A stretch of 64,000 nt of DNA, from positions 30,165-94,164 of the forward strand of contig CAPNDH010000001.1 in the NCBI GenBank assembly GCA_948664205.1, written 5' to 3'. Source of the stretch: an uncultured Clostridia bacterium. GTDB taxonomy: Bacteria > Bacillota > Clostridia > TANB77 > CAG-508. This document shows positions 1 through 64,000 of this stretch, one piece after another. A model generated the notes under the pieces. That model made no database searches. It was not told where the DNA came from and saw nothing but the letters and a program-made list of their open reading frames with translations. The position numbers and the translations under genes are program-made. Position 1 is the first letter of the stretch. The number at the start of each line of letters is the position of its first letter.

Positions 1-4
1 TACT

Positions 5-382
5 TTATTCATAATCTTTCACCACCAATCCTACTCCAATTAACACCACAATTGTTCCAATTATCATATTTGTGGTTATTGTTTCTTTAAAAAATATTAA
101 TCCCCATAACATACCCCAAATAATTGTAATTGCTTTATTAAAAAAAGCTGTAGTAAGTGCAAATTTTTTTAAAATTTGTTGCCATAGAAGTGCATATATT
201 CCTAGAATTATTATTGATATTCCATAAAACACACAAAATTTTATTGATAAAAATTGATTTTGTGCTGCAAGTTTTGAAAATACTCCACAAAATGAAAAGA
301 ATAATAGTAATAAATGTAAATATATATATTTACTATATTTTTTCATTTTTTTATCTTTTTCTATATTTTGATTATTACTCAT
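5..382 (-). CDS. Small polytopic membrane protein, GtrA/ArnE-like flippase subunit candidate; overlaps the adjacent GT2 gene
   Basis: 125 aa with about 4 TM segments and an EamA-like C-terminal half. Overlaps the GtrB-like GT2 gene at 375-382. Confidence 0.4.
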   Translation of the reverse strand: MSNNQNIEKDKKMKKYSKYIYLHLLLLFFSFCGVFSKLAAQNQFLSIKFCVFYGISIIILGIYALLWQQILKKFALTTAFFNKAITIIWGMLWGLIFFKETITTNMIIGTIVVLIGVGLVVKDYE

Positions 383-1340
383 TTTCTTCCCCTTGATTGA
401 AATTTATTTTTTCTTTTATTACAAATTGTGGTGAATTATTTATACTTATATAAATTCTTCCTAGATATTCACCTATTAATCCTAACATAATCATTATTAT
501 TCCAGAAACAAATAATAATACTGCCATAAGTGAACTATAACCCTGTAATATATTAGAATGTGTAATTAATTTGTGTACAATTGTGTAAATTCCATATACA
601 AAACCTATTGCTGCTGTAATAAATCCTATTATAGTAGATATTCTTAATGGTTTTATAGAAAACGCTGTAAAACCATTTACCCATAAGTTTAACATTTTTT
701 TGAAAGTAAATGTTGTATGTCCTGTTATTCTTTCTCTTTCTTCCATTTGCACATTTACTATATCTCTTGTTGTTCTTAATATTAAACCTGATATGTATGG
801 ATATGGATTTTTATATTTTAGTATTTCATCTACTATATATTTCTTTAAAACCATAAAATTTGTAAAACTTAAATCTTTTGGTTTTTCCATTATTATTTCT
901 GACATTTTTCTATTTACTATTGTTCCGAAGCTTTTAAATTTACTTTGTTTATATTCTGTATATTTTGCACTTGCAACATCGTGACCTTCTTCCATTGGTT
1001 TCATTAATTCCCATAACTTATCCATTGGGCATTGTCCATCATCATCCATAAGTAAAACATAATCACCTGAGCAATATGTCATACCTGCCATTACTGCTCC
1101 TGGTCTATTCATGTTTTTTGTTAAATTTATTATTTTTACTTTTTTATTTGCTCTAGCAATTTCTTTTAAAACTTCCCATACGTTATCTGGCGAACAGTCA
1201 TTTACTGCTACTACTTCATAGTCATATTTATCATTTTTTGAAACCACTTCATCTATTTCATTTATAACGGTTCCTACTGTTTTTGCACTACCATAACATG
1301 GTATAATAAAGCTTATTGTTTTTATATTATTATTTTCCAT
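375..1340 (-). CDS. GT2 polyprenyl-phosphate sugar transferase (GtrB/CsbB/ArnC-like)
   Basis: N-terminal GT-A fold motifs (IIPCYGSAKT, DDDG) plus two C-terminal TM helices typical of C55-P-sugar synthases. Confidence 0.7.
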   Translation of the reverse strand: MENNNIKTISFIIPCYGSAKTVGTVINEIDEVVSKNDKYDYEVVAVNDCSPDNVWEVLKEIARANKKVKIINLTKNMNRPGAVMAGMTYCSGDYVLLMDDDGQCPMDKLWELMKPMEEGHDVASAKYTEYKQSKFKSFGTIVNRKMSEIIMEKPKDLSFTNFMVLKKYIVDEILKYKNPYPYISGLILRTTRDIVNVQMEERERITGHTTFTFKKMLNLWVNGFTAFSIKPLRISTIIGFITAAIGFVYGIYTIVHKLITHSNILQGYSSLMAVLLFVSGIIMIMLGLIGEYLGRIYISINNSPQFVIKEKINFNQGEENE

Positions 1341-1353
1341 TTATTTCACCCTT

Positions 1354-2346
1354 TTATTTTCTTACAAATCTATTTAATTTCATTTCTTTTTTATAGTCTT
1401 CTAGATATGAAATATAGTCATATTTAGGTTCATATCCTAATTCTTCTTTTGCATTTGTTATATCCATAACGAAATCATCACAGTCTTTTTTCTCTGGACA
1501 TGGTATTATTTTTGAAGGCTTGTCTTTTGGTGAGAAAACTTTTATTATTCCTTCTATTTGTTCTTTCATTGTTGTTTTTACTCCTGTTCCAGCATTATAT
1601 ATTCCAGTATCTCTATTTACGAATAAAGATTTAAATATCATTTGGCATAAGTCTTTAACATATATTATATCTTTTCCTAAATCTGGGTTTCCCCACATCT
1701 CTATATCTTTTCCTTCAATAGCTCTTTGTATAATATATCTGTATGATACATATTTCTTTTCACCATCTACATAATAGAACATATCTGGTGAATATTCATA
1801 TATATTAGGTAATCTAAAAATAAAGTTTTTAATTCCATACATTTGATGATAACATTCTATTAAATCTACTGCTGCACATTTTGTAGCTGCATAAACTGCA
1901 TGATCTCCTTTATATATTGGTTTTCTTAACCATTCTGGTTTTAATGGTTTTTTATCTTTTAAATATCCATTTAAATCTGCCCATGTTTGTGTATATATAA
2001 TTCTATCAACCTTTACTTTTCTACAATATTCTAGTACATTCATTGTTCCTGTTACGTTAACATCTATATATTTATATGGGTCATCTTTTGCTAAATATGC
2101 TGGCAAAACACCTGCAAAGTCTATTAATGCATGTACATCATTTGTTGGTAATTTTTCAAAATCCTCCTTATTTGTTATATCTAATTGTATATATGTACCT
2201 TTATAAAATTCATATGGATATTCTGCTTTTGTACCTGTTGCAATTATTTCATACTTTTCCATATCTAAATTTTCTAGTAAATAATCAATAAAATACATTC
2301 CCAAATTTCCTGCTGAACCTAATACTATTATTTTCTTCTTTTCCAT
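1354..2346 (-). CDS. NAD-dependent epimerase/dehydratase (SDR family)
   Basis: N-terminal GSAGNLG Rossmann motif and YxxxK-type catalytic region; 330 aa. Confidence 0.7.
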   Translation of the reverse strand: MEKKKIIVLGSAGNLGMYFIDYLLENLDMEKYEIIATGTKAEYPYEFYKGTYIQLDITNKEDFEKLPTNDVHALIDFAGVLPAYLAKDDPYKYIDVNVTGTMNVLEYCRKVKVDRIIYTQTWADLNGYLKDKKPLKPEWLRKPIYKGDHAVYAATKCAAVDLIECYHQMYGIKNFIFRLPNIYEYSPDMFYYVDGEKKYVSYRYIIQRAIEGKDIEMWGNPDLGKDIIYVKDLCQMIFKSLFVNRDTGIYNAGTGVKTTMKEQIEGIIKVFSPKDKPSKIIPCPEKKDCDDFVMDITNAKEELGYEPKYDYISYLEDYKKEMKLNRFVRK

Positions 2347-2362
2347 ACCTTTTCTCTCCTTT

Positions 2363-3484
2363 TTAATTTTCTCTTTCTGGTGTATAAATATAATACCCTA
2401 TTCTTGTTGAACTGTCAGTTGTTTTTCCTAAATTTTCAAGCTCCATTTCACTTATTCTATAAATATTCTTTGGATGTTTTTCTTTGTATTCGTTCATTTC
2501 TTTTATATCTTGCTCAGTAAATATAAATTTGATATATGCTTTTGTTGGTTCTGTTGTTTTTGTAAAATCTGGTGTTTTACCACATGCTACATCAATTACC
2601 ATTTTCATAAAGTCATATCCTGTAGATATTTGAACTAAATCTGAACCTATACAATCTCCGCCCATTCTAGCTCCTATTTCTATTATTTCAAAGTTTCCGT
2701 TTTCATCTACTTTAAATTCTGTATGGCTAGCTCCATTTTGTATGTTTAATGCTGTTAGAGCTTCGAATATGTTGTTTTTTATTCTCTCTTGATATTCTTC
2801 TTTTATATCTGATGGTTCACAATGTCCTGTTTCTATAAAGTTTGGAGATCCTGTTGTATATTTTTTTGTAAATGCTAAAAAGTGATGTTTTCCTTTATAT
2901 GAAATACATTCACAACTATATTCATCTCCTTCTATGTATTCTTCTATAATTGCTCTTTTTTCAAAAGAATCTTTTATTGAATTACATACCGCTTCTTCTA
3001 AGCCTTCTATATTATATAGTTTAGTTATCCCTCTACTTCCAGATCTATCTGTTGGCTTTACTATTATAGGGAATTTCATTTCATCAATATTCCATGTTGT
3101 TTTGTCATCACTTACTTTTATAAACATAGGAGTTTTTATATTATTTTGTTTTAATTTTTTACGCATTTCATATTTGTTTGTACATTGAAGTGTATTTGCT
3201 GTTGGATTACAAGCAAGTCCCAAATTTTCAGCTACATAATTTACTGTAATTGTTGCTAAATCTGAACCTATTGAACATATTCCTACTGGTTTTATTTCTT
3301 TACATTTTTCTAATATTTGTTCTTTTTCTGTAATACTTATAGGATAAAAATAATCTGCTGTTCTTTCTCCAATAGCATCTGCTTTCCATGCAAATGCATG
3401 TACTTCATATCCTAATGATTGTGCTTTTAATATTAATTGGTTTTGGAACTCATTTGCTCCAATTATTACTAATTTTTCTTTCAT
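2363..3484 (-). CDS. ATP-grasp domain protein (amino-acid ligase-like)
   Basis: 373 aa with an ATP-grasp core resembling carbamoyl-phosphate-synthase-like ligases. Sits between the sugar epimerase and aminotransferase genes. Confidence 0.55.
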   Translation of the reverse strand: MKEKLVIIGANEFQNQLILKAQSLGYEVHAFAWKADAIGERTADYFYPISITEKEQILEKCKEIKPVGICSIGSDLATITVNYVAENLGLACNPTANTLQCTNKYEMRKKLKQNNIKTPMFIKVSDDKTTWNIDEMKFPIIVKPTDRSGSRGITKLYNIEGLEEAVCNSIKDSFEKRAIIEEYIEGDEYSCECISYKGKHHFLAFTKKYTTGSPNFIETGHCEPSDIKEEYQERIKNNIFEALTALNIQNGASHTEFKVDENGNFEIIEIGARMGGDCIGSDLVQISTGYDFMKMVIDVACGKTPDFTKTTEPTKAYIKFIFTEQDIKEMNEYKEKHPKNIYRISEMELENLGKTTDSSTRIGYYIYTPEREN

Positions 3485-3505
3485 TATAATTCTCCTTTTA
3501 TTATT

Positions 3506-4621
3506 TTATTTATAAAATTCTTTAATTTTTTCACAAACTGTTAAAACTTCTTCTTCTTTTAATCCATAGTACATTGGAAGTCTTAATAATCTTTCACTTT
3601 CTTTAGTTGTATATTTATCTTCTCCATGGAATCTTCCATATTTTATTCCTGCTGGAGCTGTATGTAATGGTATATAATGAAATACTGATGCAATATTATT
3701 TTCTTTTAAGTATTTTATTAATCTTGTTCTTTCTTCTAGGTCTTTAGTTTTTATATAAAACATATGTGCATTATGTTTGCACTCTTTTGGTATATATGGA
3801 AGTTCTATTTGTTTTATATCTTTTAAATTATCATAGTATAAATTCCATGATTTTAACCTATCATTATTTATTTCATCTGCCATTTCTAATTGTGCATAAA
3901 GGTACGCTGCATTTATATCACTTGGTAAGAAAGATGAACCTGCTTCTACCCAAGTATATTTATCAACTTGTCCTCTAAAAAATCTACTTCTATCAGTTCC
4001 TTTTTCTCTAACTATTTCTGCTAGCTCAAAATTGTCTTCATCTTTAACTAATAAAGCTCCACCTTCACCCATACTATAGTTTTTAGTTTCATGGAAGCTA
4101 TAGCATCCGTAATCTCCAATTGTTCCTAGAGGTCTACCTTTATATTCGCTCATAACTCCTTGTGCAGCATCTTCTATTACTATTAAATTATACTTTTTAG
4201 CTATATTCATTATTGTGTCCATTTCACATGCTACACCAGCATAGTGAACTGGCACAATTGCTTTTGTTTTTTCTGTTATTGCATCTTCAATTAATGTTTC
4301 GTCTATATTCATTGTGTCTGGTCTAATATCTACGAATACAACGGTTGCTCCTCTTAATACAAATGCATCTGCTGTTGATACAAATGTATATGCTGGCATT
4401 ATAACTTCATCACCTGGTCCTATTTTAGAAAGTATTGCAGACATATCTAACGAATGACTACATGATGTAGTTAATAATGCTTTTGAATTTGTTTTTTCTT
4501 CTAACCAAGCATGACATTTTTTTGTAAATTGTCCATCGCCACAAATCTTTCTACTATCTATAGCTTGACTTATATATTCTTTTTCCTTTCCAACATATGG
4601 TGGTACATTAAAATCTATCAT
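3506..4621 (-). CDS. DegT/DnrJ/EryC1/StrS family PLP-dependent sugar aminotransferase
   Basis: 371 aa with conserved aminotransferase family motifs (SCSHSLDM, YTFVSTA, lysine region). Confidence 0.8.
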   Translation of the reverse strand: MIDFNVPPYVGKEKEYISQAIDSRKICGDGQFTKKCHAWLEEKTNSKALLTTSCSHSLDMSAILSKIGPGDEVIMPAYTFVSTADAFVLRGATVVFVDIRPDTMNIDETLIEDAITEKTKAIVPVHYAGVACEMDTIMNIAKKYNLIVIEDAAQGVMSEYKGRPLGTIGDYGCYSFHETKNYSMGEGGALLVKDEDNFELAEIVREKGTDRSRFFRGQVDKYTWVEAGSSFLPSDINAAYLYAQLEMADEINNDRLKSWNLYYDNLKDIKQIELPYIPKECKHNAHMFYIKTKDLEERTRLIKYLKENNIASVFHYIPLHTAPAGIKYGRFHGEDKYTTKESERLLRLPMYYGLKEEEVLTVCEKIKEFYK

Positions 4622-4648
4622 TTTTCTTTCCTTTCCTTTGCTTATTTA

Positions 4649-6508
4649 TTATTCTTTAATCTGACATTGTTCTGAATACAAGTCTAAATTTTTATTAAAA
4701 TAAGGGTCTTTTTTATCTAATTCACTTTTCCATTTTTTTTCAAATAATTGTATTTCATTATTAAATCTTTGCCTCTTTTCTGGTGTATCTTCATATCCTC
4801 TTGTTTTTGATTCATAATGATATAGTTTTGCGTATGGAGTATATACAATTAATTTATTTTCTTTTCTTATTTTCATACAAAAGTCAATATCATTAAAAGC
4901 TACTTTAAATTCTTCATCTAGTCCATTTACCTTTTTATATAATTCTTTTTTTGTCATTAAACATGCTGCAGTTACGGCCGAATAATTATTTACTACTACT
5001 GCTCTTGCATGATAACCTATCTGGCTATCTTGAATCATTTTATCAACATGTCCTGCTATTCCACCCATTCCAATAACAACTCCTGCGTGTTGAACTAGGT
5101 TATCTTTATATAATAGTTTTGCTCCTACTGCTCCTACATCTTCTCTTTGACAAATGCCAAGCATTTCTTCTAACCATTCTTTATTAATAACTTTAATATC
5201 ATTATTCAGTAGCAATATATATTCGCCTTTTGCATATCTTACTGCATAATTGTTTATAGCAGAGTAATTAAATACTTTTTCTTTATGAGATATAATTTTT
5301 ATTTTATCATTTTTACTTATTTTATCATAATATTTAAAAGTTTTCTTATTTTTACTGTTATTTTCAACAATTATTATTTCAAAGTTTTGATAGTTAGATT
5401 GTAATATTGAATTAATTGCTCTTTTTAAGTATTTTATACTATCTTTGTTTGGTATTATTATTGATATTAGTGGATTCCCTTTTATCTTATATTTTATTTG
5501 GTATAAATTAAGGTCATTTTCTTTTTTTATTTGAATATCATAGTATTCGATTTTTAACCTATTTAAGTGTTCCTTTATTGCTTCTTTTCCTAATTGCTCT
5601 GTATTATTTTCTATCATTTTAGTTTTTCTAACATGGTATAATACATTAGGAATGTGAACTATATTTTTAGTTTTTTCTGATATTCTTAAATATGTATCAT
5701 ATTCTCTAACACCATCAAATTCTTTTCTAAATTTTCCTATTTCATTTATTAAATTTGTTTTTATTAAAGCAAAATTTCCAATATAATTATTACTTCTTAA
5801 AAAGTCTGGTGAAAAGTCTGGTTTAAAAAATGGATTATATTTATTTTCTAAACTATTCTCAAACATATCTTCATCTGTATATATCATTTGAGCTTCTTTA
5901 TAATCATTTAGTGTTTTCACAATTTCATAAAACGCTGTTTTTTCTAATATATCATCAACTTTTATAAAGCTTACCCATTCTCCCTTTATCATCGTTAGTG
6001 CTTCATTATAGCATTCCGAAATGGTTGTATCTTTATTAATTTTTATGTATTTTATTTTACTGTTCTGTTCCATATTTATATTTTTTGAATGACTTATATC
6101 TATTAAATATAGTTCCCAGTTTTTATAAGTTTGTTTTTTTATACATTGTAGAAAATCATCTAAATTTTCAGTTTCATTATTTACTACTGTAATAATACTA
6201 ATTAGTGGTTCATACTCGAATGTTTCATTTTTTTGTCTATTTAATTCTTCTTCAGGTGGCGTATGGTTTTGTATCCACTTTTTATATTTTTCATCTTGGT
6301 ATTCTCTACTTGTTTTTATTACAAGTTTATTAAATGAATATTTTATAGCTTCTTTTAATCCTATTTCTTTTATTTTTTCTTTTAGATTTATTATGTTTTC
6401 TTTATTATTTAATAATCTATATATATATTGAATAATAAACCTTCTTTTACTATTCAATGGTAGTATGAAATTGATTATATTATTTTTTAATATTTCTGTT
6501 TTGTTCAT
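4649..6508 (-). CDS. Multidomain GT2 glycosyltransferase
   Basis: 619 aa with GT-A motifs (ISIITVVNN, NWELYLID, DxD). Paralogous to 10329..12155. Confidence 0.65.
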   Translation of the reverse strand: MNKTEILKNNIINFILPLNSKRRFIIQYIYRLLNNKENIINLKEKIKEIGLKEAIKYSFNKLVIKTSREYQDEKYKKWIQNHTPPEEELNRQKNETFEYEPLISIITVVNNETENLDDFLQCIKKQTYKNWELYLIDISHSKNINMEQNSKIKYIKINKDTTISECYNEALTMIKGEWVSFIKVDDILEKTAFYEIVKTLNDYKEAQMIYTDEDMFENSLENKYNPFFKPDFSPDFLRSNNYIGNFALIKTNLINEIGKFRKEFDGVREYDTYLRISEKTKNIVHIPNVLYHVRKTKMIENNTEQLGKEAIKEHLNRLKIEYYDIQIKKENDLNLYQIKYKIKGNPLISIIIPNKDSIKYLKRAINSILQSNYQNFEIIIVENNSKNKKTFKYYDKISKNDKIKIISHKEKVFNYSAINNYAVRYAKGEYILLLNNDIKVINKEWLEEMLGICQREDVGAVGAKLLYKDNLVQHAGVVIGMGGIAGHVDKMIQDSQIGYHARAVVVNNYSAVTAACLMTKKELYKKVNGLDEEFKVAFNDIDFCMKIRKENKLIVYTPYAKLYHYESKTRGYEDTPEKRQRFNNEIQLFEKKWKSELDKKDPYFNKNLDLYSEQCQIKE

Positions 6509-6528
6509 AAAATTTTCCTTTAATTATA

Positions 6529-8505
6529 TTAAATATTATTTTCTTTTTCTAATCCCCACACTCTTTTTAGAAAATCATATCTTTTTTGAAATTCTTCTTT
6601 ATGCCAATCTTTAATTTCTATTAAGTCTCCAATTTCTTTGTGTATACTTTTTATTTCTTCTAAATGTTTTTGTTTTTTCATATTAGAAGTAATATTCTCC
6701 CCATGTACACGATAATAGTTATATGGTTTATTTACATATGCTATATCTCCTTTTATCATAACATTTGCATATACAACCCAATCACCTGCTTGTCTGTACT
6801 TTGTTGCTTTTTCGAATATATCATCATAATTATCTTTTTTTATAATACATGATGAAACATTTGCTATAGTGCAATTTAAAAATGTGTAATTATCTAATTC
6901 ATTTTTTCCATTGTTTATAAAATCTTTATCCCAATGGCCTGTTTTTCTTAAATCAATTTCAGGTTTAATTGTTTTTAAGAATATTTCACCTTGCTTATTT
7001 ATAAAAGCTGTATCAACATATGCAATTCTAATATTATTATTTTTTCTTATTTTATTTAAAAGTACTTTTAACAATCTTTTATCACAATAATCATCTGCTT
7101 CTGCAATCCAAACATAATCACCTTTAGCTAAATCAAATCCTTTTTTCCATTGTTTAAATGCAATACCTGAATTTTCTGTATTATAAACTTTCTTTATATC
7201 TATGTATTTGCTTAACTTTTCTGTAATATTATCTATTAATTCTCTGCTATTATCTTTAGAGCAATCATCTAATATTATTAATTCATTTATCTTTTCTTTT
7301 TGATTTAATATACTATATATTCTTTGAACTAAATAATCTTCATAATTATAATTTGGAACAACTACTGATACTTTAATGTCTTTATCTTTTAACCTTGCTT
7401 GCTTTCTAGCTACTTTTTCCAAATCATCTATGGTTAAATTTTTTCTTATAACATTTTTTGTTTTTAGTTTTGATTTTATTTTTCTTAGCACAGGTATAAC
7501 TTTACCCATAATATTAACACATACTAGATATAAGTTTATTAGTAAAGGACTCTTTGTTCTTAATAACTTTACAGAGCCTAATACACGTAATTTTTCAAGC
7601 CTCGGAAATGCACCTATACATTCTCTACCTTTTTTGCTATTTTCAATGCCTAGCATTTTATTCTTTTTTATAAACAATTTTAAAAATTTTTGTCTTTTGA
7701 AAAATCCTTTTATTTTAATAATTTTATATATATATAGCATAAATACTTGGTGACATATAATTATATCTTTATATTTTTCAAAGTCTTTCAAATCATTTAT
7801 TCTATCAAGACATACTTTTACTGAGTCAAACATATCAAATCTTTTTATAGAAAAATCCGAATTCTGTATAGATGTATTTCTTTGTACATAATAATATTTG
7901 CATTTATCTGTGTATGCAATTTTCTTTGCATGAAGTACACTTGGTATAACAGATGCTACATCTTCATTTATTTTTCCTTCTAAAAACAAATAATCTTCAA
8001 TTAATGATTTTTTAAATAGTTTATTGCAGGCTGATGCACATAGTCCATTATCTATTGAAGCAAGCTTTATATCTTCTTGATTTGGATTGATTCCTTTTTG
8101 AAGCTCACTCATTTCTTTTCCATCTTCATCAACAATTAAAATATTTGTTATTGCAACTTCTGCATTTTCTTTTTCTATTTCATCAATTAATGCTTCATAA
8201 TAATTTTCATCTATATAATCGTCTGAATCAATAAAACCTATAAAATCTGTTTTGGCTTCCATTATTCCTTTATTTCTTGTTGCTGCAAGTCCTAAATTTT
8301 TTTCATTTTTTATTACTTTAACTTTTCCTTCATTTTCCTTTTCTATTTCCTTAATAATTTCAAATGTTTTGTCTGTAGAGCAATCATCAATTGCTATTAT
8401 TTCTATGTTTTTATATGTTTGATTTAATATTGATTCAATTGATTTTTTTACATATTTTTCAACATTATAGCATGGTACAATTACAGTTATTTTTTTATTT
8501 TCCAT
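6529..8505 (-). CDS. Bifunctional GT2 glycosyltransferase (two GT-A domains)
   Basis: 658 aa with two GT2 signatures (ITVIVPCYNVEKY...IDDCSTD and VSVVVPNYNYEDY...LDDCSKDNS). Confidence 0.65.
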   Translation of the reverse strand: MENKKITVIVPCYNVEKYVKKSIESILNQTYKNIEIIAIDDCSTDKTFEIIKEIEKENEGKVKVIKNEKNLGLAATRNKGIMEAKTDFIGFIDSDDYIDENYYEALIDEIEKENAEVAITNILIVDEDGKEMSELQKGINPNQEDIKLASIDNGLCASACNKLFKKSLIEDYLFLEGKINEDVASVIPSVLHAKKIAYTDKCKYYYVQRNTSIQNSDFSIKRFDMFDSVKVCLDRINDLKDFEKYKDIIICHQVFMLYIYKIIKIKGFFKRQKFLKLFIKKNKMLGIENSKKGRECIGAFPRLEKLRVLGSVKLLRTKSPLLINLYLVCVNIMGKVIPVLRKIKSKLKTKNVIRKNLTIDDLEKVARKQARLKDKDIKVSVVVPNYNYEDYLVQRIYSILNQKEKINELIILDDCSKDNSRELIDNITEKLSKYIDIKKVYNTENSGIAFKQWKKGFDLAKGDYVWIAEADDYCDKRLLKVLLNKIRKNNNIRIAYVDTAFINKQGEIFLKTIKPEIDLRKTGHWDKDFINNGKNELDNYTFLNCTIANVSSCIIKKDNYDDIFEKATKYRQAGDWVVYANVMIKGDIAYVNKPYNYYRVHGENITSNMKKQKHLEEIKSIHKEIGDLIEIKDWHKEEFQKRYDFLKRVWGLEKENNI

Positions 8506-10326
8506 TACTTTTCCTTTCTATGTAATATTTCTATCAACCTACGAAAACTACTTTTTTTATATTTTTGTACTTCATCTAGTAATTTAGCTTTTTCATCTAA
8601 TAATTGATTTTTTTCTTTTAGTAATTCGTCTTTTTCTTCATATAATTTGCTTAGTTGTTTATTGTATTTTAATTTTATACCTTCTATACTTATTATAGAC
8701 TTCCATTTATCAGCATAAAAATTATAAACTGAGCTATCTGTTATTTTTTCTTGCCATTTATTTTCTATAGTCTCAAATAAGTTAATGAAATTTAATATAT
8801 TATATTTTTCATATAAATTATCTTTAAATTTTTCCTTATTTTCTATTTTGATATTTTCATCAAATAATTGTTTTAAACTTCTATACATTATAAATTCAAG
8901 TGGAACATTCTCTTCTTTCCATTCTTGATCAAATACGATATATTCTTCTTTCTCATTATCATAAAAAATATTTTGGAATATTAGGTCAATAAATCCATTC
9001 TCTACTATTGTTAGTTTGTTTTTATCTTCATCAGATATTTCAATATCATATTTTGTAAATATATCATTTGGGGTATTATTACTTTGATATTTAAGTTTTT
9101 CTTTTAAGTATATATACCATTTATCTATTTGATTTTCTAATTCTACTAAATCATTTTTGTTTGCTATATTTTTCAAATACTCATCTAATGTAGAAAGTTT
9201 TATATAATTACTACTTATTCTTCCATGTACATCTTCTTCACAAGTGTTGAAACCTAAGTCATTTAATGTTTTAATGTTTTCCTTAATTTCTTCTACGTGA
9301 GAGGTTTCATTTAAATAATAAGCTTCCTTAGTTACATTTTCTTTACCTATTTTTGTAATTATTTTATATTTATTTTTCCTAATATTACTATATTTTATAA
9401 AATTGATATCTTCATTTATACAATTTTCTTCATTAGTAATTTCTATTAAATAACTATTGGTAAATATATCAAATTGTTTATTACTTACTACATTATTTAA
9501 AAATGTAAGTTCACTATACATTATTTCTTCGTCATCATTATAATACAAATTATAATTAAATTTTTCAGGTAAATAACTATCTGTATAAATAGCATCTGTT
9601 AATTTATAATTTGGAACTGGATAATAAAATCTATAGTTAATATCAGATATTTCTTTTAGCATTTCTTTTAATTCATATTTTGTATATAATTTATATTTTT
9701 TTTCAATATAATGTTTATAATTTGTAAATGGAACTTCATCTGTGTTTCTTGTAGAGCCTGCTAAATATTTAACACCTATTTTATTATCTATTGCCAATAA
9801 TATTTTTCCATTATGCTTTAAGTGTTGTTTTGCCCATTCTACCATTTGTTTTAAAGAATTAAAACCTAATTCTTTTGCATATTCTGCTGTTCCTAAAATA
9901 GTAATATAATCATATTTTTGTTCTAATTCTAAATTATTTAAATAAGTAGTTATAATTAATTTTAAATTATTACAATTTGAAAATCTTTCTTCTATACATC
10001 TTGCTTTTTTCTTACTAAATTCAATAGATGTAACTTTTCTGGCCTTCTTTATAAGTTCACCGAGTTACTTCACCATAGTTTGCTCCTATTTCTAGCAACT
10101 CACTATTTTCTTCAAAAGGATACCATTTTATAATATTTGTTGCCATTTCAGAAAATATTTCTACTATTTTTGTTCTTTTGTCTTGCTCAATTATTTTATT
10201 ATAATGTTCTTTTCTATAAGACCTTATATATTTTTCTATATCTTCTTCAAAATTTTTATAAATATCATTATTATAATTGTTCTCTTTTTCATAATTTTTT
10301 TCTTCAATATCAATCATATCTTTCAC
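8505..10326 (-). pseudogene. SAM-dependent methyltransferase with C-terminal coiled-coil, disrupted by a 1-nt frameshift near 10068
   Basis: ORF 10057..10326 ends ...LLEIGANYGEVTR*. Another frame continues GELIKKARKVTSIEFSK...MVEWAKQ into ORF 8505..9845. It aligns with intact paralog 12166..13266 (LEIGAGMGAITEVLCEKCGKVTCVELSK...LKPNGKILIAIENK). Confidence 0.65.
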
Positions 10327-10328
10327 CT

Positions 10329-12155
10329 TTACAGATTTATTTTATCTGTTCTTATAGTACAATTTGCATTATTATTTGAAAAATTTATATTAGAGTATGG
10401 GTCTGTTTTTTTAAGCATTTCTTTCCATTTATTTTTAAAATTGTTACTTTCTTTTTCAAATCTTGCCTTCTTTTCTTCCGTTACTTCATATCCTCTTGTT
10501 TTTGATTCATAGTGCATAAATTCTATATAAGGATTATACACTATTAAGTAACCTTTTTCTCTTAGTTTTAAGCAAAAATCCACATCATTAAATGCTACAG
10601 CAAATTTTTCCTCATCCATATATCCTACTTCTTCATACACACTTTTTCTAGAAAACAAACAAGCACCTGTTACTGCTGATACATTTCTTGTTGTACATTC
10701 TCTTCCTAAATACGCATGTACTCCTTTAGGAGTATTTACAAATAAGTTTGCAGCTAATCCACATATTCCTATGCTTATTCCCGCATGTTGAATAGATTTA
10801 TCTTTGTAATATAGTCTTGCTCCTACTGCTCCTATATCTTTTCTCTCAGCATAACCTATAAACTTTTCTAACCAATTTGGAGTTAGTAGTTTTGTATCGC
10901 TATTTAATTGTACTACATATTCTCCGTTTACATTTTTTACACCAAAGTTTATTATTTTTGAGTAGTTAAAGCCTTTCTCTGGATAGTTAATTATTTTTAT
11001 TTTTTCTATTTTTTCAAGTTCTTTATAATATTTAAATGTTTTCTTTTTTTCGCTGTTATTTTCTATAATTATAATTTCGTAATTTGAGTATGTAGTTAGT
11101 TTTAAAATTGAATTAATACAATTCTTTAATAATTTTACACTGTCTTTATTTGGTATTAATATTGAAACTTTTGGATTACCTTCTATTTCATATTCTACTT
11201 GATATACTCCATGCATATCTCCACCATGTGTTACTTTTGCTTTTAGCCCTTGCCTTTTCAAATGATCTTCTACTGCCTTTTTCCCCGCTTCATATGCATA
11301 TGGTTTTGCAGCTGAAATCATAGCAGTTGAGTCTTCGTGTACTCTCCAATGATATAATATTTTTGGTATATGTACTATTTTATTTGTATTTTCAGCCATT
11401 CTTAATATTATATCAAAGTCTTGTGCCCCATTATATTCATCTCTAACTCCTTCTAACTTATTCATTAATTCTTTTTTGAATACGGCCAAATGTGTAATAT
11501 AATTGTTTGACCTTAATGTATCTATGCTAAAGTCTGGTTTAAAATGTGGGTCATATCTTCTATTTTCATCTCCACTTATTTTGTCTTCATCTGTATATAT
11601 AAATTCTACTTCTGGATTTTTGTTTATAGTTTTTACTAATTCATATAAACAAAAAACTGGAATTAAATCGTCGTGGTCTAATAATGCAATATAATCTCCT
11701 GTTGCCATTTGTATTGCTGAATTTGTATTTCCTGCAATTCCCTTGTTTTCATTTAAAAATTTATATTTTATCCTGTTATCTTTTTTTATAATTTCTTGTA
11801 GTTGTTCATTTTTTTGCATACTTCCATCAGCTAAACAAAGTTCCCAATTTCCATATGTTTGATTTATTAAGCTTTCTACTAATTCTTCAAAATATTTTAT
11901 AGGTGTATTATACATTGGAACTATTAAACTAATTTTAGGTTCTATTTTAAATTTTTCTTGTTTTTGTTTTTCGAGTTCTTCCAAAGTAGGTTCATTATTT
12001 TGAATCCAAATTGTATATCTTTTATTTTTAGAAGTGTTCATATTTCTTCCTAAAATTCTGTTATATAATACTTTAAATATTTTTTGTAGTGTTTTTATAA
12101 TTCCATATTGTTTTAGATATATTTTTAGAATGCTTACCATATTTTTTATTTTCAT
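10329..12155 (-). CDS. Multidomain GT2 glycosyltransferase (paralog of 4649..6508)
   Basis: 608 aa. Shares YTxWIQNxxP...LEExxxQ, INQTYxNWEL, FxPDFSxDxLRSNNYI and NDIDFCxKxR blocks with 4649..6508. Confidence 0.65.
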   Translation of the reverse strand: MKIKNMVSILKIYLKQYGIIKTLQKIFKVLYNRILGRNMNTSKNKRYTIWIQNNEPTLEELEKQKQEKFKIEPKISLIVPMYNTPIKYFEELVESLINQTYGNWELCLADGSMQKNEQLQEIIKKDNRIKYKFLNENKGIAGNTNSAIQMATGDYIALLDHDDLIPVFCLYELVKTINKNPEVEFIYTDEDKISGDENRRYDPHFKPDFSIDTLRSNNYITHLAVFKKELMNKLEGVRDEYNGAQDFDIILRMAENTNKIVHIPKILYHWRVHEDSTAMISAAKPYAYEAGKKAVEDHLKRQGLKAKVTHGGDMHGVYQVEYEIEGNPKVSILIPNKDSVKLLKNCINSILKLTTYSNYEIIIIENNSEKKKTFKYYKELEKIEKIKIINYPEKGFNYSKIINFGVKNVNGEYVVQLNSDTKLLTPNWLEKFIGYAERKDIGAVGARLYYKDKSIQHAGISIGICGLAANLFVNTPKGVHAYLGRECTTRNVSAVTGACLFSRKSVYEEVGYMDEEKFAVAFNDVDFCLKLREKGYLIVYNPYIEFMHYESKTRGYEVTEEKKARFEKESNNFKNKWKEMLKKTDPYSNINFSNNNANCTIRTDKINL

Positions 12156-12165
12156 AATTGGTCTC

Positions 12166-13266
12166 CTAAAACTTTTTTCTAATATTTCTTAATACTTTTG
12201 TAACTTTCCATGATTTAGAATTTTCTATTGCATTTAATGTATTTCTTAGTCCATTTATTTCATCTTGCATAGCGCTTAGTTTATCTTTTTTAGAATAATC
12301 TTTATTATAAAATTTTTCACTTACTTTGCTAATTGGTATTAACCCTGCATTTTCCAAATCTACTTTTGTTTCTATTTTTTCTTGTGATGCTTCTATAAAG
12401 AATGAATTTGCAAAAAAACTAAACATATCATTTTTAATGACTTCTTTATATGCTTTTATCTCATCAAATTCTACTTCTGTACCTTCATAATAATAAGGTT
12501 TATAATTTTCTATTGTTTTAGTAGTTGGCATATATTCATCTGAAAATATTAGCGATGGTAATTTATAATCTGGTAATGGATAATAAAATTTTGTATTACC
12601 TAAACCACATTCTTTTAATATTTCTTCTAATTCTTTTTTTCCAAACGTTTGCACATTGTTTTTATTTATATATCCTGTTATTCCATCATACTTTACATTT
12701 GTATGATCTTCTGGTGCACCTAAAAAATATTTCATACCAAATTTATTTTCTATTGCTATTAATATCTTTCCATTTGGTTTTAGTAGTTTTTTAATATTAT
12801 TCAAAAAATCTATATATGGGTTATCTGTGTTTGTGTATAACACTGCATATTCAAATACTCCTATTAGTGTTATATAATCAAATTTTCTTTCTTTAAAATC
12901 TATATCATTTAGGTTTCCAACTATTATTTCTAAATTTTCTTTATCTTCATTTCTTACTGCTATTGAAGATGCTCTATTTTTAGAAAGTTCTACACAAGTT
13001 ACCTTACCACATTTTTCACAAAGTACCTCTGTTATTGCTCCCATTCCAGCTCCTATTTCTAATACTTCTGAGCCTTCTTTAAAAGGATACCAATTTAATA
13101 TATTTTTCCTTATTGGAGTTAAATGGTAAAATACTGGCCAACGAATATCATTTTCAAATACCTTGTCCATATCTTTATATTTTTTAGCATATTCTATAAT
13201 TTCGTTTTCTATATCTCCATCTGAATATAGGTCTTGTCCTTTATAAAAATCGTAATTTATCTTCAT
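12166..13266 (-). CDS. Class I SAM-dependent methyltransferase
   Basis: 366 aa with motif I LEIGAGMGAIT and post-I acidic residue. Paralogous to the disrupted 8505..10326. Confidence 0.65.
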   Translation of the reverse strand: MKINYDFYKGQDLYSDGDIENEIIEYAKKYKDMDKVFENDIRWPVFYHLTPIRKNILNWYPFKEGSEVLEIGAGMGAITEVLCEKCGKVTCVELSKNRASSIAVRNEDKENLEIIVGNLNDIDFKERKFDYITLIGVFEYAVLYTNTDNPYIDFLNNIKKLLKPNGKILIAIENKFGMKYFLGAPEDHTNVKYDGITGYINKNNVQTFGKKELEEILKECGLGNTKFYYPLPDYKLPSLIFSDEYMPTTKTIENYKPYYYEGTEVEFDEIKAYKEVIKNDMFSFFANSFFIEASQEKIETKVDLENAGLIPISKVSEKFYNKDYSKKDKLSAMQDEINGLRNTLNAIENSKSWKVTKVLRNIRKKF

Positions 13267-13279
13267 TTAAACTATTCTC

Positions 13280-14500
13280 CTATTTTCTATTTATTTGTAT
13301 TTGTGTTTTCATATCTACAATTCCTACAATTTGTTTTTTAGACATTATTTCGACAAGTATAGCATCATATTTTCTGTCAAACACTTCTAATTCTCCTTCT
13401 TCATTTATCCTTGTGCATCCAAATGAGAACGCATATTTATCTGGTGTTAAAGGAAATACTTGTTTGAATTCTACTATTACTTCTTCTCCTTTTTTGTAAT
13501 TTCCTGTTTCTTTATTTTCAAGCATTGTGTTTGTTCCTAATAATTCTAAACCTCTAAAATCTTTTACAGATACTGCAAATATTGGCTCTTTTACATCTTC
13601 GTTAAATTTTATTTTTAGTTTAATTGTAACTTCTTCATCATTTTCAAATATTTTTACTATTTCATTTTTATTATTTAGTATTTTATAATCTATTATCTCT
13701 GCTTTTCCATTTCCATAGGTTATAAGTTTATCTTCATTATTTTTTTCTTTTTCTTCTTCTTTGTTTTCCTCTATTCCAACAATTATTTTTTTATAAAGTT
13801 CAACTCCATCTTTAACACTTCCATCAAAAACTTTTTCCCCTTCTTTTAAAATAATTGTTCTTGTACAATTTCTTATAATATCACTAATATTGTGTGTTAC
13901 AAAAAGTATTGTTTTTCCTTTTTTCTTAAACTCTTCAAATTTTTTGAAACATTTTAATTGGAACGCCATATCTCCTACTGATAATACTTCATCCACTATT
14001 AATATGTCTGGTTCTACATTTATTGCGCATGCAAATGCTAAACGAGCGAACATTCCTGATGAATATGTTTTTACTGGTTGATATAAGTGGTCTCCTATAT
14101 CTGCAAAATCAATTATTTCTTGTTTTTTATTTTCTATTTCTTCTTTTGTCATTCCCATAACTTGTCCATGTTGATATATGTTTTCTTCTCCTGTTAATTC
14201 AGAATTAAATGCTGTACCTAATTCTAAAAGTGAGCTAATTCTTCCATTTATTTTTATATTGCCTGAATTTGGTACTACTACTCCTGTTATTATTTTTAAA
14301 AGGGTAGATTTACCAGCTCCATTTTTTCCAAGTATTCCTAGCACTTCTCCTTTACTTACATTTAAGTTCAAATTATTTAATGCTTTAAATTCTGTGTGCT
14401 TATTGATTTTTGGAAAAATAGCTTCTAAAAGTCTTGCTTGTTTGCTATTATACATTTTATAACTTTTGGTTAAGTTTTCTATTTCTATAATATTTTCCAT
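13280..14500 (-). CDS. ABC transporter ATP-binding protein, Wzt/TagH/KpsT type, with extra C-terminal domain
   Basis: Walker A GKNGAGKST, signature and Walker B present. About 150 extra C-terminal residues, as in Wzt carbohydrate-binding domains. Confidence 0.8.
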   Translation of the reverse strand: MENIIEIENLTKSYKMYNSKQARLLEAIFPKINKHTEFKALNNLNLNVSKGEVLGILGKNGAGKSTLLKIITGVVVPNSGNIKINGRISSLLELGTAFNSELTGEENIYQHGQVMGMTKEEIENKKQEIIDFADIGDHLYQPVKTYSSGMFARLAFACAINVEPDILIVDEVLSVGDMAFQLKCFKKFEEFKKKGKTILFVTHNISDIIRNCTRTIILKEGEKVFDGSVKDGVELYKKIIVGIEENKEEEKEKNNEDKLITYGNGKAEIIDYKILNNKNEIVKIFENDEEVTIKLKIKFNEDVKEPIFAVSVKDFRGLELLGTNTMLENKETGNYKKGEEVIVEFKQVFPLTPDKYAFSFGCTRINEEGELEVFDRKYDAILVEIMSKKQIVGIVDMKTQIQINRK

Positions 14501-14732
14501 TTGCTTACCTTTCTTTTATATCTTGTTTATGTTCCTGACGGGGACACATCTTTTCCTTGCTCATTCTTTGAGTTTCTGTCGGCGACATATCTTTCCCTCG
14601 GGTCATTTCTTCTGTGATAAGATATGTCCCGCGCCTATTATCTATCTTGCTCTAGTTCCTGACGGGGACACATCTTTTCCTAGGGTCATCTCTTCCGTGA
14701 CAAGATATGTCCCGCGCGGGGTGTTTCTATTA
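14501..14732. repeat. GC-rich nested direct/inverted repeat block between the ABC permease and ATPase genes
   Basis: GTTCCTGACGGGGACACATCTTTTCCT occurs twice (14531, 14655). Each unit pairs GGGGACACATCTT with AAGATATGTCCCGCG. Copy 1 carries an extra nested 40-bp half-copy. Confidence 0.7.
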
Positions 14733-15527
14733 TTATAATACATCTGCGAAATCTTTTTTATTTCTTTTAAATACGTTGTTTCCCCATATGAATAATATAA
14801 TTGTTATTACCCAGAATATTATTGTATATATTCCGTAATTGCCTGTTATTATATTAGTTTCATTTATAAATACTTGCCTCATTCCTGTTACTAAATATGT
14901 GAATGGCATACATTGTAATAATTTTAGTAATGTTTGATGTTCTGAAAGCATACTTAAATTCCATATTATTGGTGTAAACCAGAAAAATAGTTGCATTGCT
15001 ATTCCTAGTAAATTTCCGAAGTCTGGTACTATTGTTGTTATTGCTGATGTAAACCTTGTAAAGGCTATTACAAAGCAATACATTGCAAATATTATATATA
15101 TTAATGTTAATGTATTTGGTGGATTTTTAAATACTATACAAACTCCAATAGCAACAATAAATAAAAATATTCCTACAAAGCTTGATGCCATTATTGATAT
15201 ATTAGGTATTACATCTACTGGAAATACTACTTTTTTTACTAAATAGCTATATTGCCTAATTGATCCACTTGCACTCATTATCATGTCATTTAGAGTTTGC
15301 CACATTGCCATTGCTGGTATAAACCATACTGCATATGGATAGTTCCCGTTACTTCTGGTATTTAATATACTTTCAAATACAATTACATATGTTATCATAA
15401 ACACAAATGGTTGTAAAAATCCCCATATTGCACCTAAGCTTGTACTTGCAAATCTATTTTTAAAATCACTTCTTCCTAATTGCCATACTATTTTTTTATT
15501 CTTCCATAATGTTTTTAAATATTCCAT
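14733..15527 (-). CDS. ABC-2 type polysaccharide/teichoic acid export permease (Wzm/TagG-like)
   Basis: 264 aa with 6 TM segments and an ABC-2 family profile. Directly upstream of the ATPase gene. Confidence 0.75.
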   Translation of the reverse strand: MEYLKTLWKNKKIVWQLGRSDFKNRFASTSLGAIWGFLQPFVFMITYVIVFESILNTRSNGNYPYAVWFIPAMAMWQTLNDMIMSASGSIRQYSYLVKKVVFPVDVIPNISIMASSFVGIFLFIVAIGVCIVFKNPPNTLTLIYIIFAMYCFVIAFTRFTSAITTIVPDFGNLLGIAMQLFFWFTPIIWNLSMLSEHQTLLKLLQCMPFTYLVTGMRQVFINETNIITGNYGIYTIIFWVITIILFIWGNNVFKRNKKDFADVL

Positions 15528-15631
15528 TTATATTTCTCTCCTATAACAAATAATAAAGTCCTTTTTGGCTAGGTTAATTTTATATTTAATTGGCTTAATT
15601 GTCAAGGTTTTAAGGGGTATTAAATAGTAAA

Positions 15632-15664
15632 ATATCCTAATTAGTTATGTGCTAATTAGGATAT
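15632..15664 (-). terminator. Perfect 13-bp inverted repeat (ATATCCTAATTAG-n7-CTAATTAGGATAT), then T-tract; candidate terminator
   Basis: Seen directly in the sequence. Lies between the YfhO-like gene stop and the ABC-operon promoter (TTGACA-17-TAAAAT at about 15577-15605, minus strand). Confidence 0.5.
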
Positions 15665-15681
15665 TTTATTTATTTAATTAA

Positions 15682-18048
15682 TTATTCTTCATTTTTCTTC
15701 TTTTTCTCTTTAATAAAGAACATTGTAGTTAAACTAATTAAACCAATTATTGTCAAAATACTTCCCTCTTTCATTTTTGGTGTAGTATATCTAAGTTCAA
15801 TTTCATGTTCTCCTTCTGGTACAACAATTCCAACAAATCCGTAATCTACTTTATAAGTATCTACCAAATTATTATCAATATATGCATTCCATCCTTCTTC
15901 TTTCGGAATTGATATCATCAATAAGCCACTACCATTAGCAGATACATTCCCTGATATTTTTGTTTGACTTATTAAGTTGAATTCACTTACTTTTGCAATT
16001 GATTTCTCATCAATATCTAAATTTTCATTAACAATAGCATAATCATATAATTTTTTAGTTTTTTCTTCTTGAGTTAATCCAATATATTCATCTTCACTTA
16101 TAGTTTTGTTATACCACTTAGCAACAGAATTAGTAGCAGTGTTTCTATAAATATATATTTCACCAATTTTATTTATTTGTTCTATTCCTTTTTCATTAAT
16201 AATTTCCTTAGACAATATATATTTAGAGTTTGTTAGATATAGCGCTTGTAAATCAGAGTCGTCTTTAAGTGAGAAGATTTTATAATGACTTGCTGCATAT
16301 GCATTAGGATAAATATTTTTATAAAATGCATCTGCATCTGGATTAATAGTACTATTATACCAAACAACTGATGAATTTTGTTCTATAAACGAATCTCCTA
16401 AATACGAAAAATTAGTATATGTCTTTTCTATTCTATAAAATGATTTATCATTTTCTTTTATAAAATTGATTGCCTTTCCTGTATCATCTGTCTGGTTAAA
16501 TTTATTATCCCATGTAAGTGTATAATAATCTGATGATATTGTTTTCCTGTTATTAGTTGTAACATAATGATCATAACATGTATTTAACAAAATAATAATC
16601 AAAAAAGAATACATAAAAATTTTTGAATATTTATTTCTTTTATTAATAAAAAATAAAGCTACAAAACCAATTATTAACAAAAATAATATTCTATATATCA
16701 TAGGTTGATTTGTATCTGGTAATCTTATAACAGAGCAATAGAAGCTTGCTAAGCTTAGTATTAAGCTTAATATTAACCCTAACATATTTATTCTATTTTT
16801 TCTTATTACATTTTCCCAAACAATACCAACTATTAAAGCTAAAAATGGTATTATTGCATATGTATATCTATATTCTGGCTCTACAAATGCATTTAATATT
16901 AACCCTGGCACTCCATTAAATATAAAAAAGTATAATGCAATTATTTTTAATGTAAAAAATATATAATCTTTTTTCGTATTTGCTTTCTTAAAATCATATA
17001 TAATCCATTGTATTAGGAAAAAGAATATAAATATTGTACAAAATAATTCTGGCAAGCCATAATACACACCTTGTTGTGTGAACATATATTTATTCAAATT
17101 ATTAGACATTAACCTGCTAATTCTCATATTTATATATTCAAAATTAAAAGAATTTGTAAATGCATTACATATTTTTAAAAATATACTCTCTCCTGCACTA
17201 GATAATCTAGATGAAGTTGTTACTACATGATAAGCAGCAGGAACAAATATTATTCCTGATAACAATATTCCTGTAACAACCCCATAAATACATTTTCCCC
17301 AATTTTTACACAATTCTTTTATTTCTACTTTTTTGGTTATATAAAAATATCTAAAAATAAAATATAATGCACTAATTAGTAAAATCATATAGCCTACATA
17401 GTAACTATATATTAATAAAAGAGCTGTACTTAATGCTAGATATATTATACTTTTTTTGTTTTTGTTTGCTAAAAAATATTCAATCGCACACAACATTATC
17501 ATCATATAAAAGCAAGAAGTACCTAAAAAGAAATGTTGTCCCCATAAGAAAATATATCCATTCATAGCACTTAAATAAGACGCTAAACAAATTGATAATT
17601 TATCTTTCAAAAAGTATGACATAAATTTTCTGCTTAATATATATATTGCTATTATTTTAAATATCTGCATCCACACTAGTAAATATGCAACCTTATCTAC
17701 TCCTGATATAATTCCTGCCAATACTAGCAAAATAGCAAAAATATCAAATGTCCATGTAGTTGAATTAAAAATACTAGTTCCTAATCCATAATTAAAATTC
17801 CATACAGAAAAAGTTCCTTTTTTAAGTCCTAATACTTCATTCACGTAGTATGGATAATATTGGTCTAATGTATCTGAACCTGCATCACGATACATATAAT
17901 ATAATTTTCCTATTATAAAACTTTTAAATATAAGTAGTAACGAAGCAATTAAAACAATTGCAAAAAATAATTCAATTATTATATTTTTATTATCCTTTAT
18001 ATATTGTAAAAATTTTGTTTTTTTATTATTCTTCATTTTTTCTCCCAT
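15682..18048 (-). CDS. YfhO-like polytopic membrane (GT-C type) glycosyltransferase
   Basis: 788 aa with more than 12 TM helices and a C-terminal extracytoplasmic domain. In context with GtrA/GtrB-like genes. Confidence 0.5.
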   Translation of the reverse strand: MGEKMKNNKKTKFLQYIKDNKNIIIELFFAIVLIASLLLIFKSFIIGKLYYMYRDAGSDTLDQYYPYYVNEVLGLKKGTFSVWNFNYGLGTSIFNSTTWTFDIFAILLVLAGIISGVDKVAYLLVWMQIFKIIAIYILSRKFMSYFLKDKLSICLASYLSAMNGYIFLWGQHFFLGTSCFYMMIMLCAIEYFLANKNKKSIIYLALSTALLLIYSYYVGYMILLISALYFIFRYFYITKKVEIKELCKNWGKCIYGVVTGILLSGIIFVPAAYHVVTTSSRLSSAGESIFLKICNAFTNSFNFEYINMRISRLMSNNLNKYMFTQQGVYYGLPELFCTIFIFFFLIQWIIYDFKKANTKKDYIFFTLKIIALYFFIFNGVPGLILNAFVEPEYRYTYAIIPFLALIVGIVWENVIRKNRINMLGLILSLILSLASFYCSVIRLPDTNQPMIYRILFLLIIGFVALFFINKRNKYSKIFMYSFLIIILLNTCYDHYVTTNNRKTISSDYYTLTWDNKFNQTDDTGKAINFIKENDKSFYRIEKTYTNFSYLGDSFIEQNSSVVWYNSTINPDADAFYKNIYPNAYAASHYKIFSLKDDSDLQALYLTNSKYILSKEIINEKGIEQINKIGEIYIYRNTATNSVAKWYNKTISEDEYIGLTQEEKTKKLYDYAIVNENLDIDEKSIAKVSEFNLISQTKISGNVSANGSGLLMISIPKEEGWNAYIDNNLVDTYKVDYGFVGIVVPEGEHEIELRYTTPKMKEGSILTIIGLISLTTMFFIKEKKKKNEE

Positions 18049-18050
18049 AA

Positions 18051-19067
18051 TTATTTATTTTTTAGTATCATTAATTTAACTTTTTTATCAATATAATGTA
18101 TAATAATTGATAAAATAATAGTTATCATTATTGTTAATATTGCTTTTATACTAAAACGAATATTATACGTTTCAAGTTTCATAAGTATGATATAGTGAAT
18201 TAAATATATTTCAAAACTTATACTTCCTAGTTTTTGTAAAATAGTTGCTTTATTAAAGAAATTATTTAATTTTTCTATATTTTTAATTCCATATAGTATA
18301 AATCCCCAACATATAGTCATATATATGTATTTATTTTACAAGTATTTACTTGGTTCTATATTAAAAAGTATTTTCCTTGATAATGGTGTTACTATTACAA
18401 TGCCTATAATTGCTAAAATTAACGTTATTATAGGCATTATTTCAAACTTTTTATATGTATAGCCTTCTGAACAAGCTATTAACATTCCTATTAAAAATAC
18501 AGGCATATACCAATATAATTTGATTGAATTTTCGATATATTTTGTAAAAGGAAAACATATCGAAAATAAAATTATTAATATAAATATAAAAAATGTAAAA
18601 ATATAAAGTGTTTTATCTCTATTAAACTTTTTCTTAATATAAGAAAATACTACTAAAAATATTGGCGCAATAATATAAAATTTTATAATTACAGGCATAT
18701 ACCAAAAATGTCCATATGCTTCTAATAATAATAAATGTTTTATTACACTTTTAAAAGTAATTATGCCTAATATAGCAGATAATATTAATACTACTATATA
18801 CATTGGATATAATCTTATTATTTTTCTCAAATAATATTTAGGAATATCTCTTATTTTAAATTCTTTAGAGCCATCAACTACATAACACTGCAATAATAAA
18901 TAGCCCGATAAAAGCATGAATAACCAAACACCAATTTTTCCACATCCTGATGCGTATATTCCGAACTTTGGTGATGTTGAGATTATATGAGCAAATAATA
19001 CTATTAAGCATGATATTCCTCTTAGTGATTCTATATATAATATTTTAGATTTCTTTATAGATTCCAT
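18051..19067 (-). pseudogene. Acyltransferase family 3 (OafA-like O-acyltransferase) interrupted by an in-frame TAA at 18336-18338
   Basis: ORFs 18336..19067 and 18051..18320 are in the same frame, separated by a single stop. The N-terminal part has the acyltransferase-3 start and the C-terminal part has the FEIYLIHYII motif. Confidence 0.55.
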
Positions 19068-19293
19068 TTATTACTTCTCCTTATTTTACTTTGAATATCT
19101 TTTACTTCTTCTCATTTTTTTACTTTTAAACCTTGCTTATTGTATATTTATTTTGCTTATTTGTCAAGGTTTTGAAGGTTTTATTTATAGCTTAATAATA
19201 TTTTGGGTTGCTACTAATTTAAAGTTGACATATTATGTTTTTTATATTAAAATATTTATAACTAATTAATCGTTTTTGAAAGGAGTTGTTCAA

Positions 19294-19932
19294 ATGAAAA
19301 TTTCCTTACCAGAAAATTATTCTTATAAAGATATTGCAGAAGTACAAGATGGTATTTTATGCATCCACAAATTTTATTTTGAAGATTTAATGTATGACTT
19401 AACATATGCATTAAAATATTCTTCTAAATGTTATTTTTGTGGAAAACCTATTTCTCGGGAGAAATCTTCTTTAGATCATTTATATCCTAGAGATTTTGGC
19501 GGTCCAACGATTCCTAATAATTTAGCTATTTGTTGTTCAAAATGCAATAGTGTTAAAACTAATATGACAGAAGAACAATTTCTTTATTTTTCTTCTATTT
19601 TAGATGGTGAAAGGCAAAAAGAATTTTATCGGGATATTTCACTTCAAAATCATATTTCTATGAAGTGGTATGGACCTATAATTCCGAAAGAATGGATTTC
19701 TGAACAGAAAGCAGAAAAAATAACTGTTTATTTCTTTATGGGAAAAGGTGTTAATGGTAAAACTTATAAAAAAGTTGAAAAAAATTATAAAAAATATGGA
19801 CGTATTATTAGGCCAATTATTGTAGATAGAAATTTTAAACTTTTAGGTGGCTTCAATGTTTTATTATTTGCTAAAAATAATTCTATTGATACTATACCTA
19901 CTATCATTCTTGAAAATGTAGAACTTGATTGA
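19294..19932 (+). CDS. HNH endonuclease domain protein; start moved to the ATG after RBS GAAAGGAG
   Basis: CYFCGKP...DHLYPRDFGG...NNLAICCSKCNSVK is a His-Me finger. Own promoter TTGACA-17-TAAAAT at 19225-19253. Orphan plus-strand gene. Confidence 0.55.
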   Translation: MKISLPENYSYKDIAEVQDGILCIHKFYFEDLMYDLTYALKYSSKCYFCGKPISREKSSLDHLYPRDFGGPTIPNNLAICCSKCNSVKTNMTEEQFLYFSSILDGERQKEFYRDISLQNHISMKWYGPIIPKEWISEQKAEKITVYFFMGKGVNGKTYKKVEKNYKKYGRIIRPIIVDRNFKLLGGFNVLLFAKNNSIDTIPTIILENVELD

Positions 19933-20040
19933 AATAAGTAAAAGTGGCTTTGCTACTTAGACGGCTAATAACTCGCCCCTACGACTTAAAATTGATTTTT
20001 TCTATAAAATAAGAAAAGAAGAGGACAATCTCCTCTTTTC

Positions 20041-21219
20041 TTATTTTAATATTTCTTTTCTAAAACTTTCCCCATTTTCTAATTTTTCTAATCCTAGTAT
20101 ATCTAAAACAGTAGCTGATATATCTGCATATGTTTTTCTTGTTCCTATGTTTACATTTTCTTTTATTTCTTTCCCATATATTAAAACTGGTATATATTCT
20201 CTTGAATGGTCTGTGCTTGGCGTTGTTGGGTCATTTCCATGGTCTGCTGTTATTATTAGCATATCTGTTTCTTTCATATTTTCTACTATTTCTGGTAGTT
20301 TACTATCAAAATATTCTAATGCCTTGCTATATCCCTCTACATTATTTCTGTGACCATATAACATGTCAAAGTCTACTAAATTTGTGAAGATTAAACCTTG
20401 AGTATCTTTTTTAATTTCGTTTATTGTTTTTTCTATTCCATCTTCATTTCCTTTTGTATGATAATTTTTAGTTATCCCTCTCATTGTAAATAAGTCTTCT
20501 ATTTTTCCTATTGATATTACATCTTTCCCTGATTTATATATAACATCTAACATTGTTTTTCCAAAGGTATTACTTTCAAAATCTTTTCTATTATATGTTC
20601 TAGTAAAATTCTCACTTGCAGTTCCTATAAATGGCCTTGCTATTACTGTTCCTACATTATATTCTGGTTTATCTAATATTTCTCTTGCTATTTTGCACAT
20701 TTCATATAATTTTTCTACTGGTATTACTTCTTCATGGGCTGCTATTTGGAATACACTATCTGCTGATGTATATATTATTGGCTTTTTAGTTTTTATATGT
20801 TCTTCTCCAAAACGTTTTAGTATTTCTGTTCCTGAACCTACTTCATTACATAGTATACCTTCTATTCCTGTTTTTTCTATAAATTCTTGTATCATTTCTT
20901 TTGGAAATGCGTTTGGATATGTTGTAAAACCAGGGTTTGTTATATGACCTGCTATTTCCCAATGCCCTACTGGGCTATTTTTTCCTACTGATTTTTCTGT
21001 AAGCTTTCCAAATGCTCCAATTGGAGCTTCTTCTTTTTCTGATATTCCAATATTATCAATATTATAAAGTCCCATTTTTTTCATATTAGGTAAATTAGGT
21101 TTGCAGTTTTCGTATATTCCCTTTAAGGTATTGCTTCCAACATCACCGTAAACGTCTGCATCTGGAAGTTCTCCTACACCAAATCCATCTAAAACAATTA
21201 TTATTGCTCTGTTTATCAT
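20041..21219 (-). CDS. deoB: Phosphopentomutase
   Basis: 392 aa, MINRAIIIVLDGFGVGELPDA...HGNDPT; full-length match to the DeoB family. Confidence 0.9.
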   Translation of the reverse strand: MINRAIIIVLDGFGVGELPDADVYGDVGSNTLKGIYENCKPNLPNMKKMGLYNIDNIGISEKEEAPIGAFGKLTEKSVGKNSPVGHWEIAGHITNPGFTTYPNAFPKEMIQEFIEKTGIEGILCNEVGSGTEILKRFGEEHIKTKKPIIYTSADSVFQIAAHEEVIPVEKLYEMCKIAREILDKPEYNVGTVIARPFIGTASENFTRTYNRKDFESNTFGKTMLDVIYKSGKDVISIGKIEDLFTMRGITKNYHTKGNEDGIEKTINEIKKDTQGLIFTNLVDFDMLYGHRNNVEGYSKALEYFDSKLPEIVENMKETDMLIITADHGNDPTTPSTDHSREYIPVLIYGKEIKENVNIGTRKTYADISATVLDILGLEKLENGESFRKEILK

Positions 21220-21231
21220 TGTCTGTTCTCC

Positions 21232-21312
21232 TTTCTTTGGAAGTTAGAAGTTGTAGGTTGGAATTATTGGGTAGTTTCTTCGAAGAGCGGACGTGCAATG
21301 CACGCCCCTACA
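21232..21312. repeat. Family-1 palindromic element (heptad array + TTCGAAG + hairpin + CGCCCCTACA) upstream of the deoB RBS
   Basis: GGAAGTT AGAAGTT GTAGGTT GGAATTA, then TTCTTCGAAGAGCGGACGTGCAATGCACGCCCCTACA. Confidence 0.7.
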
Positions 21313-21318
21313 ATTTTT

Positions 21319-23619
21319 CTAACTTTCAATTTTCTTCTTATACATTTTAAATTCTAAGTTGTATTCATATATATGTATTAGTTTAATTTCGTTTGTGAAT
21401 TCATCTGTTAAAACATTTATATTAAAGTCTTTTCTTGCAACTAATTTCATATCAAATTTATTCAAATCAATTAATACTTTTGTACTTATATCCATACCTA
21501 ATGGAAGTGTTTTGTTTAAATTGTCATAGTACATTATATTTGAATAAAATATAACTGGCATGTTTTCTTTTATATTTATTTTGTATATATTTGTTTCCGC
21601 TTCATTTGTACTTTTTAACAATTCCTCTTTAGGATTTATATTCATTATATTTAAAGCTTTCTCGTTTAGTTCTTCACTACTTGCCATATATATGTGCATA
21701 TCATATGGAGATAGTACCTTTCCATATGCTTCATTTAATAAATTTTTATAATTATTTATATTATCTTTGTACTCTTCTAAAGTAGTTTCTAGATTTATAC
21801 TTAATATTTTATATTTATCTTTTTCTATTTCTCTATGTTTGTTATTATTAAGAACTTTTATTTTAGTTTTATCTTGTGCAACATTTCCAAATATATCAAA
21901 ATCCTTTTGGGTAATTTCATCTATATTTTCTATATATTCTTCCTTAAGTTTCTCTAATTTCTTTTGAATTTTGTTTTCTTCTCTTTTTAGTATCTTCTCT
22001 TTACTTAATATATTAAAAGCATTTAAGTCATTTAAGCAAGCAAATACTGCGTCACATTCATTTTTTGAGAAAGATTCTCTTTGTTTCGAATCTATATGCT
22101 TTCCAAAGTCTTCTAAGTCTTCTTTATAATTAAATACTTTTTTTAGTTTTCCTTTATTTTGATTTTCGTTTTCTTCTGCCTCTGTAAGCATATTTACTTC
22201 ATCTTTATTAGTAAATTTCCAGAAGTCAAAAATACTTTTTTTATGACTTTCTATTTCATTTATATATAAAGTTGCATTTTGTATTTTCTTTTCTAAATTT
22301 TGCTTTTTATTTTCTAGTGCTTTTATATCCATTTCTGAATTCTTGTTTTTTGTTTGTTCTGCTTTTAGTATTTCACATACTTTTAGTAAATCTTCTATTG
22401 TATAAAAATCTTTCTTTTCTATTGTTTCTAGTTTAGTTATTTCTATACTATTCTTTTCTTTACCCTCTTGAAGTTCTTCTTTCTTTATTTTTTTACCTTT
22501 TCCAAAAAAGTATTTTACTCTACCAAAAAATGTTTTTTTACATTCTAAAAACTGTGTAATTTGCTTTTCTTTTGATAAATATTCTTCATTATGTTTTTTT
22601 ACTGTTTCTTTTAAAAGCTCTAAATTTTCTGCAAGCATTATATTTTTTTCATATAATTCGTTTGTCTTTTCTTGTTTTACTTCTACTTCTTTTCGTATGA
22701 ACTCTGACAAATTTTCATATGTTATTTTTTGCATATTATAGCAAAAATCTAAGCTTCCTTCTTCATTTATTAAAGTTTTAAATTTATATTCGTATTCATC
22801 ATTTGACTCAAGTATAAAAAGTGCTTTTATTAATTTGAAGACTTTCCCAGTTTCTTCTTTATCTTTTAAAGTTATTTTATATATACTTCTTACTCCATCA
22901 AATACTGTTGTTGTTCCTAATATTTCAAGCGATGCTTCATTATTTGTATTGTATACTTCATATATATTTGGCCACTCTTTTGTAAATAACCATAAATAAT
23001 TTTCTAGGTCTGATATTTCAGATTTTTTTAGTAATTTATTTGAGTATTCCATATGACTTATTGGAACATATATTAATTCTTTTTTTCTTGATCTTTGTGC
23101 TTCAATTTTTCTTTTTATTAAGTAGAATAAACATTCTGCATTGTTTTCATTGCTAGAATATAACATGAAATATTTATCTTCTACATCTGAATAATATATT
23201 TGCCAAATGTAATTATTTTTATATTTTATTTCATATGGTATTTGTTTATTTAATTCGTTTTGTTCTTCTTCTATGTCTTTAATTTTATCTATATTTAGAT
23301 TATTTAGCATTTTTAAAAATGTTGTATATTCTTCTAAATTTTCCTCACTATTTAACTGCATATAATATGAAATAGGTTTTGCCATCTTTAATTTTTCATT
23401 TAAGTTTTCTAACCTATCTACTGGAGTTATATATATTTCTATGTCTTTTATATCTACATATTTATATACTTTGTAATTATTATCTTCGTATGTTTTTAAT
23501 GGTCTATATTTTATTCTTTCATTGTTTTCAAAACATTTTGGAATTTTTTCTAAGTTTAAGCCTATGTACTTTAGTTTTTCTTCTAACTCCTTACTATCTT
23601 CTTTAGTATTTTTTTGCAC
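21319..23619 (-). CDS. Large coiled-coil hypothetical protein
   Basis: 766 aa, K/E-rich with long predicted coiled coils. No recognisable catalytic motif. Confidence 0.35.
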   Translation of the reverse strand: MQKNTKEDSKELEEKLKYIGLNLEKIPKCFENNERIKYRPLKTYEDNNYKVYKYVDIKDIEIYITPVDRLENLNEKLKMAKPISYYMQLNSEENLEEYTTFLKMLNNLNIDKIKDIEEEQNELNKQIPYEIKYKNNYIWQIYYSDVEDKYFMLYSSNENNAECLFYLIKRKIEAQRSRKKELIYVPISHMEYSNKLLKKSEISDLENYLWLFTKEWPNIYEVYNTNNEASLEILGTTTVFDGVRSIYKITLKDKEETGKVFKLIKALFILESNDEYEYKFKTLINEEGSLDFCYNMQKITYENLSEFIRKEVEVKQEKTNELYEKNIMLAENLELLKETVKKHNEEYLSKEKQITQFLECKKTFFGRVKYFFGKGKKIKKEELQEGKEKNSIEITKLETIEKKDFYTIEDLLKVCEILKAEQTKNKNSEMDIKALENKKQNLEKKIQNATLYINEIESHKKSIFDFWKFTNKDEVNMLTEAEENENQNKGKLKKVFNYKEDLEDFGKHIDSKQRESFSKNECDAVFACLNDLNAFNILSKEKILKREENKIQKKLEKLKEEYIENIDEITQKDFDIFGNVAQDKTKIKVLNNNKHREIEKDKYKILSINLETTLEEYKDNINNYKNLLNEAYGKVLSPYDMHIYMASSEELNEKALNIMNINPKEELLKSTNEAETNIYKINIKENMPVIFYSNIMYYDNLNKTLPLGMDISTKVLIDLNKFDMKLVARKDFNINVLTDEFTNEIKLIHIYEYNLEFKMYKKKIES

Positions 23620-23775
23620 CTTTTTTCCTCCTATTGTTTTTTCTATATTCTAGAAAATTTGTATTTTCGTATTATTAATTCTATTTTTTTAAAGTATATC
23701 ACATATGTTTTTTTTGAGCAATTGTTTATAAAAAAATTTTAAAGGGTAAGAATTAATCTTACCCTTTTGCAATAT

Positions 23776-24279
23776 TTAGTTTTTTACAATTTCGTAGCAA
23801 TCCATAAAACGTCCAAGTAAATATGTATCATATTCGATATATCTAGAATCTCCTACATACTTTATATCTACCTGTACTGCTTCCTTCTTCCCTAATTGTA
23901 CTAATTTAGCATAAAATGCCACATTTCTTTTATTTTGCAAATCATCTAAAAATTTTTCTGAAAATTGTGTACAATCCTTAGGAATCACCTTAGCATATTT
24001 ACTTTTTGAAAGTTCCCTCTTACATACTCTCTCATTATATTTTCTTGTTTCCAGTTTGATGTATTCTTTATATATAAATATGCTAATTATAATATATAGC
24101 GTAAAATATACTATTGTAGAAATAATTGGAATAATACCATTATATGCTATGGCAATCATGGTATTTACATATAAAAATGCCAATCCTATTACTATTTCTG
24201 CTATCATTGTTTTTGTCTTAGCAATTTCTTCTACATTTTTATTTTTTCTCCGTTTTGCCATTTTGCTTTCTCCTTTCAT
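23776..24279 (-). CDS. Hypothetical membrane protein
   Basis: 167 aa with two TM helices. Intrinsic terminator hairpin at about 23742-23768. Confidence 0.3.
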   Translation of the reverse strand: MKGESKMAKRRKNKNVEEIAKTKTMIAEIVIGLAFLYVNTMIAIAYNGIIPIISTIVYFTLYIIISIFIYKEYIKLETRKYNERVCKRELSKSKYAKVIPKDCTQFSEKFLDDLQNKRNVAFYAKLVQLGKKEAVQVDIKYVGDSRYIEYDTYLLGRFMDCYEIVKN

Positions 24280-25128
24280 ATTGCCAGTTTTCTGAAATTA
24301 TTGCAATTTCAAGTTTTTTAAAGTTTCCATAATATAAATTATAACACACTTATTTCTTTTTGTAAATACGTACTATATATTATTACTTTTTCTACTTGTT
24401 TTTTTAGTGCTCCTTCTAGTGCTTTTTTGTACAAATTTAGTTGTTCTTTGTATTTTTCTATTAGTTCGTTTTCATTTTGTACATAGTCTGTTTTGTAGTC
24501 TACTAATACTATATTTCCTTGTTTATCTATATAATATAAATCTATAATTCCTTGTACTAGTACGTTTTCTTCTATTTGATTATTGTAAATTTCACTTGCT
24601 GGAATATTTATATAAAATGGCTCTTCTTTATGCACTTCTTTTGCTTCTTTAAGCTCTTTAAATAAATTTGATTTTGTTAATTGTAATAATGTTTTTGTGT
24701 TTATGCTTTCCACTTCTTTTTCGGTTATTATATTTTTGTTTCTTAATTCTTTTATTAGTTCTATAATATCTTTTAATTCATATTCTTTTTTCTCGTTTAA
24801 GTTTTTAATGCATAAATGCATTAGTGTTCCTTTTTGTGCTCCTGTTATTTTTTCTTCTTTTTCGAAGTTTGGTGTTTTTAGATTTTTTTCGTTTTTTGTA
24901 ATTTCTTTGGAGTGCTGGTCGCCAATGGCTGTGACCCCTACAGGGCTTTCTTTTCTATTTTTTATTTCGCTTACAGAGGTTTTGGTTGGTATGTTTTCTG
25001 AATTTTTGTATTTATATTGCCAATTTAGAATTTCGTTAATTTTTAGTTTTTCGTTCTCTTTGATTTCTTCTTCAAAGTGCAGATCTTCGGAGTCTGCGAT
25101 CCCTACATCAAATTCTTTGCTATTTTCT

Positions 25129-25181
25129 GGGCGTAATTCGGTAAATTCTTTGTGGTATTCCTTACCGATTAAGCCCCTACA
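25129..25181. repeat. Family-2 hairpin element inside the addA C-terminal ORF (in-frame)
   Basis: GGGCGTAATTCGGTAAATTCTTTGTGGTATTCCTTACCGATTAAGCCCCTACA, translated as GLIGKEYHKEFTELRP. Confidence 0.75.
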
Positions 25182-25220
25182 TCCTGTTTCTAGCTCTTGG
25201 CTTCCACTATCTAACATATG

Positions 25221-25285
25221 ACCTCCGACATCCGACTTCTGACTTCTGTTTTGGTAGTTTGTTCGAAGGGCGGGCGATTGATAAT
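25221..25285. repeat. Family-1 element inside addA at the ORF break
   Basis: CCGACAT CCGACTT CTGACTT heptads plus TTCGAAGGGCGGGCGATTGATAATCGCCCCTACA. Translated as ...HYVGAIINRPPFEQTTKTEVRSRMSEVIC*. Confidence 0.75.
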
Positions 25286-26516
25286 CGCCCCTACATAATG
25301 TTCTTGTACCTCTAATATTTGGGCTATTTTTTCTTTGTCATTTAAGTATACTAATTCTATCCAGTCTAAATATGATATGTATTTTTCTAGTAGGTTTTTA
25401 TCTAGTTTTTGTTTGTTGTAAATTTCTAAAAGTGCTTCTTTTTCTTTTAGTGATTTTTGTAAGTCTTTTTCTACACCTGTTATAAATAATTTTTCTTTTG
25501 CTCTTGTAAGTGCAACATATAATACTCTCATTTCTTCTGATATTGTTTCTTTTCTTATTTTCAAACGTAATGCTTCTTTTGCTAATGTATTATATTCTAT
25601 TCTTCGTTCGTAGTTTATGTATTTCATTCCAAATCCTAAGTCTTGGTGCATTAATACATTGTCATTTAGGTCTTGTAGATTGAATTTTTTACTACTTCCA
25701 CATAAAAATACTACTGGAAATTCTAAACCTTTACTTTTGTGAATACTCATAATTCTTACTACATTATCGTTTTCTCCAATTATTTTTGCAGACCCCATAT
25801 CTTTACTGCTTAGCTTTAATTTGTCTATAAAATTTATAAAGTTATACAAACCTTTAAAACTTGCACTTTCATATTGCTTTGCCTTTTCAAATAGCATTTT
25901 TAGGTTTGCTTGTCTTAGTTTTCCGTTGTTTAACAAACCTACATAATTGTAATAATTACTATCCATATATATTTGCCAGATAAGTTCATCTAGTGTTTTG
26001 TATATTTCTATATTTTTCCAATTTTCTAGCATAGTTATGAATCGATTTATTTTCTCTTTTAATTCTTCGCCTACTGCTACTCTTGCTTTTAACATTGCGT
26101 TATAAAAACTTTCACTTCTGTCTGCTAAACGTATTTGTACTAGGTCATTGTCTGTAAAATTTGCTATGCTTGACCTTAATACTGTAATTAGTGGAATATC
26201 TTGAAGTGGATTATTTATTATTTTTAGTACGCTCATTATTGTTTGTATTTCTGTTGATTCTAAGTATTCGCTTGAAGTATCACTAAATACTGATATATTT
26301 TTTTCTATTAATTCTTTTTCATATATTGGTGCTGAATTTAAAGTTGACCTTAATAATATTACTATGTCTTTATATTGTATTGGTCTGTAGCCTGTTTTTC
26401 TGTCGTATATTTGGTATTTGCTATTTATTAGTTCTTGTATTTTGTTTGCGACAAATTTTGCTTCTATTAGGGTGTTTTCTATTGGTTCTTCTACATTTTC
26501 GTCTTCTTGGGTAATT

Positions 26517-26604
26517 TCTTCGAAGGGCAGGCGATTATTTCTTAGCTCTTCGAGCGGATAGCGAGTTAGAGATAAGTTATGCGCTAGCTTAATCGCCCCT
26601 ACAT
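26517..26604. repeat. Family-1 long element inside the addA N-terminal ORF (in-frame, about 30 aa)
   Basis: TTCTTCGAAGGGCAGGCGATT...AATCGCCCCTACA. Its internal segment is the reverse complement of the copy at 40797-40883. Encodes NVGAIKLAHNLSLTRYPLEELRNNRLPFEEIT. Confidence 0.75.
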
Positions 26605-28325
26605 TCGTATTATATTCTTGATTTTGGCTTGCCAAATCTATAATATGTAGTTCTGCTACCGGGTTATTTTCTGTTTGTGGATAGTCCGCTCCTAGGTTTA
26701 GGTATTCATCTTCGTTGTAATCTATATCTCCTAATTCTTTACTCATTATTTGTTCAAATATATTATTTGTAATATCTAGTACATTTTCTCTACTTCTAAA
26801 GTTTTTAAATAATTGTATTTTTTTGCCTTGTTTTTTCTCTATTGTATTAATTAAATTTTGTAGAGTAGCCACAGCAGTATATTTTTCATATTTTTCTAAA
26901 AACAACTCTGGTCTTGCTTGTCTAAACCTATATATACTTTGCTTTACATCTCCAACCATAAATATATTGCTTCCGTTTGAAATACTGTTTAGTATATATT
27001 CTTGTACTAGGTTACTATCTTGATATTCGTCTATTGCTATTTCTGTAAATTTTTCTTTTATCTTGTTTGCAACTTCTGTTGGAACATATTCTCCTTCTTC
27101 ACTTTTTTGTACTAATATTTTTAGTGCAAAATGTTCTATGTCGTGGAAGTCTATTATATTCTTTTCTTTCTTTTTTTCTAAAAATCTTGTTTCAAATTCA
27201 ATAACAATATTTTTTAAATTTGATAATGTTTTATACATTTCGTACATATCTTCATTTGCTCTATATGAATCATATAAAAATATTTTTTTATTTGCAGAAT
27301 CTATATCTTTTTTTACTTTATCTCTTATTTCTTTTGCTTCATCCTTTAATGATATACTTATTTTTCTATCTATTGGCCATTTTTCAAATTTTAAATTTGA
27401 TACTTTTTCATATGTTTTATTCCATATATTTTCATTGTTAGAACTAATTTCATTTTCTATTTCTTGTATAGCTTCAATATCGTTTATTATTGTTAATGAA
27501 TATTTTTCTAGTTCTGGCTCTTTTAATAGTTTTCTTTTTATTCCTTCTAATTTTAATATATTTTCTCTTAATTTTTCTTTATATTCTTTTAACAGAATTT
27601 CTCCCCATATTGTTTTTGCAAAGTCTTTATTTAATTTTTCTTTTAAATTAAACATTTCTACTTTTTCTTCTAGCCATTCTTTAGGAAATGGAGCACTTTG
27701 TATATAATTATATATTCTTAATATTAGTTCTTTTAATGGCTCGTCTCCCCTATATGTTGTATATGTATTTATTAAATTCAAAAATTCTTTATCTTTGTTT
27801 ATATATTTATCCTCAAATAAGTCTTCTAGTATGTCTTGTTTTAGTAATTCTACTTCTGTTTGGTCTCCTATTCTGAAGTTTGCTGATATGTCTAATTCAT
27901 AAAAATAATTTCTAATTACTTCTAGGCAAAATGAGTGTATTGTACATATACTTGCTCTATTTAGTAGTGTTATTTGTCTTTGCATACGTACATCATTTGG
28001 GTTTTCTTCTATTTTTTTATAAATAGCATCTAGTATTCTTTCTCTCATTTCACTTGCGGCTGCATTTGTAAATGTAACAACTAATATATTATCTATATCT
28101 ACATTTTCATTAACTATTTTATTTATTATACGCTCAACAAGCACAGCTGTTTTACCACTTCCTGCAGCTGCTGCAACTAATATATTTGAACCTTTTTCAT
28201 ATATAGCTTTTTGTTGTTCTTTTGTCCATTTAACTTCTGACATATTTCTCCTCCATTTTTTATTACTATATCATAAATCTTTGTTAAAGTAAAACCACAC
28301 AAATTAAATTTTGTGTGGCTTTATT

Positions 28326-28520
28326 TTATATATTTATTATTACAATTGCACCTATTACAGATAGTATAAATCCTATTATTTTAAGAGTTCTTACTACTGA
28401 ATTTCTATCTCCATAGCTAAACCATTTTTCACTTAATTTTCGTGCATCATATATCATAACTACACCTATAGCTACTACTATTAATGATATTATTTGTATT
28501 ACTATTTTTAAGATTGGCAT
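28326..28520 (-). CDS. Small two-TM membrane protein
   Basis: 64 aa, hydrophobic. Terminator hairpin at 28292-28323 downstream. Confidence 0.3.
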   Translation of the reverse strand: MPILKIVIQIISLIVVAIGVVMIYDARKLSEKWFSYGDRNSVVRTLKIIGFILSVIGAIVIINI

Positions 28521-28547
28521 TTTTTATTATCTCCTTTTTTCATATAG

Positions 28548-28598
28548 ATGCGTCAAAAGGGACATATGACGCATTTGTACCTGTCCCCAATGAGTCAT
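28548..28598 (-). repeat. Family-3 structured element abutting the stop codon of 28598..29470
   Basis: TGCGTCAAAAGGGACATATGACGCATTTGTACCTGTCCCCAATGAGTCAT. GGGAC/GTCCC and ATGACGCATT/AATG(A/C)GTCAT pairings interleave. Confidence 0.6.
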
Positions 28599-29470
28599 TA
28601 ATAAAATTCTACTGTATATTTGCATTCAAATTCTTGTTTTGGTCCAATTATTACTATATCTCCTTTTTGTCTAAATACTCCTGTTGTTTTTACTGTGTCT
28701 GGTGTAGTCATCCATGGTGATATGCATAAAAATGGAGAATTTGTTTTTGACCATAATGATAAGTATGGAAAATTTGAACAGTCTATTGATAATATTTTTC
28801 TTCCTGTGTCTTTTAATCTTAATGTTACTTTTTTGGATGTTAAACCTTTCATTATTATTGCGTCATTTTTGAACATATCTGGTTTTAATGTTATTGTTTT
28901 TTTATCTTCTTCTATTATATTTTTTGCATATTCTGTTCCTACTAGTCCATCTATTAAATATAAAAAATGAATTTTATTCTCTTCTTCTTCAAATTCTAAG
29001 CAGTAGTTTTCATTTTTTAATTGTTCTAAATCTATTTTAAATGCTGGCATAGAACCTATACCAAATGGCATATCTACGTCACCTTCATTTATAACTTTAT
29101 ACATTGTTGTTAGTTTATTTTCATCTAGTCTATATGTTACATATAATGAAAACTTATATGGATATTTTTCTATAATTTTTTCATTGCTTCTAAGTACATA
29201 AGAATGGAAGTTATCTAATTTCGTGATTGGCTCAAATTCGAATTCTTTTGCAAATCCGTCTGGTTGAATTTCATATGTTTTGCTATTCATTATTGTTTGG
29301 TTTTTCTTACATTTTCCTACATTTGGAAATAATACTGACCAACGTCTTTTCCAAAATATTTTTCCGTTTTCATCAACTGTTTCTTCGCCTTGGTGTAATT
29401 TTTCTTGTCCATTTAACTTAAAACTTATAAGTTCTGCACCATATTTTGAAGTTAGTATTTGAGTATACAT
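28598..29470 (-). CDS. Aldose 1-epimerase (galactose mutarotase-like) family protein
   Basis: 290 aa with ...LSLWS...PFLCISPW... motifs typical of the aldose epimerase fold. Confidence 0.6.
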   Translation of the reverse strand: MYTQILTSKYGAELISFKLNGQEKLHQGEETVDENGKIFWKRRWSVLFPNVGKCKKNQTIMNSKTYEIQPDGFAKEFEFEPITKLDNFHSYVLRSNEKIIEKYPYKFSLYVTYRLDENKLTTMYKVINEGDVDMPFGIGSMPAFKIDLEQLKNENYCLEFEEEENKIHFLYLIDGLVGTEYAKNIIEEDKKTITLKPDMFKNDAIIMKGLTSKKVTLRLKDTGRKILSIDCSNFPYLSLWSKTNSPFLCISPWMTTPDTVKTTGVFRQKGDIVIIGPKQEFECKYTVEFY

Positions 29471-29768
29471 AGATTTCTCCCTTCTTCAATTTTTCTAAAA
29501 ATTAATTATACAAAGTCTACATTTTACTAAAGTATAATTTATCTATATACATTAAACAAGTTATATTATTGACATATCAACTTAGGAAATGTTAGTTTTT
29601 CTTTCGTAGTATATAATATATTGTTTTTATGTAAATGTCAATACATTGCTACAATATTTATTATTATATTTTAATTACTTTATTGCAAATTATAATATAT
29701 TTATAAATAAAAAGTCGATATTAATAAGTAAAGAACCGTATTAAACGGTTCTTTACTTATTATATTAT

Positions 29769-30227
29769 CTATAAAAGTTTGTTTTGAAATTCATAGAATT
29801 CCTCTTCAGTCATTAATTCCTCTTCATACTGAACCCAGAATTCGCCCATGTCATCTTGGGATATTGTTTTTGAAAGTCTGTGGATTAGGTAGTTAATTTC
29901 TTTTAACTCATTAGTTCCTACAGTTCCAGCAATAACTTTTGTAGGATTTGTATAATCTGTATCAGTCCCACTATTGCTATACCAAGATTTCCAACCCTCC
30001 CTAGTATAATATATTACAATTGCATTTCCTACTTCATTTCTTGTTCCAAGAAATTTAAGTGCTTCGTTTGACATACCTATCAAAGTATCAAACAATCTAG
30101 TATCTTCAATTTGGTAAACTGTTTCTTCTATATTTGAACCTGCAATACCATATAACATTTTTACAAAAATATAGTTCCGTGTATCTCTTTCGATTTTTGC
30201 AATAGCTTTAATCCTTTTGCTCTCCAT
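29769..30227 (-). CDS. Hypothetical protein (immunity-protein-like)
   Basis: 152 aa, acidic C-terminus. Shares an upstream palindromic motif with the next gene. Confidence 0.3.
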   Translation of the reverse strand: MESKRIKAIAKIERDTRNYIFVKMLYGIAGSNIEETVYQIEDTRLFDTLIGMSNEALKFLGTRNEVGNAIVIYYTREGWKSWYSNSGTDTDYTNPTKVIAGTVGTNELKEINYLIHRLSKTISQDDMGEFWVQYEEELMTEEEFYEFQNKLL

Positions 30228-30296
30228 AATTTTTTCCTCCTCTTATTTATGGATAGTTATCCTACTATATAAGCAAGGAATTGCCTTTTCAAAATA

Positions 30297-30683
30297 CTAT
30301 TCTATTTCTGAAAATGACTCTTTTAACAACTTTAGCATTTCCGGATATTTACATATTCTAGCAGTATCTATAAGTTCCATAATTTGGTGTGGTTGTATAT
30401 TTATCTTTATATTTATCATAAACTTGACTAATTCTATGCAATTACTTTCTACTGCTGTATAAAATATTGATATTTTTTTTCTATCACCTATTGATATAAA
30501 ATACTCTTCTAAAAGTTTTTCATATCTATTTTTAGTAATTAGGTCTAATATATATACTCCTTCTTTTTTATTATATGTTGTATAGTTAAATATCAACCTT
30601 AACATCCTATCATATGCTTCTTTATCCTTATCACAAAAAGTATGCAAGTTAAAAAGTAAGTTTTCTTTATCATGTTTACACAT
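30297..30683 (-). CDS. Hypothetical protein (possible ankyrin-like repeat)
   Basis: 128 aa. Upstream region GGACAACTATCC-AAGAGGAGG is nearly identical to that of 29769..30227. Confidence 0.3.
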   Translation of the reverse strand: MCKHDKENLLFNLHTFCDKDKEAYDRMLRLIFNYTTYNKKEGVYILDLITKNRYEKLLEEYFISIGDRKKISIFYTAVESNCIELVKFMINIKINIQPHQIMELIDTARICKYPEMLKLLKESFSEIE

Positions 30684-30730
30684 AATTTTTCCTCCTCTTT
30701 TTGTGGATAGTTGTCCTTCTTCAACTTACA

Positions 30731-31759
30731 CTATCTTGCTCCTGCTTTTTTTAATAGCTCAGCAATTTCAAATTTTTGTTTCATTTCTGCCTTAGTAAGA
30801 ATGTTTCCAAAGTCTTCAATACCTTCTCCAATAGCTTTATCATATGATATACATGCTCTATAAGCCTTAGCATCTATTATGTCATATTTCGCATTGACAT
30901 TTGCTCCTGCATCAATCAACATTTGCACTAATTCTGTATCGTTTGTATAGCTAACAGCAAACTTAATAAACATATCATTTCTTCTTACATCTAATAATTT
31001 ATTAGTTTTTATTATTCTTTTTGCAAATTCAATGTCATTAGCTTTAATAGCATCCCTATAATTCTCTGAAAAATTTGGACTTTTTTCTAATAAGACATCT
31101 CGCATTTCTCTATTCCATTCTTCTTTAGATGCTTGCATAGCTACTTCGTCATCACCCATATTGTTTTTTATTAGAAATTCCAATATTTCAGTGCTTTTAT
31201 TTTTTGCTGTATACCTAGCTAAACCATATGCATATATTGGAAGCCCATTACGTTTCCTTGCCTCAACTAAAGCCTTTAATAAGGGTAAGTCTTCTTCTTG
31301 TATAGCATAAATAAAAACATTTTGCATATTATTATAATCACCTAATTTAACTAATTGTGGAATAATACTTATATATCTCTTAATTACAACCGACATTAAT
31401 AAGTCATTTTTGGGATTATTTTGTCCAAAAGTTAAAAATCCTTTTCGGTGTAATGAGCGTATAACTAAATACAATGAGTATTCATCTAATTCTTCCATCA
31501 TTTTACTTTCTAAAATGTCTTTTGCTAATATAGATGTTGTTTTTTTGATTGCTTTTTCTTTAGCACTTGAATAATTATTTGTACTACCACAATATACTCT
31601 ACGAGTTCGATTTGGTGGTGAAAACAAACCCAAAGGGTGATATTCATTATCTTCTACTTCCATATAGTGCTCTTCTACATGATAAGCCCTATCAAATTCC
31701 TCTTCATAAATTTCGCAATACTTTTTTACGTACTTACTTCTTGCATATGATTGATTCAT
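30731..31759 (-). CDS. Ankyrin repeat protein
   Basis: 342 aa with repeated helix-turn-helix units, e.g. LIDAGANVNAKYD. Confidence 0.45.
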   Translation of the reverse strand: MNQSYARSKYVKKYCEIYEEEFDRAYHVEEHYMEVEDNEYHPLGLFSPPNRTRRVYCGSTNNYSSAKEKAIKKTTSILAKDILESKMMEELDEYSLYLVIRSLHRKGFLTFGQNNPKNDLLMSVVIKRYISIIPQLVKLGDYNNMQNVFIYAIQEEDLPLLKALVEARKRNGLPIYAYGLARYTAKNKSTEILEFLIKNNMGDDEVAMQASKEEWNREMRDVLLEKSPNFSENYRDAIKANDIEFAKRIIKTNKLLDVRRNDMFIKFAVSYTNDTELVQMLIDAGANVNAKYDIIDAKAYRACISYDKAIGEGIEDFGNILTKAEMKQKFEIAELLKKAGAR

Positions 31760-31926
31760 ACATATTCTCCTTTCAATTAATTAATTGATAAAGATTTATA
31801 CTAAGTGTCTCCTTATATATAACATGTTTTTGCAATTATGTCAATATCTCTGTTTAACTTTATTTTTTTCACAATTTCTCATATAAAAATCGATTTTTAG
31901 ATAAAACCTAAAAATCGCTTTTATAT

Positions 31927-33315
31927 TTAAAATTCTAGTTTTTCCTCTAACCACGCTGGTATTTCGTCTATTTTTAAACGTATTTGCTCCATTGTGTCTC
32001 TATCACGTATTGTTACTGTGTCATCTTCTAATGTGTCAAAGTCTACTGTTACACAGTAAGGTGTTCCTATTTCATCTTCTCTTCTATAACGTTTTCCTAT
32101 TGAGCCTGCTTCATCGTAGTCACACATAAATTTCTTTGATAATTTTGTATATACTTCATCTGCTTTTTCACTTAGTTTTTTAGATAGTGGTAGTACTGCT
32201 ACTTTGTATGGTGCTAGTGCTGGATGTAAGTGCAGAACTGTTCTTGTGTCTCCTTCTGCTATCTCTTGTTCTTCGTAGCTGTTACATAACATTGCTAGGA
32301 ATATTCTATCTACACCAACTGCTGGTTCTACGCAGTATGGTACATATTTTTCATTTGTTTCTGCGTCTAAGTATGTTAAATCTTGTTTTGATGCTTCCAT
32401 ATGTCTTGATAAGTCATAGTCTGTTCTATCTGCTATTCCCCATAGTTCTCCCCAACCAAATGGGAATAAAAATTCTATATCTGTTGTTCCTTTACTATAG
32501 AATGATAGTTCTTCTTTTGAGTGTTCTCTCATTCTTAAGTTTTCTTCTTTTACTCCTAAACTTAATAACCAATCTTTACAGAATTTTTTCCAGTATTCAT
32601 ACCATTCTAAATCTGTTCCTGGTTTGCAGAAAAATTCTAATTCCATTTGTTCGAATTCTCTTGTTCTGAATATAAAGTTTCCTGGTGTTATTTCATTTCT
32701 AAAAGAACGACCCATTTGACCTATTCCCATTGGCATTTTCCTTCTTGTTGTACGTAGTACATTTTTAAAGTCTACAAACATTCCTTGTGCTGTTTCTGGT
32801 CTTAGGTATACTTCTGATTTTGCATCTTCTGTTACTCCCATAAATGTTTTGAACATTAAGTTGAATTTTCTTATTTCTGTAAATTCTTGTTTACCACAGT
32901 TTGGACAAGTAATATTATTTTCATTTATATATTCTACTAATTGTTCATTTGTCCAACCATCTAATCCTGAAATGTCTTTTCCTTTACTAAATCCCCATTC
33001 TTCTATTAATTTGTCTGCTCTATGTCTTGTTTTACATGATTTACAATCTATTAGTGGATCTGAAAAGCCTCCTACGTGACCTGTTGTTACCCATACTTGT
33101 GGGTTCATCATAATTGCAGCATCTATTCCTACATTGTATTTATTTTCTATTATAAATTTTCTCCACCAAGCATCTTTAATATTTTTCTTAAGTTCTGCTC
33201 CTAATGGTCCATAATCCCAAGAATTTGCTAAACCTCCATAAATTTCCGACCCTGGGTATACAAACCCTCTGTTTTTGCATAATGCAACTAGTTTTTCCAT
33301 TGTTAATTCTGACAT
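31927..33315 (-). CDS. glyQS: Glycine--tRNA ligase, dimeric class II; ORF-track N-terminal extension trimmed to MSELTMEKL after RBS AAAGGAGG
   Basis: [39 protein letters not shown]... full-length match. The ORF-track extension reads through a palindromic repeat. Confidence 0.9.
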
Positions 33316-33336
33316 TTTAATTCCTCCTTTTATAAT

Positions 33337-33440
33337 TGGAGGTTGGAAGTTGGAGATTGGAGATTGGAACTTCTGGGGAATTCCTTCGAAGAATTTACCC
33401 CATATTCCAACTTCCAACTTCTAACTTCTAACTTCCATAT
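33337..33440. repeat. Long palindromic Family-1 element (heptad arrays flank a GGGGAATTCCTTCGAAGAATTTACCCC core) between the T-box terminator and the glyQS RBS
   Basis: GGAAGTT GGAGATT GGAGATT GGAACTT ... CCAACTT CCAACTT CTAACTT CTAACTT CC. Both arms are visible in the sequence. Confidence 0.75.
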
Positions 33441-33700
33441 AAAAAAACTTTCATTCCTAGCCTTTTAGCTAGGGACGAAAGTTTTATTTTTCCGCGGTTC
33501 CACCCTAATTGGTAATTATTTTTGTTAATTACCCTCTTTTATTTTTATATGCTCCAAAGCTCCCCACAAATATTTTATTGTTGGCTTTCACCTTAACCCA
33601 ACTCTCTTTTTAATAAAATAATTTTGCTTTTTCTCTTTCATTGCATTTATATTTAACTAATTTATATTATTTTATTCTTTTTTTATAATAAAGTCAATAT
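33432..33700 (-). promoter_or_regulatory. T-box riboswitch leader of glyQS with intrinsic terminator
   Basis: Minus-strand AAUUAGGGUGGAACCGCGG T-box sequence (33492-33510). Terminator hairpin 33441-33485 followed by a U-tract. Confidence 0.7.
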
Positions 33701-33751
33701 AAATATTAATATTTCGCTATTTTTTTAACTTGTAATTATAATTCATTAAAT

Positions 33752-34558
33752 TTATTTAGCAATTTTATATTTACCTCTAAATACAACTTTTTCATTATCT
33801 GGTATTATACTATTTACTACTATATTAATTTTTCCTTCTTGATTTATATTCGCTGATACAGCTCTGCCTCCAGATTCTGTTATTTGTAGCGGTTCTAATT
33901 CTATTGCTTTTGGTAGATCAGTAAACGCTGTATACTTGCCCGCCCAATTAGGAGATTTATTTGTAAGCGCAACTATATATACATATACCATATTCCCTTG
34001 TATCATATAACCACCTTGTATATTTTTAAATCTATCTTCATATATTTTAATTTCTTCTGAACTGTAATTTGTTATATCATATAATATATTATCACTAATT
34101 ACATTTTCTGTTTTATTGTTTGCAACTTTTATTCCATCTATACTTGCTAATTGAAGTGATGAGTTTATTTCGAATTCATATGGGTATTGATTTAATTTTG
34201 TGAATATTGATGTTTTATTTCCTACTGTTACTTTTTCTTTATCTGCCACTTTACTTTCTAATGCTACATATTGAATTTCATTATCTTCATATAGTATATC
34301 AGCTAACTCTTGAAGTGTTGGCATCTCTTGTTTTTCTGCATATTTATTCATTTGTACTGTAGTTATTTTTAAATTTATTATTTCTGTAGCTGTTTGCTTA
34401 TTGGTGACCTCTTTTGCTTGCTTTGTTCTTGTAAATACTCCGTTATTTTCTAAGCTTAAATATATTCCTATACTCGATAATATTATTAATATTATTATTG
34501 TTATTACTAATGAAATTAATGTTATTCCCTCACTTTTTTCTTTTCTCTTATTATTCAT
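33752..34558 (-). CDS. Prepilin-type N-terminal domain protein (pseudopilin-like)
   Basis: 268 aa. KSEGITLISLVITIIILIIL resembles a class III signal or N-methylation motif, but lacks E at +5. Confidence 0.45.
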   Translation of the reverse strand: MNNKRKEKSEGITLISLVITIIILIILSSIGIYLSLENNGVFTRTKQAKEVTNKQTATEIINLKITTVQMNKYAEKQEMPTLQELADILYEDNEIQYVALESKVADKEKVTVGNKTSIFTKLNQYPYEFEINSSLQLASIDGIKVANNKTENVISDNILYDITNYSSEEIKIYEDRFKNIQGGYMIQGNMVYVYIVALTNKSPNWAGKYTAFTDLPKAIELEPLQITESGGRAVSANINQEGKINIVVNSIIPDNEKVVFRGKYKIAK

Positions 34559-34670
34559 TTGTTTTCCTCCATTTTTATAATTGTTCTAGTATAGAACAAT
34601 TATAAAATAAATTTATTATAAAATCAATAAAAATTGTTCTATTTTTGAACATTTTTTATTAGGAGGTAAT

Positions 34671-34919
34671 ATGCATAAAATAAATCAATATAATAATAAT
34701 CTTAATATTATTGGTGATAATATTAAAATATTACGTAAAAAGCAAAATCTTTCTCAAGAATATTTATGCGCGAGAATGCAAACAATGGGATATAAAATTA
34801 GTCGTTCTGATATGTCTAAAATTGAAAATAATAAAAAATTCATTTCAGATTTTGAAGTTTTAGGATTTGCAAAAGCTCTTAAAGTTAGAGTTAGCAATTT
34901 ATATAATGGATTCGAATAA
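34671..34919 (+). CDS. XRE-family helix-turn-helix transcriptional regulator
   Basis: 82 aa, IKILRKKQNLSQEYLCARMQTMGYKISRSDMSKIENN. Terminator hairpin 34920-34939. Confidence 0.7.
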   Translation: MHKINQYNNNLNIIGDNIKILRKKQNLSQEYLCARMQTMGYKISRSDMSKIENNKKFISDFEVLGFAKALKVRVSNLYNGFE

Positions 34920-34971
34920 GGATGGTATAATAACCATCCCTATATTATTTAATATTTATTATTTTAAAGTT

Positions 34972-35027
34972 CCCAAAAGGGACAGATTACCCATTAGGAA
35001 ACGTCCACAATGGACACCCCATGCACA
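34972..35027 (-). repeat. Family-3 element (degenerate copy) abutting the murC stop codon
   Basis: CCCAAAAGGGACAGATTACCCATTAGGAAACGTCCACAATGGACACCCCATGCACAC. Confidence 0.45.
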
Positions 35028-36407
35028 CTATTTAAGCATCATATCTCCTAATTGTGTTATTGTTCCTGCTCCTAAGGTTAATATTATATCATCTTTTTGT
35101 ACATTTTCATTTAAGTAGTTTATTATATCACTAAACTGTGGTATATATATTGCTTTTCTTCCCATTTCTTTTAGTTTTTTTACTATGTCTTCTGAAGATA
35201 CTCCATATGTGTTTATTTCTCTTGCTGCATATATATCTGTTACTATTATATTATCAAAATATGTTAAGCTTTCTGCAAATTCATTTAAATGGTTTGCTGT
35301 TCTACTATAGGTGTGCGGTTGAAAAACTACCCATGAATGATTATATGTCTTTTTCTTTAAACCTAATGCTGTTGCTTTTATTTCTGTTGGATGATGTCCA
35401 TAATCATCGTATACACTAGCTCCATTAAAGTTTCCTTTATATTCAAATCTTCTATGTGCCCCTGTGTATTTTTTTAAACCTGATTTTATATCTTGCTTTT
35501 CTATTCCATAGCTATGGCATAATGCAATACAAGCTAAAGCATTAAGTACATTGTGTGGTCCTGGAACTGATAATTCAAATGATCCATAAAAATTATTGTT
35601 GTAATATACGTCAAACCTTGGGAAACCATCTTTACTATATGTTATTCCTCTTGCTATAAAGTTTGCTTTTTCATTTTCTATAGCATATGTAACTACTTTT
35701 GCATTTGTATATCTGTGTAGCTCGCTACAGTATTTGTTATCTATGTTTGTAACTAATAAGCCATCATCTGGTAACAATCCTACATATTTTATAAAAGCTT
35801 TATTTATATTTTCAATGTTTTTAAAATAGTCTAAATGGTCGTTATCTATATTTAATATTACTTCTGCTCTTGGATAAAATTTTAGGAAGCTTTCTACATA
35901 TTCACAAGCTTCTATTATAAAATGTTCACTATTTCCTATTCTATAATTTCCATTTATTGCTTTTAATTCTGCACCTACCTGTATTGATGGGTCTTTACAG
36001 GCTTCTATAAAACACATTGATACCATTGATGTTGTTGTTGTTTTTCCATGTGTTCCTGATATACAAATTGTATCTCTAAAAGCTTTTGTTATTTTTCCTA
36101 AAAAATCTGCTCTTTCTATTGTTTCTATTCCAAGTTCTTTTGCTCTTACAAGCTCTGGATCATCTTGTTTTATTGCTGCTGTATACACAACCACATCAGA
36201 TTTACCTACCATGTTTACATCATGACCTATTACCACATGTATTCCATCTAAATTTAATTTTCTTGTGGTATCAGATTCTGTTCTATCTGAGCCAGTAACA
36301 ACAAAACCCCATTTTTTTAGAATTTCTGCTATACCGCTCATACTGACTCCACCAATACCTATCATATGTATATGTTTATATTTTCTTAATTCTTCTATAT
36401 TTGCCAA
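35028..36407 (-). CDS. murC: UDP-N-acetylmuramate--L-alanine ligase
   Basis: 459 aa, HMIGIGGVSMSGIAE...GTHGKTTTTSM; Mur ligase motifs. Confidence 0.9.
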   Translation of the reverse strand: MANIEELRKYKHIHMIGIGGVSMSGIAEILKKWGFVVTGSDRTESDTTRKLNLDGIHVVIGHDVNMVGKSDVVVYTAAIKQDDPELVRAKELGIETIERADFLGKITKAFRDTICISGTHGKTTTTSMVSMCFIEACKDPSIQVGAELKAINGNYRIGNSEHFIIEACEYVESFLKFYPRAEVILNIDNDHLDYFKNIENINKAFIKYVGLLPDDGLLVTNIDNKYCSELHRYTNAKVVTYAIENEKANFIARGITYSKDGFPRFDVYYNNNFYGSFELSVPGPHNVLNALACIALCHSYGIEKQDIKSGLKKYTGAHRRFEYKGNFNGASVYDDYGHHPTEIKATALGLKKKTYNHSWVVFQPHTYSRTANHLNEFAESLTYFDNIIVTDIYAAREINTYGVSSEDIVKKLKEMGRKAIYIPQFSDIINYLNENVQKDDIILTLGAGTITQLGDMMLK

Positions 36408-36540
36408 GTTATTCGCCCTCTCCTTTTTTAGTGTTCTAGCTTATTATACAATCTAAATGTATTTTTTTCAATACATTTTGTAAAAGTTATTTTTATGTCG
36501 AATTTTGTAGTATTGCAATTTTTAAAATATTATTTTGTAT

Positions 36541-36659
36541 TGTAGAAGTCGCCGCCTTATCATGCAACTTGTGCTTCAACGAAATTACTTAAATAAAATA
36601 TGTATTTTTATAGCATTTCTTCGAAGATCGGGTCGCTTGATAAGGCGGCGACCCCTACA
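36541..36659. mobile_element. MITE-like Family-1 element with about 22-bp terminal inverted repeats
   Basis: TGTAGAAGTCGCCGCCTTATCA ... TGATAAGGCGGCGACCCCTACA. Internal CAACGAAATT...GCATTTCTTCGAAG is shared with the copy at 47528-47632. Confidence 0.7.
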
Positions 36660-36757
36660 ATTATTATATGTTATTTATTATATAAAGTTACAATTCAAGG
36701 TTAAATCATCCTATAATTATTCACTATTAACTATTCATTATTCACTTAGGCTTCCTT

Positions 36758-38011
36758 TCAGGAAGCTGCTTTCAGCATCATATCTGCAAATACGCCATAG
36801 CCTGTTGTTGGATCATTTACTAATACATGTGTTACTGCTCCTATAAATTTTCCATTTTGTATTATTGGAGATCCACTCATTCCTTGTATTATTCCTCCTG
36901 TTTTTTCTAGTAATTCTTTATCTGTTACTTTAATTAACATACTTTTATTATCTTTATTATTTGTTAAATATAGTTTTTGTATTTCTATATCGTAGTATTG
37001 TTTATTTCCATTTTCAAGTTCACAAATTATTTGTGCTTTTCCTAATTTTACTTCATTTCTAGGTGCTACTTCCATTTCTTTTTCTGTAATATCTAATTTA
37101 CTACTACTTACTGCTTTTCCAAATACTCCGAAACTTGTATTTTTGTATACATCTCCTATTTTTCCTTGTCCTTCTATACTTCCTTTTATCTCACCAGGCT
37201 TTCCTTTTTCTCCCTTTGTTATAGATATTATATTTGAATTTACAAGTTCTCCATTTGCTATTGTTATTAAATTTCCTGTATCTATATCTGTAATTCCATG
37301 TCCTAATAATGCAAATTTTCCTGTTGTTGGTTCATAAAATGTAGCTGTTCCTACTCCGGCTGCTGCGTCCCTTACCCATAAACCTAATTTATATTCATTT
37401 TCCTTTGTTTTTGCTGGCGTAATATTTGTTATTATTTCTTCATTACTATTTTCTTTTATATACCTTAATTCAACTTGTTTTCCTTTAGATGCATTTACAG
37501 TTTCTATTAAATCATCTGTATTTGATATTTCTTTATTATTTATTGAAATTATTCTATCTCCTTCTACTATTCCTAAATTTTCATACGGCTTTACACCCTC
37601 TATTTCAGACATTCCTACTACTAACACACCTTTTGTATATAGCTTTAGTCCAATCGAATTCCCCAATGGTATTACTTTTGTTTTTGGTATTACATTTACT
37701 GTTACATTTTCTAGTGTCAATTTATTAAATAAATTGACACTCATATCTATTTTTCCAATTTCTAAATTTTCATTATTTTCTATATCTCCTGAGGTTTCTA
37801 ATACTGAATTTTGTTTATTTATATTAATATTTCTATTTGTTGTTTCTGTTTCTTTTAAATTTACACCCCATAATGTTGCAAGTTCTAATTTTTCTCCTTG
37901 TAACAAAGTTATGCTTTTAGGTATTAATGTTATATTTGCTACATATAAATATAAAACTAATAAAATGGTTAAAATAATAATAAGTTTTAGATATTTTTTC
38001 AAGTTTATCAT
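36758..38011 (-). CDS. spoIVB: Stage IV sporulation protein B (S55 peptidase with PDZ)
   Basis: 417 aa with a PDZ region and C-terminal GMSGSPIIQNGKFIGAVTHV catalytic serine motif. Confidence 0.8.
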   Translation of the reverse strand: MINLKKYLKLIIILTILLVLYLYVANITLIPKSITLLQGEKLELATLWGVNLKETETTNRNININKQNSVLETSGDIENNENLEIGKIDMSVNLFNKLTLENVTVNVIPKTKVIPLGNSIGLKLYTKGVLVVGMSEIEGVKPYENLGIVEGDRIISINNKEISNTDDLIETVNASKGKQVELRYIKENSNEEIITNITPAKTKENEYKLGLWVRDAAAGVGTATFYEPTTGKFALLGHGITDIDTGNLITIANGELVNSNIISITKGEKGKPGEIKGSIEGQGKIGDVYKNTSFGVFGKAVSSSKLDITEKEMEVAPRNEVKLGKAQIICELENGNKQYYDIEIQKLYLTNNKDNKSMLIKVTDKELLEKTGGIIQGMSGSPIIQNGKFIGAVTHVLVNDPTTGYGVFADMMLKAAS

Positions 38012-38082
38012 CCTTTCAAAAATTTTATTCTTGTTTTATTATTATTTTAACCATTTTTATTTTTTTGAAACATTATTAATTT

Positions 38083-38670
38083 TTATTTTAATTTTGTTAT
38101 AGCTAGTCCATCTCCAACTTCTAGAATTTCGGTTTCTAGGTTTGGATTGCTAGTAACATCGTGAATATATTCTCTTAAATTTCGTACTGCTGTACGTTGT
38201 TTATGTTTGTTATAATCACTCATTACATATCCTTTATATAATATGTTATCTGCTAATATTACCCCACCTTCATTTAACATTCTTAGTGCTTCTTTTAAGA
38301 AAAATGGATATTTCCCTTTTGCAGCATCTATGAATATCATGTCATATTTTTCATTTAAAGTAGGTAATATTTCTACTGCATCCCCTTCATAAATATTTAT
38401 TTTTTCTGCCACCCCTACTTTTTTTATATTTTCTTTTGCCTCGGCTATTCTTTCTTCATCTCGCTCAATTGTATCTATTTTTCCACCTTCAAGTAAATAT
38501 TCTGAAAAACACATTGCAGAATATCCTACTGCTGTGCCTATTTCTAGTATCTTTTTAGGTTTTAGTTTTGTTAAAATTTTATCTACTACTTCCAATGTAT
38601 CATCCATTATTATTGGTATATGTTCTTCTAGAGCTTTTTCTTTTATTTTTTCTAGTTCTTGTTTATTCAT
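38083..38670 (-). CDS. Class I SAM-dependent O-methyltransferase (family 3, YrrM-like)
   Basis: 195 aa, ILEIGTAVGYSAMCF...IFIDAAKGKY. Confidence 0.7.
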   Translation of the reverse strand: MNKQELEKIKEKALEEHIPIIMDDTLEVVDKILTKLKPKKILEIGTAVGYSAMCFSEYLLEGGKIDTIERDEERIAEAKENIKKVGVAEKINIYEGDAVEILPTLNEKYDMIFIDAAKGKYPFFLKEALRMLNEGGVILADNILYKGYVMSDYNKHKQRTAVRNLREYIHDVTSNPNLETEILEVGDGLAITKLK

Positions 38671-38708
38671 TTTATTTCCTCTTTTATTTTATAATTTCTA
38701 ATATAAAA

Positions 38709-38760
38709 GGGCGTAATTCGGTATTTCTCATAGGTATTCCTTACCGATTAAGCCCCTACA
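38709..38760. repeat. Family-2 hairpin element
   Basis: GGGCGTAATTCGGTATTTCTCATAGGTATTCCTTACCGATTAAGCCCCTACA. Confidence 0.75.
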
Positions 38761-38818
38761 TTTAATAATTATTCACTATTCATTCTTCATTATTCACTTA
38801 GCACGTAAGTGCGCTTTA

Positions 38819-40672
38819 TTATCTTCTTGCTTCTCTTTCTCTTGTTTTTGTGTCTAGTGTTTTCTTTCTTAAACGAATATTTTTTGGTGTTACTTCTACT
38901 AGCTCATCTTCTGCTATGAATTCTATTGCTTTTTCTAGTGACATTTGAAGTGGTGGTACTAGACGTAGTGCGTCATCTGAACCTGAGGCTCTTGTGTTTG
39001 TTAGGTGCTTTTCTTTACATACGTTTATTGCTATATCTTCATTTCTTGAGTTTATTCCTACTATCATTCCCTCATATACATCTACACCTGCTCCTATTAG
39101 TAGTTCTCCTCTTTCTTGTGCATTATATAAACCATATGTTACACTTGTTCCTTGTTCCCATGCTACTAGTACTCCTCTTGTTCTTGCTTGTATGTCTCCT
39201 TTAAATGGTTCGTAGCAATCAAATATTGAGTTCATTGTTCCTTCACCTTTTGTATCTGTTAAAAACTCTGTTCTATAACCTATTAGTCCACGTGCTGGTA
39301 TTTTGAATTCTACTTTTGTGTGTCCCGCTTCTGCTGGTTCCATATTTGTCATTTCACCTTTACGTCTTCCTAATTTTTCTATTACTGTTCCTATTGATTC
39401 GTCTGGTACATTTACTACTAGTCTTTCTACTGGTTCACATTTTACACCATCTATTTCTTTGAATATAACTTTTGGACGTGATACTAATAGTTCAAATCCT
39501 TCTCTTCTCATTGTTTCTATTAATACTGATAAGTGTAGTTCCCCACGTCCACATACTTCGAAACTATCTGCTGAATCTGTTTCTTTTACACGTAAAGACA
39601 CATTTCTTTCTAGTTCTTTGAATAATCTATCTCTAATGTGACGTGATGTTATGAATTCTCCTTCTTTTCCTGCAAATGGTCCATTGTTTACACTAAATGT
39701 CATTGATACTGTTGGTTCATCTATATCTACAAAAGGTATTTTTTCTGGGTTATTTAGGTCACATATTGTGTCTCCTATGTTAATATCTGCTACACCTGAT
39801 AGTGAAACTATATCTCCTGCTGTTGCTTCTTCTACTTCTGTTCTTTTTAGACCTTGATATGTGAATAGTTTTGCTACTTTTCCTTGTGCATTTTTTTCTT
39901 GCTTACATATTGCTATTGGCATTCCTGCTTTTATTGTGCCACGTTCTATTCTTCCTACTGCTATTCTTCCTAGGTAGTCATCATAGTCTATGTTTGAAAC
40001 TAGCATTTGCGCTGGTCCATCTATTTCACATTCTGGCGCATCTATATATTTTACTATTGTATCAAATATACAGTTTACATTATCACTTTCTTCTGATAGG
40101 CTCATTTTCGCTATTCCACTTTTTGCTGATGCATATATTACTGGGAAGTCTAATTGGTCATCATTTGCATCTAATTCTATGAATAGTTCTAGTACTTTGT
40201 CTACTACTTTTTCAGGGTCTGATCCTGGTCTATCTATTTTATTTATTACTACTATTGGTTTTAAGTTTAATGCCAATGATTTTTTAAGTACCTCTCTTGT
40301 TTGAGGCATTGGTCCTTCAAATGCATCTACTAATAGTAATACTCCATCTACTGTTTTTAGTACACGTTCTACTTCTCCACCGAAATCTGCGTGACCTGGT
40401 GTATCTACTATATTTATTTTTATATCATTATACATTACTGATGTATTTTTTGAAAGAATTGTTATTCCTCTTTCTTTTTCTAGGTCATTTGAGTCCATTA
40501 CTCTTTCTGCTACTTGTTCATTTTCTCTAAATACATGACTTTGACGTAGTAGGCAGTCTACTAACGTTGTTTTTCCGTGGTCAACGTGTGCAATTATTGC
40601 TATATTTCTTATATTTTCATTTTTCATTTTTATTTTTCCCCTTTCAAAATTCGAAGAATTTTGTACTTTCAC
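38819..40672 (-). CDS. typA: Translational GTPase TypA/BipA
   Basis: 617 aa, NIAIIAHVDHGKTTLVD...DTPGHADFGGEVERVL, with EF-G-like domains. Confidence 0.9.
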   Translation of the reverse strand: MKVQNSSNFERGKIKMKNENIRNIAIIAHVDHGKTTLVDCLLRQSHVFRENEQVAERVMDSNDLEKERGITILSKNTSVMYNDIKINIVDTPGHADFGGEVERVLKTVDGVLLLVDAFEGPMPQTREVLKKSLALNLKPIVVINKIDRPGSDPEKVVDKVLELFIELDANDDQLDFPVIYASAKSGIAKMSLSEESDNVNCIFDTIVKYIDAPECEIDGPAQMLVSNIDYDDYLGRIAVGRIERGTIKAGMPIAICKQEKNAQGKVAKLFTYQGLKRTEVEEATAGDIVSLSGVADINIGDTICDLNNPEKIPFVDIDEPTVSMTFSVNNGPFAGKEGEFITSRHIRDRLFKELERNVSLRVKETDSADSFEVCGRGELHLSVLIETMRREGFELLVSRPKVIFKEIDGVKCEPVERLVVNVPDESIGTVIEKLGRRKGEMTNMEPAEAGHTKVEFKIPARGLIGYRTEFLTDTKGEGTMNSIFDCYEPFKGDIQARTRGVLVAWEQGTSVTYGLYNAQERGELLIGAGVDVYEGMIVGINSRNEDIAINVCKEKHLTNTRASGSDDALRLVPPLQMSLEKAIEFIAEDELVEVTPKNIRLRKKTLDTKTREREARR

Positions 40673-40796
40673 TATTCATTCTTCACTTTTCACTATATTA
40701 ATTTTTCCATTATTATCGGGCAGACACATTTCGCCTGCCCTCCCAAGCCGTAGGTTTGTACTATTCACTATTAACTATTCACTATTCACTGAACAA

Positions 40797-40945
40797 TTCC
40801 TTCGAAGTGCGGGCGATTGGCTTTGCATAACTTATCTCTAACTCGCTAATCGCTCGAAGAGCTAAGAAAATAATCGCCCCTACGTTTCTTTTATGTTTTC
40901 TATATGTTGTAGTTACACAGGCCGACGAAGGCGACGACCCCTACG
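40797..40945. repeat. Family-1 long element plus adjacent mini-element, preceded by a TATTCAC heptad array
   Basis: TTCGAAGTGCGGGCGATT...AATCGCCCCTACG and TGTAGTTACACAGGCCGACGAAGGCGACGACCCCTACG. Heptads TATTCAC x4 at 40761-40790. Confidence 0.7.
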
Positions 40946-40977
40946 GTGGTTTTATTATATAGATTTTTTGTTTTTCT

Positions 40978-42078
40978 TTACATCTCTTCTTTATATTCGT
41001 TAGATGTTCCTTCTAATTCTTTTATAGAAAGTTCTATCTTCTCATTTTCCTTATCTAAATCTATAATTTTTGCATTTACGTGTTGTCCTAGTTTTAATTC
41101 TTCCTCTGGTTTTGCTAATTTTCTTTCTGCTATTTGTGATATATGTACTAATCCTTCAATTCCTGATTCTAATTCTACAAATACTCCAAATGGCATTATT
41201 TTTACTACTTTTACCTTTACAACATCATTTATATGATATTTTTCATCAATATTATTCCAAGGGTTTTGACCCTTTTCTCCATATGAAAGTTTTATTCTTT
41301 TATTTTCTTTGTCGACATCTTTTATAGTTATTTCTATTTTCTGCCCTTGCTTTAATATTTCATTTACTTTTGCGTTTCTATCCCATGATATCTCTGATAC
41401 ATGTAGTAAACCTTGCACAATTCCATCTAAATCTATAAATGCTCCATATGAGCTTATACTTGCTACTGTTCCTTCGTATTTTCTACCTATTTCTACATTA
41501 TTCCAAAATTCTTCTTGTTTTGCTTTTTTTTCTTCATCTAATACATTTTTAATAGAGCCTATTATTTTATTTGTTTTTGCATCATATTCAGTTATTCTAA
41601 ATTTTACAGTTTGACCTTGTAATTTTGAAGCATCTTCTCCTCTTGGAATACCTGATAAAGAAAGTGGTATAAATACCCTTTTATTTAATACTTCTACTAT
41701 TATTCCTTTATCGTTTACTTCTTTTACTTTTTCTTCAAATATTTCATTATTATTAATTTTGTTTTCTAGTTCTTCTTTTTCTTTTCTCTGTTTTACTCTT
41801 TTATATGATAGTAATACATTTCCAAGACCATCATTTTGTTTTAATACATCTGCTGTAATTATATCTCCTACTTTAAATTCGTCTTTAGGATTTTTAGTTT
41901 CATCATTACTATATTCTTTTTTTGGTATAATTCCATCTGCTTTATAATGAATATCAACAAAAATTTCCCCTTGTTTTGTAATACTAATAATTTTGCCTGT
42001 TACTGTTTTTCCTAATTTTGTTTCTTTTAAAGACTCATTATATAGTTCTTCAAAAGATAATTCTTTTTCATTTTCCAT
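40978..42078 (-). CDS. S1 RNA-binding domain protein (ribosomal protein S1 homolog, 4 S1 repeats)
   Basis: 366 aa with four S1 folds. Consensus promoter TTGACA-17-TATAAT on the minus strand at about 42155-42183. Confidence 0.65.
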   Translation of the reverse strand: MENEKELSFEELYNESLKETKLGKTVTGKIISITKQGEIFVDIHYKADGIIPKKEYSNDETKNPKDEFKVGDIITADVLKQNDGLGNVLLSYKRVKQRKEKEELENKINNNEIFEEKVKEVNDKGIIVEVLNKRVFIPLSLSGIPRGEDASKLQGQTVKFRITEYDAKTNKIIGSIKNVLDEEKKAKQEEFWNNVEIGRKYEGTVASISSYGAFIDLDGIVQGLLHVSEISWDRNAKVNEILKQGQKIEITIKDVDKENKRIKLSYGEKGQNPWNNIDEKYHINDVVKVKVVKIMPFGVFVELESGIEGLVHISQIAERKLAKPEEELKLGQHVNAKIIDLDKENEKIELSIKELEGTSNEYKEEM

Positions 42079-42225
42079 ATTTTCACCTTATTTTTAAATT
42101 TGTATTTTTAGTTATTTATTAATTTAATACCTACTTATACATTTTAACTCTTTTATTATAATTTATCAAGTCCGAATTGTCAACATAAATTAAGCAAAAA
42201 ATTAAAATACACAGTAGGAATATTC

Positions 42226-42963
42226 CTACTGTGCAAATTGTGAAGTAATCCATTTTATCACTTGTCCTTTTATAGCAAAATACTCTTCTTTTTCAAATTG
42301 CATATTTGCAATACAATATCTACGATTTGATATATGTGAACAAAACATACATTCATGCAAAGAATTCGAATCTTGTATAAAAAACGAATTGCTAATTTTA
42401 GCTGAACATATTACATTATAACTATTAGAACAACTACCTGAATCATCTACTCTAATACAATAGCTACAGTTCGAGCTTCTTTGACATGCTATTACATATT
42501 CCGAATCTCCACATCCATCTGTAAATATTACATTTTTACTTTTTCTACAATCTTGACTTCTATATACATTTTCACAGTTATATATTGTGTCACTTTTCGA
42601 AACATTAATACTGTCATAAACTCGTTCGGTTGTAGTGTAATTTATTTTATTCCATAATTTTATAATTTCATCAAGAGAACTTATTTCCTTTTTAGGTCTC
42701 ATCCATCCCTTATATTCATCATATTTTTCCATATTTTCTTGAGTTATGTATTTATTAGAATTAATTGAAGAAGCCCATGTTTCAACTCCTGTAACTGCAT
42801 CTATAACTTTATTTGGAAGTTTTATATCAAATGCAAATTCTGATAATACCTCTTCCAAACTTAATAAACACTTTTGTTCAAAAATTTCCATAAAAATTTC
42901 ATCTACCACACTTTTACATTGTTTTTCATTCATTTTATCTCTCCTATTATTATTCATTTTCAA
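42226..42963 (-). CDS. Cys-rich hypothetical protein
   Basis: 245 aa. The C-terminal half has degenerate repeats (CxxSxNCSYC / SGSCSNSYNVIC / ECMFCSH). 14-nt overlap with the upstream ATPase gene. Terminator hairpin 42210-42233. Confidence 0.35.
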   Translation of the reverse strand: MKMNNNRRDKMNEKQCKSVVDEIFMEIFEQKCLLSLEEVLSEFAFDIKLPNKVIDAVTGVETWASSINSNKYITQENMEKYDEYKGWMRPKKEISSLDEIIKLWNKINYTTTERVYDSINVSKSDTIYNCENVYRSQDCRKSKNVIFTDGCGDSEYVIACQRSSNCSYCIRVDDSGSCSNSYNVICSAKISNSFFIQDSNSLHECMFCSHISNRRYCIANMQFEKEEYFAIKGQVIKWITSQFAQ

Positions 42964-44836
42964 AATTCATTCTTTTTCTTGAAGCTGATGTCTTTGTCAT
43001 TATATCTCTTAATGAATTTGTTGTTTCTATATTAAAAATCTTTTTCTTTTGTATATTTTCCTTTTTATTCATATCTTTATTCTTATTTATTTTTCTTTTT
43101 ATTCTAGGTACTGGTATAAAATCTAAAGTTTTGCCTTTAAAAGCTGATAACATTCTTCCATCTCTTCCTATCCTTGCTATACATTCCCTATCATTTAATT
43201 CTGTAAGCATTTTTATTCTTGTAATATGTGAATTTTTTACTGCAACTTCCATTTGCATATTGCTTTCTAGTAATATTGCATCCATTCTTGAAACTCTAAA
43301 AATAAAGTAATTTATAACATTTGTAAATATTGCTTTTTGCAAATTTTCGCTAATTTGTTCAAAATATTGACCTGCTAAAATTAATGAAAGATTATATTTT
43401 CTCGCTTCTGCTAGAAATCTAGTTATTATGGGATTTTCTATAATAGAGACTTCGTCTATAACCAATATAATATGTTCATTAAATGTATGTGATTGTACTA
43501 ATTGTAAAATTTGTTGCATTGCAAAACCTGCTATTGTTTTTGTTATATTTAGGCCTAGTGTCATTTGGTCTAATGATAGTACTGTAATAAAGTTTTGTTC
43601 TATTTCTTCTTTAATATTTTTTATTTCAGATATATTATTTATTGCTGGTAATAGTTGCATTTCATCTATAAAAGAAATTATAGGTGATATTGCTTCTTGA
43701 TATGATTTTGTTTTTAGTTCATTAAAATCTACTCTAAAAAATTCTATTATATTGGGTTGTATTACATCTTCAACTTCTCTTATAATTTTATTTCTGTATT
43801 CTATTTCTATTAATAACTTTCGTAAACTTATTAAATTAAATTCTCCTTTTTCTAGTAATAAATGTATACTATACCTTAATACCCTTTCTAATTTTGAATT
43901 ATATTTGTCTGCTATAATATTTTTAAATATAGACATAATAGATTCCGTGGAAGATAATATATCTTCTGCTGAATTCATAAATAAGTTTATACTACTATCC
44001 TCTGTTTTAAAGTCAATTACATTTGCACTTTCTAATCCTCCAATATCTTCTTCCATGGCTGCATGTGGGTCAATTACAACTATTTTATACTTTAATTTAT
44101 TATTACTATTCATACTTAAGTTTTTTATAATCGAGCTTATAAATTTAGATTTTCCTGTTCCACTTGCCCCTACTACAATAGAATGTTTTGCAAAATCGTA
44201 ATTTTTATAGTTTAAGTATAATTCTTCTTGCAAATATGGAAATACGTTCGCTTTTAGTAACGCATTTTCTTTATCACTACTTAATATGTTTATAACTTTT
44301 TTACTATCTAAATATTTTGCTTCACTTTTTTGGTAGAAAAACCTTATATGCGTACCAAAGTCAATACTTATAAATTTATATATTTCATTATTTCCTATTA
44401 CTTTTCTCTTTATTATTTTTCCTTTTTCATCTTTAAAATAAAAATTGGTTGTTGATAAGTAATTATTATATTTATATGGGTAAAATGATATTTTTATATT
44501 TTTTAGTTTTTGTAGTTTTCTTGTTTCATTTTTATCATATACATCTAATAATGTTTTATAGTTACGTGTAAGTAAATATGGAATTCCTAAGCTTGATATT
44601 TCCCTTAATTCTATATCTGTTTTTTTTATTAAAAATTCGCCTAAATCGCCTAATATTGGCGGTAATATTCTTGTAGTTTCTATAAAATATCTTATATAAT
44701 TGTTTTCAATATGTATCCATAGATTCCATTTTTTTAACATTCCATTTATTTTAGATATTTTATATATTAAATTTAGCCATTCCTCACTTTTAACATGTGA
44801 TGATGTTAAACATATTTCAAATACATTTTCCTTCAT
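42950..44836 (-). CDS. HerA/FtsK-like (DUF87-type) P-loop ATPase; start moved to the internal Met with RBS AAGGAAAA
   Basis: Walker A VVGASGTGKSKF followed by VVIDPHAAME (a HerA-like xxDPHGEY block). Walker B HIILVIDEVS, LAGQYFEQ motif, basic C-terminal tail. Confidence 0.5.
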   Translation of the reverse strand: MKENVFEICLTSSHVKSEEWLNLIYKISKINGMLKKWNLWIHIENNYIRYFIETTRILPPILGDLGEFLIKKTDIELREISSLGIPYLLTRNYKTLLDVYDKNETRKLQKLKNIKISFYPYKYNNYLSTTNFYFKDEKGKIIKRKVIGNNEIYKFISIDFGTHIRFFYQKSEAKYLDSKKVINILSSDKENALLKANVFPYLQEELYLNYKNYDFAKHSIVVGASGTGKSKFISSIIKNLSMNSNNKLKYKIVVIDPHAAMEEDIGGLESANVIDFKTEDSSINLFMNSAEDILSSTESIMSIFKNIIADKYNSKLERVLRYSIHLLLEKGEFNLISLRKLLIEIEYRNKIIREVEDVIQPNIIEFFRVDFNELKTKSYQEAISPIISFIDEMQLLPAINNISEIKNIKEEIEQNFITVLSLDQMTLGLNITKTIAGFAMQQILQLVQSHTFNEHIILVIDEVSIIENPIITRFLAEARKYNLSLILAGQYFEQISENLQKAIFTNVINYFIFRVSRMDAILLESNMQMEVAVKNSHITRIKMLTELNDRECIARIGRDGRMLSAFKGKTLDFIPVPRIKRKINKNKDMNKKENIQKKKIFNIETTNSLRDIMTKTSASRKRMNFENE

Positions 44837-44912
44837 TTTTATTTTTTCCTTTTTTGCTTTTATTATAGCATCTTTTGACATAAAAAAACTGACATTTTTA
44901 TTTCAAAAAAAG

Positions 44913-45707
44913 TCAGTTTTCTATTGGTACTAAAAAATCTGTAATTTCATCATGATAAAATTCAATCTCTGGTAAATCTCTAAAATTATATTTACAGCTT
45001 GGCAAAAAATCTGTATAAAACATTTTTGATACTTTTTGTATTTCATTTGCTCTGTGTGAATCTATTCTTATTTGTATATATTTACTTTTAGGTATTATTT
45101 TTTTTATTAATTCCTCTTTTTCTTCTTCATATAATATCCAATATGCTTTTATATGTAACCTTTCTTTATCTTTATATTCTACCATTCCATATACTGGTTT
45201 TTGATTATATTTTTTTTCAATCTCTTTAAAAAACTTTGGAGCATCTTGTTCTATTTCTTCATTTGTTGTTGATTTATATGTTCCATATAATATCATTTTT
45301 TCTTTTTCTATAATTTTGTATTCTATATTTTTATTTAGTTCCCTTTCCTCATTAAAGTGCAATTTTGTATATATTTTTAATTTATCAGGCTTCTTTTTTA
45401 CTTGGCTTGGTTTTATTCCATGAAATTTTTCAAATGCTCTAGAAAATGATATTGAATTATTATATTGATATTTTATGGCCACATCTATTATTTTTTCATT
45501 ATTTATAAATAATTCTTCTCCTGCATTTGATAATCTTCTATTCCTTACATATTCTGAGATAGAAATATTACATATTACAGAAAATATCTTTCGAAAAGTA
45601 TATTCATTTACTCCTATCATTTTTGCAAGTTCTTTATTATCTATTTTTTCTTCTAAATTATTTTCTATATATTCTATTATTTCATTTAGTTGTTTATAAA
45701 TATTCAT
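44913..45707 (-). CDS. AraC/XylS-family regulator with C-terminal GyrI-like effector domain
   Basis: N-terminal HTH_AraC (ISEYVRNRRLSNAGEEL...), C-terminal GyrI-like fold. Terminator hairpin overlapping the stop at 44885-44920. Confidence 0.7.
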   Translation of the reverse strand: MNIYKQLNEIIEYIENNLEEKIDNKELAKMIGVNEYTFRKIFSVICNISISEYVRNRRLSNAGEELFINNEKIIDVAIKYQYNNSISFSRAFEKFHGIKPSQVKKKPDKLKIYTKLHFNEERELNKNIEYKIIEKEKMILYGTYKSTTNEEIEQDAPKFFKEIEKKYNQKPVYGMVEYKDKERLHIKAYWILYEEEKEELIKKIIPKSKYIQIRIDSHRANEIQKVSKMFYTDFLPSCKYNFRDLPEIEFYHDEITDFLVPIEN

Positions 45708-45811
45708 ATTTTTATTCCTTATTTGTTTTTTATTACTTTATATCATATTTCTTTTAATTTTCATAGCTTTTTTATTAATTTATAAAAAATAATATAAAGC
45801 TTGTACAAAAA

Positions 45812-45863
45812 TGAGTCAAAAGGGACAGATGACGCATTTGAAAACGTCCCCAATGCGTCATCC
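45812..45863 (-). repeat. Family-3 element abutting the stop codon of 45867..46304
   Basis: ATGAGTCAAAAGGGACAGATGACGCATTTGAAAACGTCCCCAATGCGTCATCC. 11-bp stem GATGACGCATT/AATGCGTCATC plus GGGGAC/GTCCC and a U-tract on the minus strand. Confidence 0.6.
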
Positions 45864-45866
45864 TTT

Positions 45867-46304
45867 TTATCTTCTACGACAACACCATGTTGTTTGACAT
45901 CCATTTGCATCCCTTACGTTTACTGTTGCTGTATTGTTATTATTGCAGTTACAATTACAATTGTTATTGTTGTTTAAAATATTTGCAACTCTTGTTGCTA
46001 TGTTTTGCATATCTGCATTTGATAATTGAACTTCATTGTTATTATTGTTATTTTCTCTACATGGGCATGTTCTTCTACATCTGTTAAAAAACAATTCTAC
46101 TATCCATGCTGTTATATATGCTATTATTGTGTATACAATTACAAAAATCAAAAAACTTGCATCAAATGCTGCAAATGCTACTATTAAGTATATTGCGAAA
46201 AATGTTAATGCTGTTAATATTGGGCATCTTAATATTTTTTCTATAACAATTGCAAGTATTATTGTTGCAATTGGGAGTGCAAAGTATATTAATAATGTAT
46301 TCAT
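45867..46304 (-). CDS. Membrane protein with Asn/Cys-rich low-complexity tail
   Basis: 145 aa with 3 TM helices, then NNNNNNEVQL...NNNNNCNCNCNNNN...CCRRR. Confidence 0.3.
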   Translation of the reverse strand: MNTLLIYFALPIATIILAIVIEKILRCPILTALTFFAIYLIVAFAAFDASFLIFVIVYTIIAYITAWIVELFFNRCRRTCPCRENNNNNNEVQLSNADMQNIATRVANILNNNNNCNCNCNNNNTATVNVRDANGCQTTWCCRRR

Positions 46305-46533
46305 ATTAATCTCTCCTCTTATTTTATATTCTGTTATATAGTATGCTTTTTTACTTTTTTGTGTGCATTAATTGTAGCTATCATTAGTTTCAATTAATAG
46401 TTTATAAGTAAATATGCATTGTAACAGATATTAATGTATTTTACATAAATTGTTGATTTTATTATGTTTTTGTTGTATAATATAAGTATGAAACCTATTA
46501 TGAAATTTGCCACAACAAAGAGGAGGATTCATT

Positions 46534-46692
46534 ATGTATAATGCAGGGCTTTACATGGGAACATCTAAACATTTTGATTCGAAAAGAGTGTCCGAGATCC
46601 GCAATCGTTACTTTTATGCACGTCAGCTCGAGCCTGCTCGTGAGAACATGCGGAAATTAAGGGAGGAAAAAGCGCTTAGGGCGAAGCAGTAA
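46534..46692 (+). CDS. Small basic protein (52 aa) with anomalous GC/codon usage; start at the ATG after RBS AAGAGGAGG
   Basis: Promoter TTGATT-17-TATAAT at 46453-46481. Strong RBS. Terminator hairpin 46713-46742. The coding region is about 50% GC in an AT-rich genome. Confidence 0.35.
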   Translation: MYNAGLYMGTSKHFDSKRVSEIRNRYFYARQLEPARENMRKLREEKALRAKQ

Positions 46693-46749
46693 TTACCTGC
46701 TATACGGCAACAAAAACCAATGGTTATTTCCATTGGTTTTTTGTTAATT

Positions 46750-47457
46750 TTAATATTCTACTTTTACCAAATACAAAGCATAAGGTGGAAGTGTTTTTCC
46801 TGCTCTTGTTCTATCTTTTGATTCTATAATACTAGTTATTTCTTCTGGTTTTATTTTTCCTAAACCCACATCTACCAGTGTTCCTGATATTATTCTTACC
46901 ATATTATATAAAAAACCATTTCCTGTAAGTTCTATTTTTATTCTTTCTCCATCTTCTATTATATTTGTTTTATATATAATTCTTACACTACTTTTACTAC
47001 TTGTTCCACTTGATTTAAAACCTTTAAAGTCGTGTTCTCCTTCGAAATATTTAATTGCTTTTTTCATTTCTTCTACATTTAGCTTTACTGGAACGTAATA
47101 TTCTAAGTTTCTATATATTGCAGACCCTTGTTTTCCATTATTTATAATATATCTATATGTTTTTTGTTTACAATTATATCTGCTATGAAATCTTTCTTCT
47201 ACTTCTTCTGCTTTTTGTATTCTTATAGATTTTTTTAGTTTTGAGTTTATTGCAACTGCAAATTTTTCTATTGGCAGAGTACTATTTGTTTTAAAGTTTG
47301 CAACTTGAGCAATAGCATGTACTCCAGCATCTGTTCTACCCGATGCTGTTAGGTCTACTTGTTCACCTGTTATTAGTTCTATTGCTCTTTCTATTTCTCC
47401 TTGTATATTTAGTTTTGTTGGCTGTTTCTGCCAACCGATTAAAATCTTTTCCATCAT
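46750..47457 (-). CDS. truA: tRNA pseudouridine(38-40) synthase
   Basis: 235 aa, ...ASGRTDAGVHAIAQVANF... catalytic Asp motif. Confidence 0.85.
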   Translation of the reverse strand: MMEKILIGWQKQPTKLNIQGEIERAIELITGEQVDLTASGRTDAGVHAIAQVANFKTNSTLPIEKFAVAINSKLKKSIRIQKAEEVEERFHSRYNCKQKTYRYIINNGKQGSAIYRNLEYYVPVKLNVEEMKKAIKYFEGEHDFKGFKSSGTSSKSSVRIIYKTNIIEDGERIKIELTGNGFLYNMVRIISGTLVDVGLGKIKPEEITSIIESKDRTRAGKTLPPYALYLVKVEY

Positions 47458-47527
47458 ATTCTATTGTTAGTTTTATATTTCTCATATTTGACCTATTCCT
47501 TTTTAGTATAGTTATCATAAATACTAT

Positions 47528-47632
47528 TGTAGGGGCGACTATTAGTCGTCCGTGCTCCAACGAAATTGCCCTATAAATATTATATTTTAGCAATTTCTTC
47601 GAAGAGCGGACGAGCTATGCTCGCCCCTACAA
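47528..47632. mobile_element. MITE-like Family-1 element with TIRs TGTAGGGGCGA...TCGCCCCTACA
   Basis: TGTAGGGGCGACTATTAGTCGTCCG...TTCTTCGAAGAGCGGACGAGCTATGCTCGCCCCTACA. Spurious ORF 47363..47593 reads through it. Confidence 0.7.
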
Positions 47633-47681
47633 ATTTCTTTTTATTATCTATATTTAGATTTAATATAGCATTTACGTACTT

Positions 47682-48587
47682 CTATTTTCCTCTAAATTTT
47701 GACTTTAGTTTATTTAATCTTTCATTTTTTATTTGCTTTTCATCTATTAATCTATTTGTTACTATATTTTTTATTAAAACTTTTTTTAATACTTCTTCAT
47801 TTACGTCTGCTATTAGTGTTCCGTCTTTTGCTATTGATATTTTTCCTGTTTCTTCTGATACTACTATTGCTATAGAGTCTGTTTCTTTTGAAATACCTAT
47901 TGCTGCTCTGTGCCTTGTCCCTAGTTTTCTTGCTGTTTGTTTATCATTTACTAGTGGAAGAATACATGCAGCTGCTTTTATTTTATTATTGCTTATTAAT
48001 ACTGCACCATCATGAAGTGGTGTTTTGGGTTCAAATATATTTACTAATAATTGTGGAGATATTTCTGCATTTAGTTCTACACCATTTTCTGCAATATCAC
48101 CCAATTTTATATCTCTTTCTATTACAATTAATGCTCCTGTTTTTGTTTTTGAAAGTTCTGTCGCTGCTATTACTATTTTGTATATATCTTCTTTTGTTTT
48201 TGTTATAATATCTTTATCTATTCCGAAGAATTTAGTAAGTTTATTTGTTCCTAATTGCTCTAATGCTCTTCTAAGTTCTGGTTGGAATATTACTATCATA
48301 ACTATAACACCATATGTCATTACTGATGTTAATATGTAATGAAGTATATCTAACCTTAGCCATCCACTTACTACTGTAATAACAACAAGCATAGCTATTC
48401 CTTTTATTAATTGCCATACTCTTGAGTTTTTAGTTGTTTTTAATAGTTTATATGCTAAAAATATAACGATTGTTAAGTCTAAAATTAGACAAACAATTCT
48501 TATTGGATTTTGAATTAGTTCTTCTATATAATTTACTATATTAATTTCCCAAAAATTATTAATTGTTGTAAATAAATTATCTTTCAT
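47682..48587 (-). CDS. cdaA: Diadenylate cyclase (membrane-anchored DAC domain)
   Basis: Three N-terminal TM helices plus a DAC domain (...GTRHRAAIGISKETDSIAIVVSEETGKISIA). Confidence 0.8.
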   Translation of the reverse strand: MKDNLFTTINNFWEINIVNYIEELIQNPIRIVCLILDLTIVIFLAYKLLKTTKNSRVWQLIKGIAMLVVITVVSGWLRLDILHYILTSVMTYGVIVMIVIFQPELRRALEQLGTNKLTKFFGIDKDIITKTKEDIYKIVIAATELSKTKTGALIVIERDIKLGDIAENGVELNAEISPQLLVNIFEPKTPLHDGAVLISNNKIKAAACILPLVNDKQTARKLGTRHRAAIGISKETDSIAIVVSEETGKISIAKDGTLIADVNEEVLKKVLIKNIVTNRLIDEKQIKNERLNKLKSKFRGK

Positions 48588-48615
48588 AAATAATATTTAC
48601 CTTCTTTCTCTTTTG

Positions 48616-48732
48616 TTATACTAAATAATATATTAAAGTAGCTGCTATACTAAGTACCATAAGAACTGCTAGTATAACTGCCATTATTCTTGTAAACAAT
48701 TTTGATTTATCTATTTTATTTTTCTTTGACAT
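48616..48732 (-). CDS. Possible 38-aa single-TM peptide upstream of cdaA
   Basis: RBS CAAAGGAGG, then ATG MSKKNKIDKSKLFTRIMAVILAVLMVLSIAATLIYYLV. Not in the ORF track (under 60 aa). Confidence 0.25.
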   Translation of the reverse strand: MSKKNKIDKSKLFTRIMAVILAVLMVLSIAATLIYYLV

Positions 48733-48870
48733 TTTTTGTCCTCCTTTGTAAAATGTTTGCATTATTATAATATCATATTTTATTTTTGGTTTCAATGCTT
48801 TATTTTATTATTTTTATTAAAGTAAGAAATTTTTGGTTACAGTTCATAGTTTAAAAATATTTTATTTTTA

Positions 48871-49021
48871 CTGTAGGGGCTAAATCGGTAAGGAATACCT
48901 CTTTGGGAATACCCAATTTCGCCCTTACATATTTTAAAATATTGCTATAAATTTTACATATATGTTTAGGGCGTAATTCGGTAAATTCTTATGGGTATTC
49001 CTTACCGATTAAGCCCCTACA
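48871..49021. repeat. Two Family-2 elements in opposite orientation (composite palindrome of about 150 bp)
   Basis: 48871-48929 TGTAGGGGCTAAATCGGTAAGGAATACC...GCCCTTACA, and 48969-49021 GGGCGTAATTCGGTAAATTCTTATGGGTATTCCTTACCGATTAAGCCCCTACA. Confidence 0.75.
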
Positions 49022-49051
49022 TATATATTAAATTAGCTGCAATATATATAT

Positions 49052-49456
49052 TTATATACACATTTCTAAAATTTCTTTTAACCTTTCGTCTTGTTTACTT
49101 AAATATAAGTACCCTATCAATGCTTCAAATGCTGTTGCATATTTATAGTCTACAAGTTCTGCATTTTTGGGTTGATGGTGTGCTTCGGCATTTCTTCCTC
49201 TTCTTACTATATCTTTTTCTTCATCTGTTAAATTATCATATATTTTAATTAATACTTCAGCTTGTGCTTTAGCTTTTACGTATTTTATTGTTTCTATGTG
49301 CAACCTATGTGGGTCTAAATGTGTGGAATTTACTAATTTCATTCTTATAAAAATTTCATAAATACAATCACCTATATATGCCCATACTAATGGTTTCATT
49401 AGTTTTACTTCTTCTATATTTCTTTTTCTTTCTATTATGCCTTCTATTTCTTTCAT
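49052..49456 (-). CDS. mrnC: Mini-ribonuclease 3 (Mini-III)
   Basis: 134 aa, WAYIGDCIYEIFIR...; RNase III-like single domain. Confidence 0.75.
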   Translation of the reverse strand: MKEIEGIIERKRNIEEVKLMKPLVWAYIGDCIYEIFIRMKLVNSTHLDPHRLHIETIKYVKAKAQAEVLIKIYDNLTDEEKDIVRRGRNAEAHHQPKNAELVDYKYATAFEALIGYLYLSKQDERLKEILEMCI

Positions 49457-49616
49457 TTTTTGTTCCTTTCTAAAGCTATAAATTGGTTATAAAAGAATTA
49501 AATTTTGGCTAGGAAAACGAATTTTAAATTTATGTGGCGTACTTATTCTACGCTCTATTAAATTTAAAATGATGTTTGACGGCGCCAAAATTGTAATTAT
49601 TTTATAACAACATACC

Positions 49617-50537
49617 TTATATTTTTTCAATAGTAATTCTTCCTAGCTTTCCACTTCTAAAATCTTCTAATATTATATTTGAAACTTTTTCTTCATCAAC
49701 TTGTCCACCAGAAACTATTGCTCCTCTTTTTCTTCCTATTTTATACATTATTTCTAGTATATTTTCATTTTCCATTCTATCAGTATTTTTAAGCTCTTTC
49801 TCAATTTCTTCTTTTGGAATTTTATATCTTTCTACTATTTTTTCTTGCTCATTTTCTAATAAATATTTTAACAAATTATATGCAATATCTATTTTTTGTA
49901 ATATATCGTCTTTTATCGTTCCTGTATATGCTAGTTTTAGCGCTATTTCTTCATCTTCAAATTTTGGCCATAATACACCCGGGGTATCTAACAATTCTAT
50001 TTTTTCATTTACTCGTACCCATTGTTTTTGCCTTGTTACTCCCGGTTTATTTCCAACATTGGCGGATGTTTTTTTAGTAATTCTATTTATAAAAGATGAT
50101 TTCCCTACATTAGGAATTCCTATTACCATTACTCTTATAGATTTACCAACTCTACCTTTATTACTATATTCTTTTTTTGTTTCTTCATATACTTTTTCAA
50201 TTTGTTTAATTACATCTTGTACACCTTTTCCAGAGTTAGAATCTACTAGAACTGCTGGCACATTTTGCTTTGCAAATTCTTTTACCCATTTTGAATTTTC
50301 TTTTTCCTCAGCTAGATCACATTTATTTAAAACTATTACTTTTTTCTTATCTTCTATGTACTTTCTAATATCTGGGTTTACACTAGCTTTTGGAATTCTT
50401 GCATCTAGTATTTCTACTACCACATCTATTAATTTTAAGTCTTCTATTATTTGTTTTTTTGTTTTAGCCATGTGGCCTGGGTACCAGTTGATGTTCGTTT
50501 TTGTCATATTTTCTTTATTCATCATTTTCACTCCCAT
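49617..50537 (-). CDS. rbgA: Ribosome biogenesis GTPase A (YlqF/RbgA)
   Basis: INWYPGHMAKTKKQI...DARIP...GIPNVGKSS: circularly permuted GTPase. Confidence 0.85.
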   Translation of the reverse strand: MGVKMMNKENMTKTNINWYPGHMAKTKKQIIEDLKLIDVVVEILDARIPKASVNPDIRKYIEDKKKVIVLNKCDLAEEKENSKWVKEFAKQNVPAVLVDSNSGKGVQDVIKQIEKVYEETKKEYSNKGRVGKSIRVMVIGIPNVGKSSFINRITKKTSANVGNKPGVTRQKQWVRVNEKIELLDTPGVLWPKFEDEEIALKLAYTGTIKDDILQKIDIAYNLLKYLLENEQEKIVERYKIPKEEIEKELKNTDRMENENILEIMYKIGRKRGAIVSGGQVDEEKVSNIILEDFRSGKLGRITIEKI

Positions 50538-51151
50538 AAGTTTCCATTTCTTCCATTAATAAATCAAAGTCTGATTTATATAATTTATCTTGTTTTATTC
50601 TATATTTTTCAAATTCAGTTAATGCTTTATCACAGGCTATTTCGTGTGATATTTTACCAGCATCTTTTAATATATCTCTATCGTCAGATAATAAAAATTT
50701 ATCTATTCTTGTTGCCCAATCTTCCATTGTCATTGGGATATGTCTTTTAGCTCTCGCTTCAGCTAAATCTAAAAAGGCTGAAACAATGTATTCTAGTTGT
50801 TCTAATTCTTCTTTTGACAAATAATTTTTAGCAATAACAATATCTGTTTCTAGTATTTTTCCATTAGGAGAATTCTTCCATGATGTTAAACCCATATGCT
50901 CTTTTTCCCTCTTTTTGAATTACCGAGAAATCCTCGGTAGTTGAATTTTTATCAAGTTCTAAATCATTATAAATATTTTTCAAATGTAATCCAATATTAT
51001 CAGAGCTACAATTATAAAGTTCACTCATTGCTTTTTGAGTAAGCCACAAATCGCCATCTTCAAATCTTACTTGAATTCCTTTATCATGAGTTTGTCTTTC
51101 AAAAATTAAAAATTCAGCACTACTACTTCTAATAATTAAATCTTTTCCCAT
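50515..51151 (-). pseudogene. RhuM/DinD-family protein remnant (frameshift near 50864-50895 plus internal deletion)
   Basis: N-part ...IRSSSAEFLIFERQTHDKGIQVRFEDGDLWLTQKAMSELY...HLKNIY... and C-part GLTSWKNSPNGKILETDIVIAKNYLSKEELEQL... match RhuM blocks in different frames. About 100 central residues are missing. Confidence 0.5.
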
Positions 51152-51230
51152 TAAACGTCATCCCCTTTCTAATTTTTTATTGTCTATTCCATCGAATCAA
51201 CGAGATATTATATAATTTTAACAAATCGCT

Positions 51231-51476
51231 TTATTTCTTCTCACCTTGTCCTATTTGCTTTTGTTCATCTATGTATTTATAATTCAAACTATTACTTTTA
51301 GATATTGCAGATTTTTTTGTTTCTTTTTCATATAAATCTTTAGCACCTTTGGCAACTTTTCCACCACGTTTTGCTACTTTTAAATTTTCTTTTAATCCTT
51401 GAGGATGTTCTTCTTTTTCAATATCTCTAATTGGTATTTCTCCAATATTAGTAAGTGCTACTTCTATATCTGTCAT
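51231..51476 (-). CDS. Hypothetical 81-aa protein (possibly a C-terminal RhuM/antirepressor-like fragment)
   Basis: ALTNIGEIPIRDIEKEEHPQGLKENLKVAKRGGKVAKGAKDLYEKETK. Domain assignment is tentative. Confidence 0.2.
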   Translation of the reverse strand: MTDIEVALTNIGEIPIRDIEKEEHPQGLKENLKVAKRGGKVAKGAKDLYEKETKKSAISKSNSLNYKYIDEQKQIGQGEKK

Positions 51477-51484
51477 ATTATCTC

Positions 51485-52165
51485 TTAATGATTCTTTTCT
51501 TTATTATAATCATGACAAGCTTTAACAAATTCCTTAAAAATATTCTGCATTATATCCTCTTCCATTATTTCAGGATGCCACTTTAGTCCTAAACAGAATT
51601 TCTTATTTTTTAATTCTACCGCTTCTACAAAACCATTTAAGTCATGTGCAACAATATCAAAGTGTTTAACATCACTATCTTTTATCATTACATTGTGTAT
51701 ACTATTGACACCAACTACCTTATTTTCTTCAAGTATTTTATATAATCTTGATTTTTCATCAATTATAATCTCATGCCTATAATTCCTGTCATATACATTG
51801 TGTGATTCATCCCTTTCCTTTTGAACAGTATCTCCTTGTGAAAATAAAATATTATTCAAACCACAACAAGTACCTAATAATGGTATATCATTTTCAATTG
51901 CATATTTTGCAACATATATTTCATGATTACCTGTTTGCCAGCCCCCTTGTAGAATAAATCCATCACACATATTTAAAACTTTATGAAAATTTTCTTTTTC
52001 ACTATCTGTCATAATTTTATTGTAATCAATATTAGTTGGTAAAATTCCTATTGCTACAGCATTATTTTTAATAATTATCTTTCTAAAGTCATCTGTTAGT
52101 TTTTGTTTAGTCCACATTGATTTGCTATCATTAGCAGGCTTTGCTACAATTCCTATTATAGTCAT
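51485..52165 (-). CDS. Class I glutamine amidotransferase-like / peptidase C26 (gamma-glutamyl hydrolase-like)
   Basis: 226 aa, ...LLGTCCGLNN...GLKWHPE... Cys-His catalytic pair context. Confidence 0.6.
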   Translation of the reverse strand: MTIIGIVAKPANDSKSMWTKQKLTDDFRKIIIKNNAVAIGILPTNIDYNKIMTDSEKENFHKVLNMCDGFILQGGWQTGNHEIYVAKYAIENDIPLLGTCCGLNNILFSQGDTVQKERDESHNVYDRNYRHEIIIDEKSRLYKILEENKVVGVNSIHNVMIKDSDVKHFDIVAHDLNGFVEAVELKNKKFCLGLKWHPEIMEEDIMQNIFKEFVKACHDYNKEKNH

Positions 52166-52345
52166 CTTTCTAATCTCCCTTCATAGTTTTCTAAAAGTCG
52201 GTATGTACCAGTTAATATTGATTTTTCATATTTTCTTTATTCATTAATATCCAAAGGCAATTATCATGTCTAAATTATAATGGTCTATATTTCTTTTTAC
52301 TTCTCTATTTCCTTCTTTTTGAACTAATAAGAATTTTTTATTAGT

Positions 52346-52537
52346 TCAAATATCTTGTAATTCACCATCTTTATAAATATTCTTAATGTGCATTGATATA
52401 TTTTCTTGAGTTGTTTTATAAATTTCTGCTAGTTGATTTTGTGTAAGCCAAATATCTTCATCTGTAAATTTTACATTTACTTTAGTAATCCCATCTTTAT
52501 CTTCATATATCATTATGTCATTACCTTTTTTATTCAT
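52346..52537 (-). pseudogene. Truncated RhuM-family N-terminal fragment
   Basis: 63 aa, IMIYEDKDGITKVNVKFTDEDIWLTQNQLAEIYKTTQENISMHIKNIYKDGEL is the RhuM N-terminal block only. Confidence 0.45.
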
Positions 52538-52559
52538 AATTGCCTCCTACTTTATAATT

Positions 52560-53162
52560 CTAACTATATTTACTTATAAATTCTACAACATCATCTTCAC
52601 TTACTTTAATTTTTTCTTTATCTTCATCAGTAATTTCTGTAAAGTATTTATCTATAATTTTATATTTTGAAATTGAATTTAATGGATACCCTGGATTTAT
52701 TATATTTGATTTAGTATCAACCATATAAAAATTATCCTTACTCCAAGTATATGTATTTTCTTCGCCTTTTTCATTTACTATAGCAAGTCCATATATCCAT
52801 TTACAGTTGATTCTACCATTATTTCCATATTGCTTAACTAAATTTATATAATGCTCTATCATTTCTTCATCTGTTAAGGTTTTTCCATTTACTCTTCTTA
52901 CAAATAAACCTGGTTGCTTTTCTTCTGGTACATTTTCTAAATATAATGTATCATCCATACCTATAGTTGTCATACCACTTTTCTTATATCCTTCACGTGC
53001 TTTTATTAAAGCATTTTCTATTGCTGTTTTTCCATCTTCTTTATCTTCTAATTTTATATTTAGGTCTTTTAAATTTAAAACTTCTATGTTCTTTTTTAAT
53101 AGTCCTTCACTAAATCTTTTTGATTTACTTTCATTACTTGTTGCAAATAATATTTGTTTCAT
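52560..53162 (-). CDS. Ham1/RdgB-like non-canonical NTP pyrophosphatase family protein (tentative)
   Basis: 200 aa, ILFATSNESKSKRF resembles the ATxNxxK motif of ITPase-family proteins. The rest is divergent. Confidence 0.4.
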   Translation of the reverse strand: MKQILFATSNESKSKRFSEGLLKKNIEVLNLKDLNIKLEDKEDGKTAIENALIKAREGYKKSGMTTIGMDDTLYLENVPEEKQPGLFVRRVNGKTLTDEEMIEHYINLVKQYGNNGRINCKWIYGLAIVNEKGEENTYTWSKDNFYMVDTKSNIINPGYPLNSISKYKIIDKYFTEITDEDKEKIKVSEDDVVEFISKYS

Positions 53163-53199
53163 TTTTTATCCTCCATACTATATGTATTCTACCAACTTA

Positions 53200-54009
53200 T
53201 TATTTTACTGTTAAAATGATAGGTCTGTGATCAGATCCTTCTTTAAAGATATCTTTTTGCTTTATTATTTGATATTCATAATCGTTTTCTTTTAATTTTT
53301 CAACAAATGCAAAATCAACATTAACAGATTCATTTATACCATAGCCATGATATGAATTATCTACAATATTATCTTTTTTGTTTTTAGAAATAATAGAATA
53401 ATTCTCCTTTTGTTTCAAAATTGTACGTGCTTCATTCATATGTGAAACCATATTCATATCTCCAATTACTAATTTATAATCAGCATTAGAATTGTCCATA
53501 TAGGTTAATGATTTTACCATACCCTTTATAATTCCTTCTGCTGATTTATAATCTGTATGAACATTACCTATTAAATATGTTTTCTGTTTATATTCTAATT
53601 CAACAAATACAGTAGTTCTATAATCACTCATTCCATAATCAATAATTTGATTTTCAACAGTTTTATAGGTTTCATCTTTTCCATGTGGAATACAATGTAC
53701 GTATTTAATTTCTATCTTATTATCATTTCTTATTCCAATTATATTGTATTGATATATTGTTCTAGTTCTCATTGGAAATTTTTGTGTAATAGTAAAATTA
53801 TTTTCTTTACATATTTTATTTACTAACTCCATGTTATTTTCATTTACTTCTTGGAAACATAATACTTTTATCTCTTCATCCTGTAGTATTGTATTAATAT
53901 TATGATATAAATTTTCTTGTCTTATTTCCCAATTTGGAGTTGGAAGTTCTACATCTTTTTTTCCATAAATATTATAACTTAAAATTTTCATATTTTTATC
54001 TCCTAACAA
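53200..54009 (-). CDS. Endonuclease/exonuclease/phosphatase (EEP) family protein
   Basis: 269 aa with LCFQEV, GDMN and SDHRPI motifs. Confidence 0.65.
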   Translation of the reverse strand: MLGDKNMKILSYNIYGKKDVELPTPNWEIRQENLYHNINTILQDEEIKVLCFQEVNENNMELVNKICKENNFTITQKFPMRTRTIYQYNIIGIRNDNKIEIKYVHCIPHGKDETYKTVENQIIDYGMSDYRTTVFVELEYKQKTYLIGNVHTDYKSAEGIIKGMVKSLTYMDNSNADYKLVIGDMNMVSHMNEARTILKQKENYSIISKNKKDNIVDNSYHGYGINESVNVDFAFVEKLKENDYEYQIIKQKDIFKEGSDHRPIILTVK

Positions 54010-54051
54010 TTGTAATAATATAAAATATCTCTTTTATTGTATTTTCATATA

Positions 54052-54528
54052 CTATAACGTTCTATAATTGTTTTTATCTGCTCTTTCGTCTAGTTTTCTA
54101 TCATATTGTTCATTTTTGTAAAACCAGTCTGTTTTTTTGTCTGTTGGATTTTTCATTCTGGTTCTATCTAGTAATATATCAAATAATACTAATATTGGAA
54201 GTGCTACTCCTATTAGTGCAAAGAACATTTCTGTATATGTTTGCATGCTTAGAGTTTCGTTGTTTATTATTTTCATAACATTTTCTATTAAACCTCTTCC
54301 AAAATACCATCCATATGCACCTAAATACACTATTGCTCCTAATAGTTTTCTTTTGAATATAAATGGTATGCATATTAATACTATAAATAATAGTGCTATT
54401 TCTACGTTTGCATCTATTGGTGAAACTACAAAGTCTATTCCCATGCTTCCTGTTACTGCTACGGCTACTCTAAATAGCCAATACATCATTACAAATATTG
54501 TTATTAGCCAACTGCTTAAATTTTTCAT
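54052..54528 (-). CDS. Hypothetical membrane protein
   Basis: 158 aa with 4 TM segments. Long structured 5' leader (54541-54756). Confidence 0.35.
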   Translation of the reverse strand: MKNLSSWLITIFVMMYWLFRVAVAVTGSMGIDFVVSPIDANVEIALLFIVLICIPFIFKRKLLGAIVYLGAYGWYFGRGLIENVMKIINNETLSMQTYTEMFFALIGVALPILVLFDILLDRTRMKNPTDKKTDWFYKNEQYDRKLDERADKNNYRTL

Positions 54529-54603
54529 TCGATTTTATCTCCTTTTTCAATTTTTATGCCAAATACTGGCTTTGCCACCCTACGTGTTAAATTATTCGCT
54601 CCC

Positions 54604-54714
54604 AGTAAGTAATATATTTTATTTTTTCCATTTCGCCCTCCAAGCTCACGGGTATTCCCCCGCCTCAAAGGGCTGTCGGGACTTCATTACAAAAATAAAA
54701 TATATTACTCACTT
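54604..54714. mobile_element. MITE-like element with 23-bp AT-rich TIRs enclosing a 65-bp GC-rich core, inside the 5' leader of 54052..54528
   Basis: AGTAAGTAATATATTTTATTTTT ... AAAAATAAAATATATTACTCACT (one mismatch). Core CCATTTCGCCCTCCAAGCTCACGGGTATTCCCCCGCCTCAAAGGGCTGTCGGGACTTC. Confidence 0.5.
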
Positions 54715-54799
54715 CGCGCTACTCTATAACTTAAATTAGTGTACTTTCCTACTATAAAATAAAAGTGGTTGGAATTTTTGTTCCAACCACCTACCGTTA

Positions 54800-55192
54800 C
54801 TATTCTTCTTCATCATCTATAAAGTTAAATTCATCTTTGAATTTCTCTTTAAATAATTCAAATACTTGATTTAAAGTATGTTCATCATCTACACTTACAT
54901 ACGATTCTTCTTCTTCTGATTCTGTATCTTCTATTTTTAGTATTACTACTTCTCCTGAATCTTCTTCATCCTCTTCTACTGGTAAAAGAACTACATATTC
55001 TTCTCCTTCAAATTCTACAACGTCTAAAAATTCGAATGGAACTTCTTCTCCGTTTTCGTCATTTAATATTATGATGTTATTTAGTTCCTCTTCGCCATTC
55101 ATCATTTCATTTTCATCCATTTTTTCTTTCTCCTTTCGTTTTACCTTTTTATAGGCTATATATAATAATTGTATCTCTACAATAATTATCAA
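54800..55192 (-). CDS. DUF1292 family acidic protein (YrzB-like)
   Basis: 130 aa, NGEEVPFEFLDVVEFEGEEYVVLLP. Terminator hairpin 54765-54790. Confidence 0.65.
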   Translation of the reverse strand: MIIIVEIQLLYIAYKKVKRKEKEKMDENEMMNGEEELNNIIILNDENGEEVPFEFLDVVEFEGEEYVVLLPVEEDEEDSGEVVILKIEDTESEEEESYVSVDDEHTLNQVFELFKEKFKDEFNFIDDEEE

Positions 55193-55232
55193 TTTAAATT
55201 TATTATTTGTTATTTTTTTGTTTGTATACTTT

Positions 55233-55658
55233 TTATTTACTATTCTTAATTTTGTTCATATATATTTCTAATATGTATACTGCTGATATGGTATCTACTA
55301 TATTTTTCTTTTTCTTTTTGTTTACATCTAAAAAGTTCATGGTTTTGTGTGCTGCTACTGTTGTTAGCCTTTCGTCTATTTCTTCTATTGGTATTTTTGA
55401 AAATTTGCATTTTAATTTATGAATGAATTTATTTGTTACTTCTACCCTTTCTGCTTTTGTTCCATCCATATTTATAGGCATTCCTATTACTATTGTATCT
55501 ATTTCATATTCATTAAATAACTCTTCTAGTCTTTTTAATACTATTTTATCATTTCCATTATGATGTATAGTTTCTAGTCCTTGGGCTGTTATTCCTAAAG
55601 CGTCTGTAATAGCTATTCCTACTCTGCTATCTCCATAATCTATTCCTAGTTTTCGCAA
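55233..55658 (-). CDS. ruvX: Putative pre-16S rRNA nuclease / Holliday junction resolvase-like RuvX (YqgF)
   Basis: MRKLGIDYGDSRVGIAITD...; conserved ruvX-DUF1292 arrangement. Confidence 0.8.
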   Translation of the reverse strand: MRKLGIDYGDSRVGIAITDALGITAQGLETIHHNGNDKIVLKRLEELFNEYEIDTIVIGMPINMDGTKAERVEVTNKFIHKLKCKFSKIPIEEIDERLTTVAAHKTMNFLDVNKKKKKNIVDTISAVYILEIYMNKIKNSK

Positions 55659-55679
55659 CTTAGTATTTCTCCTAATTCT

Positions 55680-55928
55680 TTATATATTAATATAATTTTT
55701 AACCATTTTTTCTAATAACTCGTCTCTTTCTATTTGTCTTATTAATGTTCTTGCTCCATTGTGACTTGTTATATATGTTGGATCTCCTGATAATATATAT
55801 CCAACTATTTGATTTATTGGGTTATATCCCTTTTCTTGTAAAGCTTCATATACTTTTCTTAATATTTCTTTGCTGTCTAAACCTTCTTCTTTTGGCATTC
55901 TAAAGCACATTGTTTCATCATTTGCCAT
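55680..55928 (-). CDS. UPF0297 / IreB-family protein
   Basis: 82 aa, ...[34 protein letters not shown].... Standard ireB-ruvX-DUF1292 synteny. Confidence 0.7.
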
Positions 55929-55965
55929 TATAATACCTTTCCTTTCTTGATTATTAAATTATTTT

Positions 55966-57072
55966 TTAAATATAATTTATATCACTTTCTTCTTCTGGTG
56001 CTAAATTTAAGTATTCTTCTAGTTTCTTTGTTGTTCCTTCTATTGCTGTTCCTTTATAGTAATTTGTAAGTACTACATTTATTTTTGGGCTAATTTCTAA
56101 TGGTTCTTCATCTTCATAGTAATCTTGCTCATTTTGAGTTATTACTAAACTTTCTAGTCCATTTTTTATTGTTTGCATAAATTCAGAAACTCCTTCTAGT
56201 TCTACTCCTGAAAATGCTATTACAAATTTAGGTCCCATATATCTTACAAATATATAATCTGCTGAAATGTTTTTCTTTACTAGTTCACTTACTTTTGTTA
56301 TAACATCGTTTCCTGTATGTCTTCCTAAGTTTTCGTTAATATCTACTATATTTTTTATTTCAAACATACATATTGTTGATGTTGTGAATTGGTCTATTTT
56401 TCTTTTTCCTTCACTATATAAATATTCTTCAGATTTTAAACCTGTAAATAAGTCATCTCTAACTATATTTTCTACTATGCTTTGACTTTCTATTGTTTTT
56501 ATTACTGAAATTATATTATTTTTTACTACTTCTAATACTGTTGTATCTATTTTATCAAAGTCATGTGGAATTCCACTTTCTATTATCCAATACCCTATAT
56601 AGACATTATCTATATATAGTGGGAAGAACATTGCAGATTTTGCTCTTCCAAATTCCATTTTTTGATATGGAAGTCTTTCTCCTTCTTTTTCTACTGTTAT
56701 ATATTTAGGAGTTGCTGTTTCTATTGCTTCCTTAAATATTTCTTCAGAATGTAAATTCTTTAATGTATCCCAATGCTTAACGTCTACGTTTGTTGCTTTT
56801 ATTGCATATTCTGCGCCATTGTATACTACAATTGTTGAATACTTTATATCATATTTTTCTATTAGTATTTCATTTATTTTTCTTATTTTATCATCTGCTG
56901 ATTTTTCGTCGCTTATAGTATTCATAAATTCTTGTAATACATTTAAACTTACTACTTTTTGATTTAAGTTATTATATTTATTTATTTTTTTGTTTATAAG
57001 CATATTATATATCATTAATAACATTATGATTGCTACTAATAATATAATTACAAGGATTATCAATTTTAGCAC
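55966..57072 (-). CDS. Membrane-anchored sensor protein with degenerate GGDEF-like domain
   Basis: N-terminal TM, central sensor, then RDDLFTGL...GRHTGNDVITKV...RYMGPKF (GGDEF replaced). Confidence 0.4.
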   Translation of the reverse strand: MLKLIILVIILLVAIIMLLMIYNMLINKKINKYNNLNQKVVSLNVLQEFMNTISDEKSADDKIRKINEILIEKYDIKYSTIVVYNGAEYAIKATNVDVKHWDTLKNLHSEEIFKEAIETATPKYITVEKEGERLPYQKMEFGRAKSAMFFPLYIDNVYIGYWIIESGIPHDFDKIDTTVLEVVKNNIISVIKTIESQSIVENIVRDDLFTGLKSEEYLYSEGKRKIDQFTTSTICMFEIKNIVDINENLGRHTGNDVITKVSELVKKNISADYIFVRYMGPKFVIAFSGVELEGVSEFMQTIKNGLESLVITQNEQDYYEDEEPLEISPKINVVLTNYYKGTAIEGTTKKLEEYLNLAPEEESDINYI

Positions 57073-57102
57073 CTCCTACTTAGTTAATTTATTTTTTATA
57101 CT

Positions 57103-59364
57103 TTATTTATTTTTCATTTTATTTAAAATATTGTTCATATCATTTGAAAAGTTACTTGCACCTGAATATTGGTTATATTTTGAAGTGTTTGATAATAGTG
57201 GATATACCATATTACCTAATTTTTTCAAACTATTCATAAAATCTTTTGAGTAACCATTTGTAGTTATGTTACAATTTATTAAGCCTTCTAAATATTTTGT
57301 ATATGTTTGCATTTCAAATGGAACTACTGTATATTTTATATTTTCCCTATTAAATAATTCTGTCATAAATGACATTGATGGGTCATTATAAAATGCCATT
57401 CCTGCTATTATTGTTTTTTCTGTAGCACTTCTTACTTTTACATATTTATTAATAACTACTCTTAGTTTGTTTTGGTCTAATACATTTTTTGCTTTTAAGT
57501 CTCTTAAATATGCTGTAAGTGGTTGTATTGTAAGTACATCCATACTTTGTACTAAGTATATTTCTTGACTTTTATTTATATATCCTAATTCTGTTTTGAA
57601 GTCACAGTCTAATAATATTAATGAGTATTTTTGTACTAGTGTACTTAGTATTTTTTCATAATTTTCTATACCATTATTTTCTCCTGGTAATGAAGTATAT
57701 ACGTCTAAATTTTTATTAACTTCTACTCCTTCTGCTATTCCTTCTAGTAATTTGCTTGTACAATTTATTGCTTTTGTTCTTAAAGTTTCTTCATTTTTAG
57801 TGTATATATAGTATGAATTTCTATTTTTAGTTAAATCTAGTATTGCTGTTTTTATTCCTTGGCTTGAAAGTATTTCTGCTATATTATTTATTAAGAAAGA
57901 TGTTCCATTTTTTGATGTTCCTACAAATGCTACTATTTTCTTATCTGAAGTTAATAGTTTATCTAACTCAAAATCTTGTGAAGTTTCTATATTAGCTATA
58001 TTATTTTCTTTTACTTCTTCGTAATCTGACATAAAACCATATTTTGGTTCTTCTATTGTTTCTTCTTCAAAATCTGATAATAAGTCATTTTCAAATAATG
58101 TATTATTTTCTTGTGCTCTATTTGATTCATATGATGTATATGTTTCTGGTTCATCAAATCCTGGTAATAAAACTTCGTCTTCTTCAAAACCTGGCAATAA
58201 TATTTCTTCCTCAAAACCTGGTAATATATCTTTTTGGGTATTTTCCCTTAAAGTATTTTTACTATATATTCCTCTTTTTGCTGGCACTTCATCTTCTTCT
58301 GGGCTTTCTATTTTTCTAGGTCTTCCTCTTTTTTTCTTAACCTGTTCTTGTACATTTACTTCTTCCATTTGAACTTTTCTAGGTCTTCCTCTTCCTTTTT
58401 TTACTGGCTCTACTTCTGGCATATTTAATTTAGTTTCTGCATTAGTTTTAGAAGTACCTTGTTTTGATACTTTTTTCACATTACTTGTAGAAACTGCTGT
58501 TGGTATTACTACTGGTCTACTTAATTTATTAACTTTTGTATCACCTATTGATTCTATTTTTATTCCATTATCTACAATTGCTTGATTTGTATTTCTTGGT
58601 TTACTTGTTTTTGGGTTTATTTGTGTTGAGCCATATGGTTGTTGTTTTCTTAGTTTTGCACTTTCACCTGCAAAAGTTGCTAATTGTTGATATTTAGGGC
58701 TATTTGCTTCTAATACTGCTTTAACTCCTAATGGTAAAAATTTTATAATTACTTTTAGTTGTTCATCTGTATATTGGCTTGCTATACTATTAAAACTTTC
58801 AACATATTTATCTTCATTTTTACCCAATCTTTTATAATGTGTTAATATATTTTGTATTTCTACTTCACTAACATCTTCTACTGCTTCTGCTTTATAGTCT
58901 ACATCTCCTGAGTCTATTTTATAATATATTTTAGCTTCTTTTTTTGAACGTGGTTTGTTAATTAATTTGCATACTTCTTCTATGCTTCTATCTTGTCCAA
59001 TTAAAGTGCTATAAACTCCAATTCCAAATAATTTGTTTAGAATTTGCTCTCCTTTAGTACGCCTATCTGTAGCTATTAATATTATTGGAATATCTTCTCC
59101 TAAATTTGTTACAGCTTCATCTGATATACTGTCTAATTTTTCAAATATGAAATTATCTATTGTTTCATAATTTTTGTTTGCAAATGGCTCTAAATCTTCA
59201 CTTATTACTATTCTATCATAGCTTTTATCTTTTTGTAATTCTTTTAATATTGCATTAAAGTAATAAACGTTTTTGCCTAGTATAATTTCCTTATACATTG
59301 ATTGATATTTCTTTTTTATTGTTTCGGAAATATTTTCATTACTTACAGCAAATAAAACTTTCAT
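57103..59364 (-). CDS. Multidomain protein: receiver-like N-terminus, AT-hook linker, degenerate ParA/MinD-like C-terminal domain
   Basis: 753 aa. KKGRGRPRKVQ and KKRGRPRKIE AT-hooks, LLPGFEE x3 repeats, C-terminal KIVAFVGTSKNGTSFL...AILDLT region. Confidence 0.35.
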   Translation of the reverse strand: MKVLFAVSNENISETIKKKYQSMYKEIILGKNVYYFNAILKELQKDKSYDRIVISEDLEPFANKNYETIDNFIFEKLDSISDEAVTNLGEDIPIILIATDRRTKGEQILNKLFGIGVYSTLIGQDRSIEEVCKLINKPRSKKEAKIYYKIDSGDVDYKAEAVEDVSEVEIQNILTHYKRLGKNEDKYVESFNSIASQYTDEQLKVIIKFLPLGVKAVLEANSPKYQQLATFAGESAKLRKQQPYGSTQINPKTSKPRNTNQAIVDNGIKIESIGDTKVNKLSRPVVIPTAVSTSNVKKVSKQGTSKTNAETKLNMPEVEPVKKGRGRPRKVQMEEVNVQEQVKKKRGRPRKIESPEEDEVPAKRGIYSKNTLRENTQKDILPGFEEEILLPGFEEDEVLLPGFDEPETYTSYESNRAQENNTLFENDLLSDFEEETIEEPKYGFMSDYEEVKENNIANIETSQDFELDKLLTSDKKIVAFVGTSKNGTSFLINNIAEILSSQGIKTAILDLTKNRNSYYIYTKNEETLRTKAINCTSKLLEGIAEGVEVNKNLDVYTSLPGENNGIENYEKILSTLVQKYSLILLDCDFKTELGYINKSQEIYLVQSMDVLTIQPLTAYLRDLKAKNVLDQNKLRVVINKYVKVRSATEKTIIAGMAFYNDPSMSFMTELFNRENIKYTVVPFEMQTYTKYLEGLINCNITTNGYSKDFMNSLKKLGNMVYPLLSNTSKYNQYSGASNFSNDMNNILNKMKNK

Positions 59365-59367
59365 TTG

Positions 59368-64000: not shown

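Follow-up and report, generated by a model that had tools for sequence, protein, structure and literature searches.

GTAG-tagged REP hairpins, probably associated with a RAYT-type transposase, in uncultured low-GC gut Clostridia

The window analyzed here, a stretch of 64,000 nucleotides from the chromosome of an uncultured Clostridia bacterium (26% GC, genes on the minus strand), contains approximately 13 GC-rich hairpin units, which are confined to 21-49 kb and carry a 5'-TGTAG tag on the gene-sense strand. In most of these units CTTCGAAGAAATTAC comes next; some form inverted doublets of 105-150 nt, and some adjoin arrays of 7-bp repeats. The question raised by this locus is what kind of element these repeats are, and which enzyme may have spread them. 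The most probable answer, at about 80%, is that they are a GTAG-tagged REP family of single units, REPIN/BIME-like inverted doublets and mosaics, associated with a RAYT transposase in a clade of low-GC, uncultured Clostridia of the gut. No published account of this Clostridial hairpin family was found.

Anatomy of the unit and its copies in the window

On the gene-sense strand the unit consists of 5'-T-GTAG, an 8-bp GC-rich hairpin, GGGCGnnn(loop)nnnCG(C/T)CC, and then G-nn-CTTCGAAGAAATTAC. Among 87 distinct copies the stem was 8 bp and the loop 3-4 nt. TGTAGGGG was invariant, with the 8-bp stem directly after it, and T1 G2 T3 A4 G5 were invariant in alignment A1, the sequences of which were all picked by a pattern ending in CCCCTACA. 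The stem sequences differ between copies, and the original prediction that these differences are compensatory was borne out: in 33 distinct copies 92% of the cells were paired, compared to 36-49% in slid controls, and two-sided changes were found in 39 cells, whereas shuffling gave 10.9 and none of 500 shuffles came as high. Stem pair 8-22 was G.U in 17 sequences and G-C in 15, which indicates that the mismatch is a wobble solely on the GTAG strand.

All of the copies originally listed were present as repeats. CCCCTAC occurs 16 times in the window versus 1.2 expected (0 of 100 shuffles as high), and TTCGAAG 18 times versus 1.9. A covariance model trained on copies from other genomes and then run on the window matched five sites: 25262-25295, 21279-21312, and 47598-47631 (E = 1e-11 to 5e-11), 47528-47560 (E = 3.5e-6), and 36620-36659 (E = 2e-4).

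Coordinates below refer to the minus strand unless a feature is called strandless. A single REP module at 21263-21312, reading TGTAG-GGGCGTGCA..TGCACGTCC-GCTCTTCGAAGAAACTACCCAA (54 bits, E = 3.8e-11 with the covariance model), starts 6 nt past the stop of the upstream ORF and is identical in four independent assemblies. It is followed by a heptamer array (21232-21262, GGAAGTT type on the plus strand) located just upstream of the ribosome-binding site and ATG (21219) of a phosphopentomutase-like gene. Several units fall in the two addA ORFs. A module with the ~52-nt loop segment described below (26510-26603) is in frame at amino acids 540-578, and the tail of the helicase ORF contains a single module translated as ..YVGAIINRPPFEQ.. 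(25249-25295; 55.8 bits, E = 1.4e-11); the minimal form predicted at 25221-25285 was present, with its true end at 25295. The adjacent array (25219-25248, CAGAAGT/CGGAGGT on the sense strand) supplies, as its last unit, the GGAGG before the ATG at 25217, and one more unit would join both ORFs. The nuclease-domain ORF has a second-family REP within its start (25129-25181, with a longer imperfect stem) and an in-frame decayed module of the GGGGTCGCC class (24898-24942, ..PVGVTAIGDQHSKEIT..).

At 33337-33440, between a T-box terminator and the ribosome-binding site of a class II aaRS gene, is a strandless palindrome with heptamer arms and centre GGGGAATTCCTTCGAAGAATTTACCCC (DNA fold z = -5.3). 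It had been counted as a copy, and its heptamer arms and TTCGAAG centre are as described, but it has neither the GC hairpin of a REP nor CCCCTACA. The long forms are strandless REPIN-like doublets that fold into long hairpins. The first (36541-36659; -33.1 kcal/mol, z = -8.4) is a pair of inverted modules separated by an AT-rich spacer, and each module is made up of a REP with its linker; the left head has decayed to TGTAGAAG, and the covariance model matched the right arm. Sixty nucleotides from it, just past the spoIVB stop, is an array of the TATTCAC type (36718-36746). The second (47528-47632; z = -7.4) has two different hairpins, and the model matched both arms.

An array of the ACTATTC type (40760-40790) adjoins a REP module at 40791-40884, and a decayed REP of the GGGGTCGCC class is found at 40910-40945, so that the single copy predicted at 40797-40945 exists but is two units. 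In the copies first placed at 26517 and 40797, a segment of ~52 nt, also found in L028, L089, and L099, occupies the loop between GGGCGATT and AATCGCCC; as predicted, the two internal segments are mutual reverse complements, the 40797 copy having the common orientation and the 26517 copy being inverted relative to other copies. The second family shares its TGTAGGGGC head with family 1 and occurs at 25129-25181, at 38709-38760, where it is joined by an array (38770-38798) to form a composite downstream of bipA (38709-38798), and as a strandless inverted doublet of 150 nt (48872-49022; -45 kcal/mol, z = -11). These three units and the decayed 24898-24942 module had been missed. The 7-bp arrays, originally seen as direct-repeat arms and part of a common plan, belong instead to a distinct palindromic partner, as its arms, and this partner can occur hairpin-free as well. 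It is optional, and arrays are absent from most copies in other genomes.

GC-rich stem-loops after genes could be intrinsic transcription terminators, but this is highly improbable here. None of the 11 terminator-like sites of the window contained a module, its recognizable terminators look unlike the modules, the sense strand has GnnCTTCGAAG rather than a T-run after the stem, and some copies lie within ORFs or separate a leader from its gene.

A transposase gene between inverted copies in related genomes

A strict pattern search recovered more than 113 stretches with the module, drawn from 36 MAG species of uncultured Clostridia of the gut; just 2 of the stretches resemble chance matches. 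In ~0.88 Mb of related loci, which were chosen for holding a copy, there were 259 hairpin-backed heads, mostly intergenic, versus 3 transposase genes. An inverted partner was located within 220 nt of 110 of the 259 heads, the join of compact doublets being TTCGAA, and more than half of the units were single.

The original prediction proposed a search for a transposase with matching ends, and one was found in related genomes. At six loci (L055, L093, L059, L118, L119-121, and L122-124) a gene for a Y1/HUH transposase of 150 amino acids lies between inverted copies of the window's hairpin, with TGTAGGGGCGATTTTAATCGCCCG upstream and CGGGCGATTAAAATCGCCCCTACA straight after the stop. The GTAG tag is present on both REPs around every RAYT gene, and the flanks at L059 carry the TTCGAAGAAATT linker, the same ends as those of the window's long forms. 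The products of L055:1321-1773 and L093:5645-6148 scored 28.5 and 28.9 bits against Pfam Y1_Tnp (gathering threshold 23). The L055 protein scored 63.5 bits against the NCBIfam model for REP-associated tyrosine transposases, below its curated cut-off of 80, and 17 bits against IS200. The sole PDB match was 4ER8, E. coli TnpA-REP (E = 1.6e-5), and the alignment covers the HUH and Tyr regions (PNHLH with PEHMH, and YIKNN with YIYIN). Among 2628 relatives, some are labeled 'REP element-mobilizing transposase RayT' by JGI. No RAYT gene was found in the window and none was linked to the source species; the transposase link stands on the related genomes.

The transposase units might instead be ordinary autonomous insertion sequences of the IS200/IS605 type, with the short elements as deletion derivatives, rather than a single-copy, vertically inherited RAYT-REP partnership. 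The gene between inverted ends is IS-like, the long forms resemble these ends without the gene, Pfam gives Y1_Tnp and nothing finer, and the gene neighborhood varies between genomes. However, this origin is distinctly unlikely given the RAYT and IS200 scores, the match to TnpA-REP alone in PDB, and the excess of heads over genes. In addition, no tnpB was found beside the gene in the related loci examined, each MAG had at most one transposase gene in the DNA examined, and one gene context was repeated in three samples.

A classical MITE descends from a DDE parent, ends in terminal inverted repeats, and is flanked by a target-site duplication. The predicted inverted repeats of ~25 bp were present as inverted ends of ~25-45 bp, in the long forms only, and on the best reading the elements are, as proposed, short and encode no transposase. 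That they are classical MITEs, recognized by a DDE transposase at their terminal inverted repeats, is nevertheless very hard to credit, as most units are single hairpins and the matching enzyme is Y1/HUH and RAYT-type. The suggested TA or TACA duplication was not seen at the junction in the one filled-versus-empty comparison (L079 and L028), and no target-site duplication was found around doublets. The flanked RAYT-type gene and the traits of the hairpin together indicate a GTAG-type REP/BIME (REPIN)-RAYT system rather than a MITE defined by terminal repeats and target-site duplications.

Orientation, turnover, and a possible role in RNA

Single copies between tandem genes were oriented with transcription in 81 cases and against it in 3 (p = 1e-20). 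The median copy start was 56 nt past the upstream stop codon, and composites finish a few nucleotides short of the Shine-Dalgarno sequence.

Comparison of orthologous sites revealed both change and persistence. A composite of 115 nt in L079 was missing at the orthologous site in L028, a difference that could alternatively reflect deletion. Between the window and L114 or L078, three orthologous sites showed an exchange of hairpins or of whole elements. The 47528-47632 doublet is ~97% identical to its L114 orthologue apart from a swapped right hairpin stem, the second-family doublet at 48872-49022 is replaced in L114 by a family-1 long form, and the 40791-40884 module corresponds to a simple hairpin in L078, where the orthologue of the decayed 40910-40945 unit is intact. 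Several copies share sites between species only ~85% identical in DNA, and in-frame copies were found in addA of two species at the same linker, a site held across 54% protein identity. Such conservation points to long persistence or selection, not frequent jumping.

In-frame copies were also found in GH94, Lhr-like helicase, amidotransferase, and TilS-like genes. The palindromic elements of Rickettsia are likewise inserted in frame in coding genes and read as extra peptide segments, but they are unrelated in sequence and host, and here the intragenic copies are a minority. We know of no dedicated transposase for the Rickettsia elements.

These positions raise the possibility that the modules are kept mainly as RNA structures in host transcripts, for example as stabilizers at 3' ends or inside operons, as sites of RNase processing, or as hairpins that immediately precede ribosome-binding sites, with transposase spread incidental or ancient. 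The orientation, the distance from upstream stops, the proximity of composites to Shine-Dalgarno sequences, the restriction of G.U wobble to the sense strand, the element that follows a T-box in a 5' leader, and the copies kept across species are all consistent with this, and the same case has been made for GTAG REPs (PMC3733652). It is unlikely to be the main explanation, however, since insertion into the lagging-strand template predicts an equal orientation bias, some copies are within coding sequence, hairpins are swapped wholesale at fixed sites, and the transposase association is direct.

In the RAYT-associated REP system favored here, the transposase would bind the folded hairpin and its GTAG tag on single-stranded DNA, presumably on the lagging-strand template, which would be the gene-sense strand where genes run with replication. 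Cutting and rejoining beside the hairpin could allow units and doublets to be copied, lost, or exchanged in trans, and the long forms may represent both ends of a transposase unit (REP plus linker) minus the gene. Copies would survive at sites of low harm, such as 3' of genes, within operons, in 5' leaders, or as in-frame insertions in flexible linkers of proteins. Since they are part of host transcripts, a putative role as RNA stem-loops is probable but secondary. Further features count against this model: over half of the units are single, and singles would not be moved by excision that requires two ends; and the RAYT mechanism as known gives no part to the conserved linker or the heptamer arms.

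Comparison with known systems

Cyanobacterial STRRs are heptanucleotide repeats that form short tandem 7-bp arrays in intergenic DNA. The arrays found here are similar to these, but they differ in their repeat units, in being arranged as inverted pairs on either side of a palindromic centre, and in their Clostridial host. IS200/IS605 elements (IS608, ISDra2) have a Y1/HUH transposase that recognizes subterminal hairpins on single-stranded DNA, no target duplications, and a strand bias tied to the lagging-strand template, features that this family shares or is predicted to share. Unlike in those elements, the protein is far better matched as a RAYT, no tnpB lies beside its gene in the loci examined, and hairpins vastly outnumber transposase genes.

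The REP/BIME elements of E. coli also have a short imperfect GC-rich palindrome after an unpaired GTAG, and also occur as singles, inverted pairs, and mosaics that include other short motifs; the gene for TnpA-REP (RAYT; PDB 4ER8) likewise lies between inverted REPs. The family described here differs in its 26% GC Clostridial host, its stem sequence, its fixed CTTCGAAGAAATTAC linker, and its heptamer arrays as mosaic partners, and the Clostridial transposase is distant from TnpA-REP (E = 1.6e-5) and below the NCBIfam cut-off. Inverted REP doublets that fold into long hairpins, like those seen here, are known from Pseudomonas and Enterobacteria. In these REPIN-RAYT systems a single-copy RAYT is thought to mobilize the doublets in trans (Bertels and Rainey; PMC3116915, PMC5581495). 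In contrast to those REPINs, over half of the units here are single and the arms of a doublet often have different hairpins. Group 1 RAYTs were noted in Clostridia in the same work, without a strong REP association in that study (PMC3116915, PMC5581495).

The GTAG REP superfamily (Di Nocera et al. 2013, PMC3733652) is characterized by a GTAG tag, G-T stem pairs, a preference for unidirectional intergenic sites downstream of ORFs, and RAYT genes with REP flanks. The survey located its members in Proteobacteria, Cyanobacteria, Chloroflexi, and PVC but none in Firmicutes, and none of its 24 families was reported with heptamer arrays (PMC3733652). GTAG REPs are also found in frame in replication and repair genes, including recB, in which two Xanthomonas species carry them at a shared site (PMC3733652); here the copies are in addA, the Firmicute counterpart of recB, and two species likewise have them at one and the same linker.

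Repeat units in the window and in related genomes

Two short motifs were strongly over-represented in the window: CCCCTAC was observed 16 times (1.2 expected) and TTCGAAG 18 times (1.9 expected). Fourteen of the 16 CCCCTAC sites had the motif on the plus strand, antisense to the genes, and about 13 of the 16 were elements, all of which lay between 19.9 and 49.1 kb. All of the sites listed in the original prediction were present in the window. Read on the gene-sense strand, each unit ran from 5'-TGTAG through a GC-rich hairpin to G-nn-CTTCGAAGAAAnTAC; a GTAG tag, a hairpin and a CTTCGAAG linker together made up one module. Inspection of every CCCCTAC site added two decayed units (24898-24942 and 40910-40945) and a second family of REPs at 25129-25181, 38709-38760 and 48872-49022. 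Family 2 had the same head as family 1, TGTAGGGGC, with a longer, imperfect stem of roughly 20 bp (GGGCTTAATCGGTAAGG...), and occurred once as an inverted doublet of 150 nt (48872-49022; fold z = -11). A covariance model built from copies in other genomes gave five significant matches in the window.

The window was 26% GC, and nearly all of its long ORFs were on the minus strand. Its genes, among them those for SpoIVB peptidase, a MurC-type ligase, BipA, ribosomal protein S1, a class II aminoacyl-tRNA synthetase and AddA, are a chromosomal set typical of spore-forming Firmicutes. There was no megablast match between the window and known phages, and a phage or plasmid origin was rejected on this ground and on gene content. 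DNA identical to the window was found in metagenome assemblies only. The window lacked tRNA genes, and no Rfam family matched it at the gathering score. The first 19 kb were a cluster of polysaccharide, glycosyltransferase and ABC-transporter (ABC-exporter) genes. The elements were confined to the housekeeping block at 21-49 kb, and there were no GTAGGGG heads in positions 1-19900 and 49100-64000. The sole clear plus-strand gene of the window was an HNH endonuclease-like ORF (19276-19932), 3' of which was a lone CGCCCCTAC tag without an obvious hairpin (19976-19982). A GC-rich intergenic stretch at ~54600-54720 matched nothing in Rfam; in the related genome stretch L114, a REP combined with heptamer arms occupied the orthologous position instead.

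With each species represented by a single genome, a search for the strict pattern TTCTTCGAAGNNCGG..CCCCTACA matched more than 113 stretches. All but two of the matches listed were in uncultured Clostridia MAGs, and the hosts among these matches comprised at least 36 species, as MAGs from animal and human gut. The consensus of the copies was ..TTAAGTAATTTC-TTCGAAG-nn-CGG(G/A)CG-stem-loop-stem-CGCCCCTACA, and in some genomes two hairpins that differed in sequence faced each other across a TTCGAA palindrome as a compact doublet. A single fold, TGTAG followed by an 8-bp stem, was shared by 87 of 87 distinct modules. Across 33 distinct 34-mers, 92% of stem cells were paired, compared with 80% in shuffles and with 36-49% when the partner was slid by 1-3 columns. 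Changes on both sides were found in five of the nine pairs (39 cells, compared with 10.9 in shuffles, a level reached by 0 of 500 shuffles), which bore out the earlier claim that the hairpins vary by compensatory change. At one stem position 17 sequences had a G.U pair and 15 had G-C; because the wobble would be an A.C mismatch on the opposite strand, the GTAG strand is the strand that matters.

The long forms, which are two inverted modules, folded as long hairpins in single-stranded DNA (z = -7.4, -8.4 and -11). The 52-nt loop segment of the copies at 26517 and 40797 folded no better than shuffles (z -0.4 to -1.2), and its reading as an independent palindrome was rejected. Seven contig ends of the WRFS01 MAG (stretches L022, L029, L039, L042, L051, L063 and L117) lay ~57 nt inside one long-form element; contigs ending there indicate that these repeats fragment metagenome assemblies.

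Orientation and position were analyzed for 259 hairpin-followed heads in about 0.88 Mb of DNA, 110 of which had an inverted partner within 220 nt. For single heads between same-strand genes, the GTAG strand was the sense strand in 81 and the antisense strand in 3 (p = 1e-20). The median distance from the upstream stop codon to the start of the head was 56 nt. No module was terminator-like, and a role as intrinsic terminators was rejected on this basis. The 81:3 bias fits two explanations alike: insertion into the lagging-strand template, as for IS200/IS605 elements, and selection on the transcript.

A probable cognate transposase and turnover of the elements

The first lead to a transposase came from approximate RAYT and IS200 queries, and the ORFs were then confirmed by profile and structure-database searches. 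Small candidate ORFs adjoined modules in three loci, and module-adjacent ORFs scored above the threshold for Pfam Y1_Tnp. The protein from the related stretch L055 scored 63.5 bits to the NCBIfam model 'REP-associated tyrosine transposase', below its curated cut-off of 80, versus 17 bits to IS200; the sole PDB match was E. coli TnpA-REP (4ER8), in an alignment that included the HUH and tyrosine motifs. The family had 2628 cluster representatives, some of them named RayT by JGI. In six independent loci the transposase gene had TGTAGGGGCGATTTTAATCGCCCG upstream and CGGGCGATTAAAATCGCCCCTACA directly after the stop codon, so a transposase with matching ends, which the original prediction had proposed to look for, was found in related genomes. 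The sequences bracketing the transposase in the related stretch L059 included the TTCGAAGAAATT linker as well, and the long forms in the window therefore have exactly the ends of the transposase unit minus its gene. A RAYT flanked by its own REPs is the defining layout of the REP-RAYT system (PMC2817692, PMC3733652).

There was no RAYT gene in the window when it was searched with confirmed Clostridial RAYTs, nor with the approximate RAYT/IS200 queries, which served as a lead only. A RAYT of the window's species or of its closest relative (the JAAVYV MAG) was likewise not found, and the four contigs looked up for it belonged to other genomes. Most RAYT-bearing contigs were only about 1 kb long. 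In the related stretch L093, tandem units of ~110 nt adjoined the RAYT gene (~6330-6600), each with a module at its end (ggtaatttc[c/t]tcgtatggcggg[c/t]gattaaaatcgcccctaca).

Comparison of orthologous sites indicated how the elements change. A 115-nt composite in L079 (heptamer array, REP module and inverted heptamer array) was missing at the orthologous site of L028, which had a 12-nt spacer between flanks about 90% identical. There was no target duplication at this filled-versus-empty junction or around the doublets, and the original reading of the repeats as MITEs, in the classical sense, was rejected for want of such duplications. The long form at 47528-47632 differed from its L114 orthologue at 2 of ~88 positions outside the right-arm hairpin, with flanks about 86% identical, and the stem of the right hairpin itself was exchanged (GAGC/GCTC vs GGCT/AGCC). 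At the site of the 40791-40884 element L078 had a simple hairpin instead, and at the family 2 doublet site L114 had a family-1 long form instead. The 52-nt loop segment had one orientation in four copies and was inverted in 26510-26603, in agreement with the internal inversion predicted from the sequence. Taken together, these observations show that elements at fixed sites turn over by exchange and also by gain or loss, either through the transposase or through gene conversion from one copy to another. No empty site for any window copy was found in the shared part of four other assemblies of the species.

Heptamer arrays as a mosaic partner

Period-7 arrays were common in related genomes, and 21 of 48 were located at most 80 nt from a module motif. 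The arrays were usually inverted pairs, and what lay at their centre varied: a REP module in L032, L049, L079 and L114, the bare palindrome TAGGGTAATTTC-TTCGAA-GAAATTACCCTA in L089, L103 and the window (33337-33440), and unrelated sequence in L016, L085, L098 and L110. Inverted arrays without a REP were found in L089 (~6026-6120), L103 (4136-4236), L016 (1865-1969), L098 (6967-7071) and L110 (2395-2487), with unit types GGAAGTT, GAAGTCA, GAAGTGA and AATGAAT. The heptamer arrays are a mosaic partner and not part of the REP, and the suggestion that they form the direct-repeat arms of a hairpin element did not hold. Because the centres vary in this way, the module is to be read as a REP joined to half of the palindrome.

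Composites often ended a few nt before a ribosome-binding site. The palindrome at 33337-33440 lay between the start codon of the class II aminoacyl-tRNA synthetase gene and an upstream T-box leader (33468-33650, minus strand; 78.3 bits, E = 2e-17, just under the Rfam gathering score of 93). Weak miRNA-like matches to the palindrome only reflect its long hairpin and were dismissed. In the heptamer arms of this palindrome and of those in L032 (2929-3048) and L079 (4238-4356), the non-Watson-Crick positions read as G.T on the CCCCTAC strand and as A.C on the GTAG strand, the reverse of the arrangement in the REP stem.

It is possible, though we consider it rather unlikely, that the heptamer-arm palindromes form a class of structured repeat in their own right, not described so far, made up of inverted 7-bp GAAGTnn-type arrays around TAGGGTAATTTC-TTCGAA-GAAATTACCCTA, with REPs joined at the centre by the transposase, and possibly acting as slippage switches. 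Cutting and rejoining by the transposase would then join REP hairpins at the TTCGAA centre, which would be why every module consists of a REP and one half of that centre. Heptamer arrays were located directly 5' of ribosome-binding sites or within coding-gene linkers, positions from which slippage switching would be possible, and such arrays could in addition modulate translation or the stability of the mRNA.

Copies inside addA and relation to known systems

Several copies were located within genes. The ORF at 25211..28243 (minus strand, 1010 aa) corresponds to the helicase region of AddA (match to the B. subtilis protein, E = 1e-214). Its residues 540-578, which have no counterpart in the B. 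subtilis protein, are module 26510-26603 translated in frame (..NVGAIKLAHNLSLTRYPLEELRNNRLPFEEIT...), and in a species with a 54% identical AddA protein the same linker contained a simple module (..DVGATSSRPPFEEI..). Two more units were within the AddA nuclease domain, encoded by the ORF at 24339..25217 (minus strand, 292 aa). Other in-frame copies were found in a GH94 enzyme, an Lhr-like helicase, an amidotransferase linker and a TilS-like protein.

The addA gene (24339-28243, minus strand) was split at 25211-25217, and the break fell within a cluster of REP units. One additional 7-nt unit in the array at 25219-25248, or two fewer, gave a single ORF of 1303 aa; as read, the last unit of the array supplied a GGAGG before the ATG of the second addA ORF. 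The split could represent slippage-driven variation or a repeat collapsed in assembly. Four other assemblies were 100% identical to the window over the shared part, and their contigs stopped at the REP cluster near 25180. The heptamer array whose unit number splits or fuses addA offers a testable lead on variation driven by repeats in an enzyme of DNA repair.

In the defining features tested, the elements match GTAG-type REPs with a RAYT. To our knowledge, work on REP/REPIN-RAYT systems has been confined almost entirely to Proteobacteria, and these data extend the REP-RAYT system to a new phylum, with an abundant REP family common to dozens of uncultured gut Clostridia species and a cognate transposase family with thousands of members in metagenomes. 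The family is a marker for the clade and explains fragmented assemblies that break at these elements. It also provides natural material for the study of REP persistence, since certain sites are retained from one species to another with a different hairpin exchanged into them.

The element sequence was absent from the searchable literature, in which only unrelated eukaryotic primers matched. RAYTs in Clostridia have been noted there in passing only, and the survey of GTAG REPs found them in Proteobacteria, Cyanobacteria, Chloroflexi and PVC and not in Firmicutes (PMC3733652). What is new here is the family and its phylum, the kind of element being known already; the family has an unusual mosaic partner and a RAYT that is known from related genomes and not from the window's organism. 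REPs in repair genes had been reported earlier, among them recB, at a single site in two Xanthomonas species (PMC3733652), and those GTAG REPs are a parallel to the in-frame addA copies described here.

What the first reader, a model, noticed from the sequence alone, without database searches (positions are those of the whole stretch)
24339..28243. Palindromic GC-rich miniature elements are translated in-frame inside the addA helicase-nuclease gene (RPE-like behaviour), in an addA that lacks addB
Element copies lie inside the AddA-like ORFs.
- Read-through insertions: the copy at 26517-26604 is read through as about 30 aa, NVGAIKLAHNLSLTRYPLEELRNNRLPFEEIT. The copy at 25129-25181 is read as GLIGKEYHKEFTELRP.
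- Other copies: a third copy with its heptad array (25221-25285) spans the point where the reading frame breaks by one nucleotide. A partial copy sits at 24903-24945.
- Context: in-frame insertion of repeat elements into proteins is known from Rickettsia palindromic elements, but I do not know it for Clostridia. addA is normally co-operonic with addB, yet no addB-like gene flanks it here. An orphan, peppered addA suggests this recombination pathway is decaying or remodelled.
Basis: partly seen in the sequence, partly recalled or inferred. Interest (0 to 1): 0.8.

Follow-up and report, generated by a model that had tools for sequence, protein, structure and literature searches.

The report
REP hairpin repeats translated inside addA
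Small GC-rich hairpin repeats of the REP type, which normally lie between genes, have landed in the flexible linkers of the DNA-repair gene addA in an uncultured gut Clostridia bacterium and are read as protein; this was already known for recB and uvr genes in other phyla, so it is a new host lineage rather than a new phenomenon.

Summary
Five GC-rich hairpin units lie inside a Gram-positive-type addA (24339-28243, minus strand) and are read as protein.

- **What the elements are:** GTAG-tagged REP/REPIN elements. They have an invariant 5' GTAG and an 8-bp stem with compensatory changes. At least 110 stretches in about 28 Clostridia MAGs carry them, nearly all between genes. In two related MAGs, inverted copies flank a RAYT-like Y1 transposase gene.
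- **Where they sit:** in a loop and a linker that vary in length among orthologs. The site-1 insert replaces two residues of B. subtilis AddA.
- **The frame break:** it is real and fixed. At least five assemblies share it. It maps to a 7-nt repeat array beside one REP. ORF2 starts at an ATG 4 nt after a GGAGG and overlaps the ORF1 stop.
- **Selection:** addA is not decaying (dN/dS 0.09-0.18; 0.08-0.16 among strains that share the split).
- **addB:** absent from the window and not next to addA in any of the eight related species checked. Absence from the whole genome could not be tested.

In-frame REPs in recB and uvr genes were described in 2013 in other phyla. This is a new member of a known kind, of moderate interest.

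The parts
25211..28243 (-). addA ORF1: UvrD-type helicase part, 1010 aa, ends in TAG at 25213-25211
   Evidence: TIGR02785 addA_Gpos 984.7 bits against a cut-off of 707.65; Pfam UvrD-helicase and UvrD_C. The identical ORF occurs in independent assemblies.
24339..25217 (-). addA ORF2: linker plus PD-(D/E)XK nuclease domain, 292 aa, offset by 2 nt from ORF1
   Evidence: PF12705 PDDEXK_1 at 8e-11; TIGR02785 profile positions 965-1232. GIIDL and VDYK motifs are present. dN/dS 0.15-0.18 against two other species.
26517..26604 (-). Site 1: type-A GTAG REP whose loop carries a 53-nt insert; read as NVGAIKLAHNLSLTRYPLEELRNNRLPFEEIT
   Evidence: Query residues 540-578 stand where B. subtilis AddA (3U44_A) has only residues 535-536. 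Decayed copies lie at the same place in L003 and L005. An intact simple copy lies in the same loop of the L023 addA.
25262..25294 (-). Site 3: intact 33-nt type-A REP core, read as VGAIINRPPFE at the end of ORF1
   Evidence: Matches the family pattern. Absent from the intact ortholog in L003.
25219..25248 (-). Heptad array (sense GAAGTCA GAAGTCG GATGTCG GAGGTCA), open in all three sense frames; the frame change falls here
   Evidence: TRF period 7, 4.3 copies. Adding one unit or removing two gives a 1303- or 1296-aa ORF. The P0002 species has a 7-unit array at its own frame break.
25211..25226 (-). Junction: GGAGG (25226-25222), 4-nt spacer, ATG of ORF2 (25217-25215), TAG of ORF1 (25213-25211)
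   Evidence: Read directly from the sequence. Function as a coupling site is inferred, not shown.
25129..25181 (-). Type-B GTAG REP (long hairpin), read as GLIGKEYHKEFTELRP in ORF2
   Evidence: Family D3, with copies at 38700-38761 and 48961-49022 and an inverted copy at 48872-48924. The sense strand folds at -16.9 kcal/mol. Absent from L003 and L005.
25085..25108 (-).
   Evidence: Aligns with an intact REP (GTAGGGGCGATTATTAATCGCCCGATCTTCAAAGAA) in L006 and L007 and with an AT-decayed version in L003.
24903..24946 (-). GTAG hairpin variant (GTAGGGGTCACAGCCATTGGCGACC), read as PVGVTAIGDQH
   Evidence: At this point L003 has no element, and L005-L007 carry a different REP plus heptad array.

Best explanation
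**What they are.** The GC-rich segments are copies of a GTAG-tagged REP/REPIN family. These are short hairpin repeats of the kind thought to be mobilised through single-stranded DNA by RAYT tyrosine transposases. The family populates the intergenic space of a group of uncultured, very AT-rich gut Clostridia.

**How they got into addA.** A few copies landed in two stretches of addA that tolerate almost any sequence:
- an acidic surface loop after the first helicase half;
- the long linker between the helicase and nuclease domains.

They survive there only in the sense orientation and in the one sense frame that is reliably free of stop codons. In that frame they are translated as VGAxxxRPxFEEIT-like peptides. 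Older copies are being eroded toward AT-rich coding sequence.

**The frame break.** A 7-nt repeat array attached to one REP is one unit short of keeping the frame. In this species addA is therefore fixed as two overlapping ORFs. The helicase ORF is clearly still under selection.

The nuclease ORF is most likely still made, by re-initiation at the ATG that overlaps the ORF1 stop and follows a GGAGG.

**Shown and inferred.** The identity, distribution and reading of the elements, the reality of the split and the selection on addA are shown. Transposition by a RAYT in this genome and separate translation of ORF2 are inferred.
For: **Family identity.**
- 43 distinct 33-nt variants share an invariant GTAG. 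Their 8-bp stem is 99.7% paired, and three pairs covary.
- G:U replaces G:C at one pair in 20 of 43 variants, which fits the GTAG strand only.
- Inverted doublets occur in the window (I1, I6) and in many loci.
- At least 110 stretches in about 28 Clostridia MAGs carry the pattern.
- About 108 of 113 intact copies are intergenic.
- Y1_Tnp proteins (28.5 and 29.3 bits, cut-off 23) are flanked by inverted REPs in L044 and L066.

**Insertion.**
- Orthologs differ exactly at the element positions.
- The site-1 insert replaces two residues of 3U44_A.

**Orientation.** All nine intragenic copies seen are sense and in frame 0, although the antisense strand offers two open frames.

**Split.**
- The junction is identical in at least five assemblies, including strains about 4.5% diverged over the addA region compared.
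- One added heptad restores the ORF.

**Selection.**
- dN/dS is 0.09-0.11 for the helicase part and 0.15-0.18 for the nuclease part between species.
- pN/pS is 0.08-0.16 in ORF1 among strains that share the split.

**Precedent.** PMC3733652 reports in-frame GTAG and CGTC REPs concentrated in recBCD, uvrABCD and polymerase genes.
Against: - No RAYT gene lies in the 64-kb window, so mobilisation in this genome is not shown.
- The spacer between GGAGG and ATG is 4 nt, shorter than at the two other gene starts read in this window (6 and 8 nt).
- The P0003 species has no comparable start for its nuclease ORF. Separate translation is therefore not a consistent design across species.
- Within the species ORF2 shows only 2 synonymous and 4 non-synonymous differences, too few to prove selection after the split.
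- recG carries a frameshift in two relatives, which fits some erosion of recombination genes in the group.
Confidence: 0.75

Rival explanations
1. addA is a decaying pseudogene in a lineage that is losing the AddAB pathway. The element insertions and the frameshift are symptoms of relaxed selection.
For: - A frame break is present, and addB is neither adjacent nor in the window.
- Five or six related species also have addA broken in the same linker.
- recG is frameshifted inside its Walker A codons in L003 and L005.
Against: - There is one lesion only in 3.9 kb, and it lies at the domain boundary.
- Catalytic motifs are intact.
- dN/dS is 0.09-0.18 between species.
- pN/pS is 0.08-0.16 in ORF1 among strains that all carry the split.
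- Every nuclease ORF that is fully on its contig in a split species is otherwise intact and still matches PDDEXK_1.
Confidence: 0.12
2. The frame break is a sequencing or assembly artefact at a short tandem repeat, and the real gene is a single 1303-aa ORF.
For: The break sits in a repeat array, where assemblers and polishers can miscount. One extra unit restores the frame.
Against: - The same junction occurs in the window, L001, L002, L126, L127 and further cluster members from different samples and assemblers.
- These include strains with 160 substitutions across 3.3 kb of addA.
- The array is imperfect and only 30 nt long, well within read length.
Confidence: 0.04
3. Full-length AddA is still made, either by heptad-number switching in part of the population (phase variation) or by ribosomal frameshifting in the overlap.
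For: - The array is stop-free in all three frames, and a change of +7 nt restores the ORF.
- The P0002 species breaks frame inside its own 7-unit array.
- Both frames are open across 25217-25298.
Against: - No length variant was seen among at least five assemblies.
- The units are imperfect, which lowers slippage.
- No canonical X XXY YYZ slippery heptamer lies in the overlap (read).
Confidence: 0.1
4. The GC-rich segments are ordinary ancestral coding sequence, not inserted repeats.
For: They lie in regions that vary in all orthologs, so exact insertion boundaries cannot be drawn.
Against: - The same 33-45 nt sequence occurs more than 100 times between genes in about 28 genomes.
- Orthologs at 72-75% identity lack it.
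- B. subtilis AddA has two residues where site 1 has 39.
Confidence: 0.01

Closest known systems
GTAG-tagged REP/REPIN elements with RAYT transposases (Nunvar 2010; Bertels and Rainey 2011, PMC3116915; Di Nocera 2013, PMC3733652)
   Same: - A 5' GTAG next to a short GC-rich hairpin, with G:U pairs on one strand.
- High copy number, mostly intergenic and co-oriented with flanking genes.
- Inverted doublets.
- A Y1 transposase gene flanked by inverted copies.
- Occasional in-frame copies in DNA-repair genes, including the recB class.
   Different: - The host is an uncultured Clostridia group of about 26% GC; the 2013 survey lists no Firmicutes.
- A conserved 3' tail CTTCGAAGAAATTAC.
- Frequent flanking 7-nt repeat arrays.
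- A subfamily with a 53-nt loop.
- Five units in a single gene.
Rickettsia palindromic elements (RPE; Ogata 2000, from my own knowledge; called CGTC-type in PMC3733652)
   Same: Palindromic repeats inserted in frame into protein-coding genes and translated, at places the protein tolerates, in an AT-rich genome.
   Different: - RPEs carry a CGTC tag and have no associated transposase.
- RPE-1 is longer.
- There is no sequence relationship.
- Here nearly all copies are intergenic, and the intragenic ones are the exception.
AddAB helicase-nuclease of Bacillus subtilis (PDB 3U44, 3U4Q, 4CEH)
   Same: Same domain order and motifs. The match to 3U44_A has E 1e-234 over three blocks. ORF1 passes the addA_Gpos equivalog cut-off.
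   Different: - It is encoded as two overlapping ORFs.
- It has 39 extra residues in the loop at B. subtilis residues 535-536 and a longer helicase-nuclease linker.
- No addB lies beside it.
Simple-sequence contingency loci (phase variation by repeat-number change; from my own knowledge)
   Same: A tandem repeat whose unit is not a multiple of three lies inside a coding region, and one unit more or less switches the frame.
   Different: The repeats are imperfect and number only about four. No length polymorphism was seen among strains.

Membership tests
REP/REPIN-RAYT system | Conserved GTAG tetranucleotide at the 5' end of the palindrome | tested here: met
   G1 T2 A3 G4 are invariant in 43 distinct variants. 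The five addA copies read GTAGGGG or GTAGGGA on the sense strand.
REP/REPIN-RAYT system | Short hairpin kept by compensatory changes | tested here: met
   8 pairs, 99.7% of cells paired, 3 pairs with changes on both sides (46 cells), 0 of 500 shuffles reach the score; slid controls give 37-50% paired.
REP/REPIN-RAYT system | Many dispersed copies, mainly extragenic | tested here: met
About 108 of 113 copies have fewer than 60 open codons on one side.
REP/REPIN-RAYT system | Inverted doublets (REPINs) | tested here: met
   Window 36539-36661, 47526-47631 and 48858-49035. Many loci show a second, inverted copy 40-60 nt downstream.
REP/REPIN-RAYT system | A RAYT (Y1 HUH transposase) gene flanked by the REPs | tested here: met
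   Met in related MAGs only. L044 6228-6677 and L066 1829-2353 match PF01797 at 28.5 and 29.3 bits (cut-off 23) and have inverted REPs on both sides. None lies in the 64-kb window; the rest of this genome was not available.
REP/REPIN-RAYT system | Cleavage and mobilisation of the REP by the RAYT | not testable with these tools
   Needs biochemistry, or insertions that differ between strains.
Rickettsia palindromic elements | RPE sequence class (CGTC tag, no dedicated transposase) | tested here: not met
   The tag here is GTAG and a RAYT is associated. The RPE features are taken from PMC3733652.
Rickettsia palindromic elements | In-frame insertion into a gene that stays functional | tested here: met
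   The copies are read through without stops. addA dN/dS is 0.09-0.18.
AddAB (Gram-positive type) | AddA with a UvrD-like helicase and a C-terminal PD-(D/E)XK nuclease | tested here: met
   TIGR02785 at 984.7 bits (ORF1) and 148 bits (ORF2); Pfam domains.
AddAB (Gram-positive type) | AddA encoded as one polypeptide | tested here: not met
   Two ORFs overlap by 7 nt, and the arrangement is fixed in the species.
AddAB (Gram-positive type) | addB encoded next to addA | tested here: not met
   The neighbours are an aldose epimerase, a 64-aa ORF, a 167-aa ORF and a 766-aa protein that matches no family. The AddB probe has no hit in the window. The same holds in the eight related species checked.
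AddAB (Gram-positive type) | addB present somewhere in the genome | not testable with these tools
   Only 64 kb of this genome is held. The AddB probe found nothing in about 0.9 Mb of related loci, which is too small a sample to conclude.
Phase-variable simple-sequence locus | Repeat-number polymorphism between strains | tested here: not met
   All cluster members end in the same ...EVRSRMSEVIC peptide or a near variant. L126 has substitutions in the array but the same length.

The most novel reading that the evidence does not exclude
In this Clostridia lineage AddA has become a two-polypeptide enzyme that works without AddB. On this reading the REP-linked heptad array did more than break the gene: it supplied the ribosome-binding site and start codon for a separately translated nuclease subunit. 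Recurrent splits in the same linker in sister species would then show that helicase and nuclease can be uncoupled.
Probability: 0.2. Interest if true: 0.65.

Novelty: new member of a known kind. Interest (0 to 1): 0.45.

Why it matters
- It extends GTAG-type REP elements, and their habit of settling in frame inside RecB-class repair genes, to uncultured low-GC gut Clostridia. That supports the earlier suggestion that repair helicases are preferred or unusually tolerant hosts across phyla.
- It gives annotators a practical warning. In these MAGs, GC-rich islands and 7-nt arrays inside genes are real, and so are the gene splits they cause.
- If the split AddA works, and if addB is truly absent, the lineage would be a natural test of which parts of AddAB are needed for end processing.

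Tried and rejected
- **Rfam.** The whole window at gathering score and 24300-26700 at E up to 1 gave no match. The hairpins are not a described RNA family.
- **Divergent AddB next to addA.** I tested the 766-aa gene downstream of addA and the 1006-aa gene downstream of the P0101 ortholog. Neither matches Pfam or NCBIfam, they do not resemble each other, and they do not match the AddB probe. Rejected.
- **AddB probe.** I wrote a B. subtilis AddB sequence from memory. It scored 1784 bits on TIGR02773 against a cut-off of 903.7. tblastn against the window and 127 loci gave only weak hits to addA helicase regions.
- **Wider addB search.** I did not search the large protein databases for addB. The output carries no taxonomy, and Bacillus hits would fill the list.
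- **Programmed -1 frameshift.** I looked for a slippery site in the overlap and found only CCAAAAC, which is not canonical.
- **Selection on ORF2 after the split.** The within-species comparison has only 6 differences, so it has no power.
- **REP peptides in homologs.** A scan of the 120 best AddA homologs found intact signatures only in P0001-P0003. The behaviour is confined to the close relatives plus the L023 species.
Full report
**1. What is in the sequence**

The window is about 26% GC, and almost all genes are on the minus strand. The region 24339-28243 holds two overlapping minus-strand ORFs.
- ORF1 (25211..28243, 1010 aa) scores 984.7 bits on the NCBIfam equivalog addA_Gpos (cut-off 707.65). 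It has the UvrD helicase domains.
- ORF2 (24339..25217, 292 aa) matches the last 270 positions of the same model and Pfam PDDEXK_1.

Inside the gene there are five GC-rich units, not four:
- 26517-26604;
- 25262-25294, followed by a period-7 array at 25219-25248 (TRF);
- 25129-25181;
- 24903-24946.

On the sense strand each begins with GTAGGG.

**2. They are repeats, and they are REPs**

CCCCTACA occurs 11 times in the window against 0.43 expected. The repeat finder groups the addA copies with intergenic copies at 21261-21312, 36539-36661, 38700-38761, 40799-40884, 47526-47631 and 48858-49035. Several of these are inverted doublets.

- All but two stretches come from about 28 uncultured Clostridia MAGs from goat, rabbit, human, termite and other guts.
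- The two exceptions are GC-rich genomes, about what chance predicts by my rough estimate.

The 33-nt cores give 43 distinct variants.
- GTAG is invariant.
- The 8-bp stem is paired in 99.7% of cells.
- Three distal pairs change on both sides.
- One pair is G:C in 23 variants and G:U in 20. That works only on the GTAG strand.

In tandem gene contexts the GTAG strand is the sense strand of both neighbours 48 times and the antisense strand 12 times.

A recalled E. coli RAYT sequence, used as a probe, found three ORFs in the loci. Two of them (L044, L066) are 150-aa proteins that pass the Pfam Y1_Tnp cut-off. Type-A REPs in inverted orientation flank both. This is the published REPtron arrangement. 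Rfam has nothing for these sequences.

I therefore file the elements as GTAG-type REP/REPIN elements. One caveat: no RAYT lies in this 64-kb window.

**3. They are insertions at tolerant places**

*Site 1.* Against B. subtilis AddA (3U44_A), residues 4-539 and 579-937 align. The 39 residues between them stand where the solved protein has two. In an alignment of 40 homologs this spot is an acidic loop of very variable length.

At the DNA level the closest species carry different things at the same places.
- L003 and L005 have AT-decayed versions of the site-1 REP.
- L006 and L007 have an intact REP where the window has the degenerate 25085-25108 copy, and L003 has an eroded one.
- L005-L007 have a REP plus five heptads where the window has the 24903-24946 variant.
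- The block 25129-25300 is absent from the intact L003 gene.

A more distant species (L023) has an intact simple REP in the site-1 loop.

*How rare intragenic copies are.* Among 113 intact copies, only the addA copies and one copy in tilS (L053, in an inter-domain linker that also carries a second REP-like segment) are clearly intragenic. In-frame copies are therefore rare, and addA is over-represented among them.

*Orientation.* All nine intragenic copies seen are in the sense orientation and in frame 0 (VGA...FEEIT). That is the only sense frame reliably free of stops. The antisense strand has two open frames, so stop codons do not force this orientation.

**4. The frame break**

*Real and fixed.* ORF2 is offset by 2 nt from ORF1, and both frames are open across 25217-25298. 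The same 1010-aa and 292-aa pair is called in two metagenome assemblies whose addA regions differ from the window at one base up to the last 70 nt. The 90% cluster of ORF1 has further members from other samples that end in the same peptide. One strain differs at 160 positions across 3.3 kb of addA. The break is not an assembly error.

*Where it lies.* It falls in the heptad array. Duplicating one unit, deleting two units, or adding one A to CCAAAAC each gives one ORF of about 1300 aa. On the sense strand the junction reads GGAGG-TCAT-ATG-T-TAG. A Shine-Dalgarno-like GGAGG therefore lies 4 nt before the ORF2 start, and that start overlaps the ORF1 stop.

*Related species.* Five other related protein clusters are split in the same linker, each at a different point:
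- P0002 inside its own 7-unit heptad array;
- P0003 inside a different REP;
- P0006 in a decayed REP;
- P0027 and P0030 at AAA-TAA-A, with no element there (the P0027 DNA was not examined; it is inferred from its matching C-terminal peptide).

**5. Is addA decaying?**

Between the window and two other species, dN/dS is 0.09-0.11 for the helicase part and 0.15-0.18 for the nuclease domain. Those values mostly reflect history before the split. I therefore also compared strains that all share the split. ORF1 gives pN/pS 0.08-0.16 on 66-142 differences. ORF2 has only 6 differences and no power.

There is no second lesion in 3.9 kb, and the catalytic motifs are present. Decay is therefore not supported for the helicase, and it is unlikely but not excluded for the nuclease half.

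**6. addB**

No ORF in the window resembles AddB. A recalled B. subtilis AddB sequence, validated at 1784 bits on TIGR02773, gives no tblastn hit in the window or in about 0.9 Mb of related loci. The two large unknown genes downstream of addA, here and in a 62% relative, are not AddB-like.

addA has different neighbours and no addB beside it in any of the eight related species checked, from about 86% down to 60% identity. The unlinked placement is therefore old. Whether addB exists elsewhere in these genomes could not be tested.

**7. Comparison with what is known**

Di Nocera et al. 2013 (PMC3733652) make several relevant points.
- They sorted prokaryotic REPs into GTAG and CGTC super-families.
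- They noted G:T pairing and the position of REPs downstream of genes.
- They reported REPs inside genes, many of them in recBCD, uvrABCD and polymerase genes. In many species these are the only REP-tagged genes.
- They found REPs at about the same site of recB in two Xanthomonas species.
- They list GTAG repeats in Proteobacteria, Cyanobacteria, Chloroflexi and the PVC group, not in Firmicutes.

Bertels et al. 2017 (PMC5581495) note that Group 1 RAYTs occur in Clostridia.

The behaviour here is therefore a known one in a new host lineage. Three features are local: five units in one gene, attached heptad arrays, and a fixed split.

**8. Verdict**

This is a new member of a known kind, of moderate interest (0.45). 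The open points that could raise it are whether addB is truly absent and whether the two-ORF addA is functional.

Noticed in passing
window 26538-26582 and 40825-40869; L063 about 7650-7730 (minus strand): A REP subfamily carries a 53-nt insert in its loop. The REP arms have the same orientation in the addA copy and the intergenic copy at 40799-40884, but the loop is inverted (96% complementary). This looks like a flip between the hairpin arms. A third copy, in another MAG, has the 40.8-kb orientation.
   Followed up: partly
window 21230-21260, 33335-33368, 33405-33437, 36718-36746, 38770-38798, 40667-40694, 40760-40790: Period-7 tandem arrays of 4-5 units (GGAAGTT-like or TATTCAC-like) lie beside REPs. 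In some loci (L031, L041) they flank a REP on both sides as inverted arrays. The pair at 33335-33437 lies at the 5' end of ORF 31927..33417. Their origin and role are unknown.
   Followed up: partly
L003 5700-5760; L005 7215-7275: recG in two related species has one extra C inside the Walker A codons (GGAGATGTAGGTTCC-C-GGAAAAACA). This splits the gene into 303-aa and 341-386-aa ORFs, with the same lesion in both species. It is either an old inactivation or a recoding site.
   Followed up: no
L053 96-1187 (minus strand): tilS (PP-loop tRNA lysidine synthase) carries one intact in-frame REP (PVGATSSRPHFEEIPQ) and a second REP-like segment (NVGADLVPAQ) in its inter-domain linker. It is the only other clearly intragenic case found.
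   Followed up: partly
L044 6228-6677; L066 1829-2353; L073 3-644: Y1 (IS200-like) transposase genes. The first two are about 150 aa and are flanked by inverted type-A REPs (REPtrons). The third is longer, lies at a contig end, and has a different GC-rich repeat downstream.
   Followed up: partly
window 28548-28598, 34968-35018, 45811-45861: Another intergenic repeat family (…CAAAAGGGACA…GTCCCCAATG…). One copy lies between the aldose-epimerase gene and the small ORF upstream of addA. It is not related to the GTAG REPs.
   Followed up: no
window 14571-14717: Two tandem 64-nt GC-rich units (86% identical) lie between ORFs 13280..14500 and 14733..15527. They have no Rfam match.
   Followed up: no
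window 54634-54685 and 46618-46687: Isolated GC-rich islands with no Rfam match. The first resembles a sequence (CGAACCCTCCAAGCTC) seen beside a REP in L068.
   Followed up: no
L121 4000-4060: In the P0030 species (and probably P0027, judged from its matching C-terminal peptide) addA ORF1 ends at CGG-AAA-TAA-A, and the protein continues in the +1 frame with no REP nearby. This could be a plain frameshift or a +1 recoding site at a stop codon.
   Followed up: no
window 21319-23619 (minus strand): A 766-aa coiled-coil-rich protein with no Pfam or NCBIfam match lies downstream of addA. It is conserved there in three species (758-766 aa) and missing from that position in L003.
   Followed up: partly
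L097 3361-3393 (minus strand): One of the two matches in GC-rich genomes (an Actinomycetes MAG) is a perfect GTAGGGGCG-AGGCATGCCT-CGCCCGCCCTTCGAA hairpin. This is either chance or a related REP in a distant phylum.
   Followed up: no

Follow-up and report, generated by a model that had tools for sequence, protein, structure and literature searches.

Cyanobacteria carry a class of heptanucleotide tandem repeats, the STRR, and Elhai is said to have described, in 2008, small mobile repeats within cyanobacterial heptamers. Palindromic repeats of ~100-150 nt that are co-transcribed with genes are found in Neisseria (the Correia elements) and in Rickettsia (the RPEs). The Correia elements have TA duplications and defined inverted ends, and their hairpins in Neisseria mRNAs are cut by RNase III; the RPEs enter coding sequences in frame. 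Among the long simple repeats of bacteria, heptamers exceed expectation the most, and slippage has been put forward as the cause, according to Mrazek (2007) as cited in PMC4679880 and PMC4692102. In Geobacter metallireducens the "class 3" sites consist of five tandem MTYCTGA heptamers per strand and were guessed to be IHF/HU sites (PMC2700814). A translational role, with no mechanism given, was proposed for the arrays that lie next to start codons in Beggiatoaceae and Nostoc, and the experimental support for start-adjacent heptamers is limited to small reporter effects in Nostoc (PMC4679880; bioRxiv 10.1101/2022.06.06.494920). In the survey of GTAG REP sequences (PMC3733652) the Firmicutes are unmentioned, and no TnpA-REP classes are listed for the Clostridia.

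The palindrome analyzed here, which lies in the glyQS leader of an uncultured bacterium, belongs to a family of dispersed repeats, mosaic and non-coding, of an uncultured low-GC gut Clostridia lineage. The census of this family covers the window, i.e., the whole 64-kb stretch of the source genome that was analyzed, plus fragments. The window has a GC content of 26%, and nearly all of its genes lie on the purine-rich minus strand. On this strand the glyQS leader is ordered as Gly T-box, terminator, 99-nt palindrome, GGAGG and ATG, and the layout given in the preliminary description (T-box, terminator, U-tract, palindrome, RBS, ATG) is thereby borne out by sequence, Rfam and fold. The features of the leader are as follows.

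33669-33697, minus strand: candidate sigma-70-like promoter TTGACT-17-TAAAAT (consensus scan, 10/12 matches).
33468-33650, minus strand: T-box with a Gly specifier, the conserved GGA in ..GGGGAGC.. (Rfam RF00230).
33441-33488, minus strand: T-box terminator hairpin and U-run (inverted repeat, 21-nt arms, 86% complementary).
33402-33436, minus strand: 5' (left) heptad arm GGAAGTT AGAAGTT AGAAGTT GGAAGTT GGAATAT (sequence and Tandem Repeats Finder).
33375-33401, minus strand: core palindrome GGGGTAAATTCTTCGAAGGAATTCCCC, 27 nt, two T modules that fold as a hairpin.
33338-33374, minus strand: 3' (right) heptad arm AGAAGTT CCAATCT CCAATCT CCAACTT CCAACCT CC (sequence and Tandem Repeats Finder).
33313-33329, minus strand: SD (AAGGAGG) and ATG of glyQS (sequence).

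The promoter-like site TTGACT-17-TAAAAT lies 19 nt 5' of the T-box match. This match scores 78.3 bits (E 3.3e-17), and because the Rfam gathering score for RF00230 is 93, a default scan is silent on the glyQS T-box; at gathering thresholds Rfam returned nothing in the 64 kb. The match stops at 33468, 5' of the 3' half of the terminator, and the palindrome is outside the covariance-model match. The GGTGGnACCGCG box of the T-box is kept in orthologous glyQS leaders, and the terminator stem is paired in the MFE fold. Four bases (ATAT) separate the U-run from the first heptad unit of the element. Tandem Repeats Finder assigned period 7 to the left arm (4.7 copies, 92% matches) and to the right arm (4.9 copies), which pairs with the left one and ends 10 nt from the GGAGG of the SD (33323-33327; the ATG is 33313-33315). 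The coding sequence (31927-33315, minus strand) is a 462-aa ORF with tRNA-synt_2b and HGTP_anticodon domains. In any read-through glyQS mRNA the palindrome is transcribed as a very stable hairpin: as RNA, 33338-33436 folds at -47.5 kcal/mol (z = -7.4), and none of 200 shuffles folds as well. The ~100-nt palindrome of heptads first described is therefore real, but to call it "near-perfect" was too strong, because its arms are only 71% complementary when compared ungapped, and the fold shows about one mismatch per heptad.

The repeat family is assembled from modules. The H module is an array of 7-nt units, GAAGnnn on one strand and nnnCTTC on the other. The T module has 17 nt, CTTCGAAGAAATTACCC, with 6 matches in the window vs 0.1 expected, and its head is an 8-nt palindrome, CTTCGAAG, at which it is joined either to a second T module in inverted orientation or to an R module. 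The R module is a GC-rich REP hairpin headed by GTAG. The sequence GTAGGGG occurs 16 times in the 64 kb (1.1 expected), 14 of these on the minus strand, and in folding ~13 of the sites are heads of GC-rich hairpins in which GTAG is unpaired. In the type A REP hairpin the T module follows directly, and type B has the form GTAGGGGCTTAATCGGTAAGGAATACC...CGCCC. Inverted doublets of the REPIN kind were found at 36540-36660, 47529-47630 and 48873-49020. In these terms the glyQS copy has the architecture H-T'/T-H', its core being two T modules placed head to head that overlap in CTTCGAAG and have 1 and 2 mismatches to the consensus, and the deoB copy has the architecture R-T-H'. Tandem Repeats Finder detected five period-7 arrays in the window and none of period 5, 6 or 8. 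Heptad arrays of the GTGAATA type lie at 36718-36746, 38770-38798, 40667-40694 and 40760-40790, and one of the GAAGTCA type at 25219-25248; outside glyQS, each GTGAATA or GAAGTCA array in the window adjoins an R or a T module. Further copies in the window are the following.

21286-21311, minus strand: deoB copy, R module, the GTAG-headed REP hairpin GTAGGGGCGTGCATTGCACGTCCGCT (DNA hairpin -8.1 kcal/mol, z = -3.4).
21269-21285, minus strand: deoB copy, T module CTTCGAAGAAACTACCC (1 mismatch to the consensus).
21239-21262, minus strand: deoB copy, single heptad arm TCCAACC TACAACT TCTAACT TCC (sequence).
25217-25294, minus strand: REP hairpin, T module and GAAGTCA-type heptads inside addA (sequence, ORF comparison).
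26509-26602, minus strand: REP hairpin whose loop carries a nested insert of 48 nt, and a perfect T module, in frame inside addA.
36540-36746, minus strand: GTGAATA-type array (36718-36746), then a REPIN-like doublet (36540-36660).
38703-38798, minus strand: GTGAATA-type array (38770-38798), then a family-B REP (38703-38759), between bipA and an O-methyltransferase gene.
40628-40977, minus strand: composite spacer upstream of bipA, with two REPs, a T module, GTGAATA heptads (40760-40790) and a heptad-plus-T' half-element.
47529-47630, unstranded: REPIN-like inverted doublet of the family-A REP, T modules facing inward.

That the element is repeated and has a related copy upstream of deoB, as had been proposed, is confirmed by the T module and the heptad arm that both loci have in common. 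The architecture at deoB is not identical, however, since a REP hairpin replaces the left arm, and neither a T-box nor a terminator is present upstream of deoB. There, the REP hairpin begins 5 nt past the stop codon of the upstream ORF, and the heptad arm ends 7 nt 5' of the GGAG of the deoB SD. The heptads of 25217-25294 end in GGAGGTCATATG, from which the downstream ORF takes its SD and ATG. In the spacer upstream of bipA the second half-element of heptads and T' (40640-40694), missing in strain L529, adjoins the SD. The array at 36718-36746 begins 11 nt past the spoIVB stop. Family members are found also inside the addA coding sequence, just past stop codons, and 170 nt from the next gene.

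An unpaired GTAG head is seen in the deoB R module and in ~13 other sites of the window, and the R modules have the high copy number, the mostly extragenic location and the inverted dimers of GTAG REPs. The glyQS copy is not of this kind, as it has no GTAG head and its core is a GGGG/CCCC stem around an AT-rich TTCGAA centre. The arrays are STRR-like, with at least three tandem 7-nt units and a unit number that varies between relatives. No Y1_Tnp (RAYT) or other transposase was detected among the 20 window ORFs scanned, and no consistent target-site duplication flanks the copies in the window or in contigs L006, L007 and L025.

Proteins from MAGs of uncultured gut Clostridiaceae share 97% identity with the GlyRS of the window, and the wider clade includes Clostridium sp. 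CAG:273. Full heptad-core-heptad elements, with the architecture H-T'/T-H', were located in the closest species at unrelated loci (L007, 2961-3066; L006, 7150-7272; L025, 12673-12785), the L006 element having two arms with different units that are non-complementary; in L004, R-T is present without heptads. Strains and species differ in the presence or absence of copies, in the repeat that occupies a given site, and in the number of 7-nt units. In L529, which has an identical BipA protein and 96.7% nt identity, the region upstream of bipA lacks the 55-nt H-T' half-element that adjoins the SD in the window, has 5 heptads vs 4, and carries a type-B REP at the same TTCGAA joint where the window has type A. 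L007 is without the REPIN 36540-36660, the adjacent array (36718-36746) differs there by one 7-nt unit, and its deoB spacer is unrelated sequence. In L029 addA is an intact single ORF of 1169 aa; in the window it contains four REP-derived in-frame segments and is split into ORFs of 1010 and 292 aa. The glyQS arms themselves have identical variant units side by side (AGAAGTT twice, CCAATCT twice), and the other arm is without matching changes, a pattern as expected from local slippage.

We then compared 48 T-box glyQS leaders of related species. The spacer from terminator to ATG ranges from 20 to 147 nt, and in about half of the leaders it is ≤46 nt and unstructured. The heptad palindrome is present in the leader of the window organism and missing from the 47 others, so that it is not a conserved part of the T-box leader, and the SD region of glyQS is conserved also in relatives without it. 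At least 10 other leaders have unrelated strong palindromes in the slot between terminator and SD, belonging to at least five sequence families (e.g., L082, -53 kcal/mol; L064, -62 kcal/mol; L073, -56 kcal/mol; GGGGAC-type repeats in L003 to L006). In every case these palindromes begin 0-6 nt past the U-run, and the gap to the SD is 2-55 nt. Unrelated palindromic repeats have repeatedly settled in this slot within the clade. One contig, L001, ends inside the glyQS terminator, ~25 nt upstream of the element.

The strongest evidence is the comparison of strains, in public metagenome contigs whose upstream gene codes for an identical protein. Three of these contigs (L002, L530 and L533) have the heptad element at glyQS, and in L533 one core pair is lost to an uncompensated G-to-A change. 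In L531 and L532 the upstream gene is identical over 807/807 nt, yet a GGGGAC-type repeat exactly spans the interval from U-run to SD, and glyQS itself is 93.5% identical. The glyQS slot is therefore an exchangeable cassette position and lies at a recombination boundary. Since sister strains have a different repeat at the same spot, the element is most likely a tolerated passenger. Its replacement in L531 and L532, its absence from the 47 other leaders and the copies inside addA all speak against the earlier proposal that its position may be more than accidental.

To what extent heptads are particular to this lineage can be judged from heptamer arrays in general. A metagenome scan for three GAAGTYR units matched at least 120 contigs with a GC content of 27% to 69%, and among the matches listed were many pairs of the form (GAAGTCA)n ... 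(TGACTTC)n. In viral contigs GAAGTYR gave 111 stretches vs 100 and 110 for two permuted units, and these equally frequent controls rule out, for the viral contigs, that GAAGTYR is a special conserved motif. In all four sets, 5-20% of the arrays have a complementary inverted partner within 300 nt. Heptamer arrays, often as inverted pairs, are common across phyla whatever the unit. With crude ORF calling, about half of the arrays are intergenic, and arrays in co-directional contexts sit closer to the stop codon on their upstream side (median distance 4.5 nt) than to the start codon on their downstream side (median distance 17.5 nt; 66 vs 43 cases, p = 0.035), which argues against start-codon proximity as a general property of heptamer arrays. 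We do not claim a link between heptads and GTAG hairpins in other phyla, where the enrichment is weak and noisy (0.65 vs 0.37 per kb). Clear cases of heptads with a GTAG hairpin in other phyla are few (L137, L139 and L158).

The glyQS palindrome is thus probably a copy of a mobile, slippage-prone mosaic repeat, carried as a passenger in a permissive slot. The element would fill the sole dispensable stretch of the leader, from the U-run to the SD, and leave the T-box decision and the SD untouched. Its modules may spread at the DNA level, through recombination at TTCGAA or through a process of the REP type (Y1/RAYT-like), and the heptad arms would lengthen and shorten by replication slippage; we infer this means of spread, because the window yielded no transposase and the copies show no target-site duplication. 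The copy at glyQS would be selectively near-neutral, with an extra stable hairpin in the read-through mRNA as its sole consequence.

An alternative is that the element acts in cis as RNA, so that the hairpin tunes translation initiation, through the CCUCC anti-SD or by placing the U-run beside the SD, or else mRNA stability or processing. In variants of this model it could be a substrate for a double-strand RNase, or a protective 5' hairpin after cleavage of the leader. A very stable hairpin is indeed co-transcribed with glyQS, its CCUCC is only 10 nt from the SD, and translational roles have been proposed in the literature for start-adjacent heptamers (PMC4679880). The accessibility of the SD was computed by thermodynamic folding from the terminator to +25, which is blind to protein binding, RNase processing and co-transcriptional effects. 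In this full leader the predicted unpaired probability of the glyQS SD was 0.62 with the element and 0.66 when the element was deleted, i.e., practically equal, so that the folding predicts no effect on SD accessibility and goes against the idea that the element acts on the SD. The CCUCC of the right arm, which the preliminary description took as anti-SD-like, does lie 10 nt from the SD, but in the predicted fold it is paired within the long hairpin and not to the SD. Sequestration by an anti-SD was rejected on the predicted folding with and without the element, and the behavior of a translational operator, in which the anti-SD pairs with the SD and lowers its accessibility, was not seen. In favor of a role as RNA, when the terminator was omitted from the fold the U-run paired with UAUAAAAGG and the unpaired probability of the SD decreased to 0.33.

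Selection at the RNA level was also considered and rejected, as the stability of sense and antisense hairpins is inconsistent across six family members. This lack of a consistent strand asymmetry, the natural SNP of L533 that breaks a core pair and is uncompensated, and the lack of an Rfam family do not fit a structured cis-regulatory RNA. When searched at E up to 10, the element gave only chance miRNA/snoRNA-like matches and no known RNA family. As for a promoter inside the element that would bypass the T-box, no sense-strand match was obtained, the only match being antisense (33309-33336).

Some copies of the family do adjoin SDs, ending 0-20 nt from them: glyQS, 10 nt; deoB, 7 nt; bipA, 0 nt; the addA restart, 0 nt; L025, 8 nt; and L006, 20 nt. 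A preference for start-proximal sites, or use as part of a ribosome-binding region, may be reflected here. Other copies are inside coding sequence or far from any SD, and the census of copies that had been suggested as a check largely showed no RBS-proximal bias in the 64 kb of the genome that it covers. Together with the absence of the element from 47 leaders and the unrelated repeat in strains with an identical upstream gene, this makes a cis-acting RNA unlikely; it keeps the small probability that we assign to it because several copies adjoin SDs. On the folding predictions, the computed evidence gives no support to a translational switch at glyQS.

A bolder extension of the mobile-repeat reading is conceivable, although we regard it as improbable. 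The gut Clostridia could have, in the whole heptad-T-REP mosaic, one mobile system not described before, in which a single-strand enzyme of the REP type would cleave and join at CTTCGAAG, its action would produce the 7-nt arrays as a by-product, and landing would be preferred between a terminator or stop and the next SD, donating or remodelling ribosome-binding regions. The addA restart and the bipA SD are regions that might have been donated or remodelled in this way. If true, it would link two unexplained phenomena, the spread of REPs and the occurrence of heptamer arrays beside start codons.

A classical MITE, i.e., a deletion derivative of an IS with the heptad arms as terminal inverted repeats and a transposase encoded elsewhere in the genome, is a very unlikely source of the element. 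Its length of ~100 nt, the long inverted arms, the multiple copies and the presence/absence differences between strains are those of a MITE. Inverted arms are present, but the fixed-length duplication is not, as four full copies have no target-site duplication and their flanks are AT-rich and themselves palindromic. Furthermore, the length of the arms and the sequence of the units differ from copy to copy, half-elements and REP-hairpin fusions at a fixed TTCGAA joint are unexpected for cut-and-paste, and no parent IS was seen in the window. Least probable of all is that the 7-bp units, with or without the TTCGAA core, are sites for a nucleoid-associated or other DNA-binding protein: the units have GAA/TTC in common at a fixed period, paired heptamer arrays in Geobacter are annotated as putative IHF/HU sites (PMC2700814), and a hairpin stability without strand preference fits a DNA-level palindrome, but the unit sequence varies by copy (GAAGTT, GAAGTC, GTGAATA), the two arms need not be complementary (L006), strains differ in what they have at the glyQS site, and no candidate binding protein was identified. 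The recognition of a specific motif is also hard to reconcile with permuted heptamers that occur as often as GAAGTYR. In such an array the inverted arms would organise local DNA bending, supercoiling or cruciform formation.

If the palindrome is a passenger repeat, as we favor, the regulation of glyQS would be little affected, because none of T-box, terminator and SD is damaged and the leader could apparently do without the insert. The novelty lies in a combination: heptad arms flank a core centred on TTCGAA, the 17-nt module is also the tail of a GTAG REP, and the host belongs to the Clostridia. An uncultured, small 26% GC lineage of gut Clostridia carries GTAG-type REP hairpins, unreported for Firmicutes in the REP surveys, and these are fused to heptamer arrays via a fixed TTCGAA joint. 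The gain, loss and swapping of modules are visible at the strain level in public metagenome assemblies, and therefore a comparison of strains can directly test how inverted heptamer arrays arise and how they relate to REPs; such arrays have been noted, with their origin unexplained, in Geobacter, Xanthomonas, cyanobacteria and Beggiatoaceae. These results carry a practical warning too: in genomes of this kind, strong hairpins beside riboswitch terminators can be passengers, and they break assemblies as well, as in L001.

With the GTAG REP, BIME and REPIN families (Di Nocera 2013, PMC3733652; Bertels and Rainey 2011, PMC3116915) the R modules share the unpaired GTAG head and the GC-rich stem of 7-8 bp. 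They are 14-fold over-represented and are found singly or as inverted doublets, for the most part downstream of coding regions but sometimes in frame inside repair genes (addA here); and, as in the BIMEs of E. coli, REPs are combined with other short motifs in a mosaic. The differences are that the glyQS copy has no GTAG hairpin and only the 17-nt T tail in common with the REPs, that heptad arrays and a TTCGAA joint are no part of the described families, and that the host is a 26% GC Clostridia, with no RAYT seen among the 20 window ORFs.

The class 3 sites of Geobacter (PMC2700814) are likewise inverted pairs, with ~5 heptamers on either side of a spacer of variable length, and lie within an operon, between proB and proA. 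Read on the opposite strand, their unit CTTCTGA is the TCAGAAG/GAAGTCA unit found at 25219-25248 and in L006. They belong to another phylum, neither a TTCGAA core nor a REP fusion has been reported for them, and their function is also a guess. The TAACTGA arrays of Beggiatoaceae, cyanobacteria and Bacteroidetes (MacGregor 2015, PMC4679880) lie, as some copies here, within a few nt of start codons, and the translational role there is only proposed. Those are direct arrays that replace a canonical SD, whereas here a strong SD is kept, the arrays form inverted pairs, and they begin at the terminator or stop-codon side.

The in-frame REPs of addA recall the Rickettsia RPEs. Neither these nor the Correia elements have heptad arms, and they bear no sequence relation to the element described here. 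The heptanucleotide repeats, including the cyanobacterial STRR, have in common with it the tandem 7-nt intergenic units, the variable copy number, the many unit sequences and some inverted pairs. In the gut Clostridia the arrays are short (4-6 units), they are tied to a conserved core that is not itself repetitive, and REP hairpins are fused to them; they act as parts of a dispersed element and not as free microsatellites.

The glyQS gene of the window is preceded on the minus strand by a leader in which the 99-nt heptad palindrome (33338-33436) lies between the terminator U-run and the SD. Two further features lie in this region:

33468-33650, minus strand: glyQS T-box, 78.3 bits
33309-33336, plus strand: antisense promoter-like match CTGACA-16-TATAAT, 11/12 consensus matches

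The specifier of the T-box appears to be GGA, and since its score is below the Rfam gathering score of 93, standard annotation would miss it. The antisense match covers part of the glyQS start and SD and is directed into the palindrome, but it may be a chance match, the DNA being AT-rich.

In contigs of relatives (L003-L006, L531, L532, L064, L073 and L082) the interval between terminator and SD was filled by other palindromic repeat families, among them GGGGAC-type units, e.g., CCAATTGGGGACGTTTCC, and MITE-like pairs (GGGGACAGTG...CACTGTCCCC), and the U-run was the starting point of every one of these repeats. The L531 allele has a U-run that is itself interrupted (GTTCTTTCC). When L531 was compared with window positions 32745-36091, the 268-aa gene upstream of the leader was identical (807/807 nt), whereas identity across the first 571 nt of glyQS was only 93.5%; this comparison places a recombination boundary within the glyQS leader. 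In the most syntenic relative, L007 (at 9976-10001), both the 268-aa gene and the glyQS leader are absent, and glyQS follows directly after a murC-like gene, with no T-box leader.

Repeats of the same mosaic family, which includes heptad arrays and REPs (GTAG-headed, GC-rich hairpin modules), were also observed within a coding region:

24339-28243, minus strand: addA (UvrD helicase and PD-(D/E)XK nuclease)

This gene carries four in-frame segments of REP origin and is present as two ORFs, of 1010 aa and 292 aa. A heptad array forms the SD and ATG (GGAGGTCATATG) of the second ORF, and this ATG overlaps the TAG of the first. The ortholog in L029 is a single 1169-aa ORF, which lacks at least the REP24941 segment.

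Two other repeated segments were detected in the window:

26524-26602 and 40808-40883, minus strand: the same ~48-nt segment within a REP stem loop
54569-54757: ~190-nt segment, 90% identical to L005 18012-18153 and 20894-21084

The former (TTTCTTAGCTCTTCGAGCG.ATAGCGAGTTAGAGATAAGTTATGC) occupies the loop of the GGGGCGATTA/TAATCGCC REP stem at both sites, in reversed orientation between them. Its arrangement could reflect inversion inside the hairpin loop or, alternatively, an insertion nested there. At the latter site the segment covers the end of a plus-strand ORF of 164 aa (54245-54739) that is unannotated. Given its identity to two places in L005, this segment is either a further repeat of the dispersed kind or a small mobile gene fragment.

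Strand asymmetry is very strong across the whole window, where the plus strand has a GC skew of -0.17 to -0.29 and an AT skew of about -0.25, and the minus strand has 56 of the 61 ORFs and 14 of the 16 GTAGGGG motifs. One of the few plus-strand genes lies in the following region:

19294-19982: HNH endonuclease ORF (plus strand, 212 aa) and the REP head beyond it

A GTAG REP head is located at 19982, 50 nt past the end of this ORF, and the gene was found in all the strain contigs (L524-L526).

GAAG-type heptamer arrays near starts were also found in soil and marine contigs:

L135 4329-4385
L097 4558-4637

At these loci GAAGTTA arrays extend to the groES start codon, and the fabG-acpP spacer is occupied by a GAAGTCR/GAATTCC palindrome that ends 4 nt 5′ of the SD. 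These unrelated high-GC organisms have heptamer placements of the same kinds as those of the window.

Follow-up and report, generated by a model that had tools for sequence, protein, structure and literature searches.

A repeat protein whose family has neither name nor known fold, encoded in a chromosomal unit with a ring-motor ATPase and a regulator of the drug-sensor type

The 64,000-nucleotide stretch of DNA from an uncultured Clostridia bacterium that we analysed (the window) carries a chromosomal three-gene unit on its minus strand. The first gene encodes a regulator of the drug-sensor type, the second a ring-motor ATPase and the third a repeat protein whose family has no name and no known fold. 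The pairing of the ATPase with the repeat protein, here called the partner, is real, conserved and, as far as we could find, undescribed: it occurs in 392 species-level genomes, the unit as such recurs across hundreds of uncultured gut Firmicutes, homologues of the partner form 1326 clusters, and literature searches returned no description of it. A first-pass annotation made from the sequence alone had placed the ATPase and partner genes, both present as open reading frames on the minus strand, in a two-gene operon and had called the pairing unfamiliar. The unfamiliarity stands, for a partner that is conserved and looks non-enzymatic, and the concern raised at the time that the pairing might be limited to a single genome is dispelled by its distribution. 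The unit has three genes rather than two: the araC-type gene lies directly upstream of the ATPase gene in 69 of 80 related species-level loci, where the order of all three genes is kept and the flanking genes vary. Coordinates are collected in Table 1; an Rfam scan of 36-52 kb of the window found nothing.

Table 1. Features of the three-gene unit, in positions of the window.
Feature	Position	Strand	Basis or remarks
Intrinsic terminator of the operon	42208..42235	-	12-bp stem with T-run; dG -18.8 kcal/mol, z -7.75
Partner protein, 235 aa	42226..42933	-	N-terminal alpha/beta domain, all-beta repeat domain, C-terminal helix
Hexapeptide/dodecapeptide Ser/Cys-ladder, partner residues 106-212	42298..42618	-	Periodicity lags 6, 12, 18; column conservation
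Ribosome-binding site of partner, AGGAGA	42940..42945	-	Read from sequence; 7 nt upstream of ATG 42933
Soluble HerA/FtsK/TrwB-superfamily ATPase	42950..44836	-	Probably 628 aa; Pfam, Foldseek, no transmembrane segment
Walker B ILVIDE, residues 471-477	43451..43471	-	Invariant residues
Walker A GASGTGKSK, residues 238-246 of the 643-aa frame	44144..44170	-	Invariant residues
Extended -10 box TGcTATAAT of ATPase-partner operon	44862..44870	-	Sequence read; conserved hexamer
Palindrome CTGAC-N18-GTCAG, probable operator	44889..44916		Left arm contains araC stop codon
Rob-like regulator, 264 aa	44913..45707	-	AraC-type double HTH, then GyrI-like ligand-binding domain
Promoter-like site TTGACT-17-TATATT upstream of araC-type gene	45791..45819	-	Consensus scan, 10/12 matches

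Both gene starts probably differ from those first assumed. The open frame of the ATPase extends to 44881 and encodes 643 aa, but translation probably begins at M16 (ATG 44836): the first 15 codons of the frame enclose a conserved -10 box, and 627-628 aa is the length of most homologues. For the partner, a length of 245 aa and a 14-nt overlap with the ATPase gene had been proposed, which needs an upstream TTG start. The partner most likely starts at ATG 42933 instead and has 235 aa. Since this ATG has its own AGGAGA and homologues measure 235-237 aa, the genes are separated by a gap of 16 nt, with the ATPase stop codon (42952-42950) upstream of the partner's ribosome-binding site. The terminator reported after the partner gene is confirmed and is a strong one.

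Assignment of the ATPase to the HerA/FtsK/TrwB group is borne out by both profile and structure searches. Its best Pfam match is TrwB_AAD_bind (PF10412; E 2.8e-8, 33.5 bits against a cut-off of 20.5, residues 231-531), and DUF87 (E 7e-6, 26.7 bits against 23.2) and TraG-D_C match as well. Other models score below their cut-offs, namely FtsK/SpoIIIE (PF01580; 21 bits against 24, with only residues 218-272 matching), the T7SS EssC/EccC model TIGR03925 (20.7 bits against 346.55) and NCBIfam HerA_antiphage (15.7 bits against 800). The PADLOC mad8 HMM matches the motor domain only (E 7.7e-16), and HerA sequences of the PDB align only near Walker A and along a segment downstream of Walker B (RKY motif). 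In Foldseek comparisons, for which the ATPase model was built from a shallow alignment of sequences 65-100% identical, the protein is about equally near to HerA, TrwB, VirB4 and Cagbeta (E 1e-8 to 1e-5); the match to TrwB (1e9s) has E 4e-8 and a TM-score, normalised to the TrwB chain, of 0.58-0.62. HerA proteins of the Sir2-HerA and DUF4297-HerA defence systems are among the nearest solved structures in both sequence and fold, and the HerA-NurA complex also ranks with the best matches. The predicted structure has a beta-rich N-terminal region and, within the motor domain, a helical insertion resembling the all-alpha domain of coupling proteins.

An alignment of 30 homologues with 39-91% identity upholds the nucleotide-binding motifs recognised initially. 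G238, S240, G241, G243, K244, S245 and K246 of Walker A, the VVIDPHA block (residues 268-274), D476 and E477 of Walker B and R494 and K495 downstream are all invariant, and on this basis the ATPase looks active and catalytically intact. No transmembrane segment or N-terminal anchor was found in a hydropathy scan of the ATPase and six homologues; the maximum over 19 residues (1.31) falls on the Walker B strand, as it does in the six homologues. The basic C-terminal tail is present as described, and Lys/Arg- or Lys/Ala-rich tails also occur in the homologues from loci L166, L171 and L141, with none in those from L173, L175 and L121. Near its C-terminus the ATPase also has a conserved motif, F616...S632..R635.

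The partner has no family in Pfam, NCBIfam or PADLOC, no sequence match in the PDB and no fold match in the PDB or BFVD, and hhalign found no domain common to it and the ATPase (probability 0.2%). Its homologues likewise share no Pfam family at E up to 1, none being found in more than 2/30 members of one alignment or 1/38 of another. The single AlphaFold2 model has a pLDDT of 82 and a pTM of 0.84. A transmembrane segment had been excluded at the outset, in agreement with a maximum 19-residue hydropathy of 0.87. No informative domain fusion was recovered, and P0257, an epimerase fused to the C-terminus of a partner, looks like an assembly chimera.

The C-terminal half had been described as made of degenerate, Cys-rich repeats. 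It is repetitive, with a Ser/Cys autocorrelation of 0.38 at lags 6 and 12 compared with -0.01 +/- 0.10 in shuffled sequences, but most of its cysteines are not conserved: among bacterial homologues only C198 and C207 are, whereas relatives have Ser, Ile, Val or a different residue at the other Cys columns. C195 is replaced by Ser in 9 of 38 sequences and H200 by Asn in 12 of 38, and the archaeal family has Ala at the position of C207. C207 and N210 are the sole invariant positions after the start Met. The real feature is therefore a ladder of Ser and Cys with a period of 6/12 residues, in which small residues recur every 6 positions and hydrophobic residues every 12; richness in Cys is a trait of this lineage. 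A zinc-ribbon array, an early suggestion, is not supported by these cysteines, and the partner matches no hexapeptide, pentapeptide, beta-helix or zinc-ribbon model and has no conserved Cys4 site. The ladder region ends with the family signature [DE]CMFCx[HN]...YCIANMQ[FY]xxEEY, and a conserved C-terminal motif and helix are common to all partners. Conserved catalytic residues are lacking, and the partner looks non-enzymatic, to judge from its alignments. A role as DNA mimic is not supported because the isoelectric points of homologues are not consistently acidic, ranging from 4.5 to 9.6. Beetle antifreeze protein, a narrow 12-residue beta-helix lined by Ser, Cys and Ala (TCTxSxxCxxAx), offers a possible resemblance in this spacing of small and hydrophobic residues; the partner nevertheless differs in having no sequence or Foldseek match to a solved beta-helix, in being cytoplasmic and in the poor conservation of most of its cysteines.

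The regulator exceeds the Pfam cut-offs for HTH_18 (54 bits against 33.6) and GyrI-like (38.1 against 26), and matches RobA_TF over its full length at 57.9 bits, below the cut-off of 380, so that orthology to Rob itself is not indicated. Between it and the ATPase gene lies the palindrome, which is unique in the window (0.00 matches expected). Of 75 loci, 70 have it close to the start of the ATPase gene, and the spacer is exactly 18 nt in 69. In this genome it folds as a hairpin followed by a U-run (dG -13.9, z -4.3). First described as the araC terminator, it is a sequence-conserved element of the ATPase promoter. In distant loci the spacer is not self-complementary, yet arms and spacing are kept. 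In close relatives the palindrome may be purely a terminator. In 55 of 69 loci a TATAAT-like hexamer (consensus tg.TAtAAT) begins at a distance of exactly 21 nt downstream of the palindrome. The right arm covers the -35 position, where the promoter, despite its extended -10, lacks a good element. This geometry is the layout of an activator-dependent promoter. It recalls the class II promoters on which AraC proteins of the MarA/SoxS/Rob type act as activators, in that the presumed site overlaps the -35, the -10 is good and the -35 poor, and the regulator itself resembles Rob, albeit below the cut-off; unlike the asymmetric marbox, the site is palindromic, with 18 bp between its two 5-bp arms. 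The number of promoter-like sites in the region equals chance expectation, so the one upstream of the araC-type gene carries little weight.

The ATPase gene is immediately upstream of the partner gene in divergent bacterial loci as well (L166, L169, L173, L175 and L176), with differing regulators: MerR (as in L175), HTH_23 or none. Because the pair recurs in these bacteria with differing regulators, and in archaea, it is older than the regulator. The unit is hugely expanded in DPANN archaea, and members of the partner family are found in Micrarchaeota and Dojkabacteria. At archaeal loci one ATPase homologue (29% identity to that of the window over residues 227-576, E 1e-37) adjoins partner genes of the double-unit type arranged in arrays, and an HTH_10 regulator is often present. 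By hhalign (E 1e-40), the single-unit partner corresponds to half of such an archaeal double unit. In Micrarchaeota as many as ten tandem double-unit paralogues accompany one ATPase; one Micrarchaeia contig (listed at up to 1.1 Mb) has ten such copies over ~16 kb with a single ATPase. The paralogues of an array are 30-56% identical, equal in length and joined by 4-nt gene overlaps, and pairs of single-unit genes alternate with fused double units. The number of partner units per ATPase varies (1, 4, 6, 10, 12, 20). At one locus in Dojkabacteria the partner gene stands alone, no ATPase lying within 8 kb of it.

The unit is flanked by housekeeping genes, which differ between species. Its three genes diverge in step across loci, and in loci whose TruA proteins share 73-76% identity the partners share 62-64%; conservation almost equal to that of TruA speaks for strong purifying selection and against an arms race. 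No indication of phage origin came from tblastn against 50,697 phage records, and scans of IMG/VR recovered a single remote relative of the ATPase but none of the partner. PLSDB plasmids contained no partner and four remote ATPase matches, and the PHROG matches were phrog_5156 (E 5e-16) and phrog_15341 (E 4.7e-4). Neither relaxase nor T4SS genes were found in the window or related loci, and no integrase nearby. The ATPase and partner families thus co-occur in two domains of life in a non-mobile context, and the unit does not look like a phage-defence or mobile-element module; the initial proposal of an accessory or defence module is not supported.

The model that we tentatively prefer is an inducible cytoplasmic machine in which a ring ATPase acts on, or together with, a non-enzymatic repeat protein. 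The Rob-like AraC/GyrI regulator would bind the palindrome over the -35 of the ATPase promoter and, on sensing a small molecule, switch on the ATPase-partner operon. The ATPase, soluble and with its catalytic residues intact, would serve as a HerA/FtsK/TrwB-type ring motor, and the partner as its dedicated client or co-factor: not a nuclease-type effector but possibly a self-associating structural block, with a dimer or pseudo-dimer as basic unit, that the motor assembles, remodels or moves. In some lineages the basic tail may tether the motor to DNA. We infer the binding of the palindrome, the contact between ATPase and partner and the action of the motor on the partner. The partner looks structural because of the arrays of diverged equal-length paralogues, the alternation of single and double units and the few invariant residues, and such arrays fit subunits of an assembly better than a single effector. 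Assembly ATPases are encoded beside arrays of structural subunits elsewhere, archaellins with ArlI and pilins with PilB, where a single ATPase gene likewise shares an operon with tandem, equal-length, diverged paralogues; these systems differ in ATPase superfamily, in the signal peptides and transmembrane segments that the partners lack, and in their membrane platform gene, which has no counterpart here. The variable number of units per ATPase, which leaves no fixed stoichiometry, and the solitary partner of Dojkabacteria count against this model. No HerA/FtsK-type motor is known to us to remodel a protein polymer, and the soluble superfamily members of known role act on DNA.

This last point favours a DNA-handling motor whose partner is a non-catalytic cap or DNA mimic, induced by xenobiotics and, by analogy with pentapeptide-repeat proteins, perhaps removing or protecting DNA-bound targets. 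The basic tails, the drug-sensor-type regulators (AraC plus GyrI-like here, MerR in L175) and the repeat architecture of the partner are in keeping with it, but the isoelectric points of the partners are not those of a mimic, the tail is missing in several homologues, no nuclease or topoisomerase gene is consistently linked, and arrays of ten double-unit paralogues are hard to explain, so that we rate it as quite unlikely. Anti-phage defence of the HerA-plus-effector kind, with an ATPase that would detect or process incoming DNA and a partner that would be its effector or sensor, is equally improbable. HerA-NurA, Sir2-HerA and DUF4297-HerA share with the unit a soluble hexameric P-loop motor beside a dedicated partner gene, defence proteins are among the nearest solved relatives, mad8 matches the motor, and paralogue arrays and dedicated regulators occur in conflict systems. 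Here, by contrast, the partner is no nuclease or NADase, has neither conserved catalytic residues nor a PADLOC match, appears to evolve under purifying selection and has no relative in phages, plasmids or IMG/VR, the HerA_antiphage score is far below its cut-off, and the genes around the unit are housekeeping genes rather than a defence island. Membership in MADS, an eight-gene operon (10.1101/2023.03.30.534895), was rejected: the mad8 match covers the motor domain only, and the neighbours annotated with Pfam, in the window as in related loci, included no further mad-like gene.

Resemblance to TrwB, VirD4 and TraD raises two further readings. In one, which we regard as unlikely, the ATPase would recognise the repeat proteins and hand them over, for secretion or transfer, to a channel whose genes lie elsewhere. 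The best Pfam match, above its gathering score, the TM-score of ~0.6 to TrwB (normalised to the TrwB chain) and the predicted helical insertion agree with this, as do the tandem arrays next to the ATPase, the presence of the family in Micrarchaeota and Dojkabacteria and the C-terminal motif and helix of all partners; if true, it could bear on contact between symbiont and host in DPANN, CPR and related organisms. Unlike coupling proteins, however, the ATPase has no N-terminal membrane anchor and is chromosomal in a setting that does not look mobile, no VirB4, VirB6, relaxase or other channel gene occurs in the neighbourhoods examined, and the partners, lacking signal peptides, uniformly built and strongly conserved, are unlike typical effectors. 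The other reading takes the ATPase for a decayed coupling protein in a conjugative-element remnant, with the partner as unrelated cargo. A coupling protein within an ICE remnant had been raised at the outset; the reading is largely refuted, and we give it hardly any probability. TrwB_AAD_bind and TraG-D_C matches and weak tblastn hits to plasmid 'type IV secretion system DNA-binding domain' proteins (22-23% identity) speak for it, but the surroundings are not those of an ICE or of conjugation genes (no nearby integrase, relaxase or T4SS gene), the partner is on no PLSDB plasmid, and the same three genes with intact ATPase motifs recur among housekeeping genes in ~70 species.

Irrespective of which reading applies, a family of >1300 clusters without a Pfam, NCBIfam or PADLOC model, and without structural relatives, solved or predicted, in the libraries searched, is tightly and anciently tied to a distinct HerA/FtsK/TrwB branch. 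Ten double-unit copies over ~16 kb are a large investment for a small Micrarchaeia genome. The gut Firmicutes unit, with one copy per gene and a sharply defined regulatory site, offers a tractable regulator, operator and promoter, and the inducing ligand would indicate its physiological role. Should the motor act on the repeat protein, a motor family known mainly for DNA pumping would gain a new kind of client. Broader still, and somewhat doubtful, is the view that gut Firmicutes, at least one CPR bacterium and DPANN share an unrecognised machine in which a soluble ring motor assembles or moves a new class of beta-repeat protein; if true, it would represent a new cytoplasmic scaffold or transport system, possibly tied to small-cell or host-dependent life, and the fold of the partner would be new.

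The ATPase and its partner, a repeat protein, lie in a unit of three minus-strand genes together with a gene for an AraC-type regulator (see table). The partner gene most likely starts at the ATG at 42933, as its homologues are 235–237 aa long and an AGGAGA site is located 7 nt upstream. Since the ATPase stop codon is at 42952–42950, the two genes are 16 nt apart and do not share the 14-nt overlap proposed in the first-pass annotation. For the ATPase, M16 (ATG 44836; 628 aa) is the most likely start, given the lengths of homologues (mostly 627–628 aa) and a conserved −10 box that lies within codons 1–15 of the longer frame. The expected terminator at the operon end is present and strong, and the consensus promoter directly after it presumably drives the S1 protein gene. 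The G+C content of the region (22–27%) is similar to its surroundings, and an Rfam scan of 36–52 kb of the window found no family. The genes flanking the unit are housekeeping genes, which by eye we take to be SpoIVB, a methyltransferase, TypA and S1 on one flank and TruA and CdaA on the other; S1, PseudoU_synth_1, DAC and DUF2651 were confirmed by precomputed Pfam calls on identical contigs. The DUF2651 membrane protein, encoded just upstream of araC, has an Asn- and Cys-rich C-terminal tail (NNNNNCNCNCNNNN ... TTWCCRRR), and three related loci (L059, L063, L073) have a homologue close to truA. Between the DUF2651 gene and truA, local G+C rises to 0.33, and a small ORF there has no Rfam match.

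Features of the three-gene unit and its immediate surroundings
Feature	Position	Strand	Basis
araC (AraC-type gene)	44913–45707	−	co-oriented ORF
P-loop ATPase, 643-aa open frame	42950–44881	−	co-oriented ORF
Repeat protein (partner) frame	42226–42963 if TTG start used	−	downstream of ATPase frame
Strong terminator, operon end	42235–42208	−	terminator scan/folding
Sigma-70 consensus promoter TTGACA-17-TATAAT, 12/12	42155–42183	−	directly after operon terminator
DUF2651 membrane protein	45867–46304	−	Pfam E 9e-7
61-aa ORF	46507–46692	+
Local G+C rise	46500–47000

Searching 1.84 billion representative proteins in full with HMMER recovered 410 partner relatives, and with one genome taken per species a relative is encoded in 392 species-level genomes. 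The 80 best of these are all uncultured gut Clostridia, Bacilli or Erysipelotrichaceae-type MAGs. The order araC–ATPase–partner is kept in 69 of the 80 best loci, the remainder being mostly cut by contig ends, and the pairing is thus not confined to the genome in which it was noticed. Genes flanking the unit vary widely among related loci; araC belongs to the unit. One abundant gut species has, downstream of the module, a stretch (L001–L004, 8787–16000) that looks hypervariable between strains; it encodes large strain-variable proteins of 491–1186 aa without Pfam match, along with flagellin-like and CLIPPER-domain genes.

Near the ATPase start, 70 of 75 loci with anchored intergenic regions carry the palindrome CTGA(C/T)-N18-(A/G)TCAG, and 69 loci have a spacer of exactly 18 nt. 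In 55 of these 69, a TATAAT-like box (consensus tg.TAtAAT) begins exactly 21 nt downstream. By arithmetic from this spacing the right arm covers the −35 position (about −38 to −34) in a promoter of the ATPase operon that lacks a good −35 hexamer; judged from sequence, the predicted geometry matches that of a class II activator-dependent promoter. The palindrome occurs once in the window, and its left arm includes the araC stop codon. There it can also fold into a hairpin with a U-run after it (dG −13.9, z −4.3), but the araC terminator described earlier is better read as a predicted operator–promoter element of the ATPase operon. Distant loci retain the arms and their spacing around a spacer that is not self-complementary, indicating that the conserved entity is a DNA site and not an RNA structure. 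The regulator combines an AraC double HTH with a GyrI-like domain and aligns with Rob over its full length, at a score under the orthologue cut-off.

The partner matched no family in Pfam, NCBIfam or PADLOC. Among its relatives, Pfam at E up to 1 gave no family common to more than 2 of 30 members of one alignment (A4) or more than 1 of 38 of another (A1), and the best match of its profile to PDB sequences reached only E 0.4. An AlphaFold2 model (pLDDT 82, pTM 0.84) has an alpha/beta domain at the N-terminus, a repeat domain that is all beta, and a helix at the C-terminus; Foldseek returned no match to it in the PDB (best E 2.3) or BFVD. Of the degenerate Cys/Ser repeats noted before, a Ser/Cys ladder of period 6 stands (autocorrelation 0.38 at lags 6 and 12; shuffles −0.01 ± 0.10), with hydrophobic residues at period 12, but most cysteines are not conserved. 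Only C198 and C207 are kept among the 13 cysteines of the window protein; the remaining positions become Ser, Ile, Val or others, and in many relatives C195 is replaced by Ser and H200 by Asn. This variability argues against a zinc-ribbon array, a fold that had been raised for the structure check. As M1, C207 and N210 are the sole invariant residues, nothing points to catalysis, in line with the non-enzymatic appearance reported at first. Homologues range in pI from 4.5 to 9.6. One 215-aa relative (P0257) joins an NAD-dependent epimerase N-terminus to the partner's last 108 residues at 79% identity and is probably an assembly chimera, not a real fusion.

The HerA/FtsK-like character of the ATPase was upheld, with TrwB_AAD_bind (33.5 bits) and DUF87 (26.7 bits) exceeding their cut-offs; FtsK_SpoIIIE, T7SS EccC and HerA_antiphage models scored under theirs. 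A match to the PADLOC mad8 model is limited to the motor domain; MADS is an 8-gene operon (10.1101/2023.03.30.534895), and no further mad-like genes were seen among annotated neighbours. All solved structures are very distant by sequence, and the AlphaFold2 model (pLDDT 74.7) is about equally close to HerA-NurA, TrwB, VirB4, Cagbeta, Sir2-HerA and DUF4297-HerA (E 1e-8 to 1e-5), with a beta-rich N-terminal region and a helical insertion at approximately residues 308–410. Thirty homologues, the most distant at 39% identity, all keep Walker A, the DPH block, Walker B and several Arg/Lys unchanged. Some lineages carry the basic C-terminal tail and others lack it, and no transmembrane segment was found. 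In our reading the protein forms a soluble branch of its own within the HerA/FtsK/TrwB superfamily. In 13 of 80 related MAG loci (L008, L012, L027, L030, L031, L033, L035, L036, L038, L048, L054, L057, L075) the ATPase gene is in two ORFs beside an intact partner; the first fragment is ~240–250 aa in L038, L048 and L054, with an identical offset in L038 and L048. These splits could be assembly errors, pseudogenes or frameshifts.

The association of motor and partner extends to divergent bacteria, where an ATPase homologue is immediately upstream of partners of 26–41% identity (L166, L169, L173, L175, L176) and the regulator is different (MerR in L175, HTH_23 in L173) or absent. In L173 a single ATPase precedes six partner paralogues. 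By HMM, a seventh gene downstream, of comparable length (248 aa), falls outside the family, and a TnpB-like gene (Cas12f1-like_TNB) is close to the module (1–1074 and 2602–8726). As an exception, the partner gene of one Dojkabacteria (candidate phylum WS6) locus stands alone, no ATPase being encoded within 8 kb; upstream of it (L180/L181, 1096–6065) are four tandem genes of ~354–388 aa without Pfam match, possibly paralogues, then an M50 peptidase and a DHH phosphoesterase.

Some relatives, of ~525–540 aa, carry two partner-like units, the window-type protein corresponding to one half (hhalign E 1e-40). These double-unit proteins occur in archaeal contexts, with NMD3, with HTH_10 and Lrp/AsnC regulators and with what by eye we take to be an RFC small subunit and TrmB-type regulators; two are named Micrarchaeota or Micrarchaeia proteins by NCBI. 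Their loci contain tandem partner arrays adjoining one ATPase homologue (29% identity to that of the window over the motor domain, E 1e-37), often with an HTH_10 regulator. On one Micrarchaeia contig, ten consecutive double-unit genes of 30–56% mutual identity, the first five with 4-nt overlaps, are followed by a convergent gene for a 723-aa ATPase. Within the same arrays (L121, L109, L135, L126) adjacent single-unit pairs (~252 + 256 aa) alternate with fused double units (~530 aa); gene fusion and fission seem to be ongoing, and the alternation suggests a dimer or pseudo-dimer as the working unit. Directly upstream of the array, some archaeal loci encode a PLD-like protein with a membrane anchor (PLDc_2, E 3e-27); in others the ATPase adjoins a PALP-family enzyme that has a long C-terminal extension (L097, L113, L124 in cluster 13; L112, L134, L135, L138 in cluster 3). 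Both may be lineage-specific additions to the system.

A viral origin was rejected for lack of any match in the phage database and of partner relatives in IMG/VR, and so was a plasmid-borne module, PLSDB yielding no partner match and only four remote ATPase matches. No conjugation genes surround the unit, and we give almost no credence to an ICE remnant, the origin that the first-pass annotation had set against its own proposal. The three genes diverge in step across loci (median identity to the window: partner, the most conserved, 65%; AraC 56%; ATPase 50%), the partner is 62–64% identical where TruA is 73–76%, and neighbours in related loci are housekeeping genes, e.g., MutL, MiaA, AspRS, rpoBC, ClpB, SHMT and MurB. 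In-step divergence, conservation near that of TruA and such neighbours indicate that the unit is not a typical defence gene, and together with the viral nulls they run counter to the accessory or defence module first proposed. A HerA-type defence system, against which this behaviour speaks, is accordingly improbable, and we rate equally low a xenobiotic-induced DNA motor whose partner would be a non-catalytic cap or mimic. Slightly more credible, although still unlikely, is that the partners are secreted substrates which the ATPase delivers as a coupling protein would. We tentatively favour a partner that serves the motor as a dedicated client or co-factor, most probably as a self-associating structural unit to be assembled, remodelled or moved by the motor; the remaining probability is that neither this nor any rival is right.

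Neither the ATPase superfamily nor the general idea of pairing a HerA-like motor with a dedicated partner is new. The pairing itself, which had seemed unfamiliar, is absent from the family libraries and literature searched, as are the partner family, its fold as far as testable, the paralogue arrays, the phyletic pattern and the operator–promoter element; that the unit is a categorically new machine is less likely than not. The data support a predicted inducible operon comprising a dedicated ligand-sensor regulator, a soluble ring motor that appears catalytically intact, and a putatively non-enzymatic repeat protein. They also support a link between this repeat protein and the motor across two domains of life, and its expansion into operon-encoded paralogue arrays.
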